Shown here one piece after another: positions 1-64,000 of a stretch of 64,000 nt of DNA. Within the stretch, counting starts at the first letter, position 1; the number at the start of each line of letters is the position of its first letter. A model generated the notes under the pieces. It had not been told where the DNA came from and ran no database searches. It worked only from the letters and a program-made list of their open reading frames with translations. The position numbers and the translations under genes were made by a program. The DNA is from Candidatus Latescibacterota bacterium (GTDB taxonomy: Bacteria > Latescibacterota > UBA2968 > GCA-2709665), in NCBI GenBank assembly GCA_965219455.1, contig OZ244744.1, forward strand, positions 960,001 through 1,024,000, given 5' to 3'.

Positions 1-834
1 GAGCGTGGTGCCATCCGGAGAAAACGCAACACACAAGGGTTGCCACCCATTATCCAGAGGAGCCGCGGCTATTGTGCGCGATGGCACGTGCCACAGCAGG
101 ACCGTTCCATCGCCGGAACCCGAAGCCAGAATTTTCCCGTCCGGTGAAAAAGACACGGATCGGACTTCCCTCTCGTGGCCTTCGAGGGTGGCGATTTGGG
201 TGAGGGTCGCTATGTCCCACAACAGGACCGCACTGCCGCTGCGAGAAGCCGTCGCGAGGGTCTTCCCGTCCGGTGAATACGACATCGAGATGCCGAAGCC
301 CCAATTGTCGACGATTCCCGTGAGGGCAGCAGAGGTGAGGCTTCCGGTCGCCAGGTCCAACCGTTGTAGCATTCCGCTCCCGGAAACAAAAATAAAGGTT
401 TTACCGTCCGGAGACGGTACCAGATATGGCAACATTCGAGTTTCAAATGTAAATGTGTTCGTATTCGTTGCCGATGCCACGTCCCACAGCCTCAAGTCTG
501 TATACCCCCTTGACATCCCCCCCGAGGCAAGTGTGGCGCCATCTGAAGAAAAGGATAACGAAATCACACGTCCCGCGGGCAGGAGAGCGGCTACTTCAAG
601 ATCCTCCACCGTGTAGATCCATACACCAGTGCCACTTGCGACAGCCAGGAGTCTGCCGTCCGGAGAAAAAGCAATCGCCCGGTCCGAATCGCCAATTCTC
701 CCCTTCCCCATTCGAACCGTAGCGCCTCGAGGCAAGTTCCACGTTGGAAAGTTTTCGGAATCGCTAACGACCTGGGCGAAGAGCGGTTGCAGGCAGACAA
801 CGATCAGCAGAAACGAGCAAGCAAGATGCCTCAA
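1..834 (-). CDS. Secreted WD40-repeat protein, runs off the window edge
   Basis: Not in the ORF track. Manual minus-strand translation from TTG at 834 (AAGGAG upstream) gives a signal peptide, then WNLPRGATVRMGKG, repeated FSPDG motifs and LEGHEREVRSVSFSPDGKILASGSGDGTVLLW. The frame is open to position 1. Confidence 0.88.
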   Translation of the reverse strand, partial: MRHLACSFLLIVVCLQPLFAQVVSDSENFPTWNLPRGATVRMGKGRIGDSDRAIAFSPDGRLLAVASGTGVWIYTVEDLEVAALLPAGRVISLSFSSDGATLASGGMSRGYTDLRLWDVASATNTNTFTFETRMLPYLVPSPDGKTFIFVSGSGMLQRLDLATGSLTSAALTGIVDNWGFGISMSYSPDGKTLATASRSGSAVLLWDIATLTQIATLEGHEREVRSVSFSPDGKILASGSGDGTVLLWHVPSRTIAAAPLDNGWQPLCVAFSPDGTTL

Positions 835-1154
835 GCCCTAACTCCTTTAATGATTGATACCAGATGCGTGCAGTGGTGAAAGTTATATAATGCAACGTTA
901 CCGAAAGCCGAACATACCACATGTCTATCAAAAAACCTTATTATTCTCGCGGCAACGTGGCGGCTTATGAGTGGATCTTTCTGTAAACCGCCAGGTATAT
1001 CGGCCAACTGCCGTTGCAGTTCGGACCATGGGGCGCACTTTAGATGAGAATGCTAATTCCCAGATGGGAATCGATCAGGAAGGAAGAAGTGCAATCGGGA
1101 CGGCTTTCCAGGCTGGAAGCCGCCCTGCCAGAGTTATGCGCTGACTCACTTGCT

Positions 1155-1883
1155 TCAGACGGCCGCCACCGCCTCCGCCATCTCACCCAACGAGAAAAAG
1201 ACGAAGTCGGTTTTCGGCATCGTTTCCACCCGCTCTGTTGCGCCCCAATTCCCGCCCTCCGACAACCGCTGCCGGTCGATCCAGGCCGTGGCCAGGCCGA
1301 ACTTCCTTGCCGGAACATGGTCGTGGTGCAGACTCTGCGCGGTGTGCAGCACGTCGGATCGTTCCATCCCCAGGTCCGACTTCAGGTGGGCGAGCAGGTA
1401 CTCGAAGTTGGCGTCGGCCGGTTTGTAGGAGCCGATGTCTTCAGCGGTATAGATGGCGTCGAAATCGACGCCCAACTTGCGGTTCGACTCGGCGATGCCG
1501 TCGCGGTGAACGTTGGAAAGGATGACGAGCTTGTAGTGCTGCTTGAGGGCTCGTAGCGCATCGGCGGTGTCCCGGAATGCGGGCCAGTGCGGCAAAGAGG
1601 CGCCGAACGCCGCGTCGAGTTGGTCGTTAGTCTGCAGGCCGAGTCTCTCCGCCATGCGAGCGTGCACCCGGGCGAGCAGTTCCGGATAGCGCAGGCCGGG
1701 CGTGGCCCGCTCCTGCCGGCTCTCGCATTGCGCGAAGGCGCGCAGCACCGCGTCACGCGTGAGGCACGTGACTGAGTTACGCATCATCAGCGGCTGCAAT
1801 GCATCCCAGATTCCGCATTCCCAGTCAATCAGGGTGCCGTAGCAGTCGAAGGTCAGGACACGGTAGTCGGTCAGTACAGGCAT
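1155..1883 (-). CDS. HAD-superfamily hydrolase (haloacid dehalogenase type II-like)
   Basis: Motif I LTFDCYGTLIDWE, plus ILSN, SYKP and HTAQSLHHDH. Confidence 0.9.
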   Translation of the reverse strand: MPVLTDYRVLTFDCYGTLIDWECGIWDALQPLMMRNSVTCLTRDAVLRAFAQCESRQERATPGLRYPELLARVHARMAERLGLQTNDQLDAAFGASLPHWPAFRDTADALRALKQHYKLVILSNVHRDGIAESNRKLGVDFDAIYTAEDIGSYKPADANFEYLLAHLKSDLGMERSDVLHTAQSLHHDHVPARKFGLATAWIDRQRLSEGGNWGATERVETMPKTDFVFFSLGEMAEAVAAV

Positions 1884-2035
1884 ACGCTCGTTTCTACGGG
1901 TCCCTCAGTGTCCCGTCCCGGAAATATGTTACCATTCATCCGCCTGCCTCGCATGCTTCAGCAGGCAGGCCGATTCGTCCCGTCTCGCCACCGTGAGATA
2001 CAATCTTCGCCACACCCAAACGTCCCCTATTCCCT

Positions 2036-2130
2036 TGCCCTTTTTCTTGCTTCGCCCAAGAAAAAGGGCGAAAAAGAAGGGCGCCGCTCGGCGCGGGGCC
2101 GGTTTTTCCGCGAATCACCTCAGGGGCATA
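2036..2130. repeat. Dispersed palindromic intergenic repeat (CTTTTTCTT..AAGAAAAAG type)
   Basis: Similar to the reverse complement of about 9685-9779 and partly to 9240-9295. Internal hairpin ccctttttcttg/caagaaaaaggg. Confidence 0.7.
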
Positions 2131-2314
2131 AGCGGAAATTCGGTGGCCTACGGGCTCCTTAACTGTACCAATACAACAGTGCTGGTCGGATTCACACGGA
2201 AAAACCCCCATCGCCGCCACCGGACGGCGAGGAGTTAGACCTGTAAGGACAGCTTCCTGGAATTGCGGTTCTGCCGCTAGTCGCTATCTCCTGCGATCCC
2301 TGGGCGCGCCTGGT

Positions 2315-3115
2315 CTACGCCGCGGCGATCGTCTCTCGCAGGTGCTGCGCCGCCAGCCTGAACGTCTCCCTGTCGTCGCATTCGTTGACGTCCTGCCCCT
2401 CGAACGTGATCGAAATCACCCCGTTGAAGCCCGCCGACTTCAGAATCCCGACGATGCGCGGGTAATTGAGCCACTCCTCCCGGCCGCTGTCGATCTTGTA
2501 GATCTTGGCGCGGACTTGCGACGCATGCGGCGCGGTCTGTTCCATGTAGCGGTAGACGTCGACGTCCGGATCGCCCACGCCGCGATTCAGCCCGGGCGAT
2601 CCCACCCACTGGCCGGTGTCCAGGATAAAGGTGAAGTTCTCGCGGTCGGTTTCCCTGAAAATGCGCAGGACGTTGTCGCCCGTACTCGGGTGATTCTGAA
2701 GACCCACGATAATCCCGGCATCGGCCGCGAAATCGCACACTTCCTGAAAGCATCGGATCTCGCGCCCCGGGTCCCTCTCCTCCGGGGCCCCGCAGAAGAG
2801 CCGGATCATCGGCGCTCCCAGGAAGGCGGCCACTTCCACGTCGGCCTTCGCCTGCTCGACCTTCTGTCGCAACTCCTCATCCGTACCCACAAAATGCCCG
2901 CCCGACGCGAGATAGCCGATAGGAAGCCCGGCTCTCAGGCACTTTATCTTCAAGCCTCGCAGATAGTCGCGGTCCAGGGAGCCGAAACCCACGTCCACCC
3001 GGAAGTCGATGACATCCAGCTGCAACTCGTAAGCAAGCTCAATAAACGACTCGACGTCCGGAAACGCCTTGGGTTCTTCCTTGCCGAAATACGAAGCATA
3101 AATGCCAACCTTCAT
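2315..3115 (-). CDS. Sugar phosphate isomerase/epimerase (xylose-isomerase-like TIM barrel)
   Basis: AAFLGAPMIRLF, GLQNH and LDTGQW motifs; GGAGG RBS. Confidence 0.85.
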   Translation of the reverse strand: MKVGIYASYFGKEEPKAFPDVESFIELAYELQLDVIDFRVDVGFGSLDRDYLRGLKIKCLRAGLPIGYLASGGHFVGTDEELRQKVEQAKADVEVAAFLGAPMIRLFCGAPEERDPGREIRCFQEVCDFAADAGIIVGLQNHPSTGDNVLRIFRETDRENFTFILDTGQWVGSPGLNRGVGDPDVDVYRYMEQTAPHASQVRAKIYKIDSGREEWLNYPRIVGILKSAGFNGVISITFEGQDVNECDDRETFRLAAQHLRETIAAA

Positions 3116-3309
3116 TGCGAATCCTCCAATAGTGTCACGTCACAAGAATAGGTCACCATACAACCACCGATTCATCCCGTCTCGCAGCGTTGCTAAAAGG
3201 CGGTGAGACGGAAGAGGTAAGCGGTGTTAGTTGCTTTCCCGTATCACTCGTCCGTAAATGGACACTCGTTGTGCGAAACGAGAAGTGGGTTGCGCAGCGG
3301 AGCGCGAGA

Positions 3310-3520
3310 CCGACCCCCTAACCCCCTTCCTGAAGGAAGGGGGAACTGTCATCGCTTGAAGACATATCGACAGATAAATAACCCACGTGACATATTGTTA
3401 CGGGTCAACGCTTTCCTCCCCTTTCTTTTAGGAGAGGGGGCCGGGGGGAGAGGTCACGGGGCTGACGTCAACTGATCGGGTTTTAGATTCAAGCTGACGG
3501 CTGAGAACTGATAGCTGTTT
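3310..3520. repeat. REP-like G/C-tract palindromes followed by a CTGANAG-type heptamer repeat
   Basis: ccccttcctgaaggaagggg hairpin. 3434-3457 is the exact reverse complement of 9024-9047. The gctgacggctgagaactgatagct tract resembles 9055-9083 and 19685-19715. Confidence 0.7.
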
Positions 3521-3542
3521 TTTTCTACTTAGAATGTCCAAT

Positions 3543-4388
3543 TCACACCGCCCGGTTGGCCTCGTCGACGTACTGGTTGATGCCCGGCACTTCTCTCATC
3601 CCGTGCCAGACCCCCCGGAAAAGTGTCTGGCGTTTGGGCGGCAATGCGGCGATCACCTCCGGCGGCGGGCACCCCTTCCCCCATTTGGCGTTGACCGTGT
3701 TGTAACAGGTAAAGAGAGTCAGCCGGTCGCGGGTCTCGTTGGTCCAGCGCGTGCCCGTGTGGCAGAGGGCCTCGGTGAAAATCACCGCCGATCCCGCGGG
3801 GCAGGTATAGGTCTCCCATAGCGAACTCTCGCGGCCGCTGACTTCCTCCGGTCGCGGAAAGGCAGCCTTGTGACTGCCGGTGAGGAACATCGTTCCCCCG
3901 TCGCCGGCGCCCACTTCGTTGAGTTCCCACACCACGCGGGTCAGGCCCGAATGGACCTGCCCCGGCAGCATCTGGTAGATGTGGGAATTGCCGCAGAAAG
4001 AAAAATAGGCGCCGCCCCCGTGAGGACCGAAATTATCGTTCCCGGCCTTTCGATGGCTGGTGTACGTGTGGTCGTATCGAAACCCGTAACAGTCTTCGGT
4101 AGCCAACGGGCGATGGGAGAGGATTTCGTTGAGCACCCCCACCACCGCGGGATGATCCAGAAGCGCCTGCGACGGCCCGCCGTGGTTGTCCCGTTTTTCA
4201 GGGGGGAGCGCTTCGCGGCGGTAAAGAAAATCCATCTGATGCTGCCGGATCCGGTCGAGTTGCTCTTCGTGGAACAGACCGGGCAGACAGATCCAGCCCT
4301 TAAGATCGAAGGTGTACTTCTGCGCGTCGGTCATTGGTACCACCGGCAGACCGTCCGCATTCGTCGTGGGAAGAAGCGCCGTATCCAT
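3543..4388 (-). CDS. Phytanoyl-CoA dioxygenase (PhyH)-family Fe(II)/2-oxoglutarate oxygenase
   Basis: QKYTFDLKGW, GGTMFLTGSHK and FTEALCHTG motifs. Start moved to MDTALL because the ORF-track extension runs through a MITE. Confidence 0.85.
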   Translation of the reverse strand: MDTALLPTTNADGLPVVPMTDAQKYTFDLKGWICLPGLFHEEQLDRIRQHQMDFLYRREALPPEKRDNHGGPSQALLDHPAVVGVLNEILSHRPLATEDCYGFRYDHTYTSHRKAGNDNFGPHGGGAYFSFCGNSHIYQMLPGQVHSGLTRVVWELNEVGAGDGGTMFLTGSHKAAFPRPEEVSGRESSLWETYTCPAGSAVIFTEALCHTGTRWTNETRDRLTLFTCYNTVNAKWGKGCPPPEVIAALPPKRQTLFRGVWHGMREVPGINQYVDEANRAV

Positions 4389-4441
4389 CGTTGTCCTCGC
4401 TTGTTGGTTGCGGTTGTGCTGCCTGTCGGATCGGACTCTAT

Positions 4442-4600
4442 CAGTCCGTTGAAAAAGTCGCTCTGCAGGCGAGGCCGAGTCATTGTGGCCGAAGACAAGG
4501 CGCGCGACCGCGTCGAATCGGGGATTCGGGGAGGGAGTGCAACGCAGTAATTCGGCCACAAGGGCCGGACGCAGCCCGGATGGACTTTTTCAACGGGCTG
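4442..4600. mobile_element. MITE (non-autonomous element, IS5/IS1182-like ends)
   Basis: 18-bp terminal inverted repeats: CAGTCCGTTGAAAAAGTC (4442-4459) and GACTTTTTCAACGGGCTG (4583-4600), 17/18 match. Flanked by CTAT direct repeats at 4438-4441 and 4601-4604. No transposase. Confidence 0.82.
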
Positions 4601-4691
4601 CTATGCCAGACCTTCAGGCATCGTCCGATGCCGCAGGAGATGCTTCGTCAGCCTGGCGGCTTCCTCAGCATGACAGTTTGTGACCACGCAG

Positions 4692-4718
4692 CGGGCAGAC
4701 AGGAATGTCTGCCCCACC
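4692..4718. repeat. REP-like palindrome
   Basis: gggcagacaggaatgtctgccc hairpin. Confidence 0.6.
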
Positions 4719-5034
4719 TTCAAAACGGCTTCGACAGCATGACAGTGGGCGTTGAGCCGGTCGAAACTGCCCGATGCCAGAAGATAATTGCGCGGCGGCG
4801 AAAATACAAGAAGTGCGATGAACGCGGCTGCGGCGTTTAAGCCAGGTTGACGACGGTCGCTGGCAAATTTCGAATCGCCGCACGTGGAGCGGTGAGAAAA
4901 ATTTTGATCTCGCACGTTTTCCGTCTATATTTTGGTTAAATCAAATGCAAACCGATACTCGCAACAACGGTTTCGTACGACATTCCAGACCACAGCTTTC
5001 CAATACATCACTTTTAAAGACAGGAGCCCCGCAA

Positions 5035-6135
5035 ATGTCAGATCAATCCGGCGCTCACGTCACGGTCTACGTTGGCACCTATACGGACGACCGTACCGAA
5101 GGCCTGCACATTCTCAATCTAGATACCTCGTCCGGCGAACTCGAAGCCGTGTCGAAGGTACCGGACGTTCACAATCCCTTCTTCCTCGCCGCCGACTCCC
5201 GCGGCCGTTTCCTGTACGCGGCATGCGCCGTGGACGAATTCGACGGCAGACCGGGGGGCTGCATCAAGTCGTACTCCATCGATCCCGGATCCGGCGCCCT
5301 TACGCTGCTCAATGAGCAGCATGCCGGAGGCGACCTGCCCTGTTATCTCAGCGTTGACCGGACAAACCGCTGTCTGCTTGCCGGAAACTACGGGTCCGGC
5401 AGCCTGGCAGCACTTGCGATCGATGAGAACGGACAACTCGAACCTGTTTCCCAGGTCGTCCGGCACGAAGGATCCAGCGTAAACAGCGAACGCCAGGAGG
5501 GCCCGCACGTTCACTCCATTGTTCTCTCACCCGATCATCGTTTCGCGTTTGCCGCCGACCTGGGTATCGACAAAGTAATGAGCTACGGGCTCGACGCATC
5601 GTCGGCCAGCATAGAACCGACCGGGCAGGCGTTCGTTTCGACTCGCGCGGGTGCGGGACCCAGGCACATCGCCTTCCATCCCGACGGCGGCAGGGCCTAC
5701 GTGATCAACGAACTCGACAGCACCATCGTCGTCTTCGACTACGATGCCGAGTCCGGATTCCTCGCTGAACGCCAGATTCTCTCCGCCCTGCCCGACGACT
5801 ACGGCGGCGAGAACTTCTGCGCCGACATCCGGGTCCACCCTTCCGGCCGTTTTCTCTACGGCTCCAACCGGGGGCACGACAGCATCGCGGTTATGTCGAT
5901 CGACGGCGCTACGGGCCAACTCACCCCCCTCGGCCATGAGCCCTCGCGCGGCGCCTGGCCCTGGAACCTTGCATTCGATCCCGCGGGCAAGTATCTCCTC
6001 GCCGCCAATCAACGCGGCAACGCGGTCACCTGTTTCCGGATCAACCCGGACACCGGCGCCCTTGAGCACGTCGGCAGCCCCGTCGAAGTACCGGGTGCCG
6101 TCTGTGTCGAAATTCCATCCCCGACCGTTCGATAA
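5035..6135 (+). CDS. pgl: Lactonase family beta-propeller (6-phosphogluconolactonase Pgl/YbhE-like)
   Basis: VYVGTYT, RQEGPHVHS, DLGID, GAGPRH and YGSNRGHDS motifs; AGGAG RBS before 5035. Confidence 0.85.
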   Translation: MSDQSGAHVTVYVGTYTDDRTEGLHILNLDTSSGELEAVSKVPDVHNPFFLAADSRGRFLYAACAVDEFDGRPGGCIKSYSIDPGSGALTLLNEQHAGGDLPCYLSVDRTNRCLLAGNYGSGSLAALAIDENGQLEPVSQVVRHEGSSVNSERQEGPHVHSIVLSPDHRFAFAADLGIDKVMSYGLDASSASIEPTGQAFVSTRAGAGPRHIAFHPDGGRAYVINELDSTIVVFDYDAESGFLAERQILSALPDDYGGENFCADIRVHPSGRFLYGSNRGHDSIAVMSIDGATGQLTPLGHEPSRGAWPWNLAFDPAGKYLLAANQRGNAVTCFRINPDTGALEHVGSPVEVPGAVCVEIPSPTVR

Positions 6136-6136
6136 A

Positions 6137-7366
6137 ATGGCACCAACCACCACCGCCGGACCCCTCGCAGGATGTCGCGTACTGGAAATGGGCAGCACCG
6201 TTTCCGGTCCGTTCTGCGGCCGCCTGCTGGCGGATTTTGGCGCGGAAGTCATCAAGGTGGAGCCGCCGTCCGGCGATCCCGTGCGCCAGATGGGCAAACG
6301 CAGCCGTGGCCGGTCGCTCTATGCGGCCAGCATCCTGCGAAACAAACACCTCATCTCGGTCGATCTGAGAACACCCGCCGGACAGGACGTCATCAAGCGA
6401 CTGGCGGAAGCCTCCGATGTGGTTGTTGAAAACTTCCGGCCGGGAAAAATGGAAGAATGGAACCTGGGTTTCGACGCCCTCTCCGCGATCCAACCCGGCA
6501 TCATCCTCGTCCGCATCAGCGGGTACGGGCAAACGGGCCCCTACCGGCATCGCCCCGGATACGGCGTCACCAGCGAGGCCGTGGGCGGGCTCAGAGAGGT
6601 CACGGGCGAACCCGACCGCCCACCCAGCCGCGTGAGCATCTCCCTCACGGACTGCATCACGGGGCTGTACGCCGCCTTCGGCGCCGTGCTGGCGCTTTTC
6701 TCCAGAACCCGAACCGGCAAGGGGCAGGTTGTCGACGCGGCGCTGTACGAGGGGGCATTCAGCTTTATGGAACCCCATGTTCCGGCATTCGCCGCACTGG
6801 GGACGGTGCCCACCCGAACGGGATCCCGGTTGCCAAACAGTACGCCCAACAACCTCTATCCCACGGCGGACGGCGACTTCATCCACATTACCGCCGGAAA
6901 TAACGCCACCTTCGAACGCCTCGCGACCTGTATGGGCGCCCCGCATCTCGCTGCTGATGATCGCTTCAAGACACCGACCGCTCGCTCCCGGCACGAAGAT
7001 GACATCGACGACATCATTGCCGCCTGGACGGCGGCGAATCCGCTTTCCAGTCTCGAGCGGAGACTTGAAGCCGGCGACGTTCCCGCCGCCCGCATATTCA
7101 CGCTTCGGGACATATTCGCCGATGAACATTACAGCGCGCGAGACATGCTGCTGGAAATGCCGGATGACGTCCTGGGTACGGTCACGTTGCCGGGCGTCGT
7201 ACCCCGTCTCTCGGAAACGCCGGGCGCCGTGCGTTGGGCCGGGCGGGAAGTAGGTGTTGACACCCGGGACGTACTGACGCGAGTCGCAGGATTCGAAACC
7301 GACGAAATTGAAGCGCTGGTCCGGCAAGAGACCATATACACCGCGCCGGGGCCCACTGGCGGGTAA
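6137..7366 (+). CDS. CaiB/BaiF family III CoA-transferase
   Basis: GPLAGCRVLE, LADFGAEVIKVE, DVVVENFRPG, ISGYGQTGPY. ATG directly follows the lactonase stop. Confidence 0.92.
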   Translation: MAPTTTAGPLAGCRVLEMGSTVSGPFCGRLLADFGAEVIKVEPPSGDPVRQMGKRSRGRSLYAASILRNKHLISVDLRTPAGQDVIKRLAEASDVVVENFRPGKMEEWNLGFDALSAIQPGIILVRISGYGQTGPYRHRPGYGVTSEAVGGLREVTGEPDRPPSRVSISLTDCITGLYAAFGAVLALFSRTRTGKGQVVDAALYEGAFSFMEPHVPAFAALGTVPTRTGSRLPNSTPNNLYPTADGDFIHITAGNNATFERLATCMGAPHLAADDRFKTPTARSRHEDDIDDIIAAWTAANPLSSLERRLEAGDVPAARIFTLRDIFADEHYSARDMLLEMPDDVLGTVTLPGVVPRLSETPGAVRWAGREVGVDTRDVLTRVAGFETDEIEALVRQETIYTAPGPTGG

Positions 7367-7430
7367 GCGTCGGAAAACGCAGGAACCTGATGTCGTGGGC
7401 GAAGCATCGCCCGGTGTACAGGAGGTCCGG

Positions 7431-8996
7431 ATGAGCTGGCGGAAAGAGAGCGATGAACTCGAGGCGCGTCGGTCCTGGTCCAGAAAGATGGGCGGGGCCG
7501 AGAACGTCGAACGCCACCACGGTCAGGGAAAGCTCACCATTCGCGAACGCATCGATGCCCTGGTGGACGGCGGCTCGTTCACGGAGGTCGGGAGCCTCAG
7601 CGGCACAGGCGAGTACGACGAGGCAGGCAACGTCATCGGCGTCCAGCCCGCCCCCTACGTAATGGGCGTCGCCCGCATCAACGGAAGACCCGTGGCCATA
7701 GGCGGAGAGGATTTTACGGTCCGGGGCGGCAGCAGTCCCGGCACGCACCGCCGAAAGGGCGGACAGGGCGGCTTTATCGAAGACCTCGCGTCCAAGTATC
7801 TCATTCCGCTCATCAACCTCGCCGACGGGGCCGGCGGATCGGTCCGGGGCGCGGAAAAGCGGGGCTACACCGTATTCCCCGGCGTCAGCAGTTTTGGCCG
7901 CTCCGTCCAACTCCTGGGCGAAGTCCCTGTCGTATCCGCCGTACTCGGCAGTGCGGCCGGCGGGCCCGCCGGACGGGCCATACTCTCGCACTGGTCCGTC
8001 ATGGTACGACGCACCAGCCAGATTTTCTCAGGCGGGCCGCCCCTCGTCAAGCGGGCGCTCGGTGTAGAGGTATCAAAAGAAGACCTTGGCGGACCCGACA
8101 TCGCCGTCGACACGGCCGGCACCGTCGACAACGCGGTCGATACCGAACGAGAGTGCCTTTACATGATCCGGCGGTTTCTCTCCTACATGCCGCAGAACGT
8201 ATGGGAGCTGCCCCCCGCCGAGTCCAGCGACGACCCGGTTGACCGGTGCGAAGAGGAACTGCTGTCCATTGTCCCACGCGAACGCACCTCCCCGTATCCG
8301 ATGCACCGCCTGCTGGAACTGGTTGTAGACAAGGGCTCCATCTTCGAGATCCAGCCGACGTTCGGACGCGCGCTCATCACCTGCCTGGCGAGGCTCAACG
8401 GCCAGCCGGTGGGCATTGTCGCCAACAACCCCATGGTATGCGGGGGCGCAATGGGCGCCGGAGAAGCGCGCAAACAGACCCATTTCATCGAACTGTGCGA
8501 CTGCTTCCACATCCCGCTGATCTTTTTTGTGGACATCCCCGGATTCATGATCGGCACCGCCGCCGAGCAGGAGGCCACCCTTCGCGAAGGAATGAAGGCG
8601 GTCTTTGCGATTCACCGTGTCCGGGTACCCATCCTCACCCTCGTGATCCGGAAGTGTTACGGCATGGCCGGCATGGCCGCCGGCGACATGGACGAACTGG
8701 ACTTCAAGATCGCCTGGCCCTCCGGAGAGTGGGGATCCCTTCCCATCGAGGGCGGCGTCGCCGCCGCCTACCGGCGGGACATTGCCAACTCCGAGAATCC
8801 GGCAGCCCGCGAGAAGGAACTCGAAGAGGAACTTCGGCAATATGCGTCCCCATTTCGCTCCGCAGAAGCCTTCGCGGTCGAGGAAATCATCGATCCACGA
8901 GAAACCCGCCCCTTTCTGTGCAACTTCATCGCCCTCACCCGCAACCGCCTCCGCAACCTGCTCGGCCCCACCGACAAACGCGGCGTCTCGCCGTAG
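7431..8996 (+). CDS. Acyl-CoA carboxylase carboxyltransferase (beta) subunit
   Basis: GKLTIRERI, DFTVRGGS, DIPGFMIG, RKCYGMAG, IIDPRETR; AGGAGG RBS. Confidence 0.9.
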   Translation: MSWRKESDELEARRSWSRKMGGAENVERHHGQGKLTIRERIDALVDGGSFTEVGSLSGTGEYDEAGNVIGVQPAPYVMGVARINGRPVAIGGEDFTVRGGSSPGTHRRKGGQGGFIEDLASKYLIPLINLADGAGGSVRGAEKRGYTVFPGVSSFGRSVQLLGEVPVVSAVLGSAAGGPAGRAILSHWSVMVRRTSQIFSGGPPLVKRALGVEVSKEDLGGPDIAVDTAGTVDNAVDTERECLYMIRRFLSYMPQNVWELPPAESSDDPVDRCEEELLSIVPRERTSPYPMHRLLELVVDKGSIFEIQPTFGRALITCLARLNGQPVGIVANNPMVCGGAMGAGEARKQTHFIELCDCFHIPLIFFVDIPGFMIGTAAEQEATLREGMKAVFAIHRVRVPILTLVIRKCYGMAGMAAGDMDELDFKIAWPSGEWGSLPIEGGVAAAYRRDIANSENPAAREKELEEELRQYASPFRSAEAFAVEEIIDPRETRPFLCNFIALTRNRLRNLLGPTDKRGVSP

Positions 8997-9051
8997 GCGG
9001 TGCGCACAACCACCCCGCATCCAGTGACCTCTCCCCCCGGCCCCCTCGGAC

Positions 9052-9239
9052 AGAGCTATCAGCGGTCAGCCGTCAGCTTGAAACAAAAGGCGAAAACCAA
9101 CTTCATAGTCCATATCTCCCCAAATTCCCTGCCTTCGGCGAAAGTAACGGTCAGCTCTCAGCAGTCAGTAATCAGCTTGAAACAAAAGGCAGAAAGCAAC
9201 TTCACAATCCATATCTCCCCAAATTCCCTGCCTCCGGCG
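9052..9239. repeat. Two-unit direct repeat with about 99-bp period
   Basis: cagcttgaaacaaaaggc at 9074 and 9173; tccatatctccccaaattccctgcct in both units. Confidence 0.85.
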
Positions 9240-9510
9240 GGTTCCTTTTGAAGCGACCAAAAGGAACCAAAAGTCGCCGCTAGGCGCGGGGCCGTCCATA
9301 TGCACAGCACGAATTGCCTCCCTGGAAGCACATGATCCTCTGCCCTACCAGCCACCGTAGAACAACGATCCTCGGCGCTGGACGGAAACACGCGCTCTGC
9401 TCTGGTAGCGCTCTGGCATGGAACCGTGTTCGCAAATTGCGTGGTTTCCCGAGCGCGAGCAGCAATCAGCGATCGGCCTGGCGAAGCCAATCGGCGATAC
9501 GCGAGACGAG

Positions 9511-9540
9511 GAGGGCAACCACAAGGGTTGCCCCTACAAT
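9511..9540. repeat. REP-like palindrome
   Basis: gggcaaccacaagggttgcccctac. Confidence 0.65.
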
Positions 9541-9684
9541 ATCGTAGCGCGCATTGGTTTTGCGGCCACTCGCTTGTTCCTCTCACCCGCACGGAGGTGC
9601 GGATGGGGCTTTTCCGCGCTAATCCATTCAGCAACACGGTTTATGGATGCCTGCGATTTCAGCAGGCCACCAAACCAGGTAACT

Positions 9685-9779
9685 GCCACTGAGGCGATTC
9701 GCGGAAAAGCAGCCCCGCGGCGTCTGAGCGGCGCGGTTCTTTTTGGTCCTTTTTCTTACGCGAATAAGAAAAAGGACGT
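9685..9779. repeat. Dispersed repeat, inverted relative of 2036-2130
   Basis: Reverse complement cgtcctttttcttattcgcgtaagaaaaaggaccaaaaagaa..ttttccgcgaatcgcctcag aligns with 2037-2124. Confidence 0.7.
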
Positions 9780-9932
9780 AAAAATATAAAAAACAAGTAG
9801 AAGTGAGGAAAATAACCTGACAGTCCCGGAGAATGACCCATCATTCACCTTTCCCAAGTTTCGCCATGCCTCCGGCGGATCACGCAAAAAAAGTATCATC
9901 CTATGTGCCCTTACATCTGATTGTACCCAGTG

Positions 9933-9968
9933 TTGATATCTTGTATAAGAAGTTGTATATTAATACAA
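9933..9968 (+). promoter_or_regulatory. Sigma70-like promoter with overlapping operator palindrome for the TA operon
   Basis: TTGATA (9933-9938), 17-bp spacer, TATATT (9956-9961). Inverted repeat TTGTAT-N4-ATACAA at 9953-9968 overlaps the -10 box; another TTGTAT lies at 9941. Confidence 0.65.
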
Positions 9969-9996
9969 TAATTGGACACCTTTTCAGGAGGCGAAT

Positions 9997-10311
9997 ATGG
10001 CAAATGACAGGACGTTGCACATCAAGATCGACAGCGAGACGGACCTGAAGCTGAGAAGACTGTCGGACATCCGTCGAAAAAGCAAGGGACAGCTCGTGCG
10101 GGAAGCAATTTCCGCCTGTTACCAGGTTGAATTCGCCGAGTTGCCGCTTCGCCAGAGCCAGGCGCTTGCCGCCTACCAGGGTGGGTTTATCAGCCTTGGA
10201 AAGCTGGCCAGGGAGATGGGAATGCACGTCTTGCATCTGAGGTCGTGGCTCGTAGAGCAGGGCATCCCCCAGCGCAACGTGTACGGCGACGAGGATGCCG
10301 CGCGTGCCTGA
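9997..10311 (+). CDS. Antitoxin: ribbon-helix-helix N-terminus fused to a UPF0175-like domain
   Basis: RTLHIKID..KSKGQLVREAI then AYQGGFISLGKLAREMG; AGGAGG RBS; overlaps the PIN gene. Confidence 0.78.
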   Translation: MANDRTLHIKIDSETDLKLRRLSDIRRKSKGQLVREAISACYQVEFAELPLRQSQALAAYQGGFISLGKLAREMGMHVLHLRSWLVEQGIPQRNVYGDEDAARA

Positions 10312-10945
10312 ACCTGACCGACAATACTATTTCGATACGGTTACCCTGAGCAATTTCGTCCTTTCCGGCCGCCTGAACCTGCTCATTGCCCGTTACGGTC
10401 GACGGGCATATATCACGCCGCAGGTGCTGGACGAGGTCGCCGATGGCATTGTCGCCGGCTACGCCGGCTTGCGTGAGGTCGAAACCGCTGTCACGTGCGG
10501 GAGATTAAGCGGTGTCGAACGCTTCTCTCCGGAAGAGCGCGATACCTACCGGGAACTCTTGCAGACCCTCTCCCCCGGCGAAGCCTCGTGCATAACCCTC
10601 GCGCAAACCCGCGGTGGTATCGTTGCCACGGACGACAGGGCCGCCAGGGGTTGTTGTTTCGATAGAGGTGTCGTTTTTACGGGAACTGTCGGAATCCTGA
10701 AGGCCTGTGTGCTGGATGGCACTTTGTCGCCACGGGAGGCGGACGACGTCCTGCGAGCGATGACGGCTGCCGGATATCACTCACCTGTCGGGCGCATCAG
10801 CGCACTCGTCCTGACTGCGAACCGAAGCCGCGGCGGACCGACGGTTAAGAACGGCGACGATCCCGGTAACCAGCAGGGCGGATCCCTGAATCCAGACCCG
10901 CATATTTCCGGAAGGCGTGAGAAAGAGGACGAGAGCCGCAACTAA
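10295..10945 (+). CDS. PIN-domain toxin (VapC/DUF3368-like) with a probable read-through C-terminal tail
   Basis: YFDTVTLSNF, LSPGEASCI, VATDDRAAR, GTVGIL. The last about 45 aa overlap the convergent TRAP permease gene. Confidence 0.8.
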   Translation: MPRVPEPDRQYYFDTVTLSNFVLSGRLNLLIARYGRRAYITPQVLDEVADGIVAGYAGLREVETAVTCGRLSGVERFSPEERDTYRELLQTLSPGEASCITLAQTRGGIVATDDRAARGCCFDRGVVFTGTVGILKACVLDGTLSPREADDVLRAMTAAGYHSPVGRISALVLTANRSRGGPTVKNGDDPGNQQGGSLNPDPHISGRREKEDESRN

Positions 10946-12712
10946 CAGGGCAACCCGCTGCCACGCATTGAGCGGAGCGAAGCCATGGCCGGCGATGGAG
11001 GCCGCCAGGGGAAAAATCCCCAGAAAGACAACGAGAACATTGATCAACGTGGACGACAGATCGGGCGAAACCAGAAGCAACTCGGGATGCAGAACAAAAG
11101 CATAGGGAAGGGCAAAGCCCACAAGGGCGAAACGAAATGCCGCGACGCCCGTACGCATGATATCCGCCTTTGCAATTGCGGCGGCCGTGTAGGCGGCCAG
11201 CGCCACGGGAGGCGTCACCATCGACATCATTCCGAAATAGAAGATGAACATATGCGCCGCCAGGGGCGTAACGCCCAACTCGCCCAGAACCGGGCCGACA
11301 AGGGTGGCCATCAGGAGATAGCATACCGCCGAAGGCAGGCCCATCCCAAGGGTGATGGTGGAGACCATCAGCAGAACCAGCGCCAGGACCAGATTGTTCT
11401 GCGACAGGGATAAAATGGCGCCCGGAAGCTTCGTGCCGATACCGGTAAGCGTCACCACCCCGATAATAATTCCCACACAGGAAGCGGCCGCGATCAGGGA
11501 CACACCGCCGTGAGCCGCGCTTTCCACGGCATCCAACAGCGCGCGAGGCCCCACGCGAGTCGTCCGGTACAACGCGGCCGCCAGGAGCATGCAGACCAGA
11601 GCGACGCTGACCGCCCGAAACGGCGTATAACCGATAACGATCAGCAGGATCAGGCTCACAAGAGCCGCCAGGAAGACAAGGCCCTGAGCGCCCGGCGGAC
11701 GACTCGCGGGTGCATCATCCCCAGCGGCCACCCGGATGCGCTTTGCGTAGAAGTGGACGATCAGCAGAAGCGCGGTATAGTAAAAAATGGCCGGGATGAG
11801 CGCCGCTCTGATAATCTCCAGATAGGAAACCGCCGGCTCCACCATCTCCAGCATCATATAAGCGCCGGCGCCCATTATCGGAGGCACCAGCGCCCCGCCC
11901 GAACTGGCCGCCGCCTCAATCCCCCCTGCAACCACAGGCCGGAATCCGGCCGAACGCATCATCGGGATCGTAAACGTACCCGTCGTGGCCGTGTTCGCGA
12001 CCGCACTTCCGGAAAGCGAACCCATCATCCCTGAAGAAACAACGGCAACCTTCGCGGATCCGCCCGTGCGCTGTCGAAAAAACCGGCGCGCGGCATCCAG
12101 CACGTACGCGGTCGCGCCGGTCTTATCCAGCGTCGCGCCGAACAGAACGAAGAGAAACACGTATGTGAACATCACTTTCAACGCGATGCCGAATATGCCC
12201 TGTGAATGCAGAAAGGTCTGAGAGACGATACGCTCCCAGCCATATCCCCTGTGAGGGAAAAGCCAGTCCGGCATCGCGTGGCCGAAGGCGGCGTAGGCGA
12301 GGAACGCCAGGGAGAGCAGCGGCAGGGTGACGCCGATCGCCCGGCGGGTCGCTTCGAGCACGAGAATGAGGCCGACCAGCCCGACTGTCCAATCCAGCGG
12401 ATGTTCCAGCCCCGCGCGGTTACCCAGGCTGCGGCCACCCAACCAATAGTTCCTGAAGACCGGTTCAGTCTGAACCAGCACATAGCCGAAACAAAAGAAA
12501 ACAGCCGCAACGAGGAAAAAATACAGAGTCCCTGGAGATTTCCCACCCGCGGCGCCAGGACGCACCGGGTGCTTGAGAAAAACAAGACTCAAGCCCAACA
12601 TGGAAAAAACCGCCAGTTGGGCTTGAGGCGTCAATCCTGGATAGTTGACCTCAGCCAGGACAAAAAGACTCAGCAGGGTCGCCAGGATACGAAAAAGCCA
12701 TGACTCGAGCAT
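10781..12712 (-). CDS. TRAP transporter fused 4TM/12TM permease (TAXI type)
   Basis: SGSAVAN, EAAASSGG..PPIMGAGA, LGMGLP, TPPVALAAY. Confidence 0.92.
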   Translation of the reverse strand: MLESWLFRILATLLSLFVLAEVNYPGLTPQAQLAVFSMLGLSLVFLKHPVRPGAAGGKSPGTLYFFLVAAVFFCFGYVLVQTEPVFRNYWLGGRSLGNRAGLEHPLDWTVGLVGLILVLEATRRAIGVTLPLLSLAFLAYAAFGHAMPDWLFPHRGYGWERIVSQTFLHSQGIFGIALKVMFTYVFLFVLFGATLDKTGATAYVLDAARRFFRQRTGGSAKVAVVSSGMMGSLSGSAVANTATTGTFTIPMMRSAGFRPVVAGGIEAAASSGGALVPPIMGAGAYMMLEMVEPAVSYLEIIRAALIPAIFYYTALLLIVHFYAKRIRVAAGDDAPASRPPGAQGLVFLAALVSLILLIVIGYTPFRAVSVALVCMLLAAALYRTTRVGPRALLDAVESAAHGGVSLIAAASCVGIIIGVVTLTGIGTKLPGAILSLSQNNLVLALVLLMVSTITLGMGLPSAVCYLLMATLVGPVLGELGVTPLAAHMFIFYFGMMSMVTPPVALAAYTAAAIAKADIMRTGVAAFRFALVGFALPYAFVLHPELLLVSPDLSSTLINVLVVFLGIFPLAASIAGHGFAPLNAWQRVALLVAALVLFLTPSGNMRVWIQGSALLVTGIVAVLNRRSAAASVRSQDECADAPDR

Positions 12713-12713
12713 A

Positions 12714-13712
12714 TCAGTTGGGCCAGATCCCGATTTCCCTGTAATACCTGATCGCACCGGGATGGAAGGGTGTGCCCGTATCCCGAATCACATTCCCCGG
12801 ATGGATGGCTTTGCCTGCCGGATGCTTCCTGACCACGTCCGCACGGTTCTCGTAAAGGATCCTGGTAAACCGGTAGACGGTCTCTTCGTCCAGGCTGGCA
12901 CGCGTCACCAGGTGCATCGAACCGACGTTCATACCTTCGAAGGGTTCGGTCTGACCACGATAGGTGTCCGCCGGAATATTCGCCGCGTTGAAGAAAGGAT
13001 AGGCCTGAAACAGGCGCTCTTTCTCAGAGGCTCCGAAGGGGATGAAACGGACGTCCTGAGAAGCGCTCGCCTGGGTTATGGACGCCGTGGGCACGGCGCC
13101 GCCCAGAAAGGCGGCGGCGGCAGATCCGTCCGCAAGCATGTCCACGGCCCCCGCCTGTGTATTGTGCAGCGGGCTGAAATCGTCATAGGTGACTCCGTGG
13201 GCCTCCAGGATAGGCGCAAGAAAGTACTCGAATCCGGCGCCGGCCGGACCAACGACAACCCGTTTGCCCTTGAGACCGCGGATGGCGCGGATCCCCGTTC
13301 CTTCCGGCGTCACGAAAAGGGCGACGTTCGGCGCAAGCGTCATGACGGCGTTGATCCCCTGCTCCTCACCCCAGGCTCCCGCGCCTCGTACCGCAAAATA
13401 TGAAATCGCGGCATTGGCCAGCGCGAAATCCAGTTCCCCGCGGACGAGCCGGCGGATATTTTCCTGCGTTCCCTTGGTCGCCTCCGCGGTCACGTCCCAG
13501 GACAGGTCGCCCCCGTGGTCGTCCGCGACCTGAGCGATCGCCCCGCCGACCACAAAAAAAGCGCCCCCGGGCGGAGCCGTACCCACGCTGAGGAACCGGC
13601 GCACGGGGTCGGAGGTTTTCCCGTCTTTGTCCGGGGCCTCACATCCGAACGCGCCCAGCAGGATAACGATGGTGGCGCCAACGACCCGTTTCATGCCCGC
13701 TAGCCGGTTCAT
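12714..13712 (-). CDS. TAXI-family TRAP solute-binding lipoprotein
   Basis: Lipobox AFGC, GTAPPGGAFF, ATKGTQEN, PFHPGAIRYYRE. Confidence 0.9.
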   Translation of the reverse strand: MNRLAGMKRVVGATIVILLGAFGCEAPDKDGKTSDPVRRFLSVGTAPPGGAFFVVGGAIAQVADDHGGDLSWDVTAEATKGTQENIRRLVRGELDFALANAAISYFAVRGAGAWGEEQGINAVMTLAPNVALFVTPEGTGIRAIRGLKGKRVVVGPAGAGFEYFLAPILEAHGVTYDDFSPLHNTQAGAVDMLADGSAAAAFLGGAVPTASITQASASQDVRFIPFGASEKERLFQAYPFFNAANIPADTYRGQTEPFEGMNVGSMHLVTRASLDEETVYRFTRILYENRADVVRKHPAGKAIHPGNVIRDTGTPFHPGAIRYYREIGIWPN

Positions 13713-13749
13713 CGAAACTCCTCTCTCCGTTTGGTTCCGGGTTCCTGTT

Positions 13750-15051
13750 CTATCGATCCGTACGGTCTTCCGCAATACAATAGAGGTGGCTGCGTCCTCT
13801 CAGATAGATCGCGTCGTCCACGACGACAGGGGAAGCCGCCATCCCTTCGTCCAGGGTGTTGATCGCCAGCGTCTCGAATTCCGGACTGTTCCTCACCACC
13901 AGCGTCTTGCCGTCCAGGTCGGCGATATAGATTCGATGTTTCACGCCGATCGGCGACGCGTAGATGTTGCCTATCCCTTCGAGGCGCTTTGGACCGAAAA
14001 ACGCTTCGCCCGTTTTGGCGTTGTAACACGACAAAATCGCTCGTCGATTCTTAAGAAAATAAAGCTTGTCTCCATACAACAACGGTGACGACACGTAGGG
14101 CGTATCCCGATGAATCGTCCAGAGCACCGAATCCGACGCCGAAATATCCCCCTTCGCGCGATCCAGCGATATGGCCTGCATCGCCGGGCTCCCGTGACCG
14201 CTGGTCACATAGACCACGCCATCTGCGTGCACCGGGGTCGGAATCACATTCGTCCCCAACCCGCCACATTCCCAGATCAGCGCCCCGGTCTCCAGGTCGT
14301 AGCTCCGGGTGCGCCTCGACGCGCTCACGATGACCTGTCGTTTGCCGTCGTGTTCCACCGGCAGCGGCGACGACCAGGACGTGACCTCGTCGCGCTCGTT
14401 CCGCCAGAGTTCCCTGCCCGTTTTCTTGTCCAGGGCCACGATGAACGAATCCCCTTCGTGATCCCAGTTGATCACCAGGGTATTGTCGTAGATCGCCGGC
14501 GAAGCGCCCTCGCCAAAGGCGCTCCGGCTCCAGTACTTGCCCAGGTCTTTCTCCCATTTCAAATTGCCGTTCATATCCAGACAGTACAGGCCCTGTGAAC
14601 CAAAATAGGCGTATAGATGTTCGCCATCGGTGATGCCGGAACACGAAGCGAACGAAGCCGTCCGGTGCATTCCTTCGTGGGGGTGCGCTTCACGGACCGT
14701 CTTTTCCCACACCGGTTTTCCACTCCGGCGGTCCAGCGCCAGCACCTTGTACTGAAACAGATTCGTTGGCGCCGCGCGCCCGCCGCCGCCGCCGCTCCCC
14801 GCGACTTTGTCCGTCGGCACGGCAGTCTGCACAAAAATCCGATCCCCCCAGACAATCGGGGTCGCGTGACCCAGACCGGGGATTGGCACTTTCCATCTTA
14901 TGTTCTTTTCCTCGCTCCACTCCAGGGGCGGATTTCCGCCATCGACCAGCCCATTCCCGTTCGGACCACGCCAATGCGGCCAATTTGACGCCGCCTGTTC
15001 GGTAACGAACAAAAGAAACAACACGGCTGACGCCCGGAATATCGTCTTCAT
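13750..15051 (-). CDS. Secreted PQQ-binding-like beta-propeller protein
   Basis: Signal peptide, NWPHWRGP, repeated (S/T)P motifs and LDxxTGxxxW Trp-docking repeats. Confidence 0.88.
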   Translation of the reverse strand: MKTIFRASAVLFLLFVTEQAASNWPHWRGPNGNGLVDGGNPPLEWSEEKNIRWKVPIPGLGHATPIVWGDRIFVQTAVPTDKVAGSGGGGGRAAPTNLFQYKVLALDRRSGKPVWEKTVREAHPHEGMHRTASFASCSGITDGEHLYAYFGSQGLYCLDMNGNLKWEKDLGKYWSRSAFGEGASPAIYDNTLVINWDHEGDSFIVALDKKTGRELWRNERDEVTSWSSPLPVEHDGKRQVIVSASRRTRSYDLETGALIWECGGLGTNVIPTPVHADGVVYVTSGHGSPAMQAISLDRAKGDISASDSVLWTIHRDTPYVSSPLLYGDKLYFLKNRRAILSCYNAKTGEAFFGPKRLEGIGNIYASPIGVKHRIYIADLDGKTLVVRNSPEFETLAINTLDEGMAASPVVVDDAIYLRGRSHLYCIAEDRTDR

Positions 15052-15167
15052 TCTGTGCTCCTTTCACCAGGAGTTGACGGCGTTGGCTGGATCACCGAAT
15101 CTTCGATCAAATATACGCCGCAACCGTCCGCAATCGAAATCCAATTCTCATCGAGCCTTTGCGGAAT

Positions 15168-18100
15168 TCAGGCGCCTTCCCGCTTCAAAGCGGGCAACAG
15201 CGGCGTCCTGAGCGCAACAAATATACCCACGGCGCCGGCAGCCAGGCCCGCACCGAAAATTGTGCAGAGGGTCGCCAGCAGAGAACCCCATGGCAGTTCG
15301 CCGACCGTTGAATGGGGCACGGTGGTAACAACCGCGGACACGCCGCCGATGACCATGCCCGCCGACATCAGAAATCCGTTCTCCGTAAAGAGGAGCCCGG
15401 AAAGCAATGACCTGCGAAACCCCATTGTCCGCAGCGCCGCGAGTTCAGCCCGGCGTTCCACGACGTTTCGCACCATCACGATCCCCAGACCGAACGTGCC
15501 CAGGAGCACTCCCAGCCCGCCAAGCGTCTGAAACGTGGACAGGTACGTATTCTCCACCGTCCGGAAACGGGCGAGCCTGGCCGACGTCGGCATCGCGTCG
15601 AGACCGGCGTCCTGCAGCCTCCGCTCCAGCAGGGGCCCCAGTTCCCGGGGCCGGTCGGTCTCTACCAGGAAATAGCCATACCCGCTCCGATCGGGGAAAT
15701 GTGCGGTAAAATTTCGCTCCGATACCAGCAATTCACTCTGAAAAATACTATTCTTCAGCAGTCCCACGAGCCGCAGCCTCACGATCTCACCCGTATCCGT
15801 TCGCATCGGGATTTCGTCGCCAAGTTTTTTGTGCAGGATCCAGGTCACTGAGTTTTCGTCTCCGAATGCGGGAATCACGTCCGACTCCAGGCGCCGCGTC
15901 AATAAAGTCCACGGATCTTCCACTTCATCCAGCAACCGTTCAAACAGGAATCCGCCCCGTTGAATCATTGCTTCCGGCACACCCAGAACCCGGGGATCGC
16001 GGGGCCGGTAAAGATTCAGACAACTCATGTCTTCTCCCGGCAATACACGGAAAGGCATCACCCTCGCCCGGTCCAGAATATCCGCATCCTCCCCGGAAAA
16101 CCCAAGCTCAAACCGGCCGTCTTCCGTATTGAGATCGTGATAGAGCGGCGCATCCGTCTCGGCAACAAGCTGAAACCCTCCTCCTCCCGACGTCCGGCTG
16201 CTCAACGCATCCTCTGAGAGATCGGTGCGGCGATGGGCGCCAACCGCCACAACCACAAAGCAGGCGCACGCGATCAATGATGCGCACAGCAGACTCCGCC
16301 CCGGATTTCGTGCGCTATTCCGCACGCCCATTCTCCAGATTCCCCTTGCCGTCGCGTGTCGCCTGCCGCGAAACCACGTGGAAAGCAGGCCCAGACCCGA
16401 AATCAGCAGAAACGCACCGCTTCCGAAAAACAGCGCCATCGACGCCTCGCGGCCCCCGCTGGCCGCGCCGGCGAGGCAGGCAGCGGCCAATCCCAGGCTT
16501 CCGAGGGCATATGCCCGTACCCGTCGCCCACCATCGGCGGACGCCACGTAAACGGTCCCCGACAGGAGCGCGCGTACGGGCAAGCGTCCCAATCGGCGGA
16601 CCGTCATTCGTATAGATAACAGAACCACAAGCTGTGAAACCACATAACCCGCCGCCAGACTGAACCCGCTCACATGCAAGGCGAGTTCCGTGGTTCCAAC
16701 AGCCGGGACCCACCAGGTGCGCAACCCGGCGATCATGATCCAACCGTACGCCAATCCTCCAGCAAGCCCCCCCAGGCCCCCAAGACCGGCCAGCCAGATC
16801 GCCTCACCCATAAAACGCCTTCTGATCGCCCCTGCGGTGAAACCCGACGCCATCAACACACCCACCTCGTCGGACCGCTGTTCCACGCCCAGCCGGAAGA
16901 GCAGACCCACAAGCAACGCCGCCGAAACAATCAGAAAAAGACTGAATCCACTGAACAGCCATCTGAAATCCGTCGAGCCCGAAGCAGCGGCCAGCCCATG
17001 TTCCCTCACCGGCTGAAATACCAGCCCCGCTGCTTCGGGCGAGAGCGCTTTGCGAAGCCCGGCCCGAAATCGTTCGGCGGAACGACGGATATCTTCTCCG
17101 GGCAGGGGGCCAATCCGGATGGACGTGAGATTACCGAATCGGCTCCGCCACAGACGTTGACCCGTCGCAGCCGACACGATGGCTTTGGGCGCGGCGCGGT
17201 AGGCGTCCCAATAGGCTTCGTCTACGGGCCGTATTCGCTTCAGATCCACCGGGAAGGGCGGGGCCCAGGCATGCATATCCTCCGCGTCGTGCAGGCCCGG
17301 AAATTCGGGAGTCAACAGGGAATCGGCGCCCAATCCTTCCATGGCAACGACGCCGGCAAGCCTGAATGTGACGCGCCGCGTTTTCAACGCTTCCTTCGGC
17401 CCGACTTCAAAATAAACCACGTCCACGGCGTCGCCGGTAACGGCGTGCAGGTCCTTCGCCGCCCAGGTATTCAGCAATACTTCCCCCTCGCCGGGAACCG
17501 GCGCTCCGCTCCCGTTTGCCAGTCGCAAATTCCCGACACGCCCCGCGTCCATCGCGGCAACTGTCGAATAGGGCAATGCGCGCTCCCCTACCTGGATCGT
17601 ATTGGCCAGATAGGTCAGTATCGCCAGTCTCGGCATCCTCCAACCGTCCGCCAGGCCCAGGATCGTATCCGCCAGGTGGGGTTTCAGGAAAAACTGTGTG
17701 CTTTCAACGGCGAAATAATCGGCTTCCACCCGCATCGAAAGCCCCAGATCATCCAACGTTGCGGCCCGGGAGAGCCCCGCCCCCGGACCGCCGGCATCCT
17801 GCGTCCCCTTGGAAGCCAGGAGCGTATTCACACGGGACGGCAACCCCAGCGTTTCCTGCAGTACGGGCAGCGACACAAACGCATTGAGCGGCACATCCTG
17901 TCGTGCGCGCAAACCGAAACGACCCATTCCCCGGTCGGGCAACACACCCGTGAGTCGCACACGTACGGTCTGTATCGATTCTGAAACCTCGTCCCGCCCG
18001 AACAGCGATTCCCGGTGGACGTCACCGGGCAGCTCAAATGAAAGCAGGATCGCATCGCCCACGCGCGCGTTCAGTTCTCTCCTCAGGGACTCATTGGCGA

Positions 18101-18488
18101 CAAATGGCGTCGCGGTCGCGCGACGGGCGAGGTCGGGCATTTCCATTTCGAACCAATTTTCGAATCGGGAATCGACACCCAGAATCCTCACGCGCGAGGC
18201 CCGGGCCCCCCCGTTCGCATGCACCGCCGATCCCGTGAGGGTCACCGCCGGCACAACGGTGAATTCGTTCCCCGCCGCCTCAATATCCCGTGCAAGACCC
18301 GCACGAAAGAAGCGTTCCGAAACGAGCGCATGGTCGATTTCGCCCAGCCGGTCCAGGGTCAGGTCCCGCAGGCTGTCGCGAACCGAATCGCCCACCAGCA
18401 GGGCCCCGGTCAGCACGGCGGTGGCCACGGCCACTCCGAGCATCACGGACAGATGAATTCGCCGGAAGAAGGTCAGACTTCGACGCAA
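15168..18488 (-). CDS. Large FtsX/LolE-type ABC transporter permease (duplicated halves)
   Basis: 1106 aa with two FtsX-like C-terminal motifs (EQRSDEVGVLMASGF; ERRAELAALRTMGF). Confidence 0.88.
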   Translation of the reverse strand: MRRSLTFFRRIHLSVMLGVAVATAVLTGALLVGDSVRDSLRDLTLDRLGEIDHALVSERFFRAGLARDIEAAGNEFTVVPAVTLTGSAVHANGGARASRVRILGVDSRFENWFEMEMPDLARRATATPFVANESLRRELNARVGDAILLSFELPGDVHRESLFGRDEVSESIQTVRVRLTGVLPDRGMGRFGLRARQDVPLNAFVSLPVLQETLGLPSRVNTLLASKGTQDAGGPGAGLSRAATLDDLGLSMRVEADYFAVESTQFFLKPHLADTILGLADGWRMPRLAILTYLANTIQVGERALPYSTVAAMDAGRVGNLRLANGSGAPVPGEGEVLLNTWAAKDLHAVTGDAVDVVYFEVGPKEALKTRRVTFRLAGVVAMEGLGADSLLTPEFPGLHDAEDMHAWAPPFPVDLKRIRPVDEAYWDAYRAAPKAIVSAATGQRLWRSRFGNLTSIRIGPLPGEDIRRSAERFRAGLRKALSPEAAGLVFQPVREHGLAAASGSTDFRWLFSGFSLFLIVSAALLVGLLFRLGVEQRSDEVGVLMASGFTAGAIRRRFMGEAIWLAGLGGLGGLAGGLAYGWIMIAGLRTWWVPAVGTTELALHVSGFSLAAGYVVSQLVVLLSIRMTVRRLGRLPVRALLSGTVYVASADGGRRVRAYALGSLGLAAACLAGAASGGREASMALFFGSGAFLLISGLGLLSTWFRGRRHATARGIWRMGVRNSARNPGRSLLCASLIACACFVVVAVGAHRRTDLSEDALSSRTSGGGGFQLVAETDAPLYHDLNTEDGRFELGFSGEDADILDRARVMPFRVLPGEDMSCLNLYRPRDPRVLGVPEAMIQRGGFLFERLLDEVEDPWTLLTRRLESDVIPAFGDENSVTWILHKKLGDEIPMRTDTGEIVRLRLVGLLKNSIFQSELLVSERNFTAHFPDRSGYGYFLVETDRPRELGPLLERRLQDAGLDAMPTSARLARFRTVENTYLSTFQTLGGLGVLLGTFGLGIVMVRNVVERRAELAALRTMGFRRSLLSGLLFTENGFLMSAGMVIGGVSAVVTTVPHSTVGELPWGSLLATLCTIFGAGLAAGAVGIFVALRTPLLPALKREGA

Positions 18489-19132
18489 GTTCCCTCCCGC
18501 AATTCAAGCCGGCGCTCAAACCGTGCGGCCATCTCCAGACTGTGCGTGACCCCGATCAGGATCGTTTGCTCCTGAGTATGCAATTCGAAGAGCAGGTCGC
18601 CGACTTCATCGGCCCGCGCCCGATCCAGGCTGCCCGTCGGCTCGTCGCAAAGAAGCAGCGACGGCCGGTTGACCAGTGCTCTGGCTACCGCCACACGCTG
18701 GCGTTCGCCGCCCGACAGGGCTGCCGGTCGGTGATTGATCCGATGCGCAAGCCCGACACGTTCGATCAGGGCCCGCGCCCGATCGGGGGCATCTCTCCCA
18801 CCATCCCGGAACGCCAGCGTCGGAATCAGCACGTTCTCCATTACCGAATACTGGGGCAGCAGATGATGGTCCTGGAACACGAATCCGATCCCGCGATTCC
18901 GGAAGCGCGCCAGGTCCTTCTCCTCAAGGGTGTACGGGTCCCGGCCATCTATTTCCACGCGCCCCGACGACGGTTGGTCCAGCGTGCCAAGCACGTGCAG
19001 CAACGTACTCTTGCCCGATCCCGAGGGCCCGACAATTGCCGCGGACTGGCCCCGCGCCATCTCGAACGAGACGTCCCGGAGAACGGACACGTCCCCATAG
19101 TGTCTGGATACCCGCTCAGCCCTCAGCGTCAT
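18473..19132 (-). CDS. LolD-like ABC transporter ATP-binding protein
   Basis: GPSGSGKS, LSGGERQRVAVARAL, CDEPTGSLD, VTH. Confidence 0.95.
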   Translation of the reverse strand: MTLRAERVSRHYGDVSVLRDVSFEMARGQSAAIVGPSGSGKSTLLHVLGTLDQPSSGRVEIDGRDPYTLEEKDLARFRNRGIGFVFQDHHLLPQYSVMENVLIPTLAFRDGGRDAPDRARALIERVGLAHRINHRPAALSGGERQRVAVARALVNRPSLLLCDEPTGSLDRARADEVGDLLFELHTQEQTILIGVTHSLEMAARFERRLELREGTCVEV

Positions 19133-19556
19133 CCTCACCCTCCTCCGATTCCTGGATCTGATCCGCGATAAAATCGGGAATCGGTATGGAACGGAACGGC
19201 TCCCCCGGGGGACACAGGCAGAACACCGTGCTCAATCGGCCGTGGGCAATCAGAACGCCGTCCCGGAGAAACTCGAATCCGTACGTGATCGAACTCGTCC
19301 CCTTTCTGATTACCGTCATCCTGATATCGAGCACGTCTTCGAATCGGGCGGGATTCACGTAATCGCACGACGCGCCCACCCGGGGCCACCCGACTTTCCG
19401 CCCTTGCAGGACGGCCGTCACGCTGGTACCGAGCGAACGCAGAAACGCGTGCTCGGCCGCCTCCATAAAAACAAAAAACCGGGAAAAATGCACAATCCCG
19501 GCCATATCCGTATCCGAAAACTCTATTCTGCGCGTGGTGTGGAAGTCACATGGCAT
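19116..19556 (-). CDS. Hotdog-fold acyl-CoA thioesterase (YbgC/4HBT-like)
   Basis: RIEFSDTDMAGIVHF, PARFEDVL. Start moved to MPCDF with GGAGAGG RBS. Confidence 0.88.
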   Translation of the reverse strand: MPCDFHTTRRIEFSDTDMAGIVHFSRFFVFMEAAEHAFLRSLGTSVTAVLQGRKVGWPRVGASCDYVNPARFEDVLDIRMTVIRKGTSSITYGFEFLRDGVLIAHGRLSTVFCLCPPGEPFRSIPIPDFIADQIQESEEGEDDAEG

Positions 19557-19661
19557 ATCGTTTCCTCTCCGGGATTCTACCGCCCTGCCGGCGGGAAGTA
19601 GTCGGGCGAAGAGGTAACGCCCTTCGCGGTCGTCCACATATTGGAGCTCACGTCGCGCGAT

Positions 19662-19715
19662 ACGGTTTTCGCCTTTTGCTTTTGGCTGACAGCTGAAGGC
19701 TGATAGCTGATAGCT
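19662..19715. repeat. Heptamer CTGANAG repeat element
   Basis: ggttttcgccttttg..ctgacagctgaaggctgatagctgatagct; its reverse complement resembles 9055-9100. Confidence 0.65.
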
Positions 19716-19741
19716 CCTCCGGCTACACGAACTGCCAGCCA

Positions 19742-20251
19742 TCAGGACGCAGGCTTGAAGAGGGTTACCAGACACCCGCCCAGCGCCGCCATCACGATTC
19801 CCAACACGAACTGCCAGCTCAGACCGCTCAATCCGCCGGCGGGCGGGTGCATGACCATCGACACCACCGCGTTTACGATAGGAGCGCCGGCAAATACGAT
19901 CGACATCACCACGGCAGGGGTGCCCCGGGCGCCGAAGGCCAGGAGAACGCCGAATGCGCCGATTGCGCCCACGGTGCCGGCCAGCAGAGACCATGTCAAC
20001 CCGCGCGCAGGAAACGACCAGTCCGCACCCTTGACCCAGAGAACAACCATCGAACCGATCACGGCGGTCAATAAATAGGCCACGCCCACGAGCAGGAATG
20101 CCTTGTACCGCCCGTTCACGGGATCGGCCATTGCGATCTGTCCGGTATGCAGAAATATTCCGTACAATCCCCACGACCCCACTGTCATCGCGGCAAAGAT
20201 CAACCAAGTCAGTCCTGATGACGAAGCCTGTTCGGCCGGCATAGAATCCAT
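19742..20251 (-). CDS. Small multi-pass membrane protein (EamA/DMT-like)
   Basis: About five hydrophobic helices; SWGLYG and GAPIVN motifs. Confidence 0.7.
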   Translation of the reverse strand: MDSMPAEQASSSGLTWLIFAAMTVGSWGLYGIFLHTGQIAMADPVNGRYKAFLLVGVAYLLTAVIGSMVVLWVKGADWSFPARGLTWSLLAGTVGAIGAFGVLLAFGARGTPAVVMSIVFAGAPIVNAVVSMVMHPPAGGLSGLSWQFVLGIVMAALGGCLVTLFKPAS

Positions 20252-20303
20252 CCTTTCCTGTCCCGATTGCGGATCGTGTTGACGCCCGCCGGGATCAAAC
20301 GCA

Positions 20304-21596
20304 TCAACCTGCAACGAATTGTCGATAAACGCCAAGCGTGGCGTCGGCCGTGCACTCGTCGCTGAACGCCCGGCGCACAGCCACCCGACCCGCTCTTCCC
20401 AATGCCTTACGTGTCTCCCTGTTCCTCATCATATGTGACAGACCCGCCGTGAGCGCCGCCGGAGAATCCGGATCGACCAGGATGCCTCCTCCAGTGCGTT
20501 CGACCAACTCCGGAAACGCCCCGTGCCGCGGCTGGACCACCGGCGTGCCGTTGGCCAGAGCCTCCAGCACGAACAGCCCCTTCGGCTCACGATACGGCGC
20601 CGGCACCGACAGAACATGGATGCTATTCAGGAATTCGATCTTCTGCTCCCGGTTCACTTCGCCGCGGTACTCGAATACGTCGGAGAGCCCGTGGACGTCC
20701 AACTGCGCGGCGACCTCCCGAAAATACGTCCTGTCCCGTCCGCCGAGATATCCCGCCGCCAGGAGCCTCACGTTCTCTTTGCCGACCTCTCCTGCCAACC
20801 GCCGGAAAGCATCCGCCAGAAGATGCAACCCCTTTTCCGGTGCAATGCGCGCCATATACCCGATTGTAAACGGGGTTTCCGGCAACGTCCGTTCGCACGA
20901 GCCGTGGCCGTCGAGGCTGATGCCCAGGCGGACAACGTGGATCCGGTCCCGCGGCGCGCCCAGGTATGCCGCCATGAAATCCGCGTACCAATCGCAGGTC
21001 GCCACGAATGCGTCGACGTCGCGCGCCCGATCCCGCAGCAGTTCCAACGCCTCGTTGCGATACGGTTCGGTCAATGCCTCGAGAAAGATATCCTCTCCCT
21101 GAACGGAACACACAACGGGAACGCCCAGTTCCCGTTTCATCTCGCGCGCCATCCCCAGAAACATGGAATTGGACAGATGAACCAGATCCGGCCGCAGGTC
21201 GTCTCTCAACCACCGAACCAGCTTTCCGAGTTCTTTCTTCTGCGCCCCCAGTTCACCCTTCAGCATGGAAACGGTGAGCGCCCCCAGATCTTCCGCGCGT
21301 GTCGAACCGCTGAACCACGATAGAGATTTCAACAGCACGCGTCCGTTCAGGAGGCGGTCGACAAAATCCGGCGCATGGCGGAACAGCTTCGACTTCTGCT
21401 GCAAATAGACGTTGATTCCACCGTAGAACACCCGGTCGATGCTCGCATCGGGCTCGTCGGTCCGCAAGGGCGTATAGGTTGGAATCAGTGCGATATCCAC
21501 GCCCTTGCGCTTGAGCGCGGCGGCCAGCGTATTGTCGTGAATGCAACTCCCGCAGTACATCCCGGCCGCGCCAGCGGCGATGTGCGCAACCCGCAT
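20304..21596 (-). CDS. Glycosyltransferase family 4 with an N-terminal CxxC motif
   Basis: GYMARIAPEKG, EPKGLFVLEALANGTPVV..HGAFPE; N-terminus MRVAHIAAGAAGMYCGSCIHD. Confidence 0.88.
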   Translation of the reverse strand: MRVAHIAAGAAGMYCGSCIHDNTLAAALKRKGVDIALIPTYTPLRTDEPDASIDRVFYGGINVYLQQKSKLFRHAPDFVDRLLNGRVLLKSLSWFSGSTRAEDLGALTVSMLKGELGAQKKELGKLVRWLRDDLRPDLVHLSNSMFLGMAREMKRELGVPVVCSVQGEDIFLEALTEPYRNEALELLRDRARDVDAFVATCDWYADFMAAYLGAPRDRIHVVRLGISLDGHGSCERTLPETPFTIGYMARIAPEKGLHLLADAFRRLAGEVGKENVRLLAAGYLGGRDRTYFREVAAQLDVHGLSDVFEYRGEVNREQKIEFLNSIHVLSVPAPYREPKGLFVLEALANGTPVVQPRHGAFPELVERTGGGILVDPDSPAALTAGLSHMMRNRETRKALGRAGRVAVRRAFSDECTADATLGVYRQFVAG

Positions 21597-21802
21597 TGGA
21601 CGATCCGCCTTCAAATCATTCGCGAGAATCGAAATGCCGTCGCCCGAGGCCATCGTCCGGGGCCGGCATGCACGCCGGAACAACGCCGCAACGGTCAAAC
21701 ACGTCCGAAGACTTCGTGGACCGGAAGGCTGGACACGTGCCGGAATCGTCGGAACCCGGCCGTTCCGGCCAATCCACGGTTCGATACACCTGACGATCGG
21801 GA

Positions 21803-23062
21803 TCAGACAGCGGACCCGGCGTAATGAGTTACGTCCTCGGGCAGATTGCACATCTGTCCCATCGGTTCGAATATTGGTGTGACGTCGTTGATGTAGATCC
21901 TGCCGCTCAGAATATCCACGATACCGTTCAGACACTCGGGATGCGCTTCGAGGAATCGGCTGAAGCTGAATTCCTTCGTATAAAATGCATACACGAGCTT
22001 TCGAATGGCTTCCATTCCGGGAATAAACTCGCCGCCCCATCTGCCGAGTTGCTTCGCCGAGAAATCGTCTTTTTCGAACGCCTCATGAATCGCGTCAGCC
22101 GCCATCTCACCCGATTTGAGCGCGAGGAACACACCGGAGGAATATACGGGATCCAGAAACCCGTACGCATCGCCAACCAGCACCCAGCCGTCTCCGGCAA
22201 CCGAACGGGCCCGATACGAGAAGTCACGGGTCACTTTCATTGGGAACATCTGCTCTGCCCCTTCCAGCCGTTCTTTCATCGGCCGGCACTGCTGCAATTC
22301 TTCCTCGAAAATTACCTGCGGGGTTCCGTCGCGGTTCTGAAGCAGATGGTGGATATCGCCAACCACGCCGACGCTCTCTACGTCGTCGGCCAGCGGAATG
22401 TACCAGAACCAGGCGTCTTTCGTGCGGGTGTGCAGGATCAGCGTTGCCCCCTCGTCGATCCCCTGATCTCGATATCCGCCTCGAAAATGTGTGAACAGGG
22501 ATGCCTTCCGCAATGCGGGCTCTTCCGTCTTGATCCTCAGTTTTCGGGAAATCAGCGCGCTGCGCCCCGTGGCATCCACTATCACGCGGGCCGACACATC
22601 TCTCACGCCGCCGTCCAGGGTTTTTGCCCGAACCCCCGTGGCGCGGTTGCCCGCGAAATGCACCTGGTTAACGGCCGCGCCAAGCTCCACGTGCGCCCCT
22701 TTCTCCCGGGCATTGTCCAGCATCATCTGGTCGAACTCGCTTCGCAGCACCTGCCACGTGATCGAACTCTCGTGGGGATCGTGTTTATGAAAATAGAACG
22801 GCGCCGATCCACGGCCCGTACCACCGAAAAACTGTACGCTGTATTTCCTCACAAACGCGCTGTTCTTCAGCTTATCCAGCACGCCCAGCCGCTTGAACGA
22901 CCAGTAGGTTCCGGGCATCAGCGACTCGCCGATCTGAAACCGGGGAAATTGCGCTCTCTCGAGCAACAGCACACGGTGGCCGTACTCCGCTACCAGAGCC
23001 GCGGTGGTGCTCCCCGCAGGCCCGCCGCCGATCACAACAACGTCGAAATGATCCGAAGACAT
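21803..23062 (-). CDS. FAD-dependent halogenase-like oxidoreductase (CmlS/CndH-type)
   Basis: GGGPAG, FPRFQIGESL, FVRK, WFWYIP (WxWxIP), GDAYGFLDPVYSSGV. Confidence 0.82.
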   Translation of the reverse strand: MSSDHFDVVVIGGGPAGSTTAALVAEYGHRVLLLERAQFPRFQIGESLMPGTYWSFKRLGVLDKLKNSAFVRKYSVQFFGGTGRGSAPFYFHKHDPHESSITWQVLRSEFDQMMLDNAREKGAHVELGAAVNQVHFAGNRATGVRAKTLDGGVRDVSARVIVDATGRSALISRKLRIKTEEPALRKASLFTHFRGGYRDQGIDEGATLILHTRTKDAWFWYIPLADDVESVGVVGDIHHLLQNRDGTPQVIFEEELQQCRPMKERLEGAEQMFPMKVTRDFSYRARSVAGDGWVLVGDAYGFLDPVYSSGVFLALKSGEMAADAIHEAFEKDDFSAKQLGRWGGEFIPGMEAIRKLVYAFYTKEFSFSRFLEAHPECLNGIVDILSGRIYINDVTPIFEPMGQMCNLPEDVTHYAGSAV

Positions 23063-23081
23063 ATCACCATTCCGCGTGAAC

Positions 23082-24362
23082 TCAATCTCTATGGTCCGTA
23101 AACCGGTTCGCTTTCAATTCGTACCGGGGCAATGAGTTCCTGGTTACGGTCAGGACCCGCGCGCGAATCCCCAGGGCCCTCCTCAGTTCCTTCGCCACGT
23201 CATCTGCGACGGAATGCGCCGTTTCTTTTCCTGTCTCCAAACGAATTTCCATTTCGTCCAGTGAACGGCGCCGATGAACGTCGACGGCGAACTCGGTCAC
23301 TGCCGGGAAAGCCCGTACCACGTTCTCGATTGAACTGGGATATACAATGACGCCGCGGACAATCATCGCTCCGTCGATGCGCCCGATCACGCCGCCATCC
23401 AGGCGGAGAAACGCGGACCCACACGCGCATACCCCCTGCGCCCGCTTCTTCACCCGGTCTCCGGTGCGATAACGGATCACCGGCATTCCCAGCCGCCCCA
23501 GGTTCGTCAGGACCAGTTCTCCCTCTTCGGCATGCGCGCCCGTATCGGGATCGATGATTTCGCAGATAAACTCCGCTTCGTTCACGTGCATGCCGGTTCG
23601 AGCTGCGCATTCGTACCCCCAGGCCCCGACCTCGGTGGCGCCTGCGTGGTCGTAGCACCTGGCCCCCCAAGCCGCCTCGATACGCCGTCTCGTGGACGGC
23701 AGACCCGCCCCCGGTTCACCCGCATGAATCGTGGTCCGAATGCACGATCCGGCTATGTCGATCCCTTCGGCCTCCGCCACCTCAGCCAGATGCAGCGCGT
23801 ACGTCGGCGTACAGATCAGAACCGTCGCCCGGTGTTCGTTGACGGCCTGAAGCCGTTGGATGGAGGACATCGAACCGCCCGTAATGGCCATCGCGCCGAT
23901 CTGCCGCGCACTCTCATGGGCCGTCCAGAACCCGATAAACGGTCCGAAGGAAAATGCGAAGAACAGGCGATCGGCGGGCGTCACCGCGGCCCCGCGATAC
24001 ACCTTCCGCCAGCAGCCGGAAAACCATCCCCAGCTTTCCGGGGTGTCCAGCCAGCGCAGGGGGTTGCCCGTGGTGCCCGACGTCTGATGTACCCGGATGT
24101 AATTCGCCAGGGGAAACGTCAGATTTGACCCGTACGGAGGGGTTGCGTCCTGGTCGGCCGACAGTTCATCCTTGGTCGTAAAGGGCAGACGGCGATAGTC
24201 CTCAAGCGACTGAACATCCCCCGGCCCCGAAAGTCCGGCCACTGCCAGCTTTTCTCTATAAAAGGCGTTGTCCGTTAAGACCGGGACAAGCACTTCGCGC
24301 AGGCGACCCAACTGCGACGCAACCAGTCCGCACCGGTCCGGCTCCGGGTTAACCGAACTCAT
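23082..24362 (-). CDS. Phenylacetate-CoA ligase (PaaK)-like adenylating enzyme
   Basis: LPFTTKDEL, HQTSGTTGNP, HAGEPG, DHAGATE, RYRTGD, C-terminal LPRYELKANR. Confidence 0.88.
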   Translation of the reverse strand: MSSVNPEPDRCGLVASQLGRLREVLVPVLTDNAFYREKLAVAGLSGPGDVQSLEDYRRLPFTTKDELSADQDATPPYGSNLTFPLANYIRVHQTSGTTGNPLRWLDTPESWGWFSGCWRKVYRGAAVTPADRLFFAFSFGPFIGFWTAHESARQIGAMAITGGSMSSIQRLQAVNEHRATVLICTPTYALHLAEVAEAEGIDIAGSCIRTTIHAGEPGAGLPSTRRRIEAAWGARCYDHAGATEVGAWGYECAARTGMHVNEAEFICEIIDPDTGAHAEEGELVLTNLGRLGMPVIRYRTGDRVKKRAQGVCACGSAFLRLDGGVIGRIDGAMIVRGVIVYPSSIENVVRAFPAVTEFAVDVHRRRSLDEMEIRLETGKETAHSVADDVAKELRRALGIRARVLTVTRNSLPRYELKANRFTDHRD

Positions 24363-26473
24363 AGCTCGACCTGGAAGGCGCTGTGTAACCCGAAAGGCTG
24401 CGCCGGAATCACCGACATGGCGCCAAAACCGCGTGTTTCATATTTGCGACCGGTCAGGTTCCTGGCATTGAGCCGGATGGTCGCCTGCTTGTACGTGTAC
24501 GATATAGAGGCGTCAAGGGTCAATACTCCGCGAATTTCGTATTGGTTGTCCTCGGCGATGAACTGGCTTGCCACATAGCGGGCGCCCATCCCGAGCTCGA
24601 GCCCATTACCGGATGCCAATGCGGTCCAAAGATTCAGGATATGACGCGGCGAGAAGGCCGGCCTGTTGCCGGATCGGTCCACGTGCCGGAACGTCACTCC
24701 GGTGGCCGTGGGCACCGGTACCATCTCCGTGAACCGCGTCAGTTCGGTGTCTGAGTACGCGTATGACAGGAACACGTGGCATGACCCCACGGGACGGGCC
24801 ATCAGTTCCAGTTCCATACCCCGGGACCGCTGGTCGCCGTCCTGTTTTGTCACGCCTGTCGCATCGGGTATTCCGATACCGTACTTCCGAAGATCGAAGA
24901 ACGCAACAGTCGCATGAAGCGTTTTGTCGACAAGATATCGTTTGGCGCCCAACTCGAATTGCGTGCTGGCTTCGACGTCCCTCGGACCCGCCACCAGGCT
25001 GGACGGCGGCGCGAAAGCCCGGCCCGCGCTGGCATAGAAGGACAGGTCGTCCTCGGGCGACAATACGACGCCCGCCATCGGACTCCACTCGCTATATTCT
25101 CTGGCCGTTGCGGTTACTGGATCTTCGTACGTGATCCGATCGAATCGGCCACCGGCAAAGGCCTGGAAGAAATCCGAGAATACAACTCGGTCTACCACGT
25201 AAGGCGCAACGACACCGCTCGTGGCGTCCGCCCCGCGTGACTGGCCCGGCACGACAAAAAATGGCAGCGTCGCCGTTTCAACCGGTTCATACAGGTCTAT
25301 ATTCGGCAGGACCGCCACGTCGAGTGTAAACCTGTCCTTCCATTGCATCAACTCCAGGCCCGCCAACAGCGTATGCCTCGTCCGTCCCGCAGAAAAGGCA
25401 AACACGAACTCCAGCTGATTGCCCAGCACCTTCTGCCGGTCGTCGAGCAGCAGGAGTGTCCGGATCAGGTCAAGACCCCCGCCCGCGTTCGGATATGCAC
25501 CGTTAAACAGCGTGCCGTTGGAGACCCAGGAAAAATCCGTGTAATACAGTTTGTTCCGCAGCGTCACACGCGGCGACAACCGGGACCGCAAGTCCACCCT
25601 CACACGGACAATCTCCTGATCGGATACGTCGAATGGAGACTGGTAGGAACGCGTGCGGGGCACGCCTGCCAATTGACCTCCCACCACCGGCAACCCCGAA
25701 TCCGATTTGTATTCGCTGGTCACGTATTCAAAATTCGCCGTGGCCGTCGTCCTCTCGTTTCGCCAGGTTACCGCCGGATTCATCGCCCAGATGCCGCTGT
25801 TCTTGTCATCCCGGTAGTTGTCCGAAACCTGCCTGAGCCCGTTGAAGCGCAGGGCCATGTTCCGAGCGGCATCCGCCCAACCCGCGTCTATGCTACCTCG
25901 AAAATTCCGAAACGGCCCATAAGCGCCCGTCACCCCGAGCATGCGCTTGAAGATGGGCTGCTTGCGGCTCAGATTGACCGATCCGGAGAGTGGATTGCCG
26001 CCGTAGAGAAACGCTCCGGGACCTTTCAGTACTTCCACCCTCTCCAGATTGTAGAGATTGTAGAATGAAGCCTCCGGCTCGGAAGCTCCGTCCGTCAACA
26101 CGAGCCCGCTGGACAACGAATCAAACCCGCGAATGACGAAAAAATCCGTCACGCCGAAGACGGTCTGGACGTTTACGCCGCTCACGTTTCGAAGCGCGTC
26201 GCCGAGAACAACACCGCTCTGATGATCGAACAATCCGCGATTGACCACGCTGACGCTGGCGGGTGTTTCGCTCAGTAGTACCGGTACCTTGCTCGCTACG
26301 GAACTGATCGTGGCAATCTTCTCTTTGCTCTCCGTGACCACGATTTCTTCGCCGACGTAAACGGGAAGGGCATCTTCGCCATCCTTGCCGGGCTTATCAT
26401 CCGCGGCAAACAGGACGTTTCCAAACAGACACAGAAAAATGGCAGACAGCAAACCCGTTCGGCATATAGACAT
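24359..26473 (-). CDS. TonB-dependent receptor
   Basis: Signal peptide, TonB-box-like EEIVVT, plug motif LERVEVLKGP, NARNLTGRKY and a terminal beta-strand. Stop overlaps the PaaK-like start (ATGA). Confidence 0.92.
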   Translation of the reverse strand: MSICRTGLLSAIFLCLFGNVLFAADDKPGKDGEDALPVYVGEEIVVTESKEKIATISSVASKVPVLLSETPASVSVVNRGLFDHQSGVVLGDALRNVSGVNVQTVFGVTDFFVIRGFDSLSSGLVLTDGASEPEASFYNLYNLERVEVLKGPGAFLYGGNPLSGSVNLSRKQPIFKRMLGVTGAYGPFRNFRGSIDAGWADAARNMALRFNGLRQVSDNYRDDKNSGIWAMNPAVTWRNERTTATANFEYVTSEYKSDSGLPVVGGQLAGVPRTRSYQSPFDVSDQEIVRVRVDLRSRLSPRVTLRNKLYYTDFSWVSNGTLFNGAYPNAGGGLDLIRTLLLLDDRQKVLGNQLEFVFAFSAGRTRHTLLAGLELMQWKDRFTLDVAVLPNIDLYEPVETATLPFFVVPGQSRGADATSGVVAPYVVDRVVFSDFFQAFAGGRFDRITYEDPVTATAREYSEWSPMAGVVLSPEDDLSFYASAGRAFAPPSSLVAGPRDVEASTQFELGAKRYLVDKTLHATVAFFDLRKYGIGIPDATGVTKQDGDQRSRGMELELMARPVGSCHVFLSYAYSDTELTRFTEMVPVPTATGVTFRHVDRSGNRPAFSPRHILNLWTALASGNGLELGMGARYVASQFIAEDNQYEIRGVLTLDASISYTYKQATIRLNARNLTGRKYETRGFGAMSVIPAQPFGLHSAFQVEL

Positions 26474-26500
26474 CACGCGATTTCCTCTCCACATTCCAAT

Positions 26501-27721
26501 CTATCCGCCCGGCATGAGATCCAGGCAGACGATTTTACGCATATCCCGCACGAACACACGGCCATTGGCCAGGGTTGGCCCCGTCCAGCTTCGGCCGGAA
26601 AGCACCTGCACGCCGGCCTTCTCCTGAAATCCTTCAGGCGAAGCCATTGCCAGGGCAAGCCTGCCGTTGTCGCTTAAAATGATGAGATGCCCGTCTGCAT
26701 AGATCAACGAGCCCTTGCCATACCCGCGGTGCTTCCATTGCTCTTTTCCGGTCCGGGCTTCTATACATTTCAGGATGGCATTGTCGAATCCATAAATATA
26801 GTCCCCGATCAACACGGACGTGCCGAAATGATTCTTCATCCGCCGGTTCTCCCACACTCTGGCGGCCGCTATTCCGTCGCTCCCTGCCTCAATCCGCAGT
26901 AAAGCTGCGCCATGATCGTAGCCCGACGAGATAAAGATCTGATCTGGAGGCACAAAAACGGGTGTGGCAATATTCAGATCGTACGAGGTCCTCCATGGGA
27001 ACCGCCAATAGAGGGTCCCGTCCACCGGCGAAAGCCCGACCGCGGCTTCACCCGAAAAATAGACCACCTGCCGCACGCCCGCGAGATCCAGCGTAATGGG
27101 CGATGAATAAGACGCCACGTCGCTTTGAGACGCCCATTTGAGTTTACCGCTGTCTTTGAACAACGCGAGAAATGTGCCCGGCGATGTGCTCGCCTCCAGG
27201 AACAACAGGTCGCCTTCCACCAGCGGCGACGTTGAAAATCCGAACCGTGGGAACCGGCCGCCCAGGCCGTCGACCAGATCCAGGGCCCAGATCCTTTTGC
27301 CGTTTTCAACGTTCAACGCGTACAACCAGCCCTCCGCGCCAAGGACATAGACCCGTTCTCCATCTACCGTCGGCTGTGAACGCGGTCCGTTGCCCCCCTG
27401 CCACTCCTTGAAGTTCCCCCCGGTCCTGACCCGCCATATTTCAGCGCCCGATTCCTCATTCAGACAGATGACAAACTCATCGTCATCCGCGGCAAACATG
27501 GTGAACACCCGGCCATTCGCCACCGAAATCCCCGAAAACCCCTCGCCAAGATTCTTCTTCCAGACAACGCCCGGGCCGGCCTGCGGCCAGGCCTTCAGAA
27601 ATCCGGTTTCCTGAGAGACGCCGGTCCGATCCGGCCCCAACCACTGCGGCCAGTCGGCGTGGACGGATTGGACGCCAGACAGGAACAATACCGCGGCCAA
27701 TGTGGCAATTCCACGTACCAT
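26501..27721 (-). CDS. Secreted PQQ-binding-like beta-propeller protein
   Basis: Signal peptide ending VHA, DWPQWLGP, SYSSP and Trp-docking repeats. Confidence 0.88.
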   Translation of the reverse strand: MVRGIATLAAVLFLSGVQSVHADWPQWLGPDRTGVSQETGFLKAWPQAGPGVVWKKNLGEGFSGISVANGRVFTMFAADDDEFVICLNEESGAEIWRVRTGGNFKEWQGGNGPRSQPTVDGERVYVLGAEGWLYALNVENGKRIWALDLVDGLGGRFPRFGFSTSPLVEGDLLFLEASTSPGTFLALFKDSGKLKWASQSDVASYSSPITLDLAGVRQVVYFSGEAAVGLSPVDGTLYWRFPWRTSYDLNIATPVFVPPDQIFISSGYDHGAALLRIEAGSDGIAAARVWENRRMKNHFGTSVLIGDYIYGFDNAILKCIEARTGKEQWKHRGYGKGSLIYADGHLIILSDNGRLALAMASPEGFQEKAGVQVLSGRSWTGPTLANGRVFVRDMRKIVCLDLMPGG

Positions 27722-27787
27722 GCGTTCTCCTTTTCGGACCTGCACGGACCCTCCAGCGGCGCGATTGGCGTTCGTTGGTTGCGTTAC

Positions 27788-27908
27788 CCGGGTTGAGCTT
27801 GTCGAAACGAATCTGTCGAAACGTGGTCATTGTACTTGTCGAAACGCCCGCGTTTCGCTACCCTTCGACAGGCTCAGGGCGCCGGCTCGGGGACCGGCTC
27901 AGGGTCCG
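27788..27908. repeat. REP-like cluster (CCCTTCGACAGGCTCAGGG family)
   Basis: gagcttgtcgaaac and cccttcgacaggctcaggg; inverted relative of 33016-33135. Confidence 0.75.
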
Positions 27909-27949
27909 GGTTCAGTGCCCAGGCACGCTACGGATCACATAGGCCGGGT

Positions 27950-29296
27950 TCAGGTGTACCTTGAATCCCTGTAGACCTCGTGATAAAACTCCGGTAGCAA
28001 CTGGTCGACACGTAACAACCCCTCGCGACTCAACCTGACCTCCCGTGCATCGAAATCCAACATTCCGAAACCCCTCAGCCTCCCGTAGGCCTCGCTGAAC
28101 CGCTCGAGGATATTCACGCCGAATTTTTCCTTGAAATAGCCGGTCTCGATCCTTCCGAGCTTGAGTTGGAGGATCATCTCGCGAACAAGACGCTCCTCGT
28201 CGGTAGGAACAAAGGACCTGTTCAGCGGCAACCGCTCCTGCCGGCAGGCCTCGACATAGGGATCCCACTGCGTGTGGTTCTGAAAGTGTATACCGCCCAC
28301 GTGGGAAAACGACGCGACTCCCGCGCCGATCAGGTCCGCGCTGCGCCAGAGCGCGTCGCGATAGACAAACCGCTTCAATCGACCCTTCCTTACGAGCGTA
28401 TAAGCGCTCGACGTCTCGTAGCCCGCGGCCTCGAACGCGTCAATCGCATGGTCATGCCACGCACGCTTCGTCTCCCAATCGGCCACACTCAGTCTACTCC
28501 CATCCAGGATCGACCTGGAATACGTGGTATTGAACGGAAGTTCCATCTGATAGATGGTGACGCTGTCCGGGTCCAGGTCAATCGTGCCCTGCACCGTCTC
28601 CTTCCATGTCTTCCAGGTCTCGCCCACCATCCCCGAAATCAGGTCCACGTTCACCTGCGCGAATTCCTGCGACTTCACCCATCCCATGGCCTCGTAAATC
28701 TCTTTTCCGACGTGCGCGCGGCCGTTCTCTCTCAGAATCTCATCGTTCAGGTTCTCCAATCCCAGGCTCAATCGCGTTACGCCGATCTCGCGAATGGCCT
28801 CCACCTTGGGCCTGGAGAGTGTACCCGGCTCGCACTCGAACGCCACCTCTTCGGCGCCGTCCCAGGTCATTACGGCTTTCAACCGATCCACCAGCGCCTC
28901 CAGGTGTTTTACACTGATATAAGACGGCGTCCCTCCTCCAAAATAGACGAATTGCAGGCTGCGTCCGGCAATTCTGGGCAGGCCGGCGTAATATTCCACC
29001 TCTCCGGCCAACGCGTCCAGATAGACCTGGATCTCCGAACTGTTGCGATCCGTGTACACCCGGAAATAGCAGAACTTGCACCGCTTCCTGCAGAACGGGA
29101 TATGCAGGTACAGGCCAAGAGGCGCCCGCCGCGCCGACGGATCCACCGTGTGCAGCATATCCACGACCTGCGGGTTGTGCTCATCCTGCCAGAACGAATA
29201 GGGCGGATAGTTGGAAACGAACACACTGCCGACCTGTGTTTCCTTCCAGTCTTTCCTGGAGGTTGCAGGTTCCGGAACGTGAACTTGTGCGGTCAT
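27950..29296 (-). CDS. HemN-like (class C type) radical SAM enzyme
   Basis: YLHIPFCRKRCKFCYF (CxxxCxxC), YFGGGTPS, RLSLG, NVDLI and a HemN C-terminal-like region. Confidence 0.9.
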   Translation of the reverse strand: MTAQVHVPEPATSRKDWKETQVGSVFVSNYPPYSFWQDEHNPQVVDMLHTVDPSARRAPLGLYLHIPFCRKRCKFCYFRVYTDRNSSEIQVYLDALAGEVEYYAGLPRIAGRSLQFVYFGGGTPSYISVKHLEALVDRLKAVMTWDGAEEVAFECEPGTLSRPKVEAIREIGVTRLSLGLENLNDEILRENGRAHVGKEIYEAMGWVKSQEFAQVNVDLISGMVGETWKTWKETVQGTIDLDPDSVTIYQMELPFNTTYSRSILDGSRLSVADWETKRAWHDHAIDAFEAAGYETSSAYTLVRKGRLKRFVYRDALWRSADLIGAGVASFSHVGGIHFQNHTQWDPYVEACRQERLPLNRSFVPTDEERLVREMILQLKLGRIETGYFKEKFGVNILERFSEAYGRLRGFGMLDFDAREVRLSREGLLRVDQLLPEFYHEVYRDSRYT

Positions 29297-30450
29297 TTTT
29301 TCGTTTCACTCCCAAAGCAATAAAGGGTCCCGTCGGTCGTACCTATCACGAGTCTGCCGCCGGCCAAGCTGGGCGAGGCCAGGATTTCCGAGCCGGTTAC
29401 GAATTCCCACTCCTTTTCGCCGGTATTCAAATCCAACGCCAGAACCCGTCCCCCTGTTGTCCCCACAAAAACACGATTGCCCGCGACCACCGGGGAGGAA
29501 TCGATGCGAGAACGGAACGAGCGTATCCACAACAACGCGCCCGTGTCCGGATTCAGCGCACGCACCATTTTGTCCCGCCCGGCCACGATCACGCGCCTGT
29601 CGGTCACCGCTGCCGAGGCGTAGTAAGGATGCTTGCGGCTGGGATGCTCGTAACGCCACGCGACCTTCGCCGCCGACAGATCCACACCCAGGACCTGGTT
29701 TCCGAAATTACCCAGGTAGGCGCGTCCGTTGTGCACCGCGACACTCGACGCGACGTAGTCGTACACGACCACATTTGCGACTTCAACCCCATCGGCCACG
29801 TTCACCACCCGCATCAGGCCGTCGCACCCCGCGACAACCGCCCGTCCGCCCACGAGGGCCGGCGTTCCGTGGACGTATCCGCCGGTCTCCAATTTCCACA
29901 ATAACGAACCGTCCTTCGTTGCGAGGCAGTAAAGGAACTCGTCATAAGATCCGAACAACACCCGGGCCCCATCCCCCGTGGCCGAAGAAATGATCTCCCC
30001 CCCTGTCCGGAACGTCCAGATCCCTCTCCCCGTTCCCGCCTCCACGGCGTGGAACCCGCCGCCGCCATCTCCAAAAAAAACAACGCCATCGGCAACCATC
30101 GGTGACGACTTGACTTCTCCCCGGGCCGTATACGTCCACTTCAATCCGCCGCGGTCCAGATCAAATGCATAGAGCTTGCCGTCCAGCCCGCCCACATATA
30201 CCGTACCCCGCCAGATCGCCGCCGTGGACTCGATCCCCGTTGCCACCCGTGCGGTCCACGCCACCACCGGTTCACCCGGCAGCGCTCCCCGAGCAAGCCC
30301 GGTGGATTGCGCGTCGCCGCGAAACTGCGGCCAGGACGCCTCGCCGGCAACGCCGACGGGAACCGTTACGTGCAACAAGCAGAGGAAAAGAAAGACGTTC
30401 TCAATGTTCCTCGCTTGTCGCTTGACCCGAAACTCAATACGCCTCTTCAT
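29293..30450 (-). CDS. Secreted PQQ-binding-like beta-propeller protein (BamB/AfsK-like)
   Basis: SWPQFRG followed by about eight repeats (IESTA, VKSSP, IISSA, VHGTP, IDSSP, ILASP). Overlaps both neighbours. Confidence 0.88.
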   Translation of the reverse strand: MKRRIEFRVKRQARNIENVFLFLCLLHVTVPVGVAGEASWPQFRGDAQSTGLARGALPGEPVVAWTARVATGIESTAAIWRGTVYVGGLDGKLYAFDLDRGGLKWTYTARGEVKSSPMVADGVVFFGDGGGGFHAVEAGTGRGIWTFRTGGEIISSATGDGARVLFGSYDEFLYCLATKDGSLLWKLETGGYVHGTPALVGGRAVVAGCDGLMRVVNVADGVEVANVVVYDYVASSVAVHNGRAYLGNFGNQVLGVDLSAAKVAWRYEHPSRKHPYYASAAVTDRRVIVAGRDKMVRALNPDTGALLWIRSFRSRIDSSPVVAGNRVFVGTTGGRVLALDLNTGEKEWEFVTGSEILASPSLAGGRLVIGTTDGTLYCFGSETKK

Positions 30451-31549
30451 ATAACGCCAGATATCCGGCTTCGCGGACCGGCCGCGGATTGAACGTTCCC
30501 GTCCACTGGTTTGCCGCCGCCGCCGCCAGCTCCGGCAGCCGATCCCGGCCAACCCCAAGTTCACACAGGCGTCCGGGCAGATTCGCCGTGTGTCTGAATC
30601 GGACGATCTGCTCGGCAAGCGCCCCGGCCGTCAACCCAAGTCCTTCGTAGAGCGCCCCATCCGTTTCCCCGTTGAACCGGATCACCGACGGAAGCATCGT
30701 GCCCACCGCGACGCCGTGCGTGATGCCGTACCGAGCCGTCAGCGGATTGGCGCACGCGTGCGCGGCGCCCAGCATGGCATTCTCGATAGCCGCCCCTGCG
30801 AAATGCGCGCCCAGGAGCATTGCGGCCCTGGCGTGGGGGCCTGCCGGCGGCTCCAACGCCCCTTCGAATCCCGTCGAGAGCAACCGCCACGCCTCCCGCG
30901 CGTACATGCGCGACACCGCGTTGCGCCGGGTACACACGTAGCTCTCCACCGCATGCGCAATGGCATCGATACCCGAAGCGGCAGCCACATGTGTTGGAAC
31001 GCTCGACGTGAGCGCGGGATCCAGAATGACGCCGCGAAACCGTGCCTTGAGGTCTCCGCAGGCCATCTTCTCGTGGGTATCCGGCGTGGCGATCAACGCG
31101 TAGGACTGTGCCTCGCTCCCGGTTCCCGCGGTAGTGGGAATGCCGATAGACGGCAGCATCGGGCGCTCCGCCCTGCCCATTCCCCGGTAGTCTTCGATCC
31201 GCCCGCCGTTGGTGAGGATGAAATTGATCCCCTTGGCGCAATCCATCGCGCTGCCGCCCCCCAGGCCCGCAATGAGACCGATGCCGCCATGCGCCGCGGC
31301 AACCTCCACCCCCGCGTCCACGTGAGCCGTTGTGGGGTTCTCGCCCGCCCCGTGGAACAGGAAGACGTCGCGGGATCCACGCCGCAGCAACGCCATCGCC
31401 CTGTCCGCGATGCCCGCGTTGACAATTCCGGGATCGGTAACGAGCAGAGTTCGTCTTCCACCGAGTCCATCCGCCAGGTCCCCGAGTTGCGCCAGTGCGC
31501 CTTCCCCGAATATCACTCGCGGCGCAGGATGAAGGTCGAAGGGTTCCAT
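30434..31549 (-). CDS. Iron-containing alcohol dehydrogenase
   Basis: LGGGSAMDCAK, IPTTAGTGSE, GIDAIAHAVE, HACANPL..HGVA. Confidence 0.93.
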   Translation of the reverse strand: MEPFDLHPAPRVIFGEGALAQLGDLADGLGGRRTLLVTDPGIVNAGIADRAMALLRRGSRDVFLFHGAGENPTTAHVDAGVEVAAAHGGIGLIAGLGGGSAMDCAKGINFILTNGGRIEDYRGMGRAERPMLPSIGIPTTAGTGSEAQSYALIATPDTHEKMACGDLKARFRGVILDPALTSSVPTHVAAASGIDAIAHAVESYVCTRRNAVSRMYAREAWRLLSTGFEGALEPPAGPHARAAMLLGAHFAGAAIENAMLGAAHACANPLTARYGITHGVAVGTMLPSVIRFNGETDGALYEGLGLTAGALAEQIVRFRHTANLPGRLCELGVGRDRLPELAAAAANQWTGTFNPRPVREAGYLALYEEAY

Positions 31550-31559
31550 CCGAATGATT

Positions 31560-32984
31560 CTACGCTCCCCGGGCGAACTGAAAGGCCCGCTGCCGGTAGA
31601 GATGTTCGAACAAATTGCCTTCGTGAGGCTGGTCCCAGGAAATCCGGTTCGTGGGAATCGGCCCGAGGTTCAGTCTTTCCACGTGAGGTGAACTCAGCAA
31701 CTGACTGATCAAGGCTTCATCTTCCGTCAACGCGGTCACCACCAGGCTGGGCCCGATCCGGTTGTGCACCTCCGACTGCGGCACTTCGACCACGCTCGCG
31801 TACGGGAACAGGAACTCCGTATTCGCCAGCGGGTGTTCGGGAGACTCACACCACACCAGCGTGGGATTCAAAAACGTGAGGCCGTCTATTTCATCGAGCC
31901 GGTTCCGGCGCAAGTCCGCGGTCAGGTCCTTTGCGCCGCCGTTTCCCAGGTGCACGTCAATCGTATTTGAAACCTGAACCGCGGCCGCGGGATTGGCAAA
32001 CGCGGCAAGCTGCGCTTCCGGATCGTCCAGCGGCCGGGCGCCGATCTCCGCGAGCCGGCACGCGAGCGCTTCGGCAATCTCCCGACCATGCGCGGGTGTC
32101 CACACGCCCGAAGCATTGATGCACGACCGACCGCCGTTTGCAGTTATCGAAACCAGGATCACATCCAGATAATCCTCCCAGCGGTCGACCAGGTCTTCAC
32201 CAAGAATCACCTTGCTCCGGCCGGGGCCGTGAATCGACACCCGTGGATCGTTGCGCCACGGCGCAACCGTGGCCCCTCCGCCGAACAAAAGGGAGCGCCC
32301 GCACCGCAGAAGGACTTCGTTGGCGCCGGCGTGCCCGGTCGGATAGATGCCGAACGCTTCGACCGGGCATCCTGCGGCAAAAAACGCCTGTGCAATCCGA
32401 TACGGGGTCCAGGGATCCTCCCGCCCGGGCTTCAACACCAGGGGCACCTTCAATGAAATCGCCGGAACCCAGAGCGAATGCACCCCGGGGGAATTGCTGG
32501 GCAACACCGCGCCCAGCGCATCAGTCTGGCACAGATAGCTCAATGGCCGACCGCTTTCAGGGTTCCACCCCCCATCCAGAACCGACAGATCCAGGTCACG
32601 CGTCAGCCCGCCGAGCACCGCTTCAATCTGGCTGCAAACCAGCCGGATTTTTCCCATGTTCGACCGGCAAAGGGCTTCCGGAATTCCCGTTGTCCCCGAC
32701 ACCTGGCGGACATAATCCTCGGGAGATTGCGGTTCGTTATCCAGCGGCAGAACCGCATCCGAGAAAAACCGGGCAGCCCTCCGGGTTACAGTTATAAGAT
32801 CGGAAACGGTCAACGCTTCCAGGTTCCCTTTGTTCGCCGGCGCGGCGTTGAGATCCCTCGCGATCAACCCCGGATTCGCCTGGCTCACCCGGACCAGCGG
32901 TTCTCCGGTCCGGACGTGCGGAACTTCCTGAACGTCCAGACTCGTATAGGGCTTGCCTGCCCGCAGAACCGGGATATGGGCCAC
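31560..32984 (-). CDS. ALDH-fold protein, GriD/EhpG-like putative acyl-adenylate reductase subunit
   Basis: LPSNSP, LKPGREDP, catalytic Cys in GGRSCINAS, EFLFP. IHGPGRSK replaces the canonical ELGGK. GTG start after GAGGAGG. Confidence 0.8.
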   Translation of the reverse strand: MAHIPVLRAGKPYTSLDVQEVPHVRTGEPLVRVSQANPGLIARDLNAAPANKGNLEALTVSDLITVTRRAARFFSDAVLPLDNEPQSPEDYVRQVSGTTGIPEALCRSNMGKIRLVCSQIEAVLGGLTRDLDLSVLDGGWNPESGRPLSYLCQTDALGAVLPSNSPGVHSLWVPAISLKVPLVLKPGREDPWTPYRIAQAFFAAGCPVEAFGIYPTGHAGANEVLLRCGRSLLFGGGATVAPWRNDPRVSIHGPGRSKVILGEDLVDRWEDYLDVILVSITANGGRSCINASGVWTPAHGREIAEALACRLAEIGARPLDDPEAQLAAFANPAAAVQVSNTIDVHLGNGGAKDLTADLRRNRLDEIDGLTFLNPTLVWCESPEHPLANTEFLFPYASVVEVPQSEVHNRIGPSLVVTALTEDEALISQLLSSPHVERLNLGPIPTNRISWDQPHEGNLFEHLYRQRAFQFARGA

Positions 32985-33015
32985 GCCACCCTCCTCGATC
33001 ATCTATTTAGCTTGT

Positions 33016-33135
33016 ACCCTGAGCCGCTCCCTGAGCCTGTCGAAGGGTCGGCGAAGTGTCACGAAGTTCACCCAACGTTGCAGCATGGGCCCGTCGAAGG
33101 GTAGCGAAACGCGGACGCTTCGACAGGCTCGGCGC
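33016..33135. repeat. REP-like cluster (CCCTGAGCCTGTCGAAGGG family)
   Basis: ccctgagcctgtcgaaggg and gtcgaagggtagcgaaacgcgg..ttcgaca; inverted relative of 27788-27908. Confidence 0.75.
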
Positions 33136-33198
33136 AAGGAACGTAGCGAGACGGGTTGAACCGGCGGATGAATGGAGACGTAAATCCGTTTCCGGACA

Positions 33199-34272
33199 CT
33201 AATATACCCCGACGACGACCGACTCCTGCAACTCAGAGAAAAGGCCCAGATTTCGTACCCCGTCCCATGGAAACCTTTCGCTGGGTTCCGCCCGCTCTCC
33301 CTCGTCCCGTTCCAGAAACCTCGGCATGAAGAATTCTCGGGTCAGGGTTGTCAGCATCACCCTGCCAACGGCGTTGTATGCCACCGGTTCGTCAGGATTT
33401 TCGGGGTCCGCCAACTCGATAACCGCCCTGGGCACCGGCGGATAATAGGTAATGGCGTAATTGTCCGCGGGCTCCAGCGGTTTGGAATAAGCCAACCCCA
33501 TCAATGTATTTCCGTACGTCGGCACAAAATCGATACCGGGAACCAATTCCTCCCTGGCGAATCGGTTGAATTGCGCGTCCATCTCGGTCCCGCCGCAGAA
33601 AATCCCCGATATCCCGACCTTTTCCAACGAAATCTTTTCGCAGATCGCTTCGAGAAGCTTCGGGGTTGTAAACATACACTTCACATTGTCGTTCGCCCGC
33701 AAAATGGTCAGCGCCTGGTCGATCACGTGCGCTTTGTAGAGGTCCAATTCCTGGAGCGCGCCGCGCACGATCAGCTTATTCACCCACCGGGGATCCAGGT
33801 CCACCAGGAAACAGATCCCGCCGCGGATCTGGCACAGATATTCGACCGCCAGCCGCAGCCGCCTCGGTCCCGTGGGACCCAGCATCAGCCAGTCCGCCCC
33901 CGTGGGAAACGTCTCGTTTGAAAGGTGCCTGCTGAACATCTCATAGTCGATCTGGAAGTCGTCCTGGCTTATCCGGTATTTCGGCACCCCGGTGGATCCG
34001 CCGGTCTCGAAAACATACGTCCGCTTCCCTGCGCTTCCTCGGGGTATCCACCGGCGTACGGGTCCGCCTCGCAGCCAGTCGTCCTGAAAGTGTCCCAGAA
34101 TCTTCAAATCCGCAAATCCGCCGATCTCCCTTCGCGGATCGAAATCCAGCCGCTCCGCGAATTCCAGCCAGAACGGGCAGCCCGTGTCCGGATTGAAATG
34201 CCAGGCCACGGTTTCCCGCACGTGGGCATCCAGTTCGTCCCTGGCCTTCCTGACGCTATCGGCAATCGGCAT
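33199..34272 (-). CDS. Atypical short adenylating enzyme, GriC/EhpF-like (aryl-carboxylate reductase AMP subunit)
   Basis: WHFNPDTGCPFW, P-loop VFETGGSTGVPK, GPTGP, DLDPRWV, TTPKLL, YGNT, ERD. 357 aa, lacking the usual C-terminal ANL lid. Confidence 0.75.
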   Translation of the reverse strand: MPIADSVRKARDELDAHVRETVAWHFNPDTGCPFWLEFAERLDFDPRREIGGFADLKILGHFQDDWLRGGPVRRWIPRGSAGKRTYVFETGGSTGVPKYRISQDDFQIDYEMFSRHLSNETFPTGADWLMLGPTGPRRLRLAVEYLCQIRGGICFLVDLDPRWVNKLIVRGALQELDLYKAHVIDQALTILRANDNVKCMFTTPKLLEAICEKISLEKVGISGIFCGGTEMDAQFNRFAREELVPGIDFVPTYGNTLMGLAYSKPLEPADNYAITYYPPVPRAVIELADPENPDEPVAYNAVGRVMLTTLTREFFMPRFLERDEGERAEPSERFPWDGVRNLGLFSELQESVVVGVY

Positions 34273-34291
34273 GTCTATTCCGACTCATATC

Positions 34292-35392
34292 TTAAGTTTC
34301 GCTTCGCCACGCATCCAGGGGATGCCGACGATCTGAGAGCGGCAACGCGACCCGGCGCCCGCCTTCCCTGTGTGACTGATAAATGCCCAGAATCATCTCG
34401 AAAGCCGTTCGGCCGTCTTCGCCGCTCGACGGCGGATCCGTCCCTGTTTCAATCGCTGCCGCCATCCGGCGGTACATCCTGGCAATGGCGTTTCCGTCCT
34501 CCGATTCGCCGGACACGACGGGCACCCAGTCTCCCTGTCCCCCGGGCAACCCTTCCATGGGCCTTGGAAGATGCCAGAGGGCATGCGCAACGCTGCCTGA
34601 CGCACGGACCGACAGTTGCCCTTCGGTACCGATAACGTCCACACCGTAGTTCTCGCTCATAGGCGCCTGGAATCCGAGGAAGTAAATTTCTCCCAGGATA
34701 CCGCCCTCGAAGCCGTATTGGGCCGTTGCCCGGTCGCCCGCTACAGGGCCGGAATCGCGGTCCCGCGGCGACATCTCCTTTGCTTCCATGACGTCGTTGA
34801 CGTCCGCCAGGCGTCCCTGATAATGGACGGTACCGGAACACCACGTGGGCGCGCCGCCGAAGCGCATCATCATATCGGCCACGTGGGTTCCCATTTCCGT
34901 GAACTCGTTACCGCTCCGGCGCCCGCTCTTGTTCCGTCCGCGCACGAGCACGACCTGACCGATATCCCCTCTGCGAACCATGTCACGCGCGGTCAATACT
35001 GCTGAACTCACGTGGCTCTGATGGTTGACCGCCAGCCTTGCGCCCGATGCGCAGGCCGCCGCAACCATTTCGTCCGCCTCGGCGGGATCGATGGCGATCG
35101 GCTTCTCGCAAAGCACCGATATCCCGCGCTGCAGCGCCGCCACCGCGGGCGCGCGATGCCCCCGGGTCTGGGTGGCCACAACGGCAAGATGGGGGCGCAT
35201 TTCGTCGTACATCCGCACAAAGTCCGAAAAACGCGATGACACCCCGTATGTTTTTCCTGTCTGTTGGAGCGCTTCGGCAAACACGTCACAGACACCCACA
35301 ACCTCGAATTCGGGCATTTCCCGAAGGATGTTCAGGTGCTGGCGCCCCATCCCTCCACAACCCACAAGTGCCACTCGATATTTTTTATCCAT
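34292..35392 (-). CDS. Gfo/Idh/MocA family oxidoreductase
   Basis: VGCGGMG, LCEKPIA, EMGTH. Confidence 0.9.
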   Translation of the reverse strand: MDKKYRVALVGCGGMGRQHLNILREMPEFEVVGVCDVFAEALQQTGKTYGVSSRFSDFVRMYDEMRPHLAVVATQTRGHRAPAVAALQRGISVLCEKPIAIDPAEADEMVAAACASGARLAVNHQSHVSSAVLTARDMVRRGDIGQVVLVRGRNKSGRRSGNEFTEMGTHVADMMMRFGGAPTWCSGTVHYQGRLADVNDVMEAKEMSPRDRDSGPVAGDRATAQYGFEGGILGEIYFLGFQAPMSENYGVDVIGTEGQLSVRASGSVAHALWHLPRPMEGLPGGQGDWVPVVSGESEDGNAIARMYRRMAAAIETGTDPPSSGEDGRTAFEMILGIYQSHREGGRRVALPLSDRRHPLDAWRSET

Positions 35393-35420
35393 CGGAGGAT
35401 CCTTTTCCCAGAGAATTCGT

Positions 35421-36509
35421 TTAGTTGCCTTTTACCCAGCCTTTCGGCCGCCACGTGGACAGGGGATTCTGCCGGTGGCACTCCTCCATCACCGCCACCT
35501 GAACGGCGACCTGCTTCGGCGTGATATACAGTGCCGCACCGTTCTGCAGGACGTCATATAAATGATCATAGAACGCTCTGGACATAAACGTGAACGCATC
35601 CTTCTCCTCTTCATTTGGCGTCCACGTCTTCTCCGTCCAGGGCAGTTCTTCGCGGCAATAACTCGGTCCCGGAAGCGGGGATCGCAAGAGCCGCTGTTCC
35701 GGCGCCGCCTCGGGATCGAAAAAGCGCCAGCGGATCCCGTCGGATCCGCCCGTCAGCCCGCCCCGCGTACCGTAAACGTGATACATATCTCCGGAATAGG
35801 CGTCGCACGAGGAGATCTCCAGATCGACCGTGGGAGATCCTTTCCGCCGCAACAGCACGTTTACATGATCCTCCGCGTCTCCCCACGTATTGGTGCGGTC
35901 CATGATGCAGTGCACGGCGGGCTTTTTCCAGTCCAGCAGACACAGGGCCTGGTCCATCGCATGCGGCCCCGTATTCAGAAGGTTACCGCCTTTGAATTCC
36001 TGCAGCGTCTGCCAGTCCCATCGGCGCGCGAACCCGTTGAACGCAATCCGGATCTGGACGATTCGCCCCAGCACGCCGGAATCGATCACCCCGCGTATCT
36101 GCTGAAATTGCGGTGCGTATCTCGACTGCTGAAACGGTGCGAACACCCTGCCTGCCCGCCCGGACGCCGCCACCATTCGCCGAAATTCCCTCGTGCTGGC
36201 TGCCAGGGGCTTTTCGCAGACGACATGATGACCTGCACCAAAGGCTTCCACGGTACTTTGTGTATGCAGATGGCTGGGCAACGCGTTGACAATCACGTCG
36301 ACGTCCTGCCGCGCCAGCAGGTCCTTATAATCAGCATATGCATCACATTCAAACTCACGTACCGCGCGGTCACGACGGTCCCGCAGCAGATCCGACACGG
36401 CTACAATCCGATATTTCCCTGGCGACCGGGACAGCCACTCCGCATGGATATCGCGGCCGCTGCGTCCCTGACCGAGAATGCCGACCCGAATACGCCCCTG
36501 TCCTGCCAT
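35421..36509 (-). CDS. Gfo/Idh/MocA family oxidoreductase
   Basis: LGQGRSG, VCEKPLA, GGNLLNTGPH. Confidence 0.9.
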   Translation of the reverse strand: MAGQGRIRVGILGQGRSGRDIHAEWLSRSPGKYRIVAVSDLLRDRRDRAVREFECDAYADYKDLLARQDVDVIVNALPSHLHTQSTVEAFGAGHHVVCEKPLAASTREFRRMVAASGRAGRVFAPFQQSRYAPQFQQIRGVIDSGVLGRIVQIRIAFNGFARRWDWQTLQEFKGGNLLNTGPHAMDQALCLLDWKKPAVHCIMDRTNTWGDAEDHVNVLLRRKGSPTVDLEISSCDAYSGDMYHVYGTRGGLTGGSDGIRWRFFDPEAAPEQRLLRSPLPGPSYCREELPWTEKTWTPNEEEKDAFTFMSRAFYDHLYDVLQNGAALYITPKQVAVQVAVMEECHRQNPLSTWRPKGWVKGN

Positions 36510-36711
36510 CTTCCCGACCTCCATAAGTTGGTTAACGTCTGCCCGCTCCCGGGCTTCCCGCTGCGCATTAGCACCCGGACCGGTCGTCCCCGCCGACCCA
36601 CTGTCGATCGGTGTTTAGCGGGATTCCCCGGCTTTCAATCGAACGGGACACCCTCATCCCCAATACATCGGCCGCCGGGCGGACACCGCACGAATTCCAC
36701 CGCAGTTTTCG

Positions 36712-39237
36712 TTATTCTTCTCCCATTTCCGCATGGGACAACGCACCCAGAAAATAGGGAACACCGAAAAACAATAAACTGATGTACATCGGACTCATTT
36801 CGACCGCGCCGTGGCGTTTCGGGTCGTCCCCCCAGTACTGTCCCGCAATCAGCGTCTTCAAGACCGCCTGACCGATCTCCAGGTATTTCCGGTTCTCCGT
36901 CATCCTGTACGCGTAGCCCAGGTGCCGGCACAGGACGCCGCCGTACCGCTGTTGAATGGCGTTGTCCGCATTCAGTACTTCCGGATAACCACAGAACCAG
37001 TCTACCGCCCGGCGGTAGACCTCCGCCACGTCTTCCCGATCGGTGAGGCGGTGCAACAATTCCAACCCGACCAGAAGATAATGGGTCTGATACCCTTTCT
37101 GTTCCGAAACCGGCAGGACCCGGTCTACCGACTTCGCATCCCCTCTCAGCTTACGAAACTCGGCGTCGGTGAACGGCGCCGCCGTGCCCAACTCCACGGC
37201 CAGCGTCGTGCCCTCCGTGGCCATGCCGAACGGCCTCTGGTCGGACAGCCGGTCCGCGGTGGAGATCTGAAACCGCTTGTGCCAGCTTCCATCGTCATTC
37301 TGACCCCGCGCAATCGCCTCGTACACGGCAAGCGCACGCGTCTTGAACCGCTCCTCGCCCGTGACTTGGTACACATAAAGCAGACCGCGCATTGCGTTGG
37401 CAATGCTGCGCAGGCTGAAACTGAACGCCGGGTCTTCCGTCCACCGGTATCGCAACAGAAACTCCCCGGCCTCACGAATCACCTCCAGCGTCCGAAGGTC
37501 ACCCGTCAGGTAGTAATAGTCCATCCAGCCGTCCAGAAACGTGTGGGACGCACAGCTCTCATCCCCGAAATGGTCCACGCTATGGCGGAAACAGCCGCCC
37601 ACCATATAGGGTCTGAACGGGTGGTAGTGGCAGGTATCGACGTCCACCGAATGCCGGGTCATCGCTTCGCCGAGCAGAAAATGCCGGGGGTCGCCTGTGC
37701 GCATGTACTGCACCCAAACTCCGTGCCTCGGATCCCACTCGCTGTTGCACCAACCCCACCGGCCGTAAAATCGCCAGTCGTCGGTGCCCTGATCCCACGC
37801 CACCAGCGCATCGCCCCAGTCAAGAAATCCGTACCAGGCGCCCAGTTCGATATTCCGCTGCAGCCAATCAACGAAGGCCGCCATCATCCGCTCGGATTTC
37901 GGAAAACGCCCTTCGACAAAGGGTTGAAACCCGCCCGTGGCTTCACCCTCCGCCATCGATACCGGATCCACGGATACGTGCGGCGCCCGGAGCCAACCTC
38001 TCAGGCGCCCGGGGACGCCGTCGCTGTCCGACGTCCGGTAGAAACAAGCGAAGAACTCGGTCGTTTTGGAAGTGCCGGTACCATCGGCATAGACCCCCTC
38101 GCCTTCATCCCACGCCACGGCCTCCGAATACCGCTTTAAAGAAAGGCATTTCCCGTCGGGATCCTTCCAGCAATACACGTCGATCCCACCGCCGGTCCCG
38201 GAAACGCCAAGCGCTTTCGGATATTCCTCGGGCATATGGCGCAGACCGACGCCAACACCCACCCGGCTGTCTTCGCAGGCGATCCAACCCTCCGTGCGGT
38301 CACCTTCGGCAAGTGTTCTTGTGCCCTGGCCCTGACGCCGGTCCAGACGAAAATGGTTGTGGAGGCGCTGAGAAAGCAACAGCGATTCACCGGCGGCCGC
38401 CACACCGGCGATCTCCCGGCTCGCGGAAATCCGGTAATTAACGGAACCCGAGAGCGAGACCGGCACTCGCAATGCGATTTCCTCCACTTCCGTCTCTCTC
38501 GGATTGCAGGCGGCAACCACGGTGTGCAGCACGCGTAACTCGGTTCGGCCCGCGTAGGCGTAAATTCGCGTCACGAAACGAAACGGCCGATACCCCGAAT
38601 AGTGGTGCATCGGCAGATCGGCCTCGAATGAGCCTTCACACCGGATCACGGCCCTGATCGGGCCGGCCTCCTCCACGCTCACGTCGTACACGGCCTCCGC
38701 GAGAGACGCCCGGCAATCGCCGCCCATCCCATAGATGTACCGCTTCCCCTCGTCGTCCAGAAACGACTCGCGGATACGCACCCACGCGTCCCCTCCCAGG
38801 CTTGCGACTTCCTCTTCCGACGTAAACTCGCCGTCCGGCTCCATCCGCCCCAGCGCCACGTTTTCCACCAGAGAAAACCGGCGGCGATGCACCTCGAACC
38901 GGAGCGGGCCCGTACAGATGATCAACCTTTCGTCGGCTTCCTCAACGCGCACCTCATTGGCCGGCTTAACCCGGTCTCCACTCTGACAGACCGTATACAA
39001 CGACTTGCCACCGGGCGGCACATTCGCCTGGAAGTCCGTGAGAACCCACTTCAAACTCCCGTCCGGCCACCGACTCAACACGCGGAACTGTGAGGATACC
39101 GGCCGGCCGGCCGCATCTTTCACCCCCAACAGGGTCGGATCCTGAACAGCACCTCTGGGAATCGGGACCCCCCTCGTCACCGGCCAATTGCAACGCGCAA
39201 CGCCCTCAGATTCAACCACCCGCAACTTGATTGCCAT
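36712..39237 (-). CDS. PL26/YetA-like (exo-rhamnogalacturonan lyase-like) protein without a signal peptide
   Basis: N-terminal PVTRGVPIPRG..WPDGSLKW; later WYGFLDWGD, WCNSE, RHSVDVD, RHSVDHF and YYYLTGD. Confidence 0.68.
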   Translation of the reverse strand: MAIKLRVVESEGVARCNWPVTRGVPIPRGAVQDPTLLGVKDAAGRPVSSQFRVLSRWPDGSLKWVLTDFQANVPPGGKSLYTVCQSGDRVKPANEVRVEEADERLIICTGPLRFEVHRRRFSLVENVALGRMEPDGEFTSEEEVASLGGDAWVRIRESFLDDEGKRYIYGMGGDCRASLAEAVYDVSVEEAGPIRAVIRCEGSFEADLPMHHYSGYRPFRFVTRIYAYAGRTELRVLHTVVAACNPRETEVEEIALRVPVSLSGSVNYRISASREIAGVAAAGESLLLSQRLHNHFRLDRRQGQGTRTLAEGDRTEGWIACEDSRVGVGVGLRHMPEEYPKALGVSGTGGGIDVYCWKDPDGKCLSLKRYSEAVAWDEGEGVYADGTGTSKTTEFFACFYRTSDSDGVPGRLRGWLRAPHVSVDPVSMAEGEATGGFQPFVEGRFPKSERMMAAFVDWLQRNIELGAWYGFLDWGDALVAWDQGTDDWRFYGRWGWCNSEWDPRHGVWVQYMRTGDPRHFLLGEAMTRHSVDVDTCHYHPFRPYMVGGCFRHSVDHFGDESCASHTFLDGWMDYYYLTGDLRTLEVIREAGEFLLRYRWTEDPAFSFSLRSIANAMRGLLYVYQVTGEERFKTRALAVYEAIARGQNDDGSWHKRFQISTADRLSDQRPFGMATEGTTLAVELGTAAPFTDAEFRKLRGDAKSVDRVLPVSEQKGYQTHYLLVGLELLHRLTDREDVAEVYRRAVDWFCGYPEVLNADNAIQQRYGGVLCRHLGYAYRMTENRKYLEIGQAVLKTLIAGQYWGDDPKRHGAVEMSPMYISLLFFGVPYFLGALSHAEMGEE

Positions 39238-39364
39238 TCGTTCCTGCATGTGCAAATCCCTTTCCGAAGGATTCCTTCGCGTTCCACGCTTCATCGGCAG
39301 CCTTGTGAAGTCCACGGCTCAGGCGCGGAACGAACATCCGGTCCTGAATCGCGTCGATCCTCCT

Positions 39365-40648
39365 CTATTGTTCAGATAGATATGGAATCGTCAACGGGCC
39401 GTCCGGAAGCACCGCCACCCGTGCGTCGCCGCCAATCGCCCGGATCTTTTCCCGAAGGGTTGCGTCAAGATCTGCCACGGCGTCCAGTTTGCACGCCTCG
39501 ATATCGCCCCTGTCCATACCGGAATAAACCCCGACTTCAATCCGCTCGAGGATGGCCGCCAGGGTCTGCGCCTGCCACTGGTCCAGGATGGGTTCCCGGT
39601 CGTGTACCGCCTGCATGACGTCCCGCGGCCGGTCTCCGGTGCGCATCAATTCGGCGAAGTTTCCGTGATCCGGGACCCCGTCGCTGCACTCGCTCGCGAC
39701 AAGCACGGTCCCGCCATCTTCCACGATGCGGGCGGCCGCCGACATGCCCTTGACGGCCTGGTACAGGTTCTGATCCAGGGGGTATCCGCTGTTCGAAGTC
39801 AGTACGACATGGAACGGCTTCTCTACGGGCGCCATCGAGGCCGCCCTCGCGGACACACACCCCAGTTGATGGGCCGCCAGATAGTCCCCCACAAAGAACC
39901 CCGAAATCGCCTTTTCCCCGTTCAGCGTTACGTTCACCAGGAAATCCGGCGGGCAAAGCGCGACCGCTTCGCGGACTTCCCGTTGCAGGGGGTTCTCGTT
40001 GAGGACACCCCATGTACTCATCGGATCCGCAATCAGTTCCGACCGATGCAACCGATAAATCGTCTCAATTCCCGCCACTCCAGGCGCAACGCCCTTTGGC
40101 CCGCCCGAAAAGCCCGCGAAGAAATGGGGCTCTATAAATCCCAGTACAATCCGCTTGTCCGCTTCTACATACGCGCTATCCAGCCAGACGTCCGTACCAC
40201 AGGCGGACTTGCCCAGAAACACGTTTTTCGATGCGTCGTACGCGTTATGATTCAGAATCCGCAACCGCCTGGAGACCTCGCTGCCGAACATCCCCGCGAT
40301 TTCTTCATCCGTGTTTGCCCGATGCGTCCCGTTTCCCAGCAACACCGTGACATTCTCATCGGGCACTGGCAGAGCCTCAAGAATCCAGGGAATCAACTGC
40401 CGGTTGGGCACCGCGCGGGTACCGTCGGACGTCACAATGACGACCCTGTCACGGGGTGAAACCAGATTGCCGAGCGGGTCTGACGCCACCGGATTCGCTA
40501 CCGCTTCCCGAAAACGACGTTTCGGGTCAGGCATCGCCGCCGCGAAGGATGGGCGAATCACGTCCCATTCGGCCAACGCGGGGTCGGCGCTGATGGACAC
40601 ACTGCCGTGGCCAAACGCAACGTCGACCCGATATTCATCCGTGAGCAT
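39365..40648 (-). CDS. larA: Nickel-pincer-dependent lactate racemase family protein
   Basis: SDGTR, GTHR, GFIEPHFFAGFSGGPK, GYPLDQNLYQAVKG, ECSDG. Confidence 0.88.
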   Translation of the reverse strand: MLTDEYRVDVAFGHGSVSISADPALAEWDVIRPSFAAAMPDPKRRFREAVANPVASDPLGNLVSPRDRVVIVTSDGTRAVPNRQLIPWILEALPVPDENVTVLLGNGTHRANTDEEIAGMFGSEVSRRLRILNHNAYDASKNVFLGKSACGTDVWLDSAYVEADKRIVLGFIEPHFFAGFSGGPKGVAPGVAGIETIYRLHRSELIADPMSTWGVLNENPLQREVREAVALCPPDFLVNVTLNGEKAISGFFVGDYLAAHQLGCVSARAASMAPVEKPFHVVLTSNSGYPLDQNLYQAVKGMSAAARIVEDGGTVLVASECSDGVPDHGNFAELMRTGDRPRDVMQAVHDREPILDQWQAQTLAAILERIEVGVYSGMDRGDIEACKLDAVADLDATLREKIRAIGGDARVAVLPDGPLTIPYLSEQ

Positions 40649-41001
40649 AAGGATCTCCGATTTCAGCGGCTCCAGACCCGTTTCCCGGCACCCTCTGTCG
40701 CCAGCGAAATCTACGGCCTCCACATCCCTTTGTCAAGCCCGGCAGTTCGTCCGGAACCCACGACGAACCCACCTCGCCCATACCTACTGATATAGCGACG
40801 GGTTGTCCGAAGCTTACCCGTGGAAGCGGGTGTGCGGGCATCAGTCGATCCGCACCCGCGCCGGGTGATTCAATTGACATGCGAATCGCCATACGCTATA
40901 TTCCGGATACCCGGTGTCAGGATGTCAATGAGGCCGAACGGGTTACGGTGCAGGCAGTTCACGATTCACTGTCTGCGTTACGTCGTCACGAGTCAAATCG
41001 C

Positions 41002-41745
41002 ATGTCGGAAACGATCATCGTCGTGCCGTGCTACAACGAAGCAGGCCGTCTTCCGGTTGAGGCGTTTCAGGGATTCGTCAGGCGGACGCGTTGCATCAGG
41101 TTTCTGTTCGTCGACGACGGCAGCACGGATGCCACAGACGGGGTCCTGCGCACCCTGCGGGCGTCGGACCCCGAATCCTTCCACGTCCATACCCTCGCGG
41201 TGAATTCCGGAAAGGGCGAGGCGGTACGGCACGGATTCCTGAAAGCATTTGAATCCAACCCCGACTACGTCGGATTCTGGGATGCGGACCTTGCGACACC
41301 GCTGGAAGCCATCCTGAAGTTCCGCGACGTCCTCGAAGGCCGGCCGGACGTCGAGATGGCCTTCGGCGCAAGGGTACGTCTCTTGGGAAGGTCGATCAAA
41401 CGCAACCGGTTGAGGCATTGTCTGAGCAGGTTGTTCGCGATCACGGCCTCCTTATTTCTTCGCGTCGACATTTATGACACACAATGCGGCGCGAAACTTT
41501 TCCGGGTGACGCAGGGCCTGGCGGCCCTGTTTCAGGAACCCTTCGTTACTCGATGGATTTTCGACGTCGAAATCATCGCGAGGCTCATGCGCGCCAGAAC
41601 GGGCACGCAGCGACCACAGGTGCGGGATATCGTGTACGAGGTCCCGCTTTCGGAATGGCGCGACGCGGCCGGATCGAAAATCAGGTTTCGCGATTTCGTC
41701 ATCGCCATATTCGGAATGGTCGAAATCTTTCGAAAATATCGATAA
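41002..41745 (+). CDS. GT2 polyprenyl-phosphate glycosyltransferase (DPM/ALG5-like)
   Basis: VPCYNE, VDDGSTD, GKGEAV, DADLAT, DTQCGAK, FDVE. Confidence 0.9.
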   Translation: MSETIIVVPCYNEAGRLPVEAFQGFVRRTRCIRFLFVDDGSTDATDGVLRTLRASDPESFHVHTLAVNSGKGEAVRHGFLKAFESNPDYVGFWDADLATPLEAILKFRDVLEGRPDVEMAFGARVRLLGRSIKRNRLRHCLSRLFAITASLFLRVDIYDTQCGAKLFRVTQGLAALFQEPFVTRWIFDVEIIARLMRARTGTQRPQVRDIVYEVPLSEWRDAAGSKIRFRDFVIAIFGMVEIFRKYR

Positions 41746-41770
41746 GGCTTCTGCGATTGCCGACACCACA

Positions 41771-43990
41771 ATGTCAAGTTTAAAAGAAAATCGGAGCGCA
41801 TACGCGCTCCTTATCTTCATCCTGATTGCATCGGCAGCTTTGAGGTTCTACGGGATAGGCTGGGGAACCGATCCCGAAACCGGCAGGTTTCACGCCTTCC
41901 ATCCCGATGAACGTACGGTTGTCGAGAGCGCCGGGCTGGTGGGCGTGGAAGTAACCCGGGCGGTCACTGCCTATGCCAAGGGCCCGGCGTATGTCCTGTG
42001 GGTCCTGGCCAATGGCGCCGGGTTCGTTACGGGTATCGAGCCGTTCGATAAAAACGACAATCGATCGGTGCAATTCACCCACCTCGTGGGTCGGGGGATC
42101 TCGGCCACGCTGGGCATTCTGACCGTGTGGATCGTTTTCGCTATCGGCCGCCATCTGTCCGGAATCCGGACCGGCGTTCTCAGCGCGGCTTTTCTGGCCT
42201 TTTGCGCCGGGCACATCCAGCAGTGCCATTTCTATACCGTGGACGTGTCTCTTGCGTTCTGGACCACCCTGGGCGTCTACCTCATCCTGAAGCTGCCTTC
42301 GGACCGCACCCGTCCCTACCTGGTCTGCGGACTTGTCTGCGGAATGGCTGCAGGAACGCGGCTGATGGCGGGAATGCTGTGCCTGCCTTTTCTGCTGGCA
42401 CACGTTTGGCCGGCGCAGGCACGGACGGAGACCGGCGAAGTCCGGCGCGGGAAACGTAAACGCAGCCGCAGGTGGCGGTGGTTGGCGGCGGCGGCGGCCG
42501 AAAGGGTCTGGCGCCGTCTGAAGCCGGCGGTTACGCCGAGAGCGCTGTTTTGCGGGGCGGTCGTGGTTGCGGTTGTGGTGGTCTGCGAACCTCTCCTGCT
42601 CACGCCAGGAGAATTCTTCAGTTCGAAAGACATGAGGAATTTCCTGCCCAGCATGAAGATAGCGAAGGGGCAGACGATCCGGATCTGGGGGCTCTACGAT
42701 TTCTCCACCACACCCTATTTGTTCTTTATCACCCATCTATTCCGGTACGCGCTGGGAACGCCCCTTGAAATCGCGGCGCTGTGCGGTGTCGCACTGGCCA
42801 TCCGGAGGAGGGAGCGCGGCTGGTGGGTGTTGCTGGCCTGGCTGGCGCCATACTTCCTTATGGTGGCGGGACTCCACACCAAGCCTGTCCGTTATACCAC
42901 ACCGATGCAACCGCTGATGGCGGTGATGGGCGCGTGGGCCTGCCTTGAGGCCGCGGGTTGGCTGCGCAGTCGTCTGAACCAGTTTTGGGTCTATGCTTTA
43001 CCCGTGGCGCTTGTGGTTATTCCCACAGCTGCCTATGGGATCGCAACAACGCGCGTCTATCGGTCCAGCGGCCGTTTCGAAGCCGCTGGATGGATAAAGC
43101 GGAATATCCCAGAAGGGGAACGTGTGCTGGCCGAGCGGGGCGGATACCCCACGTCCTGGATGGCGCCGGCGGACCGATACAGGCGAAAGCTGGACGAGGC
43201 GGCCTGGTTCCTATATGCCGATGGCAACCTGCCCTACGAGGCACACGTCGAATTCATACAAAACCGGCTTGCGGGCGTCAATTGGATTGTCCTGATCGAA
43301 GAAAACCGCATGCGGCCGTTCATGAAGGTGCCGCAGCGATACCCGATCGGTCACACCTACTACAGTCGACTGGCCGATGAGAGCCTGGGCTTTGAACGGG
43401 TCGCGCTGTTCAAAGTCGCCCCCGAAATTCTGGGATACACGTTTTCCGAAGCGGACGCCGAACCCACCACCACGGCATTCGATCATCCCAGTGTTGCAGT
43501 GTACCGTCGCACGAGTGCGAACGTGCAGGAACTGCTCGAGCAGTGGAAGGCGGAAGTCCGGACAGACCCGGCGCTACCGGACAGATACGTCCATGCCGGC
43601 GTGGTCGCCTACCATCGGAAGGCCTGGAAGCGGGCCGAGAGCGCGTTCCAGCGCAGCCTGGAAGTGAAGCCGGAATTCGCGCTGGGACGCCTGTTGCTGC
43701 GCGAGGTCTATCTTGCGGAGGGCAGGAACGCGGACGCGAAGAGGGAACTTCGCAGGATCGCCGATTCCGGGCTGTCGGCCGGGGCCTACGTGGGCCTGAT
43801 CCGGGTGGGCATGGCGGAAAGGGGGGCGAAGTACCTGGCTGGATACGTGGAACTGACCGCGAAGAAAAAAAAGAGCAATACCGTCCTGTTGCATTACGGA
43901 TGGCTGATCGAAAAAATCCGCGCGGAACTAAGCGCGCGGCGCGAAAAGTCAAAACAGCCGTCGCAGAGTAAAGCGCCGCCATCGAACTGA
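41771..43990 (+). CDS. ArnT/PMT-type (GT-C) membrane glycosyltransferase with a C-terminal TPR-like region
   Basis: N-terminal TM then FHPDE, HFYTVD and many TM helices; AFQRSLEVKPEF TPR-like segment. Confidence 0.78.
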   Translation: MSSLKENRSAYALLIFILIASAALRFYGIGWGTDPETGRFHAFHPDERTVVESAGLVGVEVTRAVTAYAKGPAYVLWVLANGAGFVTGIEPFDKNDNRSVQFTHLVGRGISATLGILTVWIVFAIGRHLSGIRTGVLSAAFLAFCAGHIQQCHFYTVDVSLAFWTTLGVYLILKLPSDRTRPYLVCGLVCGMAAGTRLMAGMLCLPFLLAHVWPAQARTETGEVRRGKRKRSRRWRWLAAAAAERVWRRLKPAVTPRALFCGAVVVAVVVVCEPLLLTPGEFFSSKDMRNFLPSMKIAKGQTIRIWGLYDFSTTPYLFFITHLFRYALGTPLEIAALCGVALAIRRRERGWWVLLAWLAPYFLMVAGLHTKPVRYTTPMQPLMAVMGAWACLEAAGWLRSRLNQFWVYALPVALVVIPTAAYGIATTRVYRSSGRFEAAGWIKRNIPEGERVLAERGGYPTSWMAPADRYRRKLDEAAWFLYADGNLPYEAHVEFIQNRLAGVNWIVLIEENRMRPFMKVPQRYPIGHTYYSRLADESLGFERVALFKVAPEILGYTFSEADAEPTTTAFDHPSVAVYRRTSANVQELLEQWKAEVRTDPALPDRYVHAGVVAYHRKAWKRAESAFQRSLEVKPEFALGRLLLREVYLAEGRNADAKRELRRIADSGLSAGAYVGLIRVGMAERGAKYLAGYVELTAKKKKSNTVLLHYGWLIEKIRAELSARREKSKQPSQSKAPPSN

Positions 43991-44005
43991 ACCGTGCGCG
44001 ACGGA

Positions 44006-45874
44006 CTACTTCCTGAGCGTCACGTTTCGCTCCTTCCCGCCCCCATACACCACCCGGACCGTCGCCGTCCGATCCCCCGCCGATGCCTCGACTTCCGGTC
44101 GATCTGAAGCGTCCCCCACGTGAATCGCCCACAACACCTCGATTTCCCGGCATGGATGAAACGGCCCGAAACTCCGATATTCGACGCTGACCCGATGGGG
44201 TCGATACTGATTGGACTCCGTGTACATGCTGGTCCGCTTCACGTCGCTCATCCGCCAGCATTCCATGTGTTCCGGAATCACTCTGGACAGCGACAACGTC
44301 ACGCCGTTCCGCCTGAACCCGGTTAGCCGCTCGTCGCCGTACACCTCGGCCCGGTGATGGAACAACCACTCCAGCAGCCGGGGCTCCTCGGACGAAATCC
44401 GGTCGTAGACCAGAACCACGTCAGGTTTCAAGAAAGCCAGCGTGCGCAGATATTGTTTCAGTTTCCCGCCGTAAGCCGCGGTCGCGTCTCCGACGGCTAC
44501 GTCCACCTCTTCACCACGCTCGAAAGAAACGATCCTCCCTGGATAGTCGGCCCCGTAACGCTGACCCTCGCCGTCGACCATCACCGTATTGTGCCCGATC
44601 GTCCCGTTTCCGTCAAAATTCCACCGCTCGCCCCCGTCGCTGTCGAAAAACCCCAGCGCGTGGCCGTACGGCCAGATACCTTCGTCGATCAACAGCCGTT
44701 CCCCCCGCGAGGTGACGACAAATGAATTCGCGTCGAGCTGTGAGTGGCCGACGGCGCTCGAACCCGATTTGAGGCCCACAAAGGTCGCCTGGTCGTCCCA
44801 CCCGCTGCGCATCGTCACCACACCGGTTGTGGGATAACTTCGCGAGGTCTCATTCGGAATCGCGTCTGCCAGCGATGGATCGTCCCAGATCAGGCGCTCC
44901 ACCGTCGTATGGTCGCTGGCCCTGGCGGTTCGCGCCCAGTCTCCCCGCCTGTTCAGGTTTGCCAGCAGCAGCAAATAGTCGAGACTGGATCCAAGGGAAA
45001 TCCCGTTATCGTTGAAATTGTATACCTGTCCGTCGGGCTCGGTCACGTGAACGATATAGTCCCCCGTTTCCCGCAATGCCGGATGCTCGAACAGATTCAC
45101 CGCTCCGCCCGTTGCCCGACGCAGCCCGACGCCGAACTTCACGCCGTGCCCCAGAGTGCCCAGCCAGTATCCGGGCCCTTCCGCCCAGTCCCCTTCCGGC
45201 GGAACGAAATCCAGAATGTCCAGGCACCCTTCGAGCGCCGCCCGCAACACCGCGTCGAAATCCGAAATTGCCTCCGCACACGCGATTGCAGCTGTACCCA
45301 TCTCGCCGCAGCACATGATCTTCCAGTTCCAATGATAGTCCGGACTTGACCAGTGCGCATCCTGATTTCTCCAGGTCTCGAGAAACCGGGCGACCGTATA
45401 CGCGTTGATTCGCTCGGAAATCGACGCCACCGCGTCAGCCGGCCAGAGTTCCGAACAGAGGTCCATCGTCGAACCGATTGCCGATGCCACGTTCAGCATG
45501 GCGTGGTCACATCGCATGGGGCGGTGAGGACGCGCCACCCACTCCTCGGGCGGAAATGAGAACATCACCTCCACGCCCGCCAGCGCCCTGGCCGCGAATG
45601 CGTCATCTTCCAGTATAAAGGCGGCGTTTGCCAGCGACCGGAGCGGCGTCTGGCAGAAATACGGAAGCTCCGGGGCGGCGCCGAAGAGGTCTTCATTCTC
45701 AGACGCGGCTCTCGCCTCTTTGACAAGCCTGTCCACAAATCCCGGTGTCGCGCTCGCCCGTCGTCGAACCTCCGCGACCTCTTCCGCGCCCAGCAGGACT
45801 CTCGGCCTCGTCTCCCGCGGCGCCACCGTTGCGTTTTCCAGTTTCGCGAGCAGATCTTCTGAGAATGGTTTCAT
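44006..45874 (-). CDS. Heparinase II/III-family lyase-like protein
   Basis: NW motif, GDWAEGPGYW, FNFND-like YNFND, MRSGW, HSQLDANSF, HNTVMVDG. Confidence 0.8.
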   Translation of the reverse strand: MKPFSEDLLAKLENATVAPRETRPRVLLGAEEVAEVRRRASATPGFVDRLVKEARAASENEDLFGAAPELPYFCQTPLRSLANAAFILEDDAFAARALAGVEVMFSFPPEEWVARPHRPMRCDHAMLNVASAIGSTMDLCSELWPADAVASISERINAYTVARFLETWRNQDAHWSSPDYHWNWKIMCCGEMGTAAIACAEAISDFDAVLRAALEGCLDILDFVPPEGDWAEGPGYWLGTLGHGVKFGVGLRRATGGAVNLFEHPALRETGDYIVHVTEPDGQVYNFNDNGISLGSSLDYLLLLANLNRRGDWARTARASDHTTVERLIWDDPSLADAIPNETSRSYPTTGVVTMRSGWDDQATFVGLKSGSSAVGHSQLDANSFVVTSRGERLLIDEGIWPYGHALGFFDSDGGERWNFDGNGTIGHNTVMVDGEGQRYGADYPGRIVSFERGEEVDVAVGDATAAYGGKLKQYLRTLAFLKPDVVLVYDRISSEEPRLLEWLFHHRAEVYGDERLTGFRRNGVTLSLSRVIPEHMECWRMSDVKRTSMYTESNQYRPHRVSVEYRSFGPFHPCREIEVLWAIHVGDASDRPEVEASAGDRTATVRVVYGGGKERNVTLRK

Positions 45875-46029
45875 TCGTGTACTCCCTGGTTAGATTTCAG
45901 TATTGCAAGGGCCAGACCGTTTTCCCCGGTCGTAATAACTTACCCTCCAATGGCCACCTCTTTGCCCAATGACGCACGACAGGTCTTCGCTTCATTGAGT
46001 TTAATCTTGCGAATGTCTCACCCCTTCGA

Positions 46030-46482
46030 TGTCGCAGCAGCCGATGCGGTGAAACATAAACCACGCTACCTACTGCGAGATGCCCAGATCCCGATGCAGC
46101 GTCATCGAAGAAACACCCTTCAGGCTCGTCACACACAGATAAATGCCCCACACCCACTTCTTGACAGGCAGCCGCGACTTCGCCATTACCGTGCCCGTCC
46201 TACAGCTAAAATACGACCTGCAATCATTGCAGAAATATGGCACCGGCGTGCCGCTCTTAACAACCGACGTGTTCAAGCCACCACAATGACCACAGCACCG
46301 CTCACCATCAGGCCAGATCTGCAACTCAAACCAACTCACCGCAGACGCCTCATCCGGAAACATCCCAGCCGACTGCAAAACCGAGATGCCTTCACGATCC
46401 GACTTTCCCGGTGCCATATGCCTCTCGTCCGTCTGCCCCATGACAACCCCCTATCCTACAAGTGCATAACTATATGTGCACC
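46030..46482 (-). mobile_element. Truncated IS1595-family element (transposase pseudogene)
   Basis: APGKSDREGIS..MFPDE, Zn ribbon CGHCG..CNDC, TGTVM..SRLP, KGVSSMTLHRDLGISQ then an in-frame TAG before AWFMFHRI. No DDE domain. Candidate left end GGTGCACATATAG at 46482. Confidence 0.85.
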
Positions 46483-46624
46483 AATAAGATACGGAAGAAC
46501 GACAGCAATGTCAAGTACAAGTCGCTGGATTCGAGAGAAACAAAAAAATAGCCTGTTCGCTGTACCCTTCACTTTAGTAAAGGGTGCCTGAAGAACAGGT
46601 TACAGCCGAACGACTCGTGGGTTC

Positions 46625-46915
46625 CTACCTTTTTCTTTTCAGACTTTCATAAAAACTGCTGCGGGTATCCACATGGACAAACCGCCCGTGGCCCTCATCA
46701 TCCGTTTGAACGGCTATCCGATAACCGGAGGACAGCCAAAACTTGACAACATCCGAACGGGATTTTACTTTCTCCGCCTTTCTGCCTGGCGGTATTGTTC
46801 CAGATTCTATCTCTTTGACCAAATCTTCGATGTTTTCCTGAACATGACGAGGAAGTTTCTTAACAACCTTCTGCAACCTCTTGCTCGGATTTGTGAGTTT
46901 TATAGGCCCGAACAA
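46625..46915 (-). CDS. RelE/ParE-like toxin
   Basis: Small basic protein: KRLQKVVKKLP..VKFWLSSGYRI..HVDTRSSFY. TTG start 2 nt after the upstream stop, with GAGGA RBS. Confidence 0.65.
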   Translation of the reverse strand: MFGPIKLTNPSKRLQKVVKKLPRHVQENIEDLVKEIESGTIPPGRKAEKVKSRSDVVKFWLSSGYRIAVQTDDEGHGRFVHVDTRSSFYESLKRKR

Positions 46916-46917
46916 AA

Positions 46918-47418
46918 CTATCCTCGAAGTTTTCGTATATACTCCTCTGCATTTTCGCAAACGTCCTTCGACCAAGGCTCCTGCACTCCAGCATGAATTC
47001 CAACATGCCAGCGAAACTCCTCACAAACACCTATAAGATCTTCGAGAGAAGATACAAGACCGGAAATCTCTTCCTGGCTCACACCGGTGATGTTCTTGAA
47101 CGTTCGATACTCCGAAATACATTCCTTCGTGGTCTCTACAAAAACATCAATCTCCGTCATCACACGATCAACATCCTTGAAATAGGAACTGATCACAGAC
47201 GGATCTTCCTCCACCTCTTCAAGACGATCTATATAAAACTGGGTCCAGCTGTCTACCTTCTTCCAAAGAGAAAAGTGACCTTTTCGGCGAGTCTCAACAT
47301 CTTTGGATAATTCAGCCCCTCTCCGAGTAGCAGTCTTCATCTCGGAAACACCTAACGATGCCGGACGGGCCACACCGCTATAAGACGACAACATCTCCGT
47401 CACAGATGTACTCGACAT
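46918..47418 (-). CDS. Hypothetical helical acidic protein, putative antitoxin
   Basis: Strong RBS GAGGAGAGG; coupled to the RelE-like gene; C-terminus CENAEEYIRKL resembles RelB/DinJ-type tails. Confidence 0.55.
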   Translation of the reverse strand: MSSTSVTEMLSSYSGVARPASLGVSEMKTATRRGAELSKDVETRRKGHFSLWKKVDSWTQFYIDRLEEVEEDPSVISSYFKDVDRVMTEIDVFVETTKECISEYRTFKNITGVSQEEISGLVSSLEDLIGVCEEFRWHVGIHAGVQEPWSKDVCENAEEYIRKLRG

Positions 47419-47637
47419 TATCCTCTCCTCTCTAGAAAAACCCCTGAGCAATAATACTTAAATCTTAGACCTTGTCAAGGTTTTCGTTGAAATTCTCTAT
47501 GACAACCCCCAATATAAAGCTCCAAGACAGATTTCCAAACGGACAGGAGAACAGAAACCCCTGTCAAGTTAGAGTTATTAGCCCCTAAATTGTTGATTTA
47601 AAGAAGCATACGATTCACATCGACCCACGTTACCGGG

Positions 47638-47945
47638 TGTTTTTCCAATGTCGTGTTCAACCAATTTGGTTCGTGCAAATGTACCCGATTTGCACTGTTA
47701 ATGATCGCCCATATGCGGCCAATGCGGGATCGGCCCAATCAGGCCACCTGGTTACAATTGAGGGTTCGGAATTCCGAGTCACGTTTCTGCCTTCTGGCTG
47801 TCTCCCCGACATGCAGGAGGGAAGAACATGGCAAACCGAAGGTTCGAGATGTATCAGTATCGCCAGATATCGACGCGTATGCGGTTGGGCGAGTCGGATC
47901 GTGCGATCGCCCGTTCTGGGTTGATGGGTGGACAGAAGACCAGAA
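47638..47945 (+). mobile_element. IS21-family left end with a frameshifted istA 5' fragment
   Basis: TG-starting end at 47638. AGGAGG then ATG at 47828 gives MANRRFEMYQYRQI, then after a frameshift RMRLGESDRAIARSGLMG (IstA HTH). Confidence 0.75.
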
Positions 47946-48060
47946 GCGCCTTCACCGGTTCTCACCCAGTATATGGGCAATAGGAATGGAACGAGATTCA
48001 GTACTGGGCCATCCTACCCCATTCATCCGGGTGAGGTGGTGAGGTTATATAAGGAGTTGT

Positions 48061-49223
48061 ATGGGACTTGAAAAAATGATATTCCGATTCTTCTGCATAA
48101 CCTGCTTCCTCACTCCGTCCTGCTCCAAGTCCCAAGACCCTACCAACCAGACTGCCATGAAAATTGGCTTTTTGGTTTCGGGCAATCGGGCTTCGTACGC
48201 GGACGCGGCCCAGTTGGCTGTAGATGAGATCAACACCAACGGTGGGTTACTCGACAATAGGACATTGGAGCTCATAACGCGAACCGATATTGAAGATGCT
48301 TCAGTAGCAGTTCAAGCTGCTCAGCAGTTGATTCAGAATGATGAGATCTTTGCGCTCCTGGGTCCGAATCGCTCTACCCATGCGGTTGAAGTGGGGCCGG
48401 TTGCTCAACGCGCACAGACACCAATGATAACGACCGGCGCGACCAATCCCAGTGTGACTAACGCCGGTGATTTCATATTTGTGGCGGCCTTTGCAGACCA
48501 GTTTCAAGGTGCCGTCCTCGCCCGGTTTGTGTGGGAAGATTTGAACAAAACTACAGCGGCGGTCCTTACCTTAGAAGGAGACGTTTATACCGAAGGTATT
48601 TCGATGTTTTTTATTTCTCATTTCGCGGAGTTGGGCGGAACAATAATCGCCAATGAGGTCTACACCCAGGGAGACACTTTATTCACCGTACAGCTTGGGC
48701 GAGTATCCGCAGCGAGGCCCGAAATATTCTTCATTTCAGGTTTGGTCCCGGATATGACTTATGTTGTTCGCCAAACGAGAACTCTGCCCGTGCTAACTCC
48801 CCAGGGCGAGCCCGTGATACTCCTGGGCGGGGATGCGTGGGACAATCCAGTATTCTTAGATGAAGTGATCGCGGAGGTCGAAGGGAGTTACTTCAGTGGA
48901 CACTTTTCCGCGGAGTCAACTGAACCAGGCGCGCGGGCGTTTGTAAGGGCGTATGAGGCGGCCTATGGCCGGGCCCCGACGGGGATGCGGTCAGTTGGGA
49001 CGCTATACGGTTGCTCTCTGGGGCTGTAGAACGGGCCAGGAGTTTTGAGGGAGCTTTAATTCGGGATCAACTGGCGGCAACGCAGAATTATCGAGGGGCG
49101 ACTAAGATCGTACATTATAACGCAAACCGACACCCGACCAAGAGTGCAGTGATATTGACGGTTAAGGACGGGGAGAGACGATTCTTTAAGGAGATTGAGC
49201 CGGGCGATTTGTATAGATATTGA
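48061..49223 (+). pseudogene. LivJ-like ABC substrate-binding protein, frameshifted
   Basis: KIGFL, AVDEINTNGG, TGATNPSVT, GGDAWD. A frameshift at the G-run near 48981-48984 continues as DAVSWDAIRLL..IRDQLAATQNYRGAT. Confidence 0.8.
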
Positions 49224-49265
49224 GCCCAGAGCTTCGGCCCTGGGCTGTTGAAGAGGTGGAGTCTT

Positions 49266-49949
49266 ATGGAATCTTGGAGGATGATAGCCTGGCTAATAAC
49301 CATCGGCGCAGTGATTGTAGTCTTGGCTTTTTTGATTATTCCGCCGATAGTTTGGTGGGTCTATAAACGGAGCACATTTCCCTTTGAGGAACGCTATCGA
49401 ACCTTCTGGCCCAGGTTATGGGCAAGTTGGATTGATGTCCTGGTATTGATGCCAGCGGCTCTACTCTTTTCGTACCTACTTCATCCGAAAGTTTCATTAT
49501 GGGAGACCGCACGTTGGATGTTGGTTATCGTCTATATCATAAATCAAACCTATTTCTGGTTCTACTCAATTTATATGCATGGTCGATGGGGTCAGACTGT
49601 AGGGAAAATGACCACACGAGTAAAGGTTGTTGATCTTAAAACAGAAAAACCTATCTCTTATTTTCAAGCCTTGCTTCGAGACAGTATCCCAATTTTAATC
49701 TCACTTCCGTTTAACATCTATGTGCTCTGGCAATTGATAATTGGTTCAGAATACCCCACACCTTCACCAAATCTGTATGATCCGTCTACACCGGCCAGTG
49801 GGATCGCTTGGGTACAATTTATCGCTGGGGTTTGGTGGTTCGCCGAGATTGTAACTATGCTCACGAATGAAAAGCGACGGGCCTTACATGACTTCATCGC
49901 AGGGACGGTTGTGGTGAGGACGAATGTGGAGGAAGAAAATGCTGAGTAA
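49266..49949 (+). CDS. RDD family membrane protein
   Basis: FWPRLWASWID, GQTVGK, KRRALHDFIAGTVVV. Start uncertain (49248-49281). Confidence 0.88.
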   Translation: MESWRMIAWLITIGAVIVVLAFLIIPPIVWWVYKRSTFPFEERYRTFWPRLWASWIDVLVLMPAALLFSYLLHPKVSLWETARWMLVIVYIINQTYFWFYSIYMHGRWGQTVGKMTTRVKVVDLKTEKPISYFQALLRDSIPILISLPFNIYVLWQLIIGSEYPTPSPNLYDPSTPASGIAWVQFIAGVWWFAEIVTMLTNEKRRALHDFIAGTVVVRTNVEEENAE

Positions 49950-50250
49950 AGCTAAAAAGGATGGCCGGTGTTTTCATTGCACCCAGGAGAACCTTTACTT
50001 TACTCCGTGAGGAAACCCGACACGAAGATTGGTTAATCCCAATGTTGGTAGTGACAGCGGTAACTATTGTCGGGGGGCTTCTATTATTCGCCGGATGCTT
50101 TAGAACAATCAGTGCATGAACAGCTTCTATATATCGAGAATATTGCTAAGAAAGATTGGCCAACGAGACTCGCATCGCCGTGAAATCTGCAATAAGGGCC
50201 TTACAAAAAAACGATGAGCGAAGCAACTTCAATGTTTATCGCGAAGTACG
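49939..50250 (+). pseudogene. Probable Yip1-family membrane protein relic
   Basis: MAGVFIAPRRTFTLLREE..DWLIPMLVV (from 49961) resembles Yip1 N-termini; several frameshifts; cut off by the convergent Uma2 gene. Confidence 0.45.
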
Positions 50251-50811
50251 ATCCGAGGGAAAGAGCCGCGACGCCGGACAGCGGAACCCAGGCAGCACGT
50301 CGCCGCCTTCAAGGTCGTCCTCCGTTCCCAGCACTTCAACCTGCTGTTGCGACCGGTAGACGTGGACCATGCGGGTTTCGGGTTCCGCCAGCCAGACCAG
50401 GCGGGTTCCGGCGGCGAAGTACTCGGCGATCTTGACGTGGACGTCGGCGAGGCGGTCCGAAGGCGAGATCACTTCAACCGCGAGATCGGGGGCGAAGGGC
50501 CAGTAGCCTACGGGGACGCCCGAGGCTGGAACGCGCGATGCCAGCACCACGGCGGCGTCCGGGGCGCGCACCGTATCGGGATCCCTCTCCAGGATGAACC
50601 CTGTCTCGGCGCCGCAGCAGACGCCGAGGTCGTTTGCTTCGACGTACTCGTCGAGCAGGCGCCCAATGCGGACCGCCAATGCACCATGGGCGCCGCCTGT
50701 CGGGGTCATACGAGCAAGTTCTCCTGCAACCAGTTCAATTCGACCACCGTCGTCCTGCAATTCGAACAACCCCTCGGCGGTCATGGGTGAACGCGGAGCG
50801 AGAATGGCCAT
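50236..50811 (-). CDS. Uma2 (DUF820) family endonuclease-like protein
   Basis: ELVAGEL, RAPDAA, PDLAVEVISPS, YFAAGTRLVW, VLPGF. Confidence 0.92.
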   Translation of the reverse strand: MAILAPRSPMTAEGLFELQDDGGRIELVAGELARMTPTGGAHGALAVRIGRLLDEYVEANDLGVCCGAETGFILERDPDTVRAPDAAVVLASRVPASGVPVGYWPFAPDLAVEVISPSDRLADVHVKIAEYFAAGTRLVWLAEPETRMVHVYRSQQQVEVLGTEDDLEGGDVLPGFRCPASRLFPSDRTSR

Positions 50812-51034
50812 TGAAGACCTCCTGCGGTTCGGAACTCGGCAGGTTCGGGGACTGAATCGCTATATTATCGATTCTCACGGCTTGGATCAAGCTCTATTTT
50901 TTTAGCGTATCGCCGTTCTCGCTTCGAGGGCAGGACCTGCCTGCAGCGCAGGGCACTGCGCAGGCTGGTGCCCTCGATCCAGTCAGGACCCTCTGTCGTT
51001 CAGAATACCACCATCCATCGCGGAATAGAGACCC

Positions 51035-52666
51035 TTACAGCGGACACACCAGTTGTCCGTCCAGCAGTTTGTGATTTTCGGAATAGTCCACGGGCACTTC
51101 GATCAGGTGCACGCCACCGGACTCGAGGCACCCTTTGAGCAATCCGGCCATGTCGTCCGTTCGTTCCAGCCGGTGCCCCCCGGCGCCGTAGCTCTCAGCG
51201 TAGCGCACGAAATCGGGATTCCCGTAATCCAACCCGAAATCAGCCAGACCCATATGGGCCTGCTTCCATTTGATCATGCCATAGCCGTTGTCCCGCAACA
51301 CCAGCGCCACCAGGTTCAGGCCCAGGCGCACCGCGGTCTCCAACTCCTGTGAGTTCATCATAAAGCCGCCGTCGCCGCAGACCGCCACCACGTCACGATC
51401 CGGGTGGAGCAGGCTGGCAGCCATGGCGGAGGGCAGACCGGCGCCCATGGTCGCCAGGGCGTTGTCCAGCAAGACGGTATTCGGCTGGTGGGCGCGGTAG
51501 TTGAGCGCGAACCAAATCTTGTAGACACCGTTATCGAGGGCAATCAGCCCATCGTCGGGCAGCACGCTCCGCACGTCGGCCACCAGCCGCTGCGGCAGTA
51601 CCGGAAAACGGTCGTCGTCATCTCCGGCGGCCAACTTCCCGTCGGCCCACTCCTTCACTCGAATGAAATAGTCGAACGACCAGTGGGGCTGGGGCTCGAT
51701 CCGCTGGCAGATCTGCCACAGGCTGTTGCCGATGTCGCCGATCACCTCGAGTTGCGGAAAGTACACCGGATCGACCTCAGCGGAAGAAAAGTTGACGTGG
51801 ATGACGTAAAGGCCCCCATCCTGCATCAGAAAAGGCGGCTTCTCCACCACGTCGTGGCCCACGTTGATAATCAGATCGGCCCGCTCGATGGCGCAGTGAA
51901 TGGCATCGCCGGAAGACAGTGCCGCGTTCCCCATGTACAGCGGATGGCGCTCGTCCACCACGCCCTTGCCCATTTGCGTGTTGAACCAGGGTATGCCCGT
52001 TATGTCTATGAACCGGGCCAGCATATTTGACGTTCGCTTGCGATTGGCTCCTGCGCCCACCAGCAGCAACGGCCGGCGAGCATCCTCGATCATGGCGACG
52101 GCCCGTGCGACCGCCTTGGCCTCCGCCACCGGGCGCCGCACCCGATCTCGGGGATAGAGATGCGCCACCGCCTCCTCGGCCGCGATGTCCTCGGGCAACT
52201 CCAGGTGCACGGCTCCCGGTCGCTCCTCCTCCGCCATGCGGAACGCCTCCCGCACTCGCGGCGGAATGGTCGCGCCGCTGACAATTCGGGTGGTGTACTT
52301 CGTGAGGGGGCGCATCATCTCAACCACGTCCACGATCTGGAAGTGGCCCTGTTTGCTCGACTTGATGGGCTTCTGCCCCGTGATCATCAGCAGCGGCATG
52401 CCACCCAGCTGGGCGTACGCCGCCGCGGTTACGAAATTCGTCGCCCCGGGTCCAAGGGTGGACATGCACACCCCGGTCTTGCCGGTGAGGCGGCCGTACG
52501 TAGCGGCCATGAAGCCCGCCGCCTGCTCGTGCCGTGTGAGAATGACGCGAATGCTCGAATTGCGCAGCGACTCGAGCAGGTCCAGGTTCTCCTCGCCGGG
52601 GATGGCGAAGATAAATTCAACGCCTTCGGCCTCGAGGGCCTTTACGAAAAGATCTGAGGCTTTCAT
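51035..52666 (-). CDS. Acetolactate synthase large-subunit-like ThDP enzyme
   Basis: TRHEQAAGFMA, STLGPGATN, ThDP motif GDGGF..DN. No small subunit is adjacent. Confidence 0.92.
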   Translation of the reverse strand: MKASDLFVKALEAEGVEFIFAIPGEENLDLLESLRNSSIRVILTRHEQAAGFMAATYGRLTGKTGVCMSTLGPGATNFVTAAAYAQLGGMPLLMITGQKPIKSSKQGHFQIVDVVEMMRPLTKYTTRIVSGATIPPRVREAFRMAEEERPGAVHLELPEDIAAEEAVAHLYPRDRVRRPVAEAKAVARAVAMIEDARRPLLLVGAGANRKRTSNMLARFIDITGIPWFNTQMGKGVVDERHPLYMGNAALSSGDAIHCAIERADLIINVGHDVVEKPPFLMQDGGLYVIHVNFSSAEVDPVYFPQLEVIGDIGNSLWQICQRIEPQPHWSFDYFIRVKEWADGKLAAGDDDDRFPVLPQRLVADVRSVLPDDGLIALDNGVYKIWFALNYRAHQPNTVLLDNALATMGAGLPSAMAASLLHPDRDVVAVCGDGGFMMNSQELETAVRLGLNLVALVLRDNGYGMIKWKQAHMGLADFGLDYGNPDFVRYAESYGAGGHRLERTDDMAGLLKGCLESGGVHLIEVPVDYSENHKLLDGQLVCPL

Positions 52667-52916
52667 TGTATTCACACTCGCGGTGATACTTCTTGTCGCC
52701 CTAAACCCGGCTGGGCTGAAACATTGGTCAAAAAGATTCGGCCCCCTGGTCTTAGGAATAAGCCCAAGGAACCGAATTCATCCAAAATAATAAACTTCAA
52801 TTGACAAATCAACTTTAAAGCCCAGGGGCACATACTCCCCTGGGCTTCTTCTATTGACAACGAAACATCAGACATTTAGACTTGCTAATCCACAACTTAT
52901 AGTGAAAGGAAAAGTA

Positions 52917-53453
52917 ATGATCACTGTCTTGCTCTTGCTACTAACAATTCAACCTGTTGAAGCTAAATCCAAAATGTCACAATTTCAGTTATACACCAAA
53001 TGTCTTGGGGTGCATCTCTCGATTGAAGAACTCCCAGACAATGCAGAGCGGATTAACTTAACAAAGGAACATATAACAAACATTGTAAAGAACAAATTAC
53101 AAGCGGCCCGGCTATATGTGCCCAGGAGATTTACGGTCCGCGAAACAGAGGACATCCATCCAATCTTATACGTTCAGGTTAATACATCCAAAACTGCTTT
53201 TAGTATTGGAATTGAATTGCGGAAAGTTGTGTTAGATAACTACTCCGGGTTGAAGGAATATGCAGTTACTTGGCGCATAGGTGTTCTTGGTGTGCACGGA
53301 CGAAGAAATCAATTTATCCTACGTATGGTCAATAAATATACGGATGTATTTATTAAAGAATGGCGCAAGGTCAACAAATCAGAGTGTCTTGAAAAAGAAG
53401 AAGTGGTTAAGCCAGGTCAAGGGCCTGTGCAACCACCTAAGAGAATTCGCTAA
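52917..53453 (+). CDS. Hypothetical secreted protein
   Basis: AAAGGA RBS; signal-like MITVLLLLLTIQPVEA; AT-richer composition. Confidence 0.6.
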   Translation: MITVLLLLLTIQPVEAKSKMSQFQLYTKCLGVHLSIEELPDNAERINLTKEHITNIVKNKLQAARLYVPRRFTVRETEDIHPILYVQVNTSKTAFSIGIELRKVVLDNYSGLKEYAVTWRIGVLGVHGRRNQFILRMVNKYTDVFIKEWRKVNKSECLEKEEVVKPGQGPVQPPKRIR

Positions 53454-53464
53454 GGGGAATCGTG

Positions 53465-54004
53465 ATGAATAATAAGACTCAACTAACGATTGTTCTATTC
53501 GCCATTGTCTTTACAAATTGTAGTTCAACCACCAGGGCACTTAAGGAGCCCCCGTAAATAAAGCCCGAGGAAATACGTTCAAGAAAATTGAAAAAGAATG
53601 ACAAGTGCTGGCAAAAGTTGGATAGTCCTGCTGATTGCTATTTGTATAGGACTAATCAGCCAGATAGAGATGAATCCTACATTTGGTCAGGTGCCTGCCT
53701 GGGCGGTGTGCCTCACGGAAAAGGAGTTCTTAACTGGATCTATCGCAATGCGCCCCCGTTCCCAGGAAATCCGTCAACAGTGATGGAAAGAACACATATA
53801 GGTCTTAAGCATTATGGTCAAAGACACGGTGAATGGTTTGAGGATGGTCACGATGGGAACTATGCAGCCAAAGAGCAGTATATATATGGAAAGCTGATAA
53901 GTCGTTTTATGCGAGGCAATGAGGGTTCTTGCACGGATGTTGTGTATGATTCTTCGGGAAAAGTGTTAGGTATCCGTAATAAAAATCCGATATTTTGTAA
54001 ATGA
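53465..54004 (+). pseudogene. Lipoprotein with MORN-like motifs interrupted by one in-frame TAA
   Basis: MNNKTQLTIVLFAIVFTNC signal, TAA at 53555-53557, then in-frame WSGACLGGVPHGKGVL and GQRHGEW. Confidence 0.6.
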
Positions 54005-54036
54005 TTCTCATCTATTGGGGGGGAGGAGGATCTATA

Positions 54037-54618
54037 ATGACAACTTCAGTTATTGGCATATTGGTAGGAACAGGGCTCTTTGTCGGTGGATTCGTTTTTC
54101 ACGATATAAACTACAAAGAGGGGGGCAGCGCCTATCATCTGTATGATGGACACAGTAGAAGGTATATTATAGGTTCACCTGTGAATAGTGGACGAGAAGA
54201 CCTGGCCTACGTTGCCGGAACAGTAGGGGCGGTCTGTTTGGCAATTTCTGTCAAACGTGCTTGGAATCAGCGTAAAGCCAAGTCACCGACAAAGTCAGAT
54301 CGGGCCTATGGAAAATTTCGCATAATGCATGACCTAATCACTGGCGGAACTTTGTGGATAGTTGGTGGAAATCTGCATGACTCTGTATGGAAAAATGATG
54401 GTCTCACAAGCACAAAAACCCTGGAAGACAATTATGGAGGGAGGGGATGGAGGCCATATCAAAACTGGAGTCATAACAAACAAGAGCACTTTGGCTACGT
54501 TCTTGGTTCCGTAGGCATGGCTTGGTTATCATTGTCAGCAAAACAAGCCTGGACTCAGTGGGAACCCCACCACCTTAACCGCGCCTATGAAAAATTTCGT
54601 GAAAGGGTTTCTCAATGA
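54037..54618 (+). CDS. Hypothetical membrane protein made of two internal repeats
   Basis: GGAGGA RBS; two copies of a TM-HD..E-x-x-x-Y-x-x-G-x-x-G-TM..RAY-x-KFR module. Confidence 0.65.
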   Translation: MTTSVIGILVGTGLFVGGFVFHDINYKEGGSAYHLYDGHSRRYIIGSPVNSGREDLAYVAGTVGAVCLAISVKRAWNQRKAKSPTKSDRAYGKFRIMHDLITGGTLWIVGGNLHDSVWKNDGLTSTKTLEDNYGGRGWRPYQNWSHNKQEHFGYVLGSVGMAWLSLSAKQAWTQWEPHHLNRAYEKFRERVSQ

Positions 54619-54857
54619 AAATCGCAATTCTTGGAATACTCATAGGAACCGGAATCTTTACCAGTGGATTTATTCATCACGACATTAACTATGACAGCGA
54701 CCTTTCCTGGAATGACGATACTCACGAAAATGTGGCTTATCTCGTCGGTACAGCAGGTGTAATCATCACAACAGTTGCCGTAAAGCATCTGCTGAATCAG
54801 TATAAGCCCAAAGTCCCGAAAGAACTGCGACCTCTCAGTAAGTATTCGCATCAGTAA
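54615..54857 (+). CDS. Hypothetical membrane protein, paralog of the first repeat of 54037-54618
   Basis: ATGA overlap. GILIGTGIFTSGFIHHDINY matches GILVGTGLFVGGFVFHDINY; ENVAYLVGTAG matches EDLAYVAGTVG. Confidence 0.6.
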   Translation: MKIAILGILIGTGIFTSGFIHHDINYDSDLSWNDDTHENVAYLVGTAGVIITTVAVKHLLNQYKPKVPKELRPLSKYSHQ

Positions 54858-54877
54858 CCCTGCAACTGCTCATTGGA

Positions 54878-55195
54878 TTGGGACTTTGGGAAAGCGGACT
54901 GTGGCTTCATGAAATGGGAGAACTAGACGATCAAATCAATATCATATATTATGACGGTAATATGTATCGCCACAAAGACCGCGACGACATCCGCGAGCAC
55001 CTGGGCTATTTCGTAGGTGCATATGGAACCACCCTTTTTACGCTTTCGGCTTATCAGATGTTGAGCGCCAAAGGGCCTCCCAAACCGGCCCAGGATCTAG
55101 ACCACGCTTTCGGGGCTTTCCGGGCCGGGCTTAACCGCCCGTCACTGAATGACCCTAAAACGTGGTCTAAGGCGCTCAGCCAGGCGAACAGGTAG
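54878..55195 (+). CDS. Hypothetical membrane protein module, possibly the frameshifted C-terminal half of 54615
   Basis: LWESGLWLHE..EHLGYFVGAYG..LSAYQ..LDHAFGAFR matches the second repeat of 54037-54618; no clear RBS. Confidence 0.5.
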   Translation: MGLWESGLWLHEMGELDDQINIIYYDGNMYRHKDRDDIREHLGYFVGAYGTTLFTLSAYQMLSAKGPPKPAQDLDHAFGAFRAGLNRPSLNDPKTWSKALSQANR

Positions 55196-55449
55196 TAAGT
55201 AGAAAAAAAATACCCCCGGCCGGATACTTAGTCCGACCTTAGAAGCTAACACAAGGCCCAGGGGGGGAGCAAGTCACTATGTTAAAATTAAGTTGATGGA
55301 AGACGTGAGGAGACCGCCCAACACCCCTTCGTTTTTCGCCTTTCCTCACTTCTCTTCGCCATGGAGGCAGGCGCCACCGGGGTCAATTTGCCGTTCACGG
55401 TTACGATGTTTAAACAACCGGACGTTTATGCAATCTTGCCAGCCGCTCG

Positions 55450-56337
55450 TCAGTCCAACCGTTCCAGGAATTCGTCCAGCCACTCATCGGGGCCGCCGTG
55501 CCCCGCGAAACCCCTCTCCACGTCCTCATCGGTATGGCAATCGGATCCGCCCGTGGAGAACAGCCCGTGACGTTCGCAGTATTCCCGGTATTTCGCCGTG
55601 AACGCCGGCGGCACGCCGGGATGGGCGCATTCGATCCCGTCCAGCGAACACTCCAATCGCAGCGCATCCATCCGTTCCACGTTGTCTTCCTTGAAATAGC
55701 CGAACGGATGCGCGATCGCCACCAGCGCACCCGCCTCCTTGACCGCCGGCATCGCATCCTTCACGTGCGGATACGGCGGAAACCGCGTCGCCGCGCCCGC
55801 TCGCGCCATCAGATCCCCGTAGTCCTCGATCCGGTCGATGAATCCCCGCGCCACGCAGTACTGCTGGATCACGCCGCCCTTCACGTGAGTATTTCCCTGC
55901 ACGTCGACTGTCTTCGCGGGTCGATAGGACCCGAGCAGTTCCAACCGGTCCGCATCCGTAAAACCGTATCCAATCGCCTGCAGGCCGGTCGAAATCGCCG
56001 AGCCGTAGTCCCGCTGCCAGTCGTGATACGCATCAAGAACCTGCACCATCGCCGGGGGCAGAACCGCGGGAAAACCGTAACACAGCAAATCCACCGATCC
56101 GATCGACGTGGTCATCGTCAATTCGGCCGATGGCACGACGCGTATCTCCGGGTAGCGTTGCGAGATCTCCAGCACCTCCGGAAGCGAATCCAGCACGTGG
56201 TGGTCCGTAATGGCGAAGCAGGAGACCCCGAGTTCCCGGGCGCGTTTGAAATGGTTCTCCGGCTGCGCAAGAGCGTCATAGCTCCAGTACGTGTGCAGGT
56301 GCAGATCGTAACGTGCGGTCACCCCTTCGTTGGCCAT
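55450..56337 (-). CDS. PHP-domain metallophosphoesterase (TrpH/YciV-like)
   Basis: DLHLHTYWSYD, AITDH, IAHP, DGIEC, TGGSDCH. Confidence 0.9.
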   Translation of the reverse strand: MANEGVTARYDLHLHTYWSYDALAQPENHFKRARELGVSCFAITDHHVLDSLPEVLEISQRYPEIRVVPSAELTMTTSIGSVDLLCYGFPAVLPPAMVQVLDAYHDWQRDYGSAISTGLQAIGYGFTDADRLELLGSYRPAKTVDVQGNTHVKGGVIQQYCVARGFIDRIEDYGDLMARAGAATRFPPYPHVKDAMPAVKEAGALVAIAHPFGYFKEDNVERMDALRLECSLDGIECAHPGVPPAFTAKYREYCERHGLFSTGGSDCHTDEDVERGFAGHGGPDEWLDEFLERLD

Positions 56338-56353
56338 TGATTTGTCCCTTGTT

Positions 56354-57676
56354 TTATTGGCGAAGAAACCGATCCAGCACATTTCTCACGGTCCCCTGCA
56401 GCTTGCCGTCCACGATCAGACTGCCGCCGAATGCGATCGATCCAACCGAGAACACCCCGCCCCCGCCTGGATGGTCGTAATACGTCATATGGGCTCCCCC
56501 GGAGCCGTCCCAGTCGTACGCTTCGTCCGGATAAACCGCCGATTCCCCATCGGACATAAAATCCAGCGGATTGATTCCCCTTGCCAGCACTGTGATGTTT
56601 TCCGGTGACCATTCATCCCGAACCTGGTCCGCCTCCCATCCGCTTGCGGCGCCGCCGTTGATGCCCTTTTCGCCGATCAGATCGCCATTCTTCAGTCCGA
56701 GGCCCTCAAATACCCAGTGCGAGGCCGTATCGACCCTGTACGGCGAGAATGTCATATATCCCGGGCGCACATATCCCACCCCCAGCACCGAGTGCTCGGG
56801 CCGCCCAACGTTGCGCCAAAGCCCGCCTTGCTCACCATTCTGGTAGTGCGGCTTTCCGTCTTTCCGGATTTCCATGATCCGGCAGGTGGAATCCCAGGTT
56901 ACCTTCCAGTAGACGCCATTTCCCGAAAGATACAGCAGGCACCCGCCCGCGTCCAGCCAGGCATCCAGGTGATCTCGCATCGGCTCCGACCAGTACTCAC
57001 TGTGCGTATTGATCACAAGGACTTTGTAGTCGGCCAGCCAGTCCCATCCCTGGTGCAGATCGGTGTCCGAATACACGTCCACCGCGTAACCGCATTCCTC
57101 CATCCAGTCCAGAATCCACATCTCGGCCCGCAACAGGTGGCTTCGGCCCTCGCCGTCGGGGGATGCCGTGGGCATCGGCCGATCCAGGCTCAACGTTTTG
57201 GGCTGGGGCTCGCTGTAGGCCGACCGGCCGCCCCATCCGTTGTAGGCGTGCCACGTATTGGTGGACGCGAGCACCGCCACGTCACCCTTCCGGTGAAAAT
57301 AGGGTTTGACAACAAACGGAACGTGAAACCTGACGCCTTTTTCGTCCGTGAATTCCGCCGTATAGATCCAGGAACGCGTCTCTTCCGGCACAATCCAGAA
57401 AAAATCAGACTCCCAATTACATCCGTTCTCCCACGCCCATTCCGGACAGGCCTGCATCCTCCCGCGCAACCCCTTCAACTCACCGATCCCCGCGGCGGTT
57501 TTGCCCACACGCTTGAACGCCACGTCGTAGGTCTTGGCGAACGTGGTCATCCGAAACGCGACGTTATCGTCCGGCGATGCGCTCAGCCGGGATGCGTAAC
57601 CCTGCATTCTGGTCACGTCCGGGGGCGGATGCACCGACGGCATGGTGCAGTGCGAGTTCCGGGTGTCTTTCTTCAT
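56354..57676 (-). CDS. N,N-dimethylformamidase large (beta) subunit-like protein
   Basis: STNTWHAYNGWGGRSAY, HSEYWS, LSGNGVYW, GWEAD, GGVFSVGSI. Confidence 0.8.
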   Translation of the reverse strand: MKKDTRNSHCTMPSVHPPPDVTRMQGYASRLSASPDDNVAFRMTTFAKTYDVAFKRVGKTAAGIGELKGLRGRMQACPEWAWENGCNWESDFFWIVPEETRSWIYTAEFTDEKGVRFHVPFVVKPYFHRKGDVAVLASTNTWHAYNGWGGRSAYSEPQPKTLSLDRPMPTASPDGEGRSHLLRAEMWILDWMEECGYAVDVYSDTDLHQGWDWLADYKVLVINTHSEYWSEPMRDHLDAWLDAGGCLLYLSGNGVYWKVTWDSTCRIMEIRKDGKPHYQNGEQGGLWRNVGRPEHSVLGVGYVRPGYMTFSPYRVDTASHWVFEGLGLKNGDLIGEKGINGGAASGWEADQVRDEWSPENITVLARGINPLDFMSDGESAVYPDEAYDWDGSGGAHMTYYDHPGGGGVFSVGSIAFGGSLIVDGKLQGTVRNVLDRFLRQ

Positions 57677-57686
57677 CGCTGGTCCC

Positions 57687-58721
57687 CTACCTGTACCGGG
57701 CTTTTATCGCCCTTCCCCGCTTTGCGCTCTTCGCGGCGAGGTCCAGAATATGGATCGGCCGCCTGGCCCATTCGGGAGTGATCACCAGCGCTTTGCCGCC
57801 CGTCAGATGCTCGGCGACGTTCTCGTAGTATGCTTCCCATTGGCTGGTCATGTTGGCGCCTTTCGTCACCACCCGCTGCTCTCCCAGTTGCCGGATCATT
57901 TCGTAAGTGCGTCCGTCAAAGACATAACTGCCTCCGGTACCCGAGATCTCCAATTGTCCCGGCCTGGGATTCGCCTCGAGCGAAGACACCGTCAGACTCA
58001 GCCACGCGCCGTTGTCGAACCTTACCACCGCGCACGCCACGTCCTCGTTCGTATCGTCCTTCCACGGCGTCTCTTCCGCCCAGAAGCCTGTCTTTGCGAA
58101 CCCCGCGACCTCGACGACGTCCGCGGGTATGATCTGGAGCGCGTACTCCAGCAGGTGCACCCCCCAATCGTACATGATGCCCCCGGAAATCGACCGGCTG
58201 CTCCGCCACCAGTCTCCCGGGTGACCGTATCCGCCGATTCGCGCGTCGACGCGGTAGATCTCGCCGATTGCCTTCTCCTCGTGGAGATGTTTCAGCGCTT
58301 CCAGAACACAGCCGTCCCAGTGCCGGTTATGGTACGCGGAAAGCAGGAGATCCCGCGCCCCGGCCTCCCGGATCATGGCGTCGCATTCAGCGGTCGTAAT
58401 GGCGAACGGCTTCTCGCTGATCACGTGCCGGCCCGCCCGCAAACACTGCAGGGCCAGCTTCGCATGGGTGTTGTGCGGCGTAATCAGCACCACCAGATTT
58501 ACGTCCGATTTACTCAACATCTCCGAAACAGAGCGATATTGTTCGATTCCCGGGAAATCCGTCTCTGCCGCGGCCAGCCGCGCCGGATCCGTCTCGGCCA
58601 CCGCGCAGGGCGTCATTCCCGCTTTTCGCATATCCAACAGGTGGCGCCGGCCCATTTCGAAGGCCGCACCGTATCCGACCACACCTGTCCTGACGTCCGC
58701 CGCCCGTTCGAATTTCTCCAT
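57687..58721 (-). CDS. Gfo/Idh/MocA family oxidoreductase
   Basis: GVVGYG, ISEKPF, YHNRHWD, GGIMYDWGVH. Confidence 0.9.
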   Translation of the reverse strand: MEKFERAADVRTGVVGYGAAFEMGRRHLLDMRKAGMTPCAVAETDPARLAAAETDFPGIEQYRSVSEMLSKSDVNLVVLITPHNTHAKLALQCLRAGRHVISEKPFAITTAECDAMIREAGARDLLLSAYHNRHWDGCVLEALKHLHEEKAIGEIYRVDARIGGYGHPGDWWRSSRSISGGIMYDWGVHLLEYALQIIPADVVEVAGFAKTGFWAEETPWKDDTNEDVACAVVRFDNGAWLSLTVSSLEANPRPGQLEISGTGGSYVFDGRTYEMIRQLGEQRVVTKGANMTSQWEAYYENVAEHLTGGKALVITPEWARRPIHILDLAAKSAKRGRAIKARYR

Positions 58722-58877
58722 CGATTGCCCCTCAACCGTGAATCTCAATAACGCACCAAAGATGAGTCCCGGCATCTGGACACGCCGGGACTCCGCTGGT
58801 CTTCATCGCGCACGATTTGTCATCCGGCTTTTGTGAGTAGGAACGGTCACGGCCGATCTGCCGTTCGCCGACAGCGT

Positions 58878-61763
58878 TCAGGACCCGTCGGTCGTGTCCG
58901 GCGGATTCCCGGCCCCGTCCTGAGGTCCGCCCTCCGCCTTTTCCGGGTAGAGCACGAAACGCGCGTAGTTCTCCATATCGAAGTGCTTCTGTGCCGCATC
59001 CCGGACAATGTCTGACGTGAGTCCGTTCACCAGGTCGTCGTACGCCAGAATCTCAACGGGGTTCAGACCATGCCAATAGTTGGACGACAGGGACCTCAGC
59101 CAGAATCCGTTTTCCTTCAACGAAGCTTCCCGACTGCGGCGATCCCCCTCCTGGACTTTTTCGATATAGGTATCCGCTGCGCCGAACTGTTTGAGGCTGT
59201 CGATCTGGGCGAAAACCGCCCGGGTAAGTTGCTCGACGCTGTCGGGCGCGCAGCCGAAGTCGATCCGGATCCGGTACCGTTGCTCGGGATAATGGGACGT
59301 GAACACCCGCACCCCCACGCCGTAGGTCCCGCCCATCTCCTCCCTCAGGACCTCGCGAAGCCTGATTCGGAGTACGTCGATTGCCGACCCCAGGTTGTAA
59401 CGGTTCCTGCGGCTCCATTCGAAGGGCCCGGTGAAGACGATCCGGTTGCTGCTCTTGGGTTCCAGGCCCCTGTGGACGGTTTTTTCAATAACGCCCCGGG
59501 GAGGCCGCAAACCCACGTCGCGCCAGGTCTCGTTTCGCCGGGTCGCCGGCAGCCCGCCCAGGTAAGTCTTTACCAGGGGACGGATGCGATCCGGATCGAT
59601 GTTGCCCACAAAAAAGAAGTTGAAATCGCTCGCATCGGCAAACCGATCCTTGTAAATCTCCAACGAGCGCTCGAGATTCAATTCTTCCAGCAGCGCTTCC
59701 GACCACACCCTCGCACGGTGGTGGTATTGCGACATCGTGACCTGAATCGTATCGCCGAATGCCGCCGCCGGGCTGGCGCTGCGGTTTTCCAGCGATCCGC
59801 GGATGCGTTGAACGTAGGCCTGAAACGCGTCAGGGTCTTTACGTGGCGCCGTGAATGTGAGGTAGACCAGCTGGAACATCGTTTCCAGGTCCTTCAACGA
59901 CGCGCTGCCCCGGACCCCTTCGCGAAGTCCCTGGATCCAGGGCGATACGCGCACGACCTTACCCGCCAGTTTCTTTTCCAGGCCGATCGCGTCGAAGGTT
60001 CCCAGGCCGGCTTCCTGGACGACAGCCGATGCGGTCGCGGCCGCGACATAGTCCTGGTCCGAGACCAGCCCGTGCCCGCCGGGGCTGAATGCCGTAAACA
60101 GCACTTCGTCGTTCTTGAAGTCGGTCGGTTTGAGCACAACGCGCACGCCGTTCGCGAGCGTCCACTCCGTCACACCCAGTTCGGCTATTTCCTTCTGCGC
60201 GACGATTTCGGCGGGCTGCGGCGGCGTTTCGATCAGCGGGCGGCCCGAGACCGCGTCTTCGTACGGCTCGATCGCCTTCTCCTTGACGCGCGCGATTACC
60301 CCCGTCAGATCCGCTTCCGACGGCATCGGGGCATCCGGCTTCTCCGGACCGTCGACCAGCACCACGCGGTCGCGGTCGGTAATCCAATCGCCCGCCAGGC
60401 GGTTCACCTCGGCCAGTTCGATGCCGGGCACCACCTCCTGATACATCTTGTACTCGTACTCGATACCGGGAATCGGCTCGTCCGTCAGGAAATGCCGGAT
60501 ATACTCCGATGCGAAACTGCGGGACCGCACCTTGTCTCTCTCCGCGTTCGACCGCTCCATTGAACGGAGCGCCTCTGTTTTCTCCCGGTCCAGTTCCGAC
60601 TGCGTGAACCCGTGCAGGCGCACCCTCCTGGCTTCCGTGAGTACGGCCTCCAGGCCCCGCTGGATGCCACCCTCTCTCACACCGGCACCCAGCGCATAGA
60701 ACTCGCGAGTGCGGATAAAGCGACCCTGGCTGGAGAAAGCGAACATGTAAGGCGCATCGGGTTTCTTGGTCAATTCATGCAGCCGCGCGTTCAGCATCCT
60801 GTTGTACAGGGACTCGACAATATTCTGTCTGTAAGCCTCGGCCGAATTCTGCTCCCGCAGGGGTTGCTTATAGTAGATGGAAATATTCGTGCGCGTCGCC
60901 TCCGGATCGGTCGCAATGGCGAACAGGGTCTCTTCGTGCCCCGGCACCGGATACAGCGTCCGTCTTCTGGGCTGGCTCGCTGGAGGAATCCGCGCGAAAT
61001 GTTCCTGAATCAATCCCTCGATCCATTCCGTCTCGAAATCGCCCACGGCAATGACGGCCATCAGGTCCGGGCGGTACCAGTCCCGGTAAAAACGCTTCGC
61101 CGCCTCGTGTTTGAACGTATCGAGCACGGCCTTTTTTCCTATGGGCAGCCTTTCCGCGTATCGAGAACCCTTGAGCAGTATTGGAAACTGCTTGTCCCGC
61201 AGCCGGGCGCCCGCGCCCTGGCCCAGCCGCCACTCCTCGATCACCACCCCTCGCTCCTTATCGATCTCTTCCGCTTCAAAGAGAACGCCCGACGCCCAGT
61301 CCTCCAGAATCCGGAACGCCTGCGTGACAACCTGCGCGCTATCGGTGGGCACCTGGAGCATATACACGGTTTCGTCGAAACTTGTGTACGCATTCAGGTC
61401 CGGCCCGAAACGCATGCCGATCGACTCCAGGTAATCCACCAGGTCCTGCTTGGGAAAATTCCGGGTTCCGTTGAACGCCATATGCTCCACGAAATGCGCC
61501 AGCCCCTTCTGATCCTCGTCTTCCAGAATCGAACCCGCATTCACCACCAGGCGCAACTCCGCGCGGTTCTCCGGCCGTTTGTTTTCGCGGATAATGTAGC
61601 GGATGCCGTTCTGCAGCCTGCCGAGCGTCAGATTCGGATCCACCGGCATTTTGGGCGCAGGGGGCGGCGCGGGTGCTTGCGGCGGAACCGCCTTCTGCGA
61701 AGTCGCGCAGGCTCCAATCAATGTGAGACACAACAAAACCGGCAACCGCATTGCGTATTTCAT
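58878..61763 (-). CDS. pqqL: M16B zinc metallopeptidase lipoprotein (PqqL-like)
   Basis: Lipobox LIGAC, GLAHFVEHMAFNGT (HxxEH), NAYTSFDETVY, LREEMGGTY. Confidence 0.9.
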   Translation of the reverse strand: MKYAMRLPVLLCLTLIGACATSQKAVPPQAPAPPPAPKMPVDPNLTLGRLQNGIRYIIRENKRPENRAELRLVVNAGSILEDEDQKGLAHFVEHMAFNGTRNFPKQDLVDYLESIGMRFGPDLNAYTSFDETVYMLQVPTDSAQVVTQAFRILEDWASGVLFEAEEIDKERGVVIEEWRLGQGAGARLRDKQFPILLKGSRYAERLPIGKKAVLDTFKHEAAKRFYRDWYRPDLMAVIAVGDFETEWIEGLIQEHFARIPPASQPRRRTLYPVPGHEETLFAIATDPEATRTNISIYYKQPLREQNSAEAYRQNIVESLYNRMLNARLHELTKKPDAPYMFAFSSQGRFIRTREFYALGAGVREGGIQRGLEAVLTEARRVRLHGFTQSELDREKTEALRSMERSNAERDKVRSRSFASEYIRHFLTDEPIPGIEYEYKMYQEVVPGIELAEVNRLAGDWITDRDRVVLVDGPEKPDAPMPSEADLTGVIARVKEKAIEPYEDAVSGRPLIETPPQPAEIVAQKEIAELGVTEWTLANGVRVVLKPTDFKNDEVLFTAFSPGGHGLVSDQDYVAAATASAVVQEAGLGTFDAIGLEKKLAGKVVRVSPWIQGLREGVRGSASLKDLETMFQLVYLTFTAPRKDPDAFQAYVQRIRGSLENRSASPAAAFGDTIQVTMSQYHHRARVWSEALLEELNLERSLEIYKDRFADASDFNFFFVGNIDPDRIRPLVKTYLGGLPATRRNETWRDVGLRPPRGVIEKTVHRGLEPKSSNRIVFTGPFEWSRRNRYNLGSAIDVLRIRLREVLREEMGGTYGVGVRVFTSHYPEQRYRIRIDFGCAPDSVEQLTRAVFAQIDSLKQFGAADTYIEKVQEGDRRSREASLKENGFWLRSLSSNYWHGLNPVEILAYDDLVNGLTSDIVRDAAQKHFDMENYARFVLYPEKAEGGPQDGAGNPPDTTDGS

Positions 61764-61772
61764 ACAAAAACC

Positions 61773-63107
61773 TCAGGTATCAGGAGTCCACGTCTCGGCG
61801 AGCGGTCGATGGGTGAACGCCTTTGAGCCACCTCCGATATAATCGCCCGCAATTTGCCCGTTCCCCTCAATGATGTATTTGTAAATCACCAGACCCTCAA
61901 GGCCTACGGGCCCCCGGCTGTGCAACCGGTTGGTGCTGATGCCCACCTCCGCGCCCAGGCCGTAGCGGAAACCGTCGGCAAAACGGGTCGACGCGTTGTG
62001 CAACGTGGACGCGGAATCCACCTCGCGCAGGAATCTGGACGCCGCACCCCGGTCTTCCGTCACGATCGCATCGGTGTGGTTGCTGCCGTAGCGATTGATA
62101 TGATCGACCGCCTCCTGAACGCCATTCACCACCCTGACGGAGATCACCATATCGAGGTATTCCGTTCCCCAGTCGGTCTCCGTCGCCGGAACCAGCGCCT
62201 CTCCTGCCAGCGTTCGCGTCAACTTGTCCCCCCGCACATCGACGCCGTTCCGCTGGTATATCTCCACCATCTCCGGCAGAAATTCTCCGGCGATATCCCT
62301 GTCTACAAGCAACGTCTCCACCGCGTTGCACGCTGAGGGATACTGGATCTTGGCATCCAGACAGATCCGTTTCGCCTTCTCGAGATCCGCCGTCGCGTGT
62401 ACGTACACGTGGCAGTTTCCGTCGGCATGCCCCATCACCGGAATCCTGGTATTCCGCATAATGTGCCGGACAAGCGCGTTACCGCCACGGGGGATGATCA
62501 GGTCGATCAGATGGTGCAGATCCAGTATGGCCTGCACCTCCTCGCGCGCCTCCATCAGATGCATCCAGCCATTTGGAGTACCTGGTAACCCGCGCGTCGA
62601 CGCAATGAGGACGTTCGCCAGCGCGCGATTGGTATGAAACGCCTCGCTGCCGCCCTTCAACAGCGCCGCATTGCCCGACTTCAGACAGAGCGTGGCAATC
62701 TGCACCAGCGCGTCGGGCCGCGATTCGAACACGATGCCCACCACGCCGATCGGTACTGATACTTTATACAGGTTCAACCCCTTGTCCATCTCCGTCGCCG
62801 CCAACGTTCGGCCAATGGGATCCACCTGGGCCTTCACACTGCGCACCCCCGGTATGATCTCGTTGCGCAGCTTGCCCTCATCCACCTTCAGCCGGCCGAC
62901 CAGCGCACCGGTCAACCTGCCTTCGGCCAGCAGGACGTCCGCCGCTTCCAGGTCCCGTCGGTTCGCCTCCAGAATGGCGCCCGCTTTGGCCTCGAGACCA
63001 CGCGCGATCGCCTCCAGCGCCGCGTTGCGTTCCTCCTCGGACGCGTTGCTCAATTGCAATGCCGCGGCCCGGGCGCCCTCGGCTCTGGCTCGAATTTCGT
63101 CTGACAT
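61773..63107 (-). CDS. proA: Gamma-glutamyl phosphate reductase
   Basis: VPIGVVGIVFESRP, IIPRGG, CNAVET, NASTRFADG, GAEVGIST..RGPVGL. Confidence 0.95.
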   Translation of the reverse strand: MSDEIRARAEGARAAALQLSNASEEERNAALEAIARGLEAKAGAILEANRRDLEAADVLLAEGRLTGALVGRLKVDEGKLRNEIIPGVRSVKAQVDPIGRTLAATEMDKGLNLYKVSVPIGVVGIVFESRPDALVQIATLCLKSGNAALLKGGSEAFHTNRALANVLIASTRGLPGTPNGWMHLMEAREEVQAILDLHHLIDLIIPRGGNALVRHIMRNTRIPVMGHADGNCHVYVHATADLEKAKRICLDAKIQYPSACNAVETLLVDRDIAGEFLPEMVEIYQRNGVDVRGDKLTRTLAGEALVPATETDWGTEYLDMVISVRVVNGVQEAVDHINRYGSNHTDAIVTEDRGAASRFLREVDSASTLHNASTRFADGFRYGLGAEVGISTNRLHSRGPVGLEGLVIYKYIIEGNGQIAGDYIGGGSKAFTHRPLAETWTPDT

Positions 63108-63193
63108 TTCCGACAACCTCCTGCGGAAATCCTTAAATGGTCGTACCTGGCAATGAGTCTTCCTCGGTGGCGGATTCGCCGTTCTGAGACCCG

Positions 63194-64000
63194 CTACAGT
63201 TCGAGGCCCACCTTTCGCCCCGTCTCCACGATCTGCTCCCAGGTCGAGTCCGGAACGGGAATGCCGGATTTCGACCGTTCCTTCCTGGTCCGCCACGACC
63301 GCTCACCCGGCACCAGCACCTCGTGCGACCCCGGCGCCGGTTCGGCCGATTTCACGTAGTCCACGAATCGCTTCACCTCCGCCTTGAACGCGTCGAGCGG
63401 CCGAAAGGCTTCAATATTGATGGCCTGCACAAAAAGCGCGTTCCCCGTCACCTTCGAGTCCTGGCGGGAACACCCGGCCGGTGAGAGCGCACCCGAGAGA
63501 ATGTCGATCACGAAGGCCAGGCCGTATCCCTTGTGCGCCACGGGACCGCCGAACGGCAGCAGCGCGCCTTTCGGTTCCGTCATATACACCCCGGGATCGT
63601 TTGTCGGATAGCCTTCGTGATCGATCATCCAGCCGTCCGGCATCCGTTCACCCTTCGCCAGTGTCACGCGGACCTTGCCTCCGGCCGCCACCGCAGTGGT
63701 AAAGTCCAGGGCGATCGGAAATTCCCCCGCCGATGGGCAGGCGACTGCGAGGCAATTCGCGGGCAGTACCCGCCCGATCCCGCCCGACGGAGGCATCGCC
63801 AGATCGGCCCCGTGTCCGTTATTCGCCAGCATTCCGATCATGCCGGCTTCGGCAGCCAGCGGCGAAAAAGCGCCAAGCCGGCCGACGTGGTTACACCGGT
63901 GAACCGTGACCAGCCCCACCGAGGCCTCGCGGGCCTTGCGTATGGCCACGTTCATTGCAGCCACCGCGGTCACGTGTCCGAACCCCCAGTTCCCGTTCAA
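63194..64000 (-). CDS. Ldh_2 family (malate/L-lactate/sulfolactate dehydrogenase-like) oxidoreductase, 5' end outside the window
   Basis: NHVGRLG, LDFTT, LLPFGG..HKGYGL, VLVPGE. Confidence 0.9.
   Translation of the reverse strand: MNGNWGFGHVTAVAAMNVAIRKAREASVGLVTVHRCNHVGRLGAFSPLAAEAGMIGMLANNGHGADLAMPPSGGIGRVLPANCLAVACPSAGEFPIALDFTTAVAAGGKVRVTLAKGERMPDGWMIDHEGYPTNDPGVYMTEPKGALLPFGGPVAHKGYGLAFVIDILSGALSPAGCSRQDSKVTGNALFVQAINIEAFRPLDAFKAEVKRFVDYVKSAEPAPGSHEVLVPGERSWRTRKERSKSGIPVPDSTWEQIVETGRKVGLEL

Follow-up and report, generated by a model that had tools for sequence, protein, structure and literature searches.

Organization of the locus

The window, i.e., the whole 64,000-nucleotide stretch of Candidatus Latescibacterota DNA that was analysed, carries 17 co-oriented genes on its minus strand between positions 10781 and 34272 (listed in gene order in Table 1). 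These genes, their families and their overlaps had been put forward in the original prediction, and all were confirmed by ORF, Pfam and NCBIfam checks and by letter-by-letter inspection of the junctions, which include ATGA junctions at 29293-29296 and 24359-24362 and overlaps at 30434-30450, 19116-19132/19138 and 18473-18488. The g04 propeller gene is predicted to be translationally coupled to both g03 and g05. The five remaining gaps (g01-g02, g05-g06, g09-g10, DMT-like gene-g11 and g13-g14) measure 116-206 nt, so that internal promoters are possible. For some genes the longest-ORF start was replaced: the g04 start lies at 30450, as had originally been assumed, while the GT4 start was set at 21596 because all orthologues align from residue 1 of that form. 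The DMT-like gene occupies a frame separate from that of the thioesterase.

Table 1. Predicted genes of the co-oriented set, in gene order
Gene	Position in window	Strand	Predicted product	Basis or feature
g01	33199..34272	-	EhpF/GriC-type truncated adenylate-forming enzyme	357 aa, without C-terminal ANL domain
g02	31560..33002	-	ALDH-fold reductase partner	480 aa; Pfam Aldedh 37.9 bits
g03	30434..31549	-	Iron-containing alcohol dehydrogenase (Fe-ADH)	Pfam Fe-ADH 144.6 bits, ADH_Fe_C 103.2 bits
g04	29293..30450	-	Secreted 8-bladed BamB-like propeller	Pfam Beta-prop_ACSF4 194 bits, above cut-off
g05	27950..29296	-	HemN-like (class C-type) radical SAM enzyme	Pfam Radical_SAM and HemN_C
g06	26501..27745	-	Secreted propeller, variable member	Pfam PQQ_2 103.6 bits
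g07	24359..26494	-	TonB-dependent receptor, siderophore-type subfamily, accessory member	Pfam Plug and barrel
g08	23082..24362	-	PaaK-like aryl/acyl-CoA ligase	Pfam AMP-binding_C_2
g09	21803..23062	-	Flavin-dependent halogenase	GGGPAG at residue 12, WFWYIP at residue 218
g10	20304..21596	-	GT4 glycosyltransferase	430 aa; Pfam Glycos_transf_1 and Glyco_transf_4
DMT-like	19742..20251	-	DMT-like membrane protein, five-helix, half-size	169 aa, translation
g11	19116..19559	-	Hotdog (4HBT/YbgC-type) thioesterase	Pfam 4HBT_2 and 4HBT
g12	18473..19138	-	LolD/MacB-type ABC ATPase	Pfam ABC_tran
g13	15168..18488	-	Permease with two FtsX domains	1106 aa; Pfam FtsX (two stretches) and MacB_PCD
g14	13750..15051	-	Secreted propeller	Pfam PQQ_2 123 bits
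g15	12714..13775	-	TAXI solute-binding protein	TIGR02122 245.7 bits, above cut-off
g16	10781..12757	-	Fused TRAP permease	TIGR02123 540 bits, above cut-off

While the 17-gene set itself stood, its proposed limits did not. The co-oriented run reaches upstream to 40723 and there includes genes for two GFO oxidoreductases, a PcRGLX-like protein and LarA, whose synteny is restricted to the same genus (G009; L025-L029), and two propeller genes that abut g01 upstream in other genera, here referred to as PropA and PropB, are located ~560 kb away in the present genome, outside the window. RNA-library contigs from three studies (90-99% identical) span nearly all of positions 14500-34400, with single contigs bridging the DMT-like gene to g06 (7.9 kb), g05 to g01 (within a 16.8-kb contig) and g14 to g13, although such contigs may include carried-over DNA and are no proof of a single transcript.

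Enzymes of acid activation, tailoring and reduction

Together with g02, the g01 product is predicted to make up a two-protein carboxylic acid reductase, as its first half. A profile built from seven orthologues matches the EhpF structures 3l2k/3hgu over residues 11-344 (E = 5e-48), in agreement with the GriC-like assignment made originally, while the Pfam AMP-binding model scores below threshold. Among the 80 loci that were kept, g01 identity ranges from 69 to 93%, and in 54 of the 58 loci with full flanks g01 is adjoined by g02. Alignment of the latter to KauB places Cys294 at the catalytic cysteine and His258 at the position of the ALDH general-base glutamate; both residues, together with Asn170, are invariant among 22 sequences. 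A passage in PMC10179220 (citing Suzuki 2007) provides the GriC/GriD precedent for such a pair, by which an acid is converted to an acyl-AMP and then to an aldehyde.

The g08 ligase matches the phenylacetate-CoA ligases 4r1l, 2y4o and 2y27 in the PDB, with NCBIfam PaaK models at 232 and 196 bits and FlxY at 152 bits, none of which reaches its cut-off. The best PDB matches of g09 are all halogenases (8zop at 217 bits, PltA, CndH, Mpy16, Bmp2 and CmlS), and its Lys73 aligns with the lysine of these enzymes, so that the protein first called halogenase-like appears to be a genuine halogenase. The substrates of its closest relatives, PltA, CndH, Bmp2 and Mpy16, are carrier-protein-bound, and no carrier-protein gene turned up within the cluster or the inserted regions examined, which makes CoA as the handle an assumption. 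A flavin reductase gene is absent from the cluster by Pfam. As originally predicted, the cluster and the regions examined hold no PKS or NRPS genes, and within the cluster there is no gene for synthesis of an aromatic acid.

The g05 enzyme, with CxxxCxxC starting at residue 69, matches HemN (1olt) and the methyltransferase NocN (9p2u) in the PDB and has an orthologue (at least 65% identity) in 37 of 41 relatives. Methylation by g05 is a guess, as the NCBIfam ChuW/HutW, HemN and STM4012 models score about equally (~170-176 bits each), all below cut-off. The YbgC score of g11 likewise falls under its cut-off.

Conservation and co-inheritance

Synteny in other genomes, on which the original prediction hinged, was observed, the gene order being kept across two families of the order. 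Genes g01-g05 and g08 are present in six of six genomes from these families (g03 being syntenic in all six) and g09-g13 in five of the six fetched stretches, while the core is also found in loci whose titles name Poribacteria, Calditrichia, Acidobacteriota and Gemmatimonadota. Among 168 genomes of the phylum, g01 is found in 98 (as a single copy), g09 in 96 and g10 in 94 (with alignments starting at residue 1); the g09- and g10-positive genomes all fall within the g01-positive set and 70 genomes lack all three genes. Completeness of the six discordant genomes is 75-88%. Given this synteny and all-or-none phyletic pattern, the clustering is far beyond chance.

It may nevertheless be argued that unrelated operons for the reductase, halogenase, exporter and TRAP permease merely lie side by side, a reading with which the five gaps between blocks, the four clearly unrelated genus-specific upstream genes in the same run and the separation of blocks in some genomes would agree. 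The separated blocks are, however, kept jointly: in G022, g01 lies at 707 kb and g09/g10 at 367 kb, and unlinked modules are likewise both retained in G024, G034, G101, G130, G141 and G142 and in all five Poribacteria genomes tested. As the three modules are inherited all-or-none even when unlinked, the TAXI orthologue is confined to g01-positive genomes and the same gene set appears under five phylum labels, chance adjacency is strongly disfavoured and considered highly improbable. The ~17 genes are a real set that several uncultured bacterial phyla retain or lose as a whole.

The cluster had been presented as undescribed, which holds in part. A 2026 preprint (10.64898/2026.08.03.742642) describes a 'Halo_AMP' cluster class, surveyed in sponge microbiomes, with genes for a halogenase, PaaK-like ligase, PQQ-like protein, radical SAM enzyme, GT, TE, TonB and ABC proteins; 9% of its families derive from Latescibacterota, and it reportedly has no known product. 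Compared at the level of gene families, the present cluster matches this class, which has already been surveyed.

Proposed pathway and role of the propellers

From the protein families, conservation and all-or-none co-occurrence, which were observed directly, we infer a pathway in which the 17 genes and the two displaced propellers form one functional system that would import a small carboxylic acid (most probably of the aryl or arylacetic type), tailor it and reduce it to an alcohol that meets propellers in the envelope; we give this proposal about an even chance of being correct. The acid would cross the outer membrane via the TonB-dependent receptor and the inner membrane via TAXI-TRAP, or via a Na+/solute symporter in some lineages. 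In a putative order of steps, g08 would make the CoA thioester, g09 would place Cl or Br on the ring of the thioester-held acid, g05 would probably add a C-methyl group and g11 would free the modified acid. This release follows the same logic as the 4-chlorobenzoate pathway. The acid would then be adenylated by g01, the acyl-adenylate reduced to the aldehyde by g02, with its retained catalytic cysteine and its histidine in place of the general base, and the aldehyde converted to the alcohol by g03. Following glycosylation by g10, the DMT-like protein and the LolD/double-FtsX machine may carry the product into the envelope, where the secreted propellers would bind or transform it.

The original prediction left open whether the acid is imported or endogenous, and the conserved importers point to the former. 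Importers recur with differing type and position among loci. The g07 receptor, which exceeds the TIGR01783 cut-off (250.6 versus 223.5 bits), lies inside the cluster in four of six genomes. The TAXI orthologue is found in 55 of the 168 genomes, every one of them g01-positive, including all g01-positive genomes of families f1 and f2, and is accompanied by g16 in G029, G009 and L092. TAXI/TRAP genes are present in Latescibacterota, Acidobacteria Mor1 (L092) and a Poribacteria locus (L074), while an SSF symporter lies inside the cluster in G038 and in a Calditrichia locus (L043), with 60% identity between the two. With two or three conserved carboxylate importer types, no precursor-synthesis gene and an acid-to-alcohol module that is the most conserved enzymatic part, the cluster might instead serve mainly to take up an external acid supplied by a host or by organic matter, for conversion or detoxification. 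The co-occurrence of importer and exporter would also suit a redox cycle in which the alcohol leaves the cytoplasm, is oxidised by the propellers outside it and returns as acid to be reduced again, in resemblance to the fungal chloro-anisyl alcohol cycle. Uptake of this kind is nonetheless rather unlikely as the main function: two of the six genomes have no receptor gene in the cluster, the TAXI orthologue occurs in just seven of the 49 g01-positive f4 genomes, ring-cleavage and beta-oxidation genes are absent from the cluster by Pfam and NCBIfam, and no oxidoreductase cofactor site was recognised in the modelled propellers (g04, PropB). Moreover, halogenase, radical SAM enzyme and glycosyltransferase are tailoring enzymes that we do not know as parts of catabolic routes.

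The proposed export into the envelope rests on g12, which scores below the NCBIfam LolD cut-off (252.6 versus 307.75 bits), on g13, with eight segments in a hydrophobicity scan and two large extracytoplasmic loops (approximately residues 30-507 and 750-987), and on the DMT-like protein, which matches no Pfam family and for which the nearest ESM Atlas clusters, named DMT-superfamily permease (score 0.97), offer a lead only. LolD and MacB-type systems, the nearest to this ABC part, act on the periplasmic side. It is thus conceivable that GT4, DMT-like protein, thioesterase and LolD/double-FtsX proteins assemble a glycolipid-like component of the envelope and put it in place, with aryl chemistry as mere decoration and the propellers as periplasmic assembly or scaffold factors. 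The propeller fold is like that of BamB, an assembly factor, and no protein in the present genome reaches the BamB equivalog cut-off (best score 79 versus 285 bits). Orthologues of g04 carry an N-terminal signal peptide followed by W-x-x-F-R-G, and its AF2 model (pLDDT 90.5) has Cake8, BamB, YxaL and tetrathionate hydrolase as top Foldseek matches. With only four charged residues invariant among 31 sequences, g04 looks like a plain scaffold, a point against the proposed pathway. A glycolipid-like component is, however, a distinctly unlikely product, as Pfam and NCBIfam reveal no lipid-synthesis, acyltransferase or polyprenyl-phosphate genes in the cluster, the acid reductase, halogenase and carboxylate importers would be left unexplained, and the dense invariant charged residues of PropB suggest more than a scaffold.

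Returning to the proposed pathway, its link to the propellers, also anticipated originally, is borne out by gene position. A propeller lies within 6 kb upstream of g01 in 51 of the 58 loci with full flanks, and a same-strand PropB gene precedes g01 at 71 of the 80 loci (a PropA gene at 36), so that both displaced propellers belong to the system. Clear orthologues of g06 (at least 48% identity) and orthologues of g14, which bears WPHWRGP at residue 24 after its signal peptide, are each found in three of six genomes. First-look PQQ_2 candidates are ~3x more numerous in genomes with g01 (median 40.5 versus 12.5), and five of five within-genus contrasts agree in direction, although part of this excess is due to the four to six propellers of the cluster itself, and g01-negative families f7, f10 and f14 of the phylum are also propeller-rich (up to 48 candidates).

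These data bear on the original suggestion that the pathway makes a dedicated cofactor or prosthetic ligand for secreted propellers, as PQQ is for quinoproteins, with the importers salvaging cofactor or precursor. Five propellers being fixed or frequent members across phyla, the conservation of PropB with its many invariant charged residues in loops, the higher PQQ_2 counts, and a very high conservation between phyla and all-or-none inheritance more like those of cofactor pathways than of strain-specific natural products would all fit such a role. Direct support was not obtained, and we judge it unlikely, since BamB, YxaL and designed propellers head the matches of each modelled propeller, with PQQ or lanthanide dehydrogenases appearing only from rank 37 onward for PropB and not among the matches listed for g04. 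In addition, g04 has few invariant charged residues, and genome G000, with just 11 propeller ORFs of which five are system members, holds no large orphan family to be served. We also know of no cofactor pathway that features glycosylation and a MacB-type exporter. A PqqC search returned no match in the genome, and likewise none in control genomes.

Within the proposed acid-to-alcohol system, PropB is the best candidate for binding or converting the product. It retains 57-77% identity across phylum labels, and 132 of its 475 positions are invariant, 30 of these being D/E/H/R/K, of which 24 lie outside strands; His, Asp and Glu abound among its invariant residues, and its motifs include DPEHGEG and VDEGH.

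Gene content, boundaries and expression of the cluster

The original prediction described a novel biosynthetic or cofactor cluster serving orphan PQQ-like propellers, and the observation at its base is confirmed: the 17 genes and the families named for them were recovered by open reading frame (ORF), Pfam and NCBIfam analysis, and the enzymes of the system are of known kinds, brought together in a set that is uncharacterised and widely conserved. The genes are numbered here from the 34272 end of the cluster (g01-g16, plus a small DMT-like gene) and all are located on the minus strand (see table). The gene junctions quoted at the outset are exact, i.e., ATGA at 29293-29296 and 24359-24362 and overlaps at 30434-30450, 19116-19132/38 and 18473-18488, while g08 and g09 are spaced by 19 nt and the five intergenic gaps left in the cluster measure 116-206 nt each. 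Longest-ORF starts were trimmed for three genes, and the DMT-like gene was found to occupy its own frame, separate from that of the thioesterase.

Genes of the cluster and associated features (window positions unless otherwise indicated)
Feature	Order	Strand	Coordinates	Assignment
Cluster		minus	10781-34272	17 genes
g01	1st	minus		EhpF/GriC-like truncated adenylating enzyme
g02	2nd	minus		ALDH-fold protein
g03	3rd	minus		Fe-ADH
g04	4th	minus	trimmed start 30450	secreted propeller
g05	5th	minus		HemN-like radical SAM enzyme
g06	6th	minus		second propeller
g07	7th	minus		TonB-dependent receptor, siderophore-type
g08	8th	minus		PaaK-like ligase
g09	9th	minus		flavin-dependent halogenase
g10	10th	minus	trimmed start 21596	GT4 glycosyltransferase
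DMT-like gene	11th	minus		five-helix membrane protein, 169 aa
g11	12th	minus	trimmed start 19559	hotdog thioesterase
g12	13th	minus		LolD-like ATPase
g13	14th	minus		double-FtsX permease, 1106 aa
g14	15th	minus		third propeller
g15, g16	16th, 17th	minus		TAXI-TRAP pair
Upstream block			34292-40723	four genes co-oriented with the cluster
PropA, PropB			genome positions 1,552,677-1,556,436	displaced secreted propellers, 757 and 475 aa
Sigma-70-like pairs			40708-40902	facing pairs
Low-G+C islands			46000-50000, 52000-56000	may be foreign DNA

The co-oriented run extends upstream of g01, beyond the cluster, through four genes that encode two GFO/IDH/MocA oxidoreductases, a PcRGLX-like three-domain protein with a GH127-like part, and a LarA-like protein. 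Only within the same genus (genome G009 and loci L025-L029) are they found next to the cluster, and the block is not located at the cluster flank in the five more distant genomes from which stretches were fetched. In most other genomes two propeller genes lie directly upstream of g01; their orthologues in the genome holding the window (G000), designated PropA and PropB, are situated ~560 kb away, and both carry signal peptides. With PropA and PropB counted in, the system comprises at least 19 genes in G000, 17 of which are within the window. The upstream block occupies the place of the PropA/PropB pair of other genera, and resembles an insertion or rearrangement, specific to the genus, by which the system was split. 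Elsewhere in the window, two islands of low G+C content (0.485-0.52 versus ~0.60) carry ORFs without a Pfam family, a Uma2-type putative restriction endonuclease, an RDD-family protein and a periplasmic binding protein. Apparent g01-g02 and g08-g09 fusions in one genus (frames of 833-862 aa) were rejected, since the partner genes are in different reading frames; the long frames represent chance open frames in GC-rich DNA.

DNA of the stretch or of close relatives is present in runs of several studies. RNA-library contigs from three studies, one of which is labelled as a sponge metagenome, cover nearly all of 14500-34400 at 90-99% identity, and single contigs span the DMT-like gene to g06 (7.9 kb), g05 to g01 and beyond (within a 16.8-kb contig), and g14-g13. 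These contigs are compatible with long transcripts, though DNA carry-over is possible and they are no proof of a single transcript; equally, lack of RNA-contig cover for parts of the cluster in single runs is no evidence of silence. Promoter scans of 10400-41200 gave counts not above those of shuffles (3 versus 5.4 and 6 versus 3.8), as did terminator scans of the same region (23 versus 20.3 and 7 versus 13.4), and no site of either kind was placed in the intergenic gaps. Near-consensus sigma-70-like pairs are confined, in this region, to the divergent intergenic space between LarA and GT2, where they point towards one another and match the consensus at 10 and 11 of 12 positions.

Conservation and inheritance of the gene set

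Synteny in other genomes, which the original prediction requires, was observed in stretches fetched from six genomes of two families: g01-g05 and g08 occur in the same order in all six, and g09-g13 are found with the cluster in five, being located elsewhere in the genome of G022. The remaining genes are more variable, the cluster containing the TonB receptor in four of the six genomes, g06 and g14 in three each, and the TAXI-TRAP pair in two. An orthologue of g05 at 65% identity or above was detected in 37 of 41 relatives.

A scan with one genome per species returned at least 561 stretches with g01 relatives. The best 80 of these exhibit 69-93% identity and are labelled Poribacteria (54), Latescibacterota (16), Gemmatimonadota/-aceae (3), Calditrichia (2) and Acidobacteriota (2), with three lacking a label; the closest loci listed (g01 at 91-93% identity, same flanking genes) are metagenome bins labelled Latescibacterota or Gemmatimonadota. 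Among the 58 loci with full 10-kb flanks, outside of which the later cluster genes mostly fall, g01 is followed by its ALDH-fold partner g02 in 54 (as in 6/6 fetched genomes), by g03 in 33, by g04 in 29 and by g05 in 26, and is preceded by a same-strand propeller in 51. A quick g01 tree largely tracks the phylum labels, with deep nodes that are unresolved, and is silent for or against cross-phylum horizontal transfer. In this tree the g01 of the window's genus (family f1) pairs with that of the f2 genus g6 (support 99) rather than with other f1 genera, a hint of either transfer inside the order or disagreement with the taxonomy.

Across the phylum, g01 is present as a single copy in 98 of 168 genomes, the halogenase g09 in 96 and the glycosyltransferase g10 in 94, the latter two exclusively in g01-positive genomes, while all three are missing from 70 genomes. 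Six genomes break the pattern (G100 and G147; G082, G085, G119 and G123), and these are 75-88% complete. Presence is patchy even inside genera (2/3 genomes in each of genera g10, g8 and g17). As related genomes are non-independent, this phyletic pattern is given as counts without a statistical test. That the genes are merely juxtaposed, a reading to be set beside their variable linkage, is hardly credible in our estimation, and co-occurrence persists where the modules are unlinked: g01 is located at 707 kb and g09/g10 at 367 kb in G022, the modules lie at 1.01 and 2.97 Mb in G024 and at 2.29 and 3.88 Mb in G034, and they are likewise distant yet co-retained in G101, G130, G141 and G142. Furthermore, five Poribacteria genomes with only g01-g02 at the g01 locus all encode the radical SAM enzyme and halogenase together elsewhere (61-62% identity). 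The TAXI orthologue is found in 55 of the 168 genomes, all of them g01-positive and often megabases off the cluster, including every g01-positive genome of f1 and f2 and only seven of f4. In several large, mostly uncultured phyla, dominant sponge symbionts included, the set displays unusually high sequence conservation and loss only as a whole; a trait of this sort has importance for the cell beyond a strain-level curiosity.

Predicted chemistry and transport

EhpF and EhpG constitute a two-protein, ATP/NAD(P)H-dependent aryl acid reductase in the D-alanylgriseoluteic acid phenazine pathway of Pantoea agglomerans. Like EhpF (~360 aa), g01 (357 aa) is without the C-terminal ANL subdomain, and a profile of seven g01 orthologues gave a near-full-length match to the EhpF structures 3l2k/3hgu (E = 5e-48, residues 11-344 against chain 18-353), so that g01 displays both features of the EhpF/GriC type. 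An adenylating enzyme followed by an ALDH-fold partner is also the arrangement of GriC/GriD of the Streptomyces griseus grixazone pathway, in which, according to the text of PMC10179220, GriD generates the aldehyde by reducing the acyl-AMP that GriC supplies. In g02, Cys294 aligned with the catalytic Cys of KauB (6b4r) and is invariant in 22 sequences, as is Asn170; the general-base Glu of hydrolytic ALDHs is replaced by His258, also invariant in the 22 sequences, which would favour a reductase, thioester-reducing role. By analogy, g01 and g02 are a candidate two-protein ATP/NAD(P)H-dependent aryl carboxylate reductase that would convert an acid to an aldehyde. In contrast to both known pairs, g01 forms an orthogroup of its own and is found in a context of propellers, importers and an exporter. 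Its family has 1475 members at E <= 0.001 in a library of 1.84 billion representatives, in which identity exceeds 60% for one full-length representative, falls to 41-44% for those that follow and is 31-38% for the rest; with few members and so steep a drop in identity, g01 is regarded as a tight orthogroup in a small family. For EhpF/EhpG, the relevant papers retrieved all concerned phenazines of enterobacteria, and Pfam and NCBIfam detected neither phenazine nor 3,4-AHBA genes in the cluster. A role for the pair would be the first for an EhpF/GriC-type two-protein acid reductase outside actinomycete or enterobacterial pigments or antibiotics.

Judged from its sequence, g09 is a genuine halogenase. 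It contains GGGPAG at residue 12 (GxGxxG) and WFWYIP at residue 218 (WxWxIP), its Lys73 aligned with the lysine of 8zop, PltA and CndH, and its best structural-database matches are solved halogenases of the PltA/CndH/Bmp2/Mpy16/CmlS branch (168-217 bits). Unlike the equivalogs of that branch, g09 scores under every NCBIfam equivalog cut-off (CmlS, 212.7 bits versus 900) and has no carrier protein or flavin reductase gene nearby; the cluster and the inserted regions of the related genomes G038 and G029 yielded neither of these, nor a precursor-synthesis gene. The radical SAM enzyme g05 carries CRKRCKFC from residue 69 (CxxxCxxC) and a Radical_SAM domain (Pfam, 70.5 bits), and is counted as class C with a HemN_C score of 23.4 bits, just below the cut-off of 24. 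It thereby shares its core and HemN_C domain with HemN, ChuW/HutW and NocN-type methyltransferases, and matches the structures of HemN (1olt) and the methyltransferase NocN (9p2u). However, it is equidistant from ChuW/HutW, HemN and STM4012 (~170-176 bits, all below cut-off; ChuW/HutW 175.7/400, HemN 174.7/324.95, with HemW at 152.4/205.4), and no tetrapyrrole or thiopeptide context surrounds it. Similarly, g08 matches PaaK structures strongly (193 bits) but misses the PaaK equivalog cut-offs (NF041878, 232 bits versus 700; TIGR02155, 196.5 versus 646), and is consequently termed PaaK-like rather than PaaK. In the 4-chlorobenzoate pathway, a CoA ligase, ring chemistry on the thioester and 4-hydroxybenzoyl-CoA thioesterase act together. 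A parallel drawn from family names is seen in the cluster, where a ring-modifying enzyme is encoded between a PaaK-like ligase and a hotdog thioesterase of the 4HBT family, although the ring step would here add a halogen, not remove one.

The presence of halogenase g09 and AMP-binding g08 in one cluster places the system in the Halo_AMP pseudoclass, a grouping of 840 sponge-microbiome clusters that, by definition, combine an FADH2-dependent halogenase with an AMP-binding enzyme (Loureiro et al., bioRxiv 10.64898/2026.08.03.742642, 2026). According to the text of that preprint, such clusters frequently contain PQQ-like domains and radical SAM, GT, TE, TonB and ABC genes, and have no MIBiG match and no products. 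Halo_AMP is a survey category, and the preprint's text (10.64898/2026.08.03.742642) includes neither the EhpF/ALDH reductase pair ('aldehyde' occurs zero times) nor any mention of all-or-none inheritance or a PropA/PropB pair; its figures or supplementary tables may already show the present architecture. Apart from this preprint, literature searches yielded no paper naming the operon; a hopanoid preprint (PMC12324291) proved irrelevant to it. Loureiro et al. further state in their text that for most small brominated sponge alkaloids no biosynthetic origin is yet known, and with a genuine halogenase in symbiont lineages, the cluster is a concrete candidate for that origin.

The best-supported reading of these enzymes is a biosynthetic logic, which we hold to be about equally likely to be right or wrong. 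An aryl-type acid would be imported and, as its CoA thioester, modified by the halogenase and radical SAM enzyme; the modified acid would be released, then reduced to the aldehyde and alcohol; after glycosylation the product would be transferred to the envelope, to be handled there by the propellers.

The transport genes are in keeping with substances crossing the envelope in both directions. The g15-g16 pair was identified as TAXI-TRAP (TIGR02122, 245.7 bits versus 84.35; TIGR02123, 540 versus 320.65), and g07, with plug and barrel, belongs to the siderophore-receptor subfamily (TIGR01783, 250.6 bits versus 223.5). The G038 cluster contains a Na+/solute symporter (L013:15082-16764), with 60% identity to a symporter of the Calditrichia locus L043 that adjoins a GT4 gene and a TonB receptor gene and has a partial copy in L104, while no orthologue was found in G000. 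The use of different carboxylate importers in different lineages points to an extracytoplasmic source of the substrate or of a recycled product. Such importers would suit a salvage or redox cycle as well as the biosynthetic logic, and a cycle of this kind, rather unlikely in our view, is favoured by the absence of a precursor-synthesis gene from the cluster and disfavoured by the halogenase. For export, g12 and g13 resemble MacB/LolCDE/YbbAP-type (type VII) ABC systems in having a LolD-like ATPase and FtsX domains with a MacB periplasmic core domain, but differ from these systems in that both FtsX domains of g13 are carried on one permease of 1106 aa (LolCE score 18.9 bits, negligible), and the cluster holds no adaptor or outer-membrane partner gene for them. 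The GT4 gene and this exporter are also what a role in envelope glycoconjugates would employ; beside the acid reductase pair and the halogenase, that role is distinctly improbable. ESM Atlas names for the small membrane protein, as for the PropA C-terminus, serve as leads only. An inserted gene of the carboxymuconolactone-decarboxylase family was also observed in the G038 cluster (L013:12717-13733).

The secreted propellers

PropB is 67-77% identical to the gene upstream of g01 in G015, G017, G022, G029 and G038, and PropA is 52-72% identical in four of these five genomes; in the best 80 of the at least 561 g01 loci, PropB lies upstream of g01 on the same strand in 71, and PropA upstream in 36. 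Structure prediction returned a clean eight-bladed propeller for g04 (AF2 pLDDT 90.5; best folds, the designed Cake8, BamB, YxaL and tetrathionate hydrolase), while the PropB model (pLDDT 82.5) matched BamB first, with PQQ or lanthanide alcohol dehydrogenases from rank 37. Only 43 positions of g04 are invariant in 31 sequences, four of these being D/E/H/R/K, compared with 132 of 475 positions of PropB in 25 sequences, of which 30 are D/E/H/R/K, 24 of them outside strands; the invariant motifs of PropB include DPEHGEG and VDEGH. With few invariant charged residues and a clean BamB-like fold model, g04 looks like a scaffold, whereas the many invariant charged residues outside strands make PropB look like an enzyme or specific binder.

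Both proteins are similar in fold, size and export to BamB (YfgL) and YxaL, which are cofactor-free eight-bladed propellers. They are distinguished from BamB by the presence of five propeller paralogues per system, by the large, conserved, charged-rich insertions of PropB, by the leaders of g04, g06 and g14, which by eye are of signal-peptidase-I type with no clear lipobox, and by equivalog scores (best TIGR03300 match among the propellers, 137 bits for g04, versus a cut-off of 285.2). No BamB equivalog above the NCBIfam cut-off was found genome-wide in G000, the best being a 733-aa frame at 3,276,509 (79 bits). A biochemical role, once established, could be the first for secreted BamB-like propellers annotated merely as "PQQ-like".

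The proposal that the product acts as a cofactor for the propellers is a live minority view that we rate as quite unlikely. The expectation that propeller counts would follow the core genes held in so far as g01-positive genomes show an excess, in five of five within-genus contrasts and with a median of 40.5 PQQ_2 first-look candidates per genome against 12.5 in those lacking g01, but part of this excess consists of the cluster's own genes, and families f7, f10 and f14 possess many PQQ_2 propellers without the cluster. On these two grounds the excess was rejected as proof of a cofactor link. In G000 there are only 11 propeller ORFs, five of which belong to the system. The quinoprotein model TIGR03075 scored 29-75 bits versus 480 for g04, g06, g14, PropA and PropB, and the top Foldseek matches of g04 and PropB are BamB, YxaL and designed propellers, not PQQ enzymes. 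A search for PqqC carries no weight either way, with no match in G000 or in the control genomes.

The most far-reaching version of the proposal, which we consider improbable, is a periplasmic small-molecule system of a new kind, analogous to PQQ and its quinoproteins, in which a halogenated, methylated molecule of the benzyl-alcohol type would be synthesised by the cell, exported and taken up again. The molecule would be a dedicated cofactor or redox co-substrate for PropB and its partners, its recycling would be completed by the TRAP/SSF importers together with the ATP-driven acid reductase, and the system would be widespread and previously unseen in Latescibacterota, Poribacteria, Acidobacteriota and allied phyla. 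Should the propellers use the product, the cluster would represent a cofactor or shuttle system of the envelope of a new type.

Two further propeller forms were observed. In Calditrichia, the propeller directly upstream of g01 (L043:7670-9862 and L101:7548-9734; ~730 aa) has N-terminal ankyrin repeats. In G000, propeller ORFs at C1:3108738-3110294 and 3113540-3115255 (locus L107) lie 5 kb apart and have identical g06 phmmer scores (227.7 bits), which indicates that they are probable recent duplicates.
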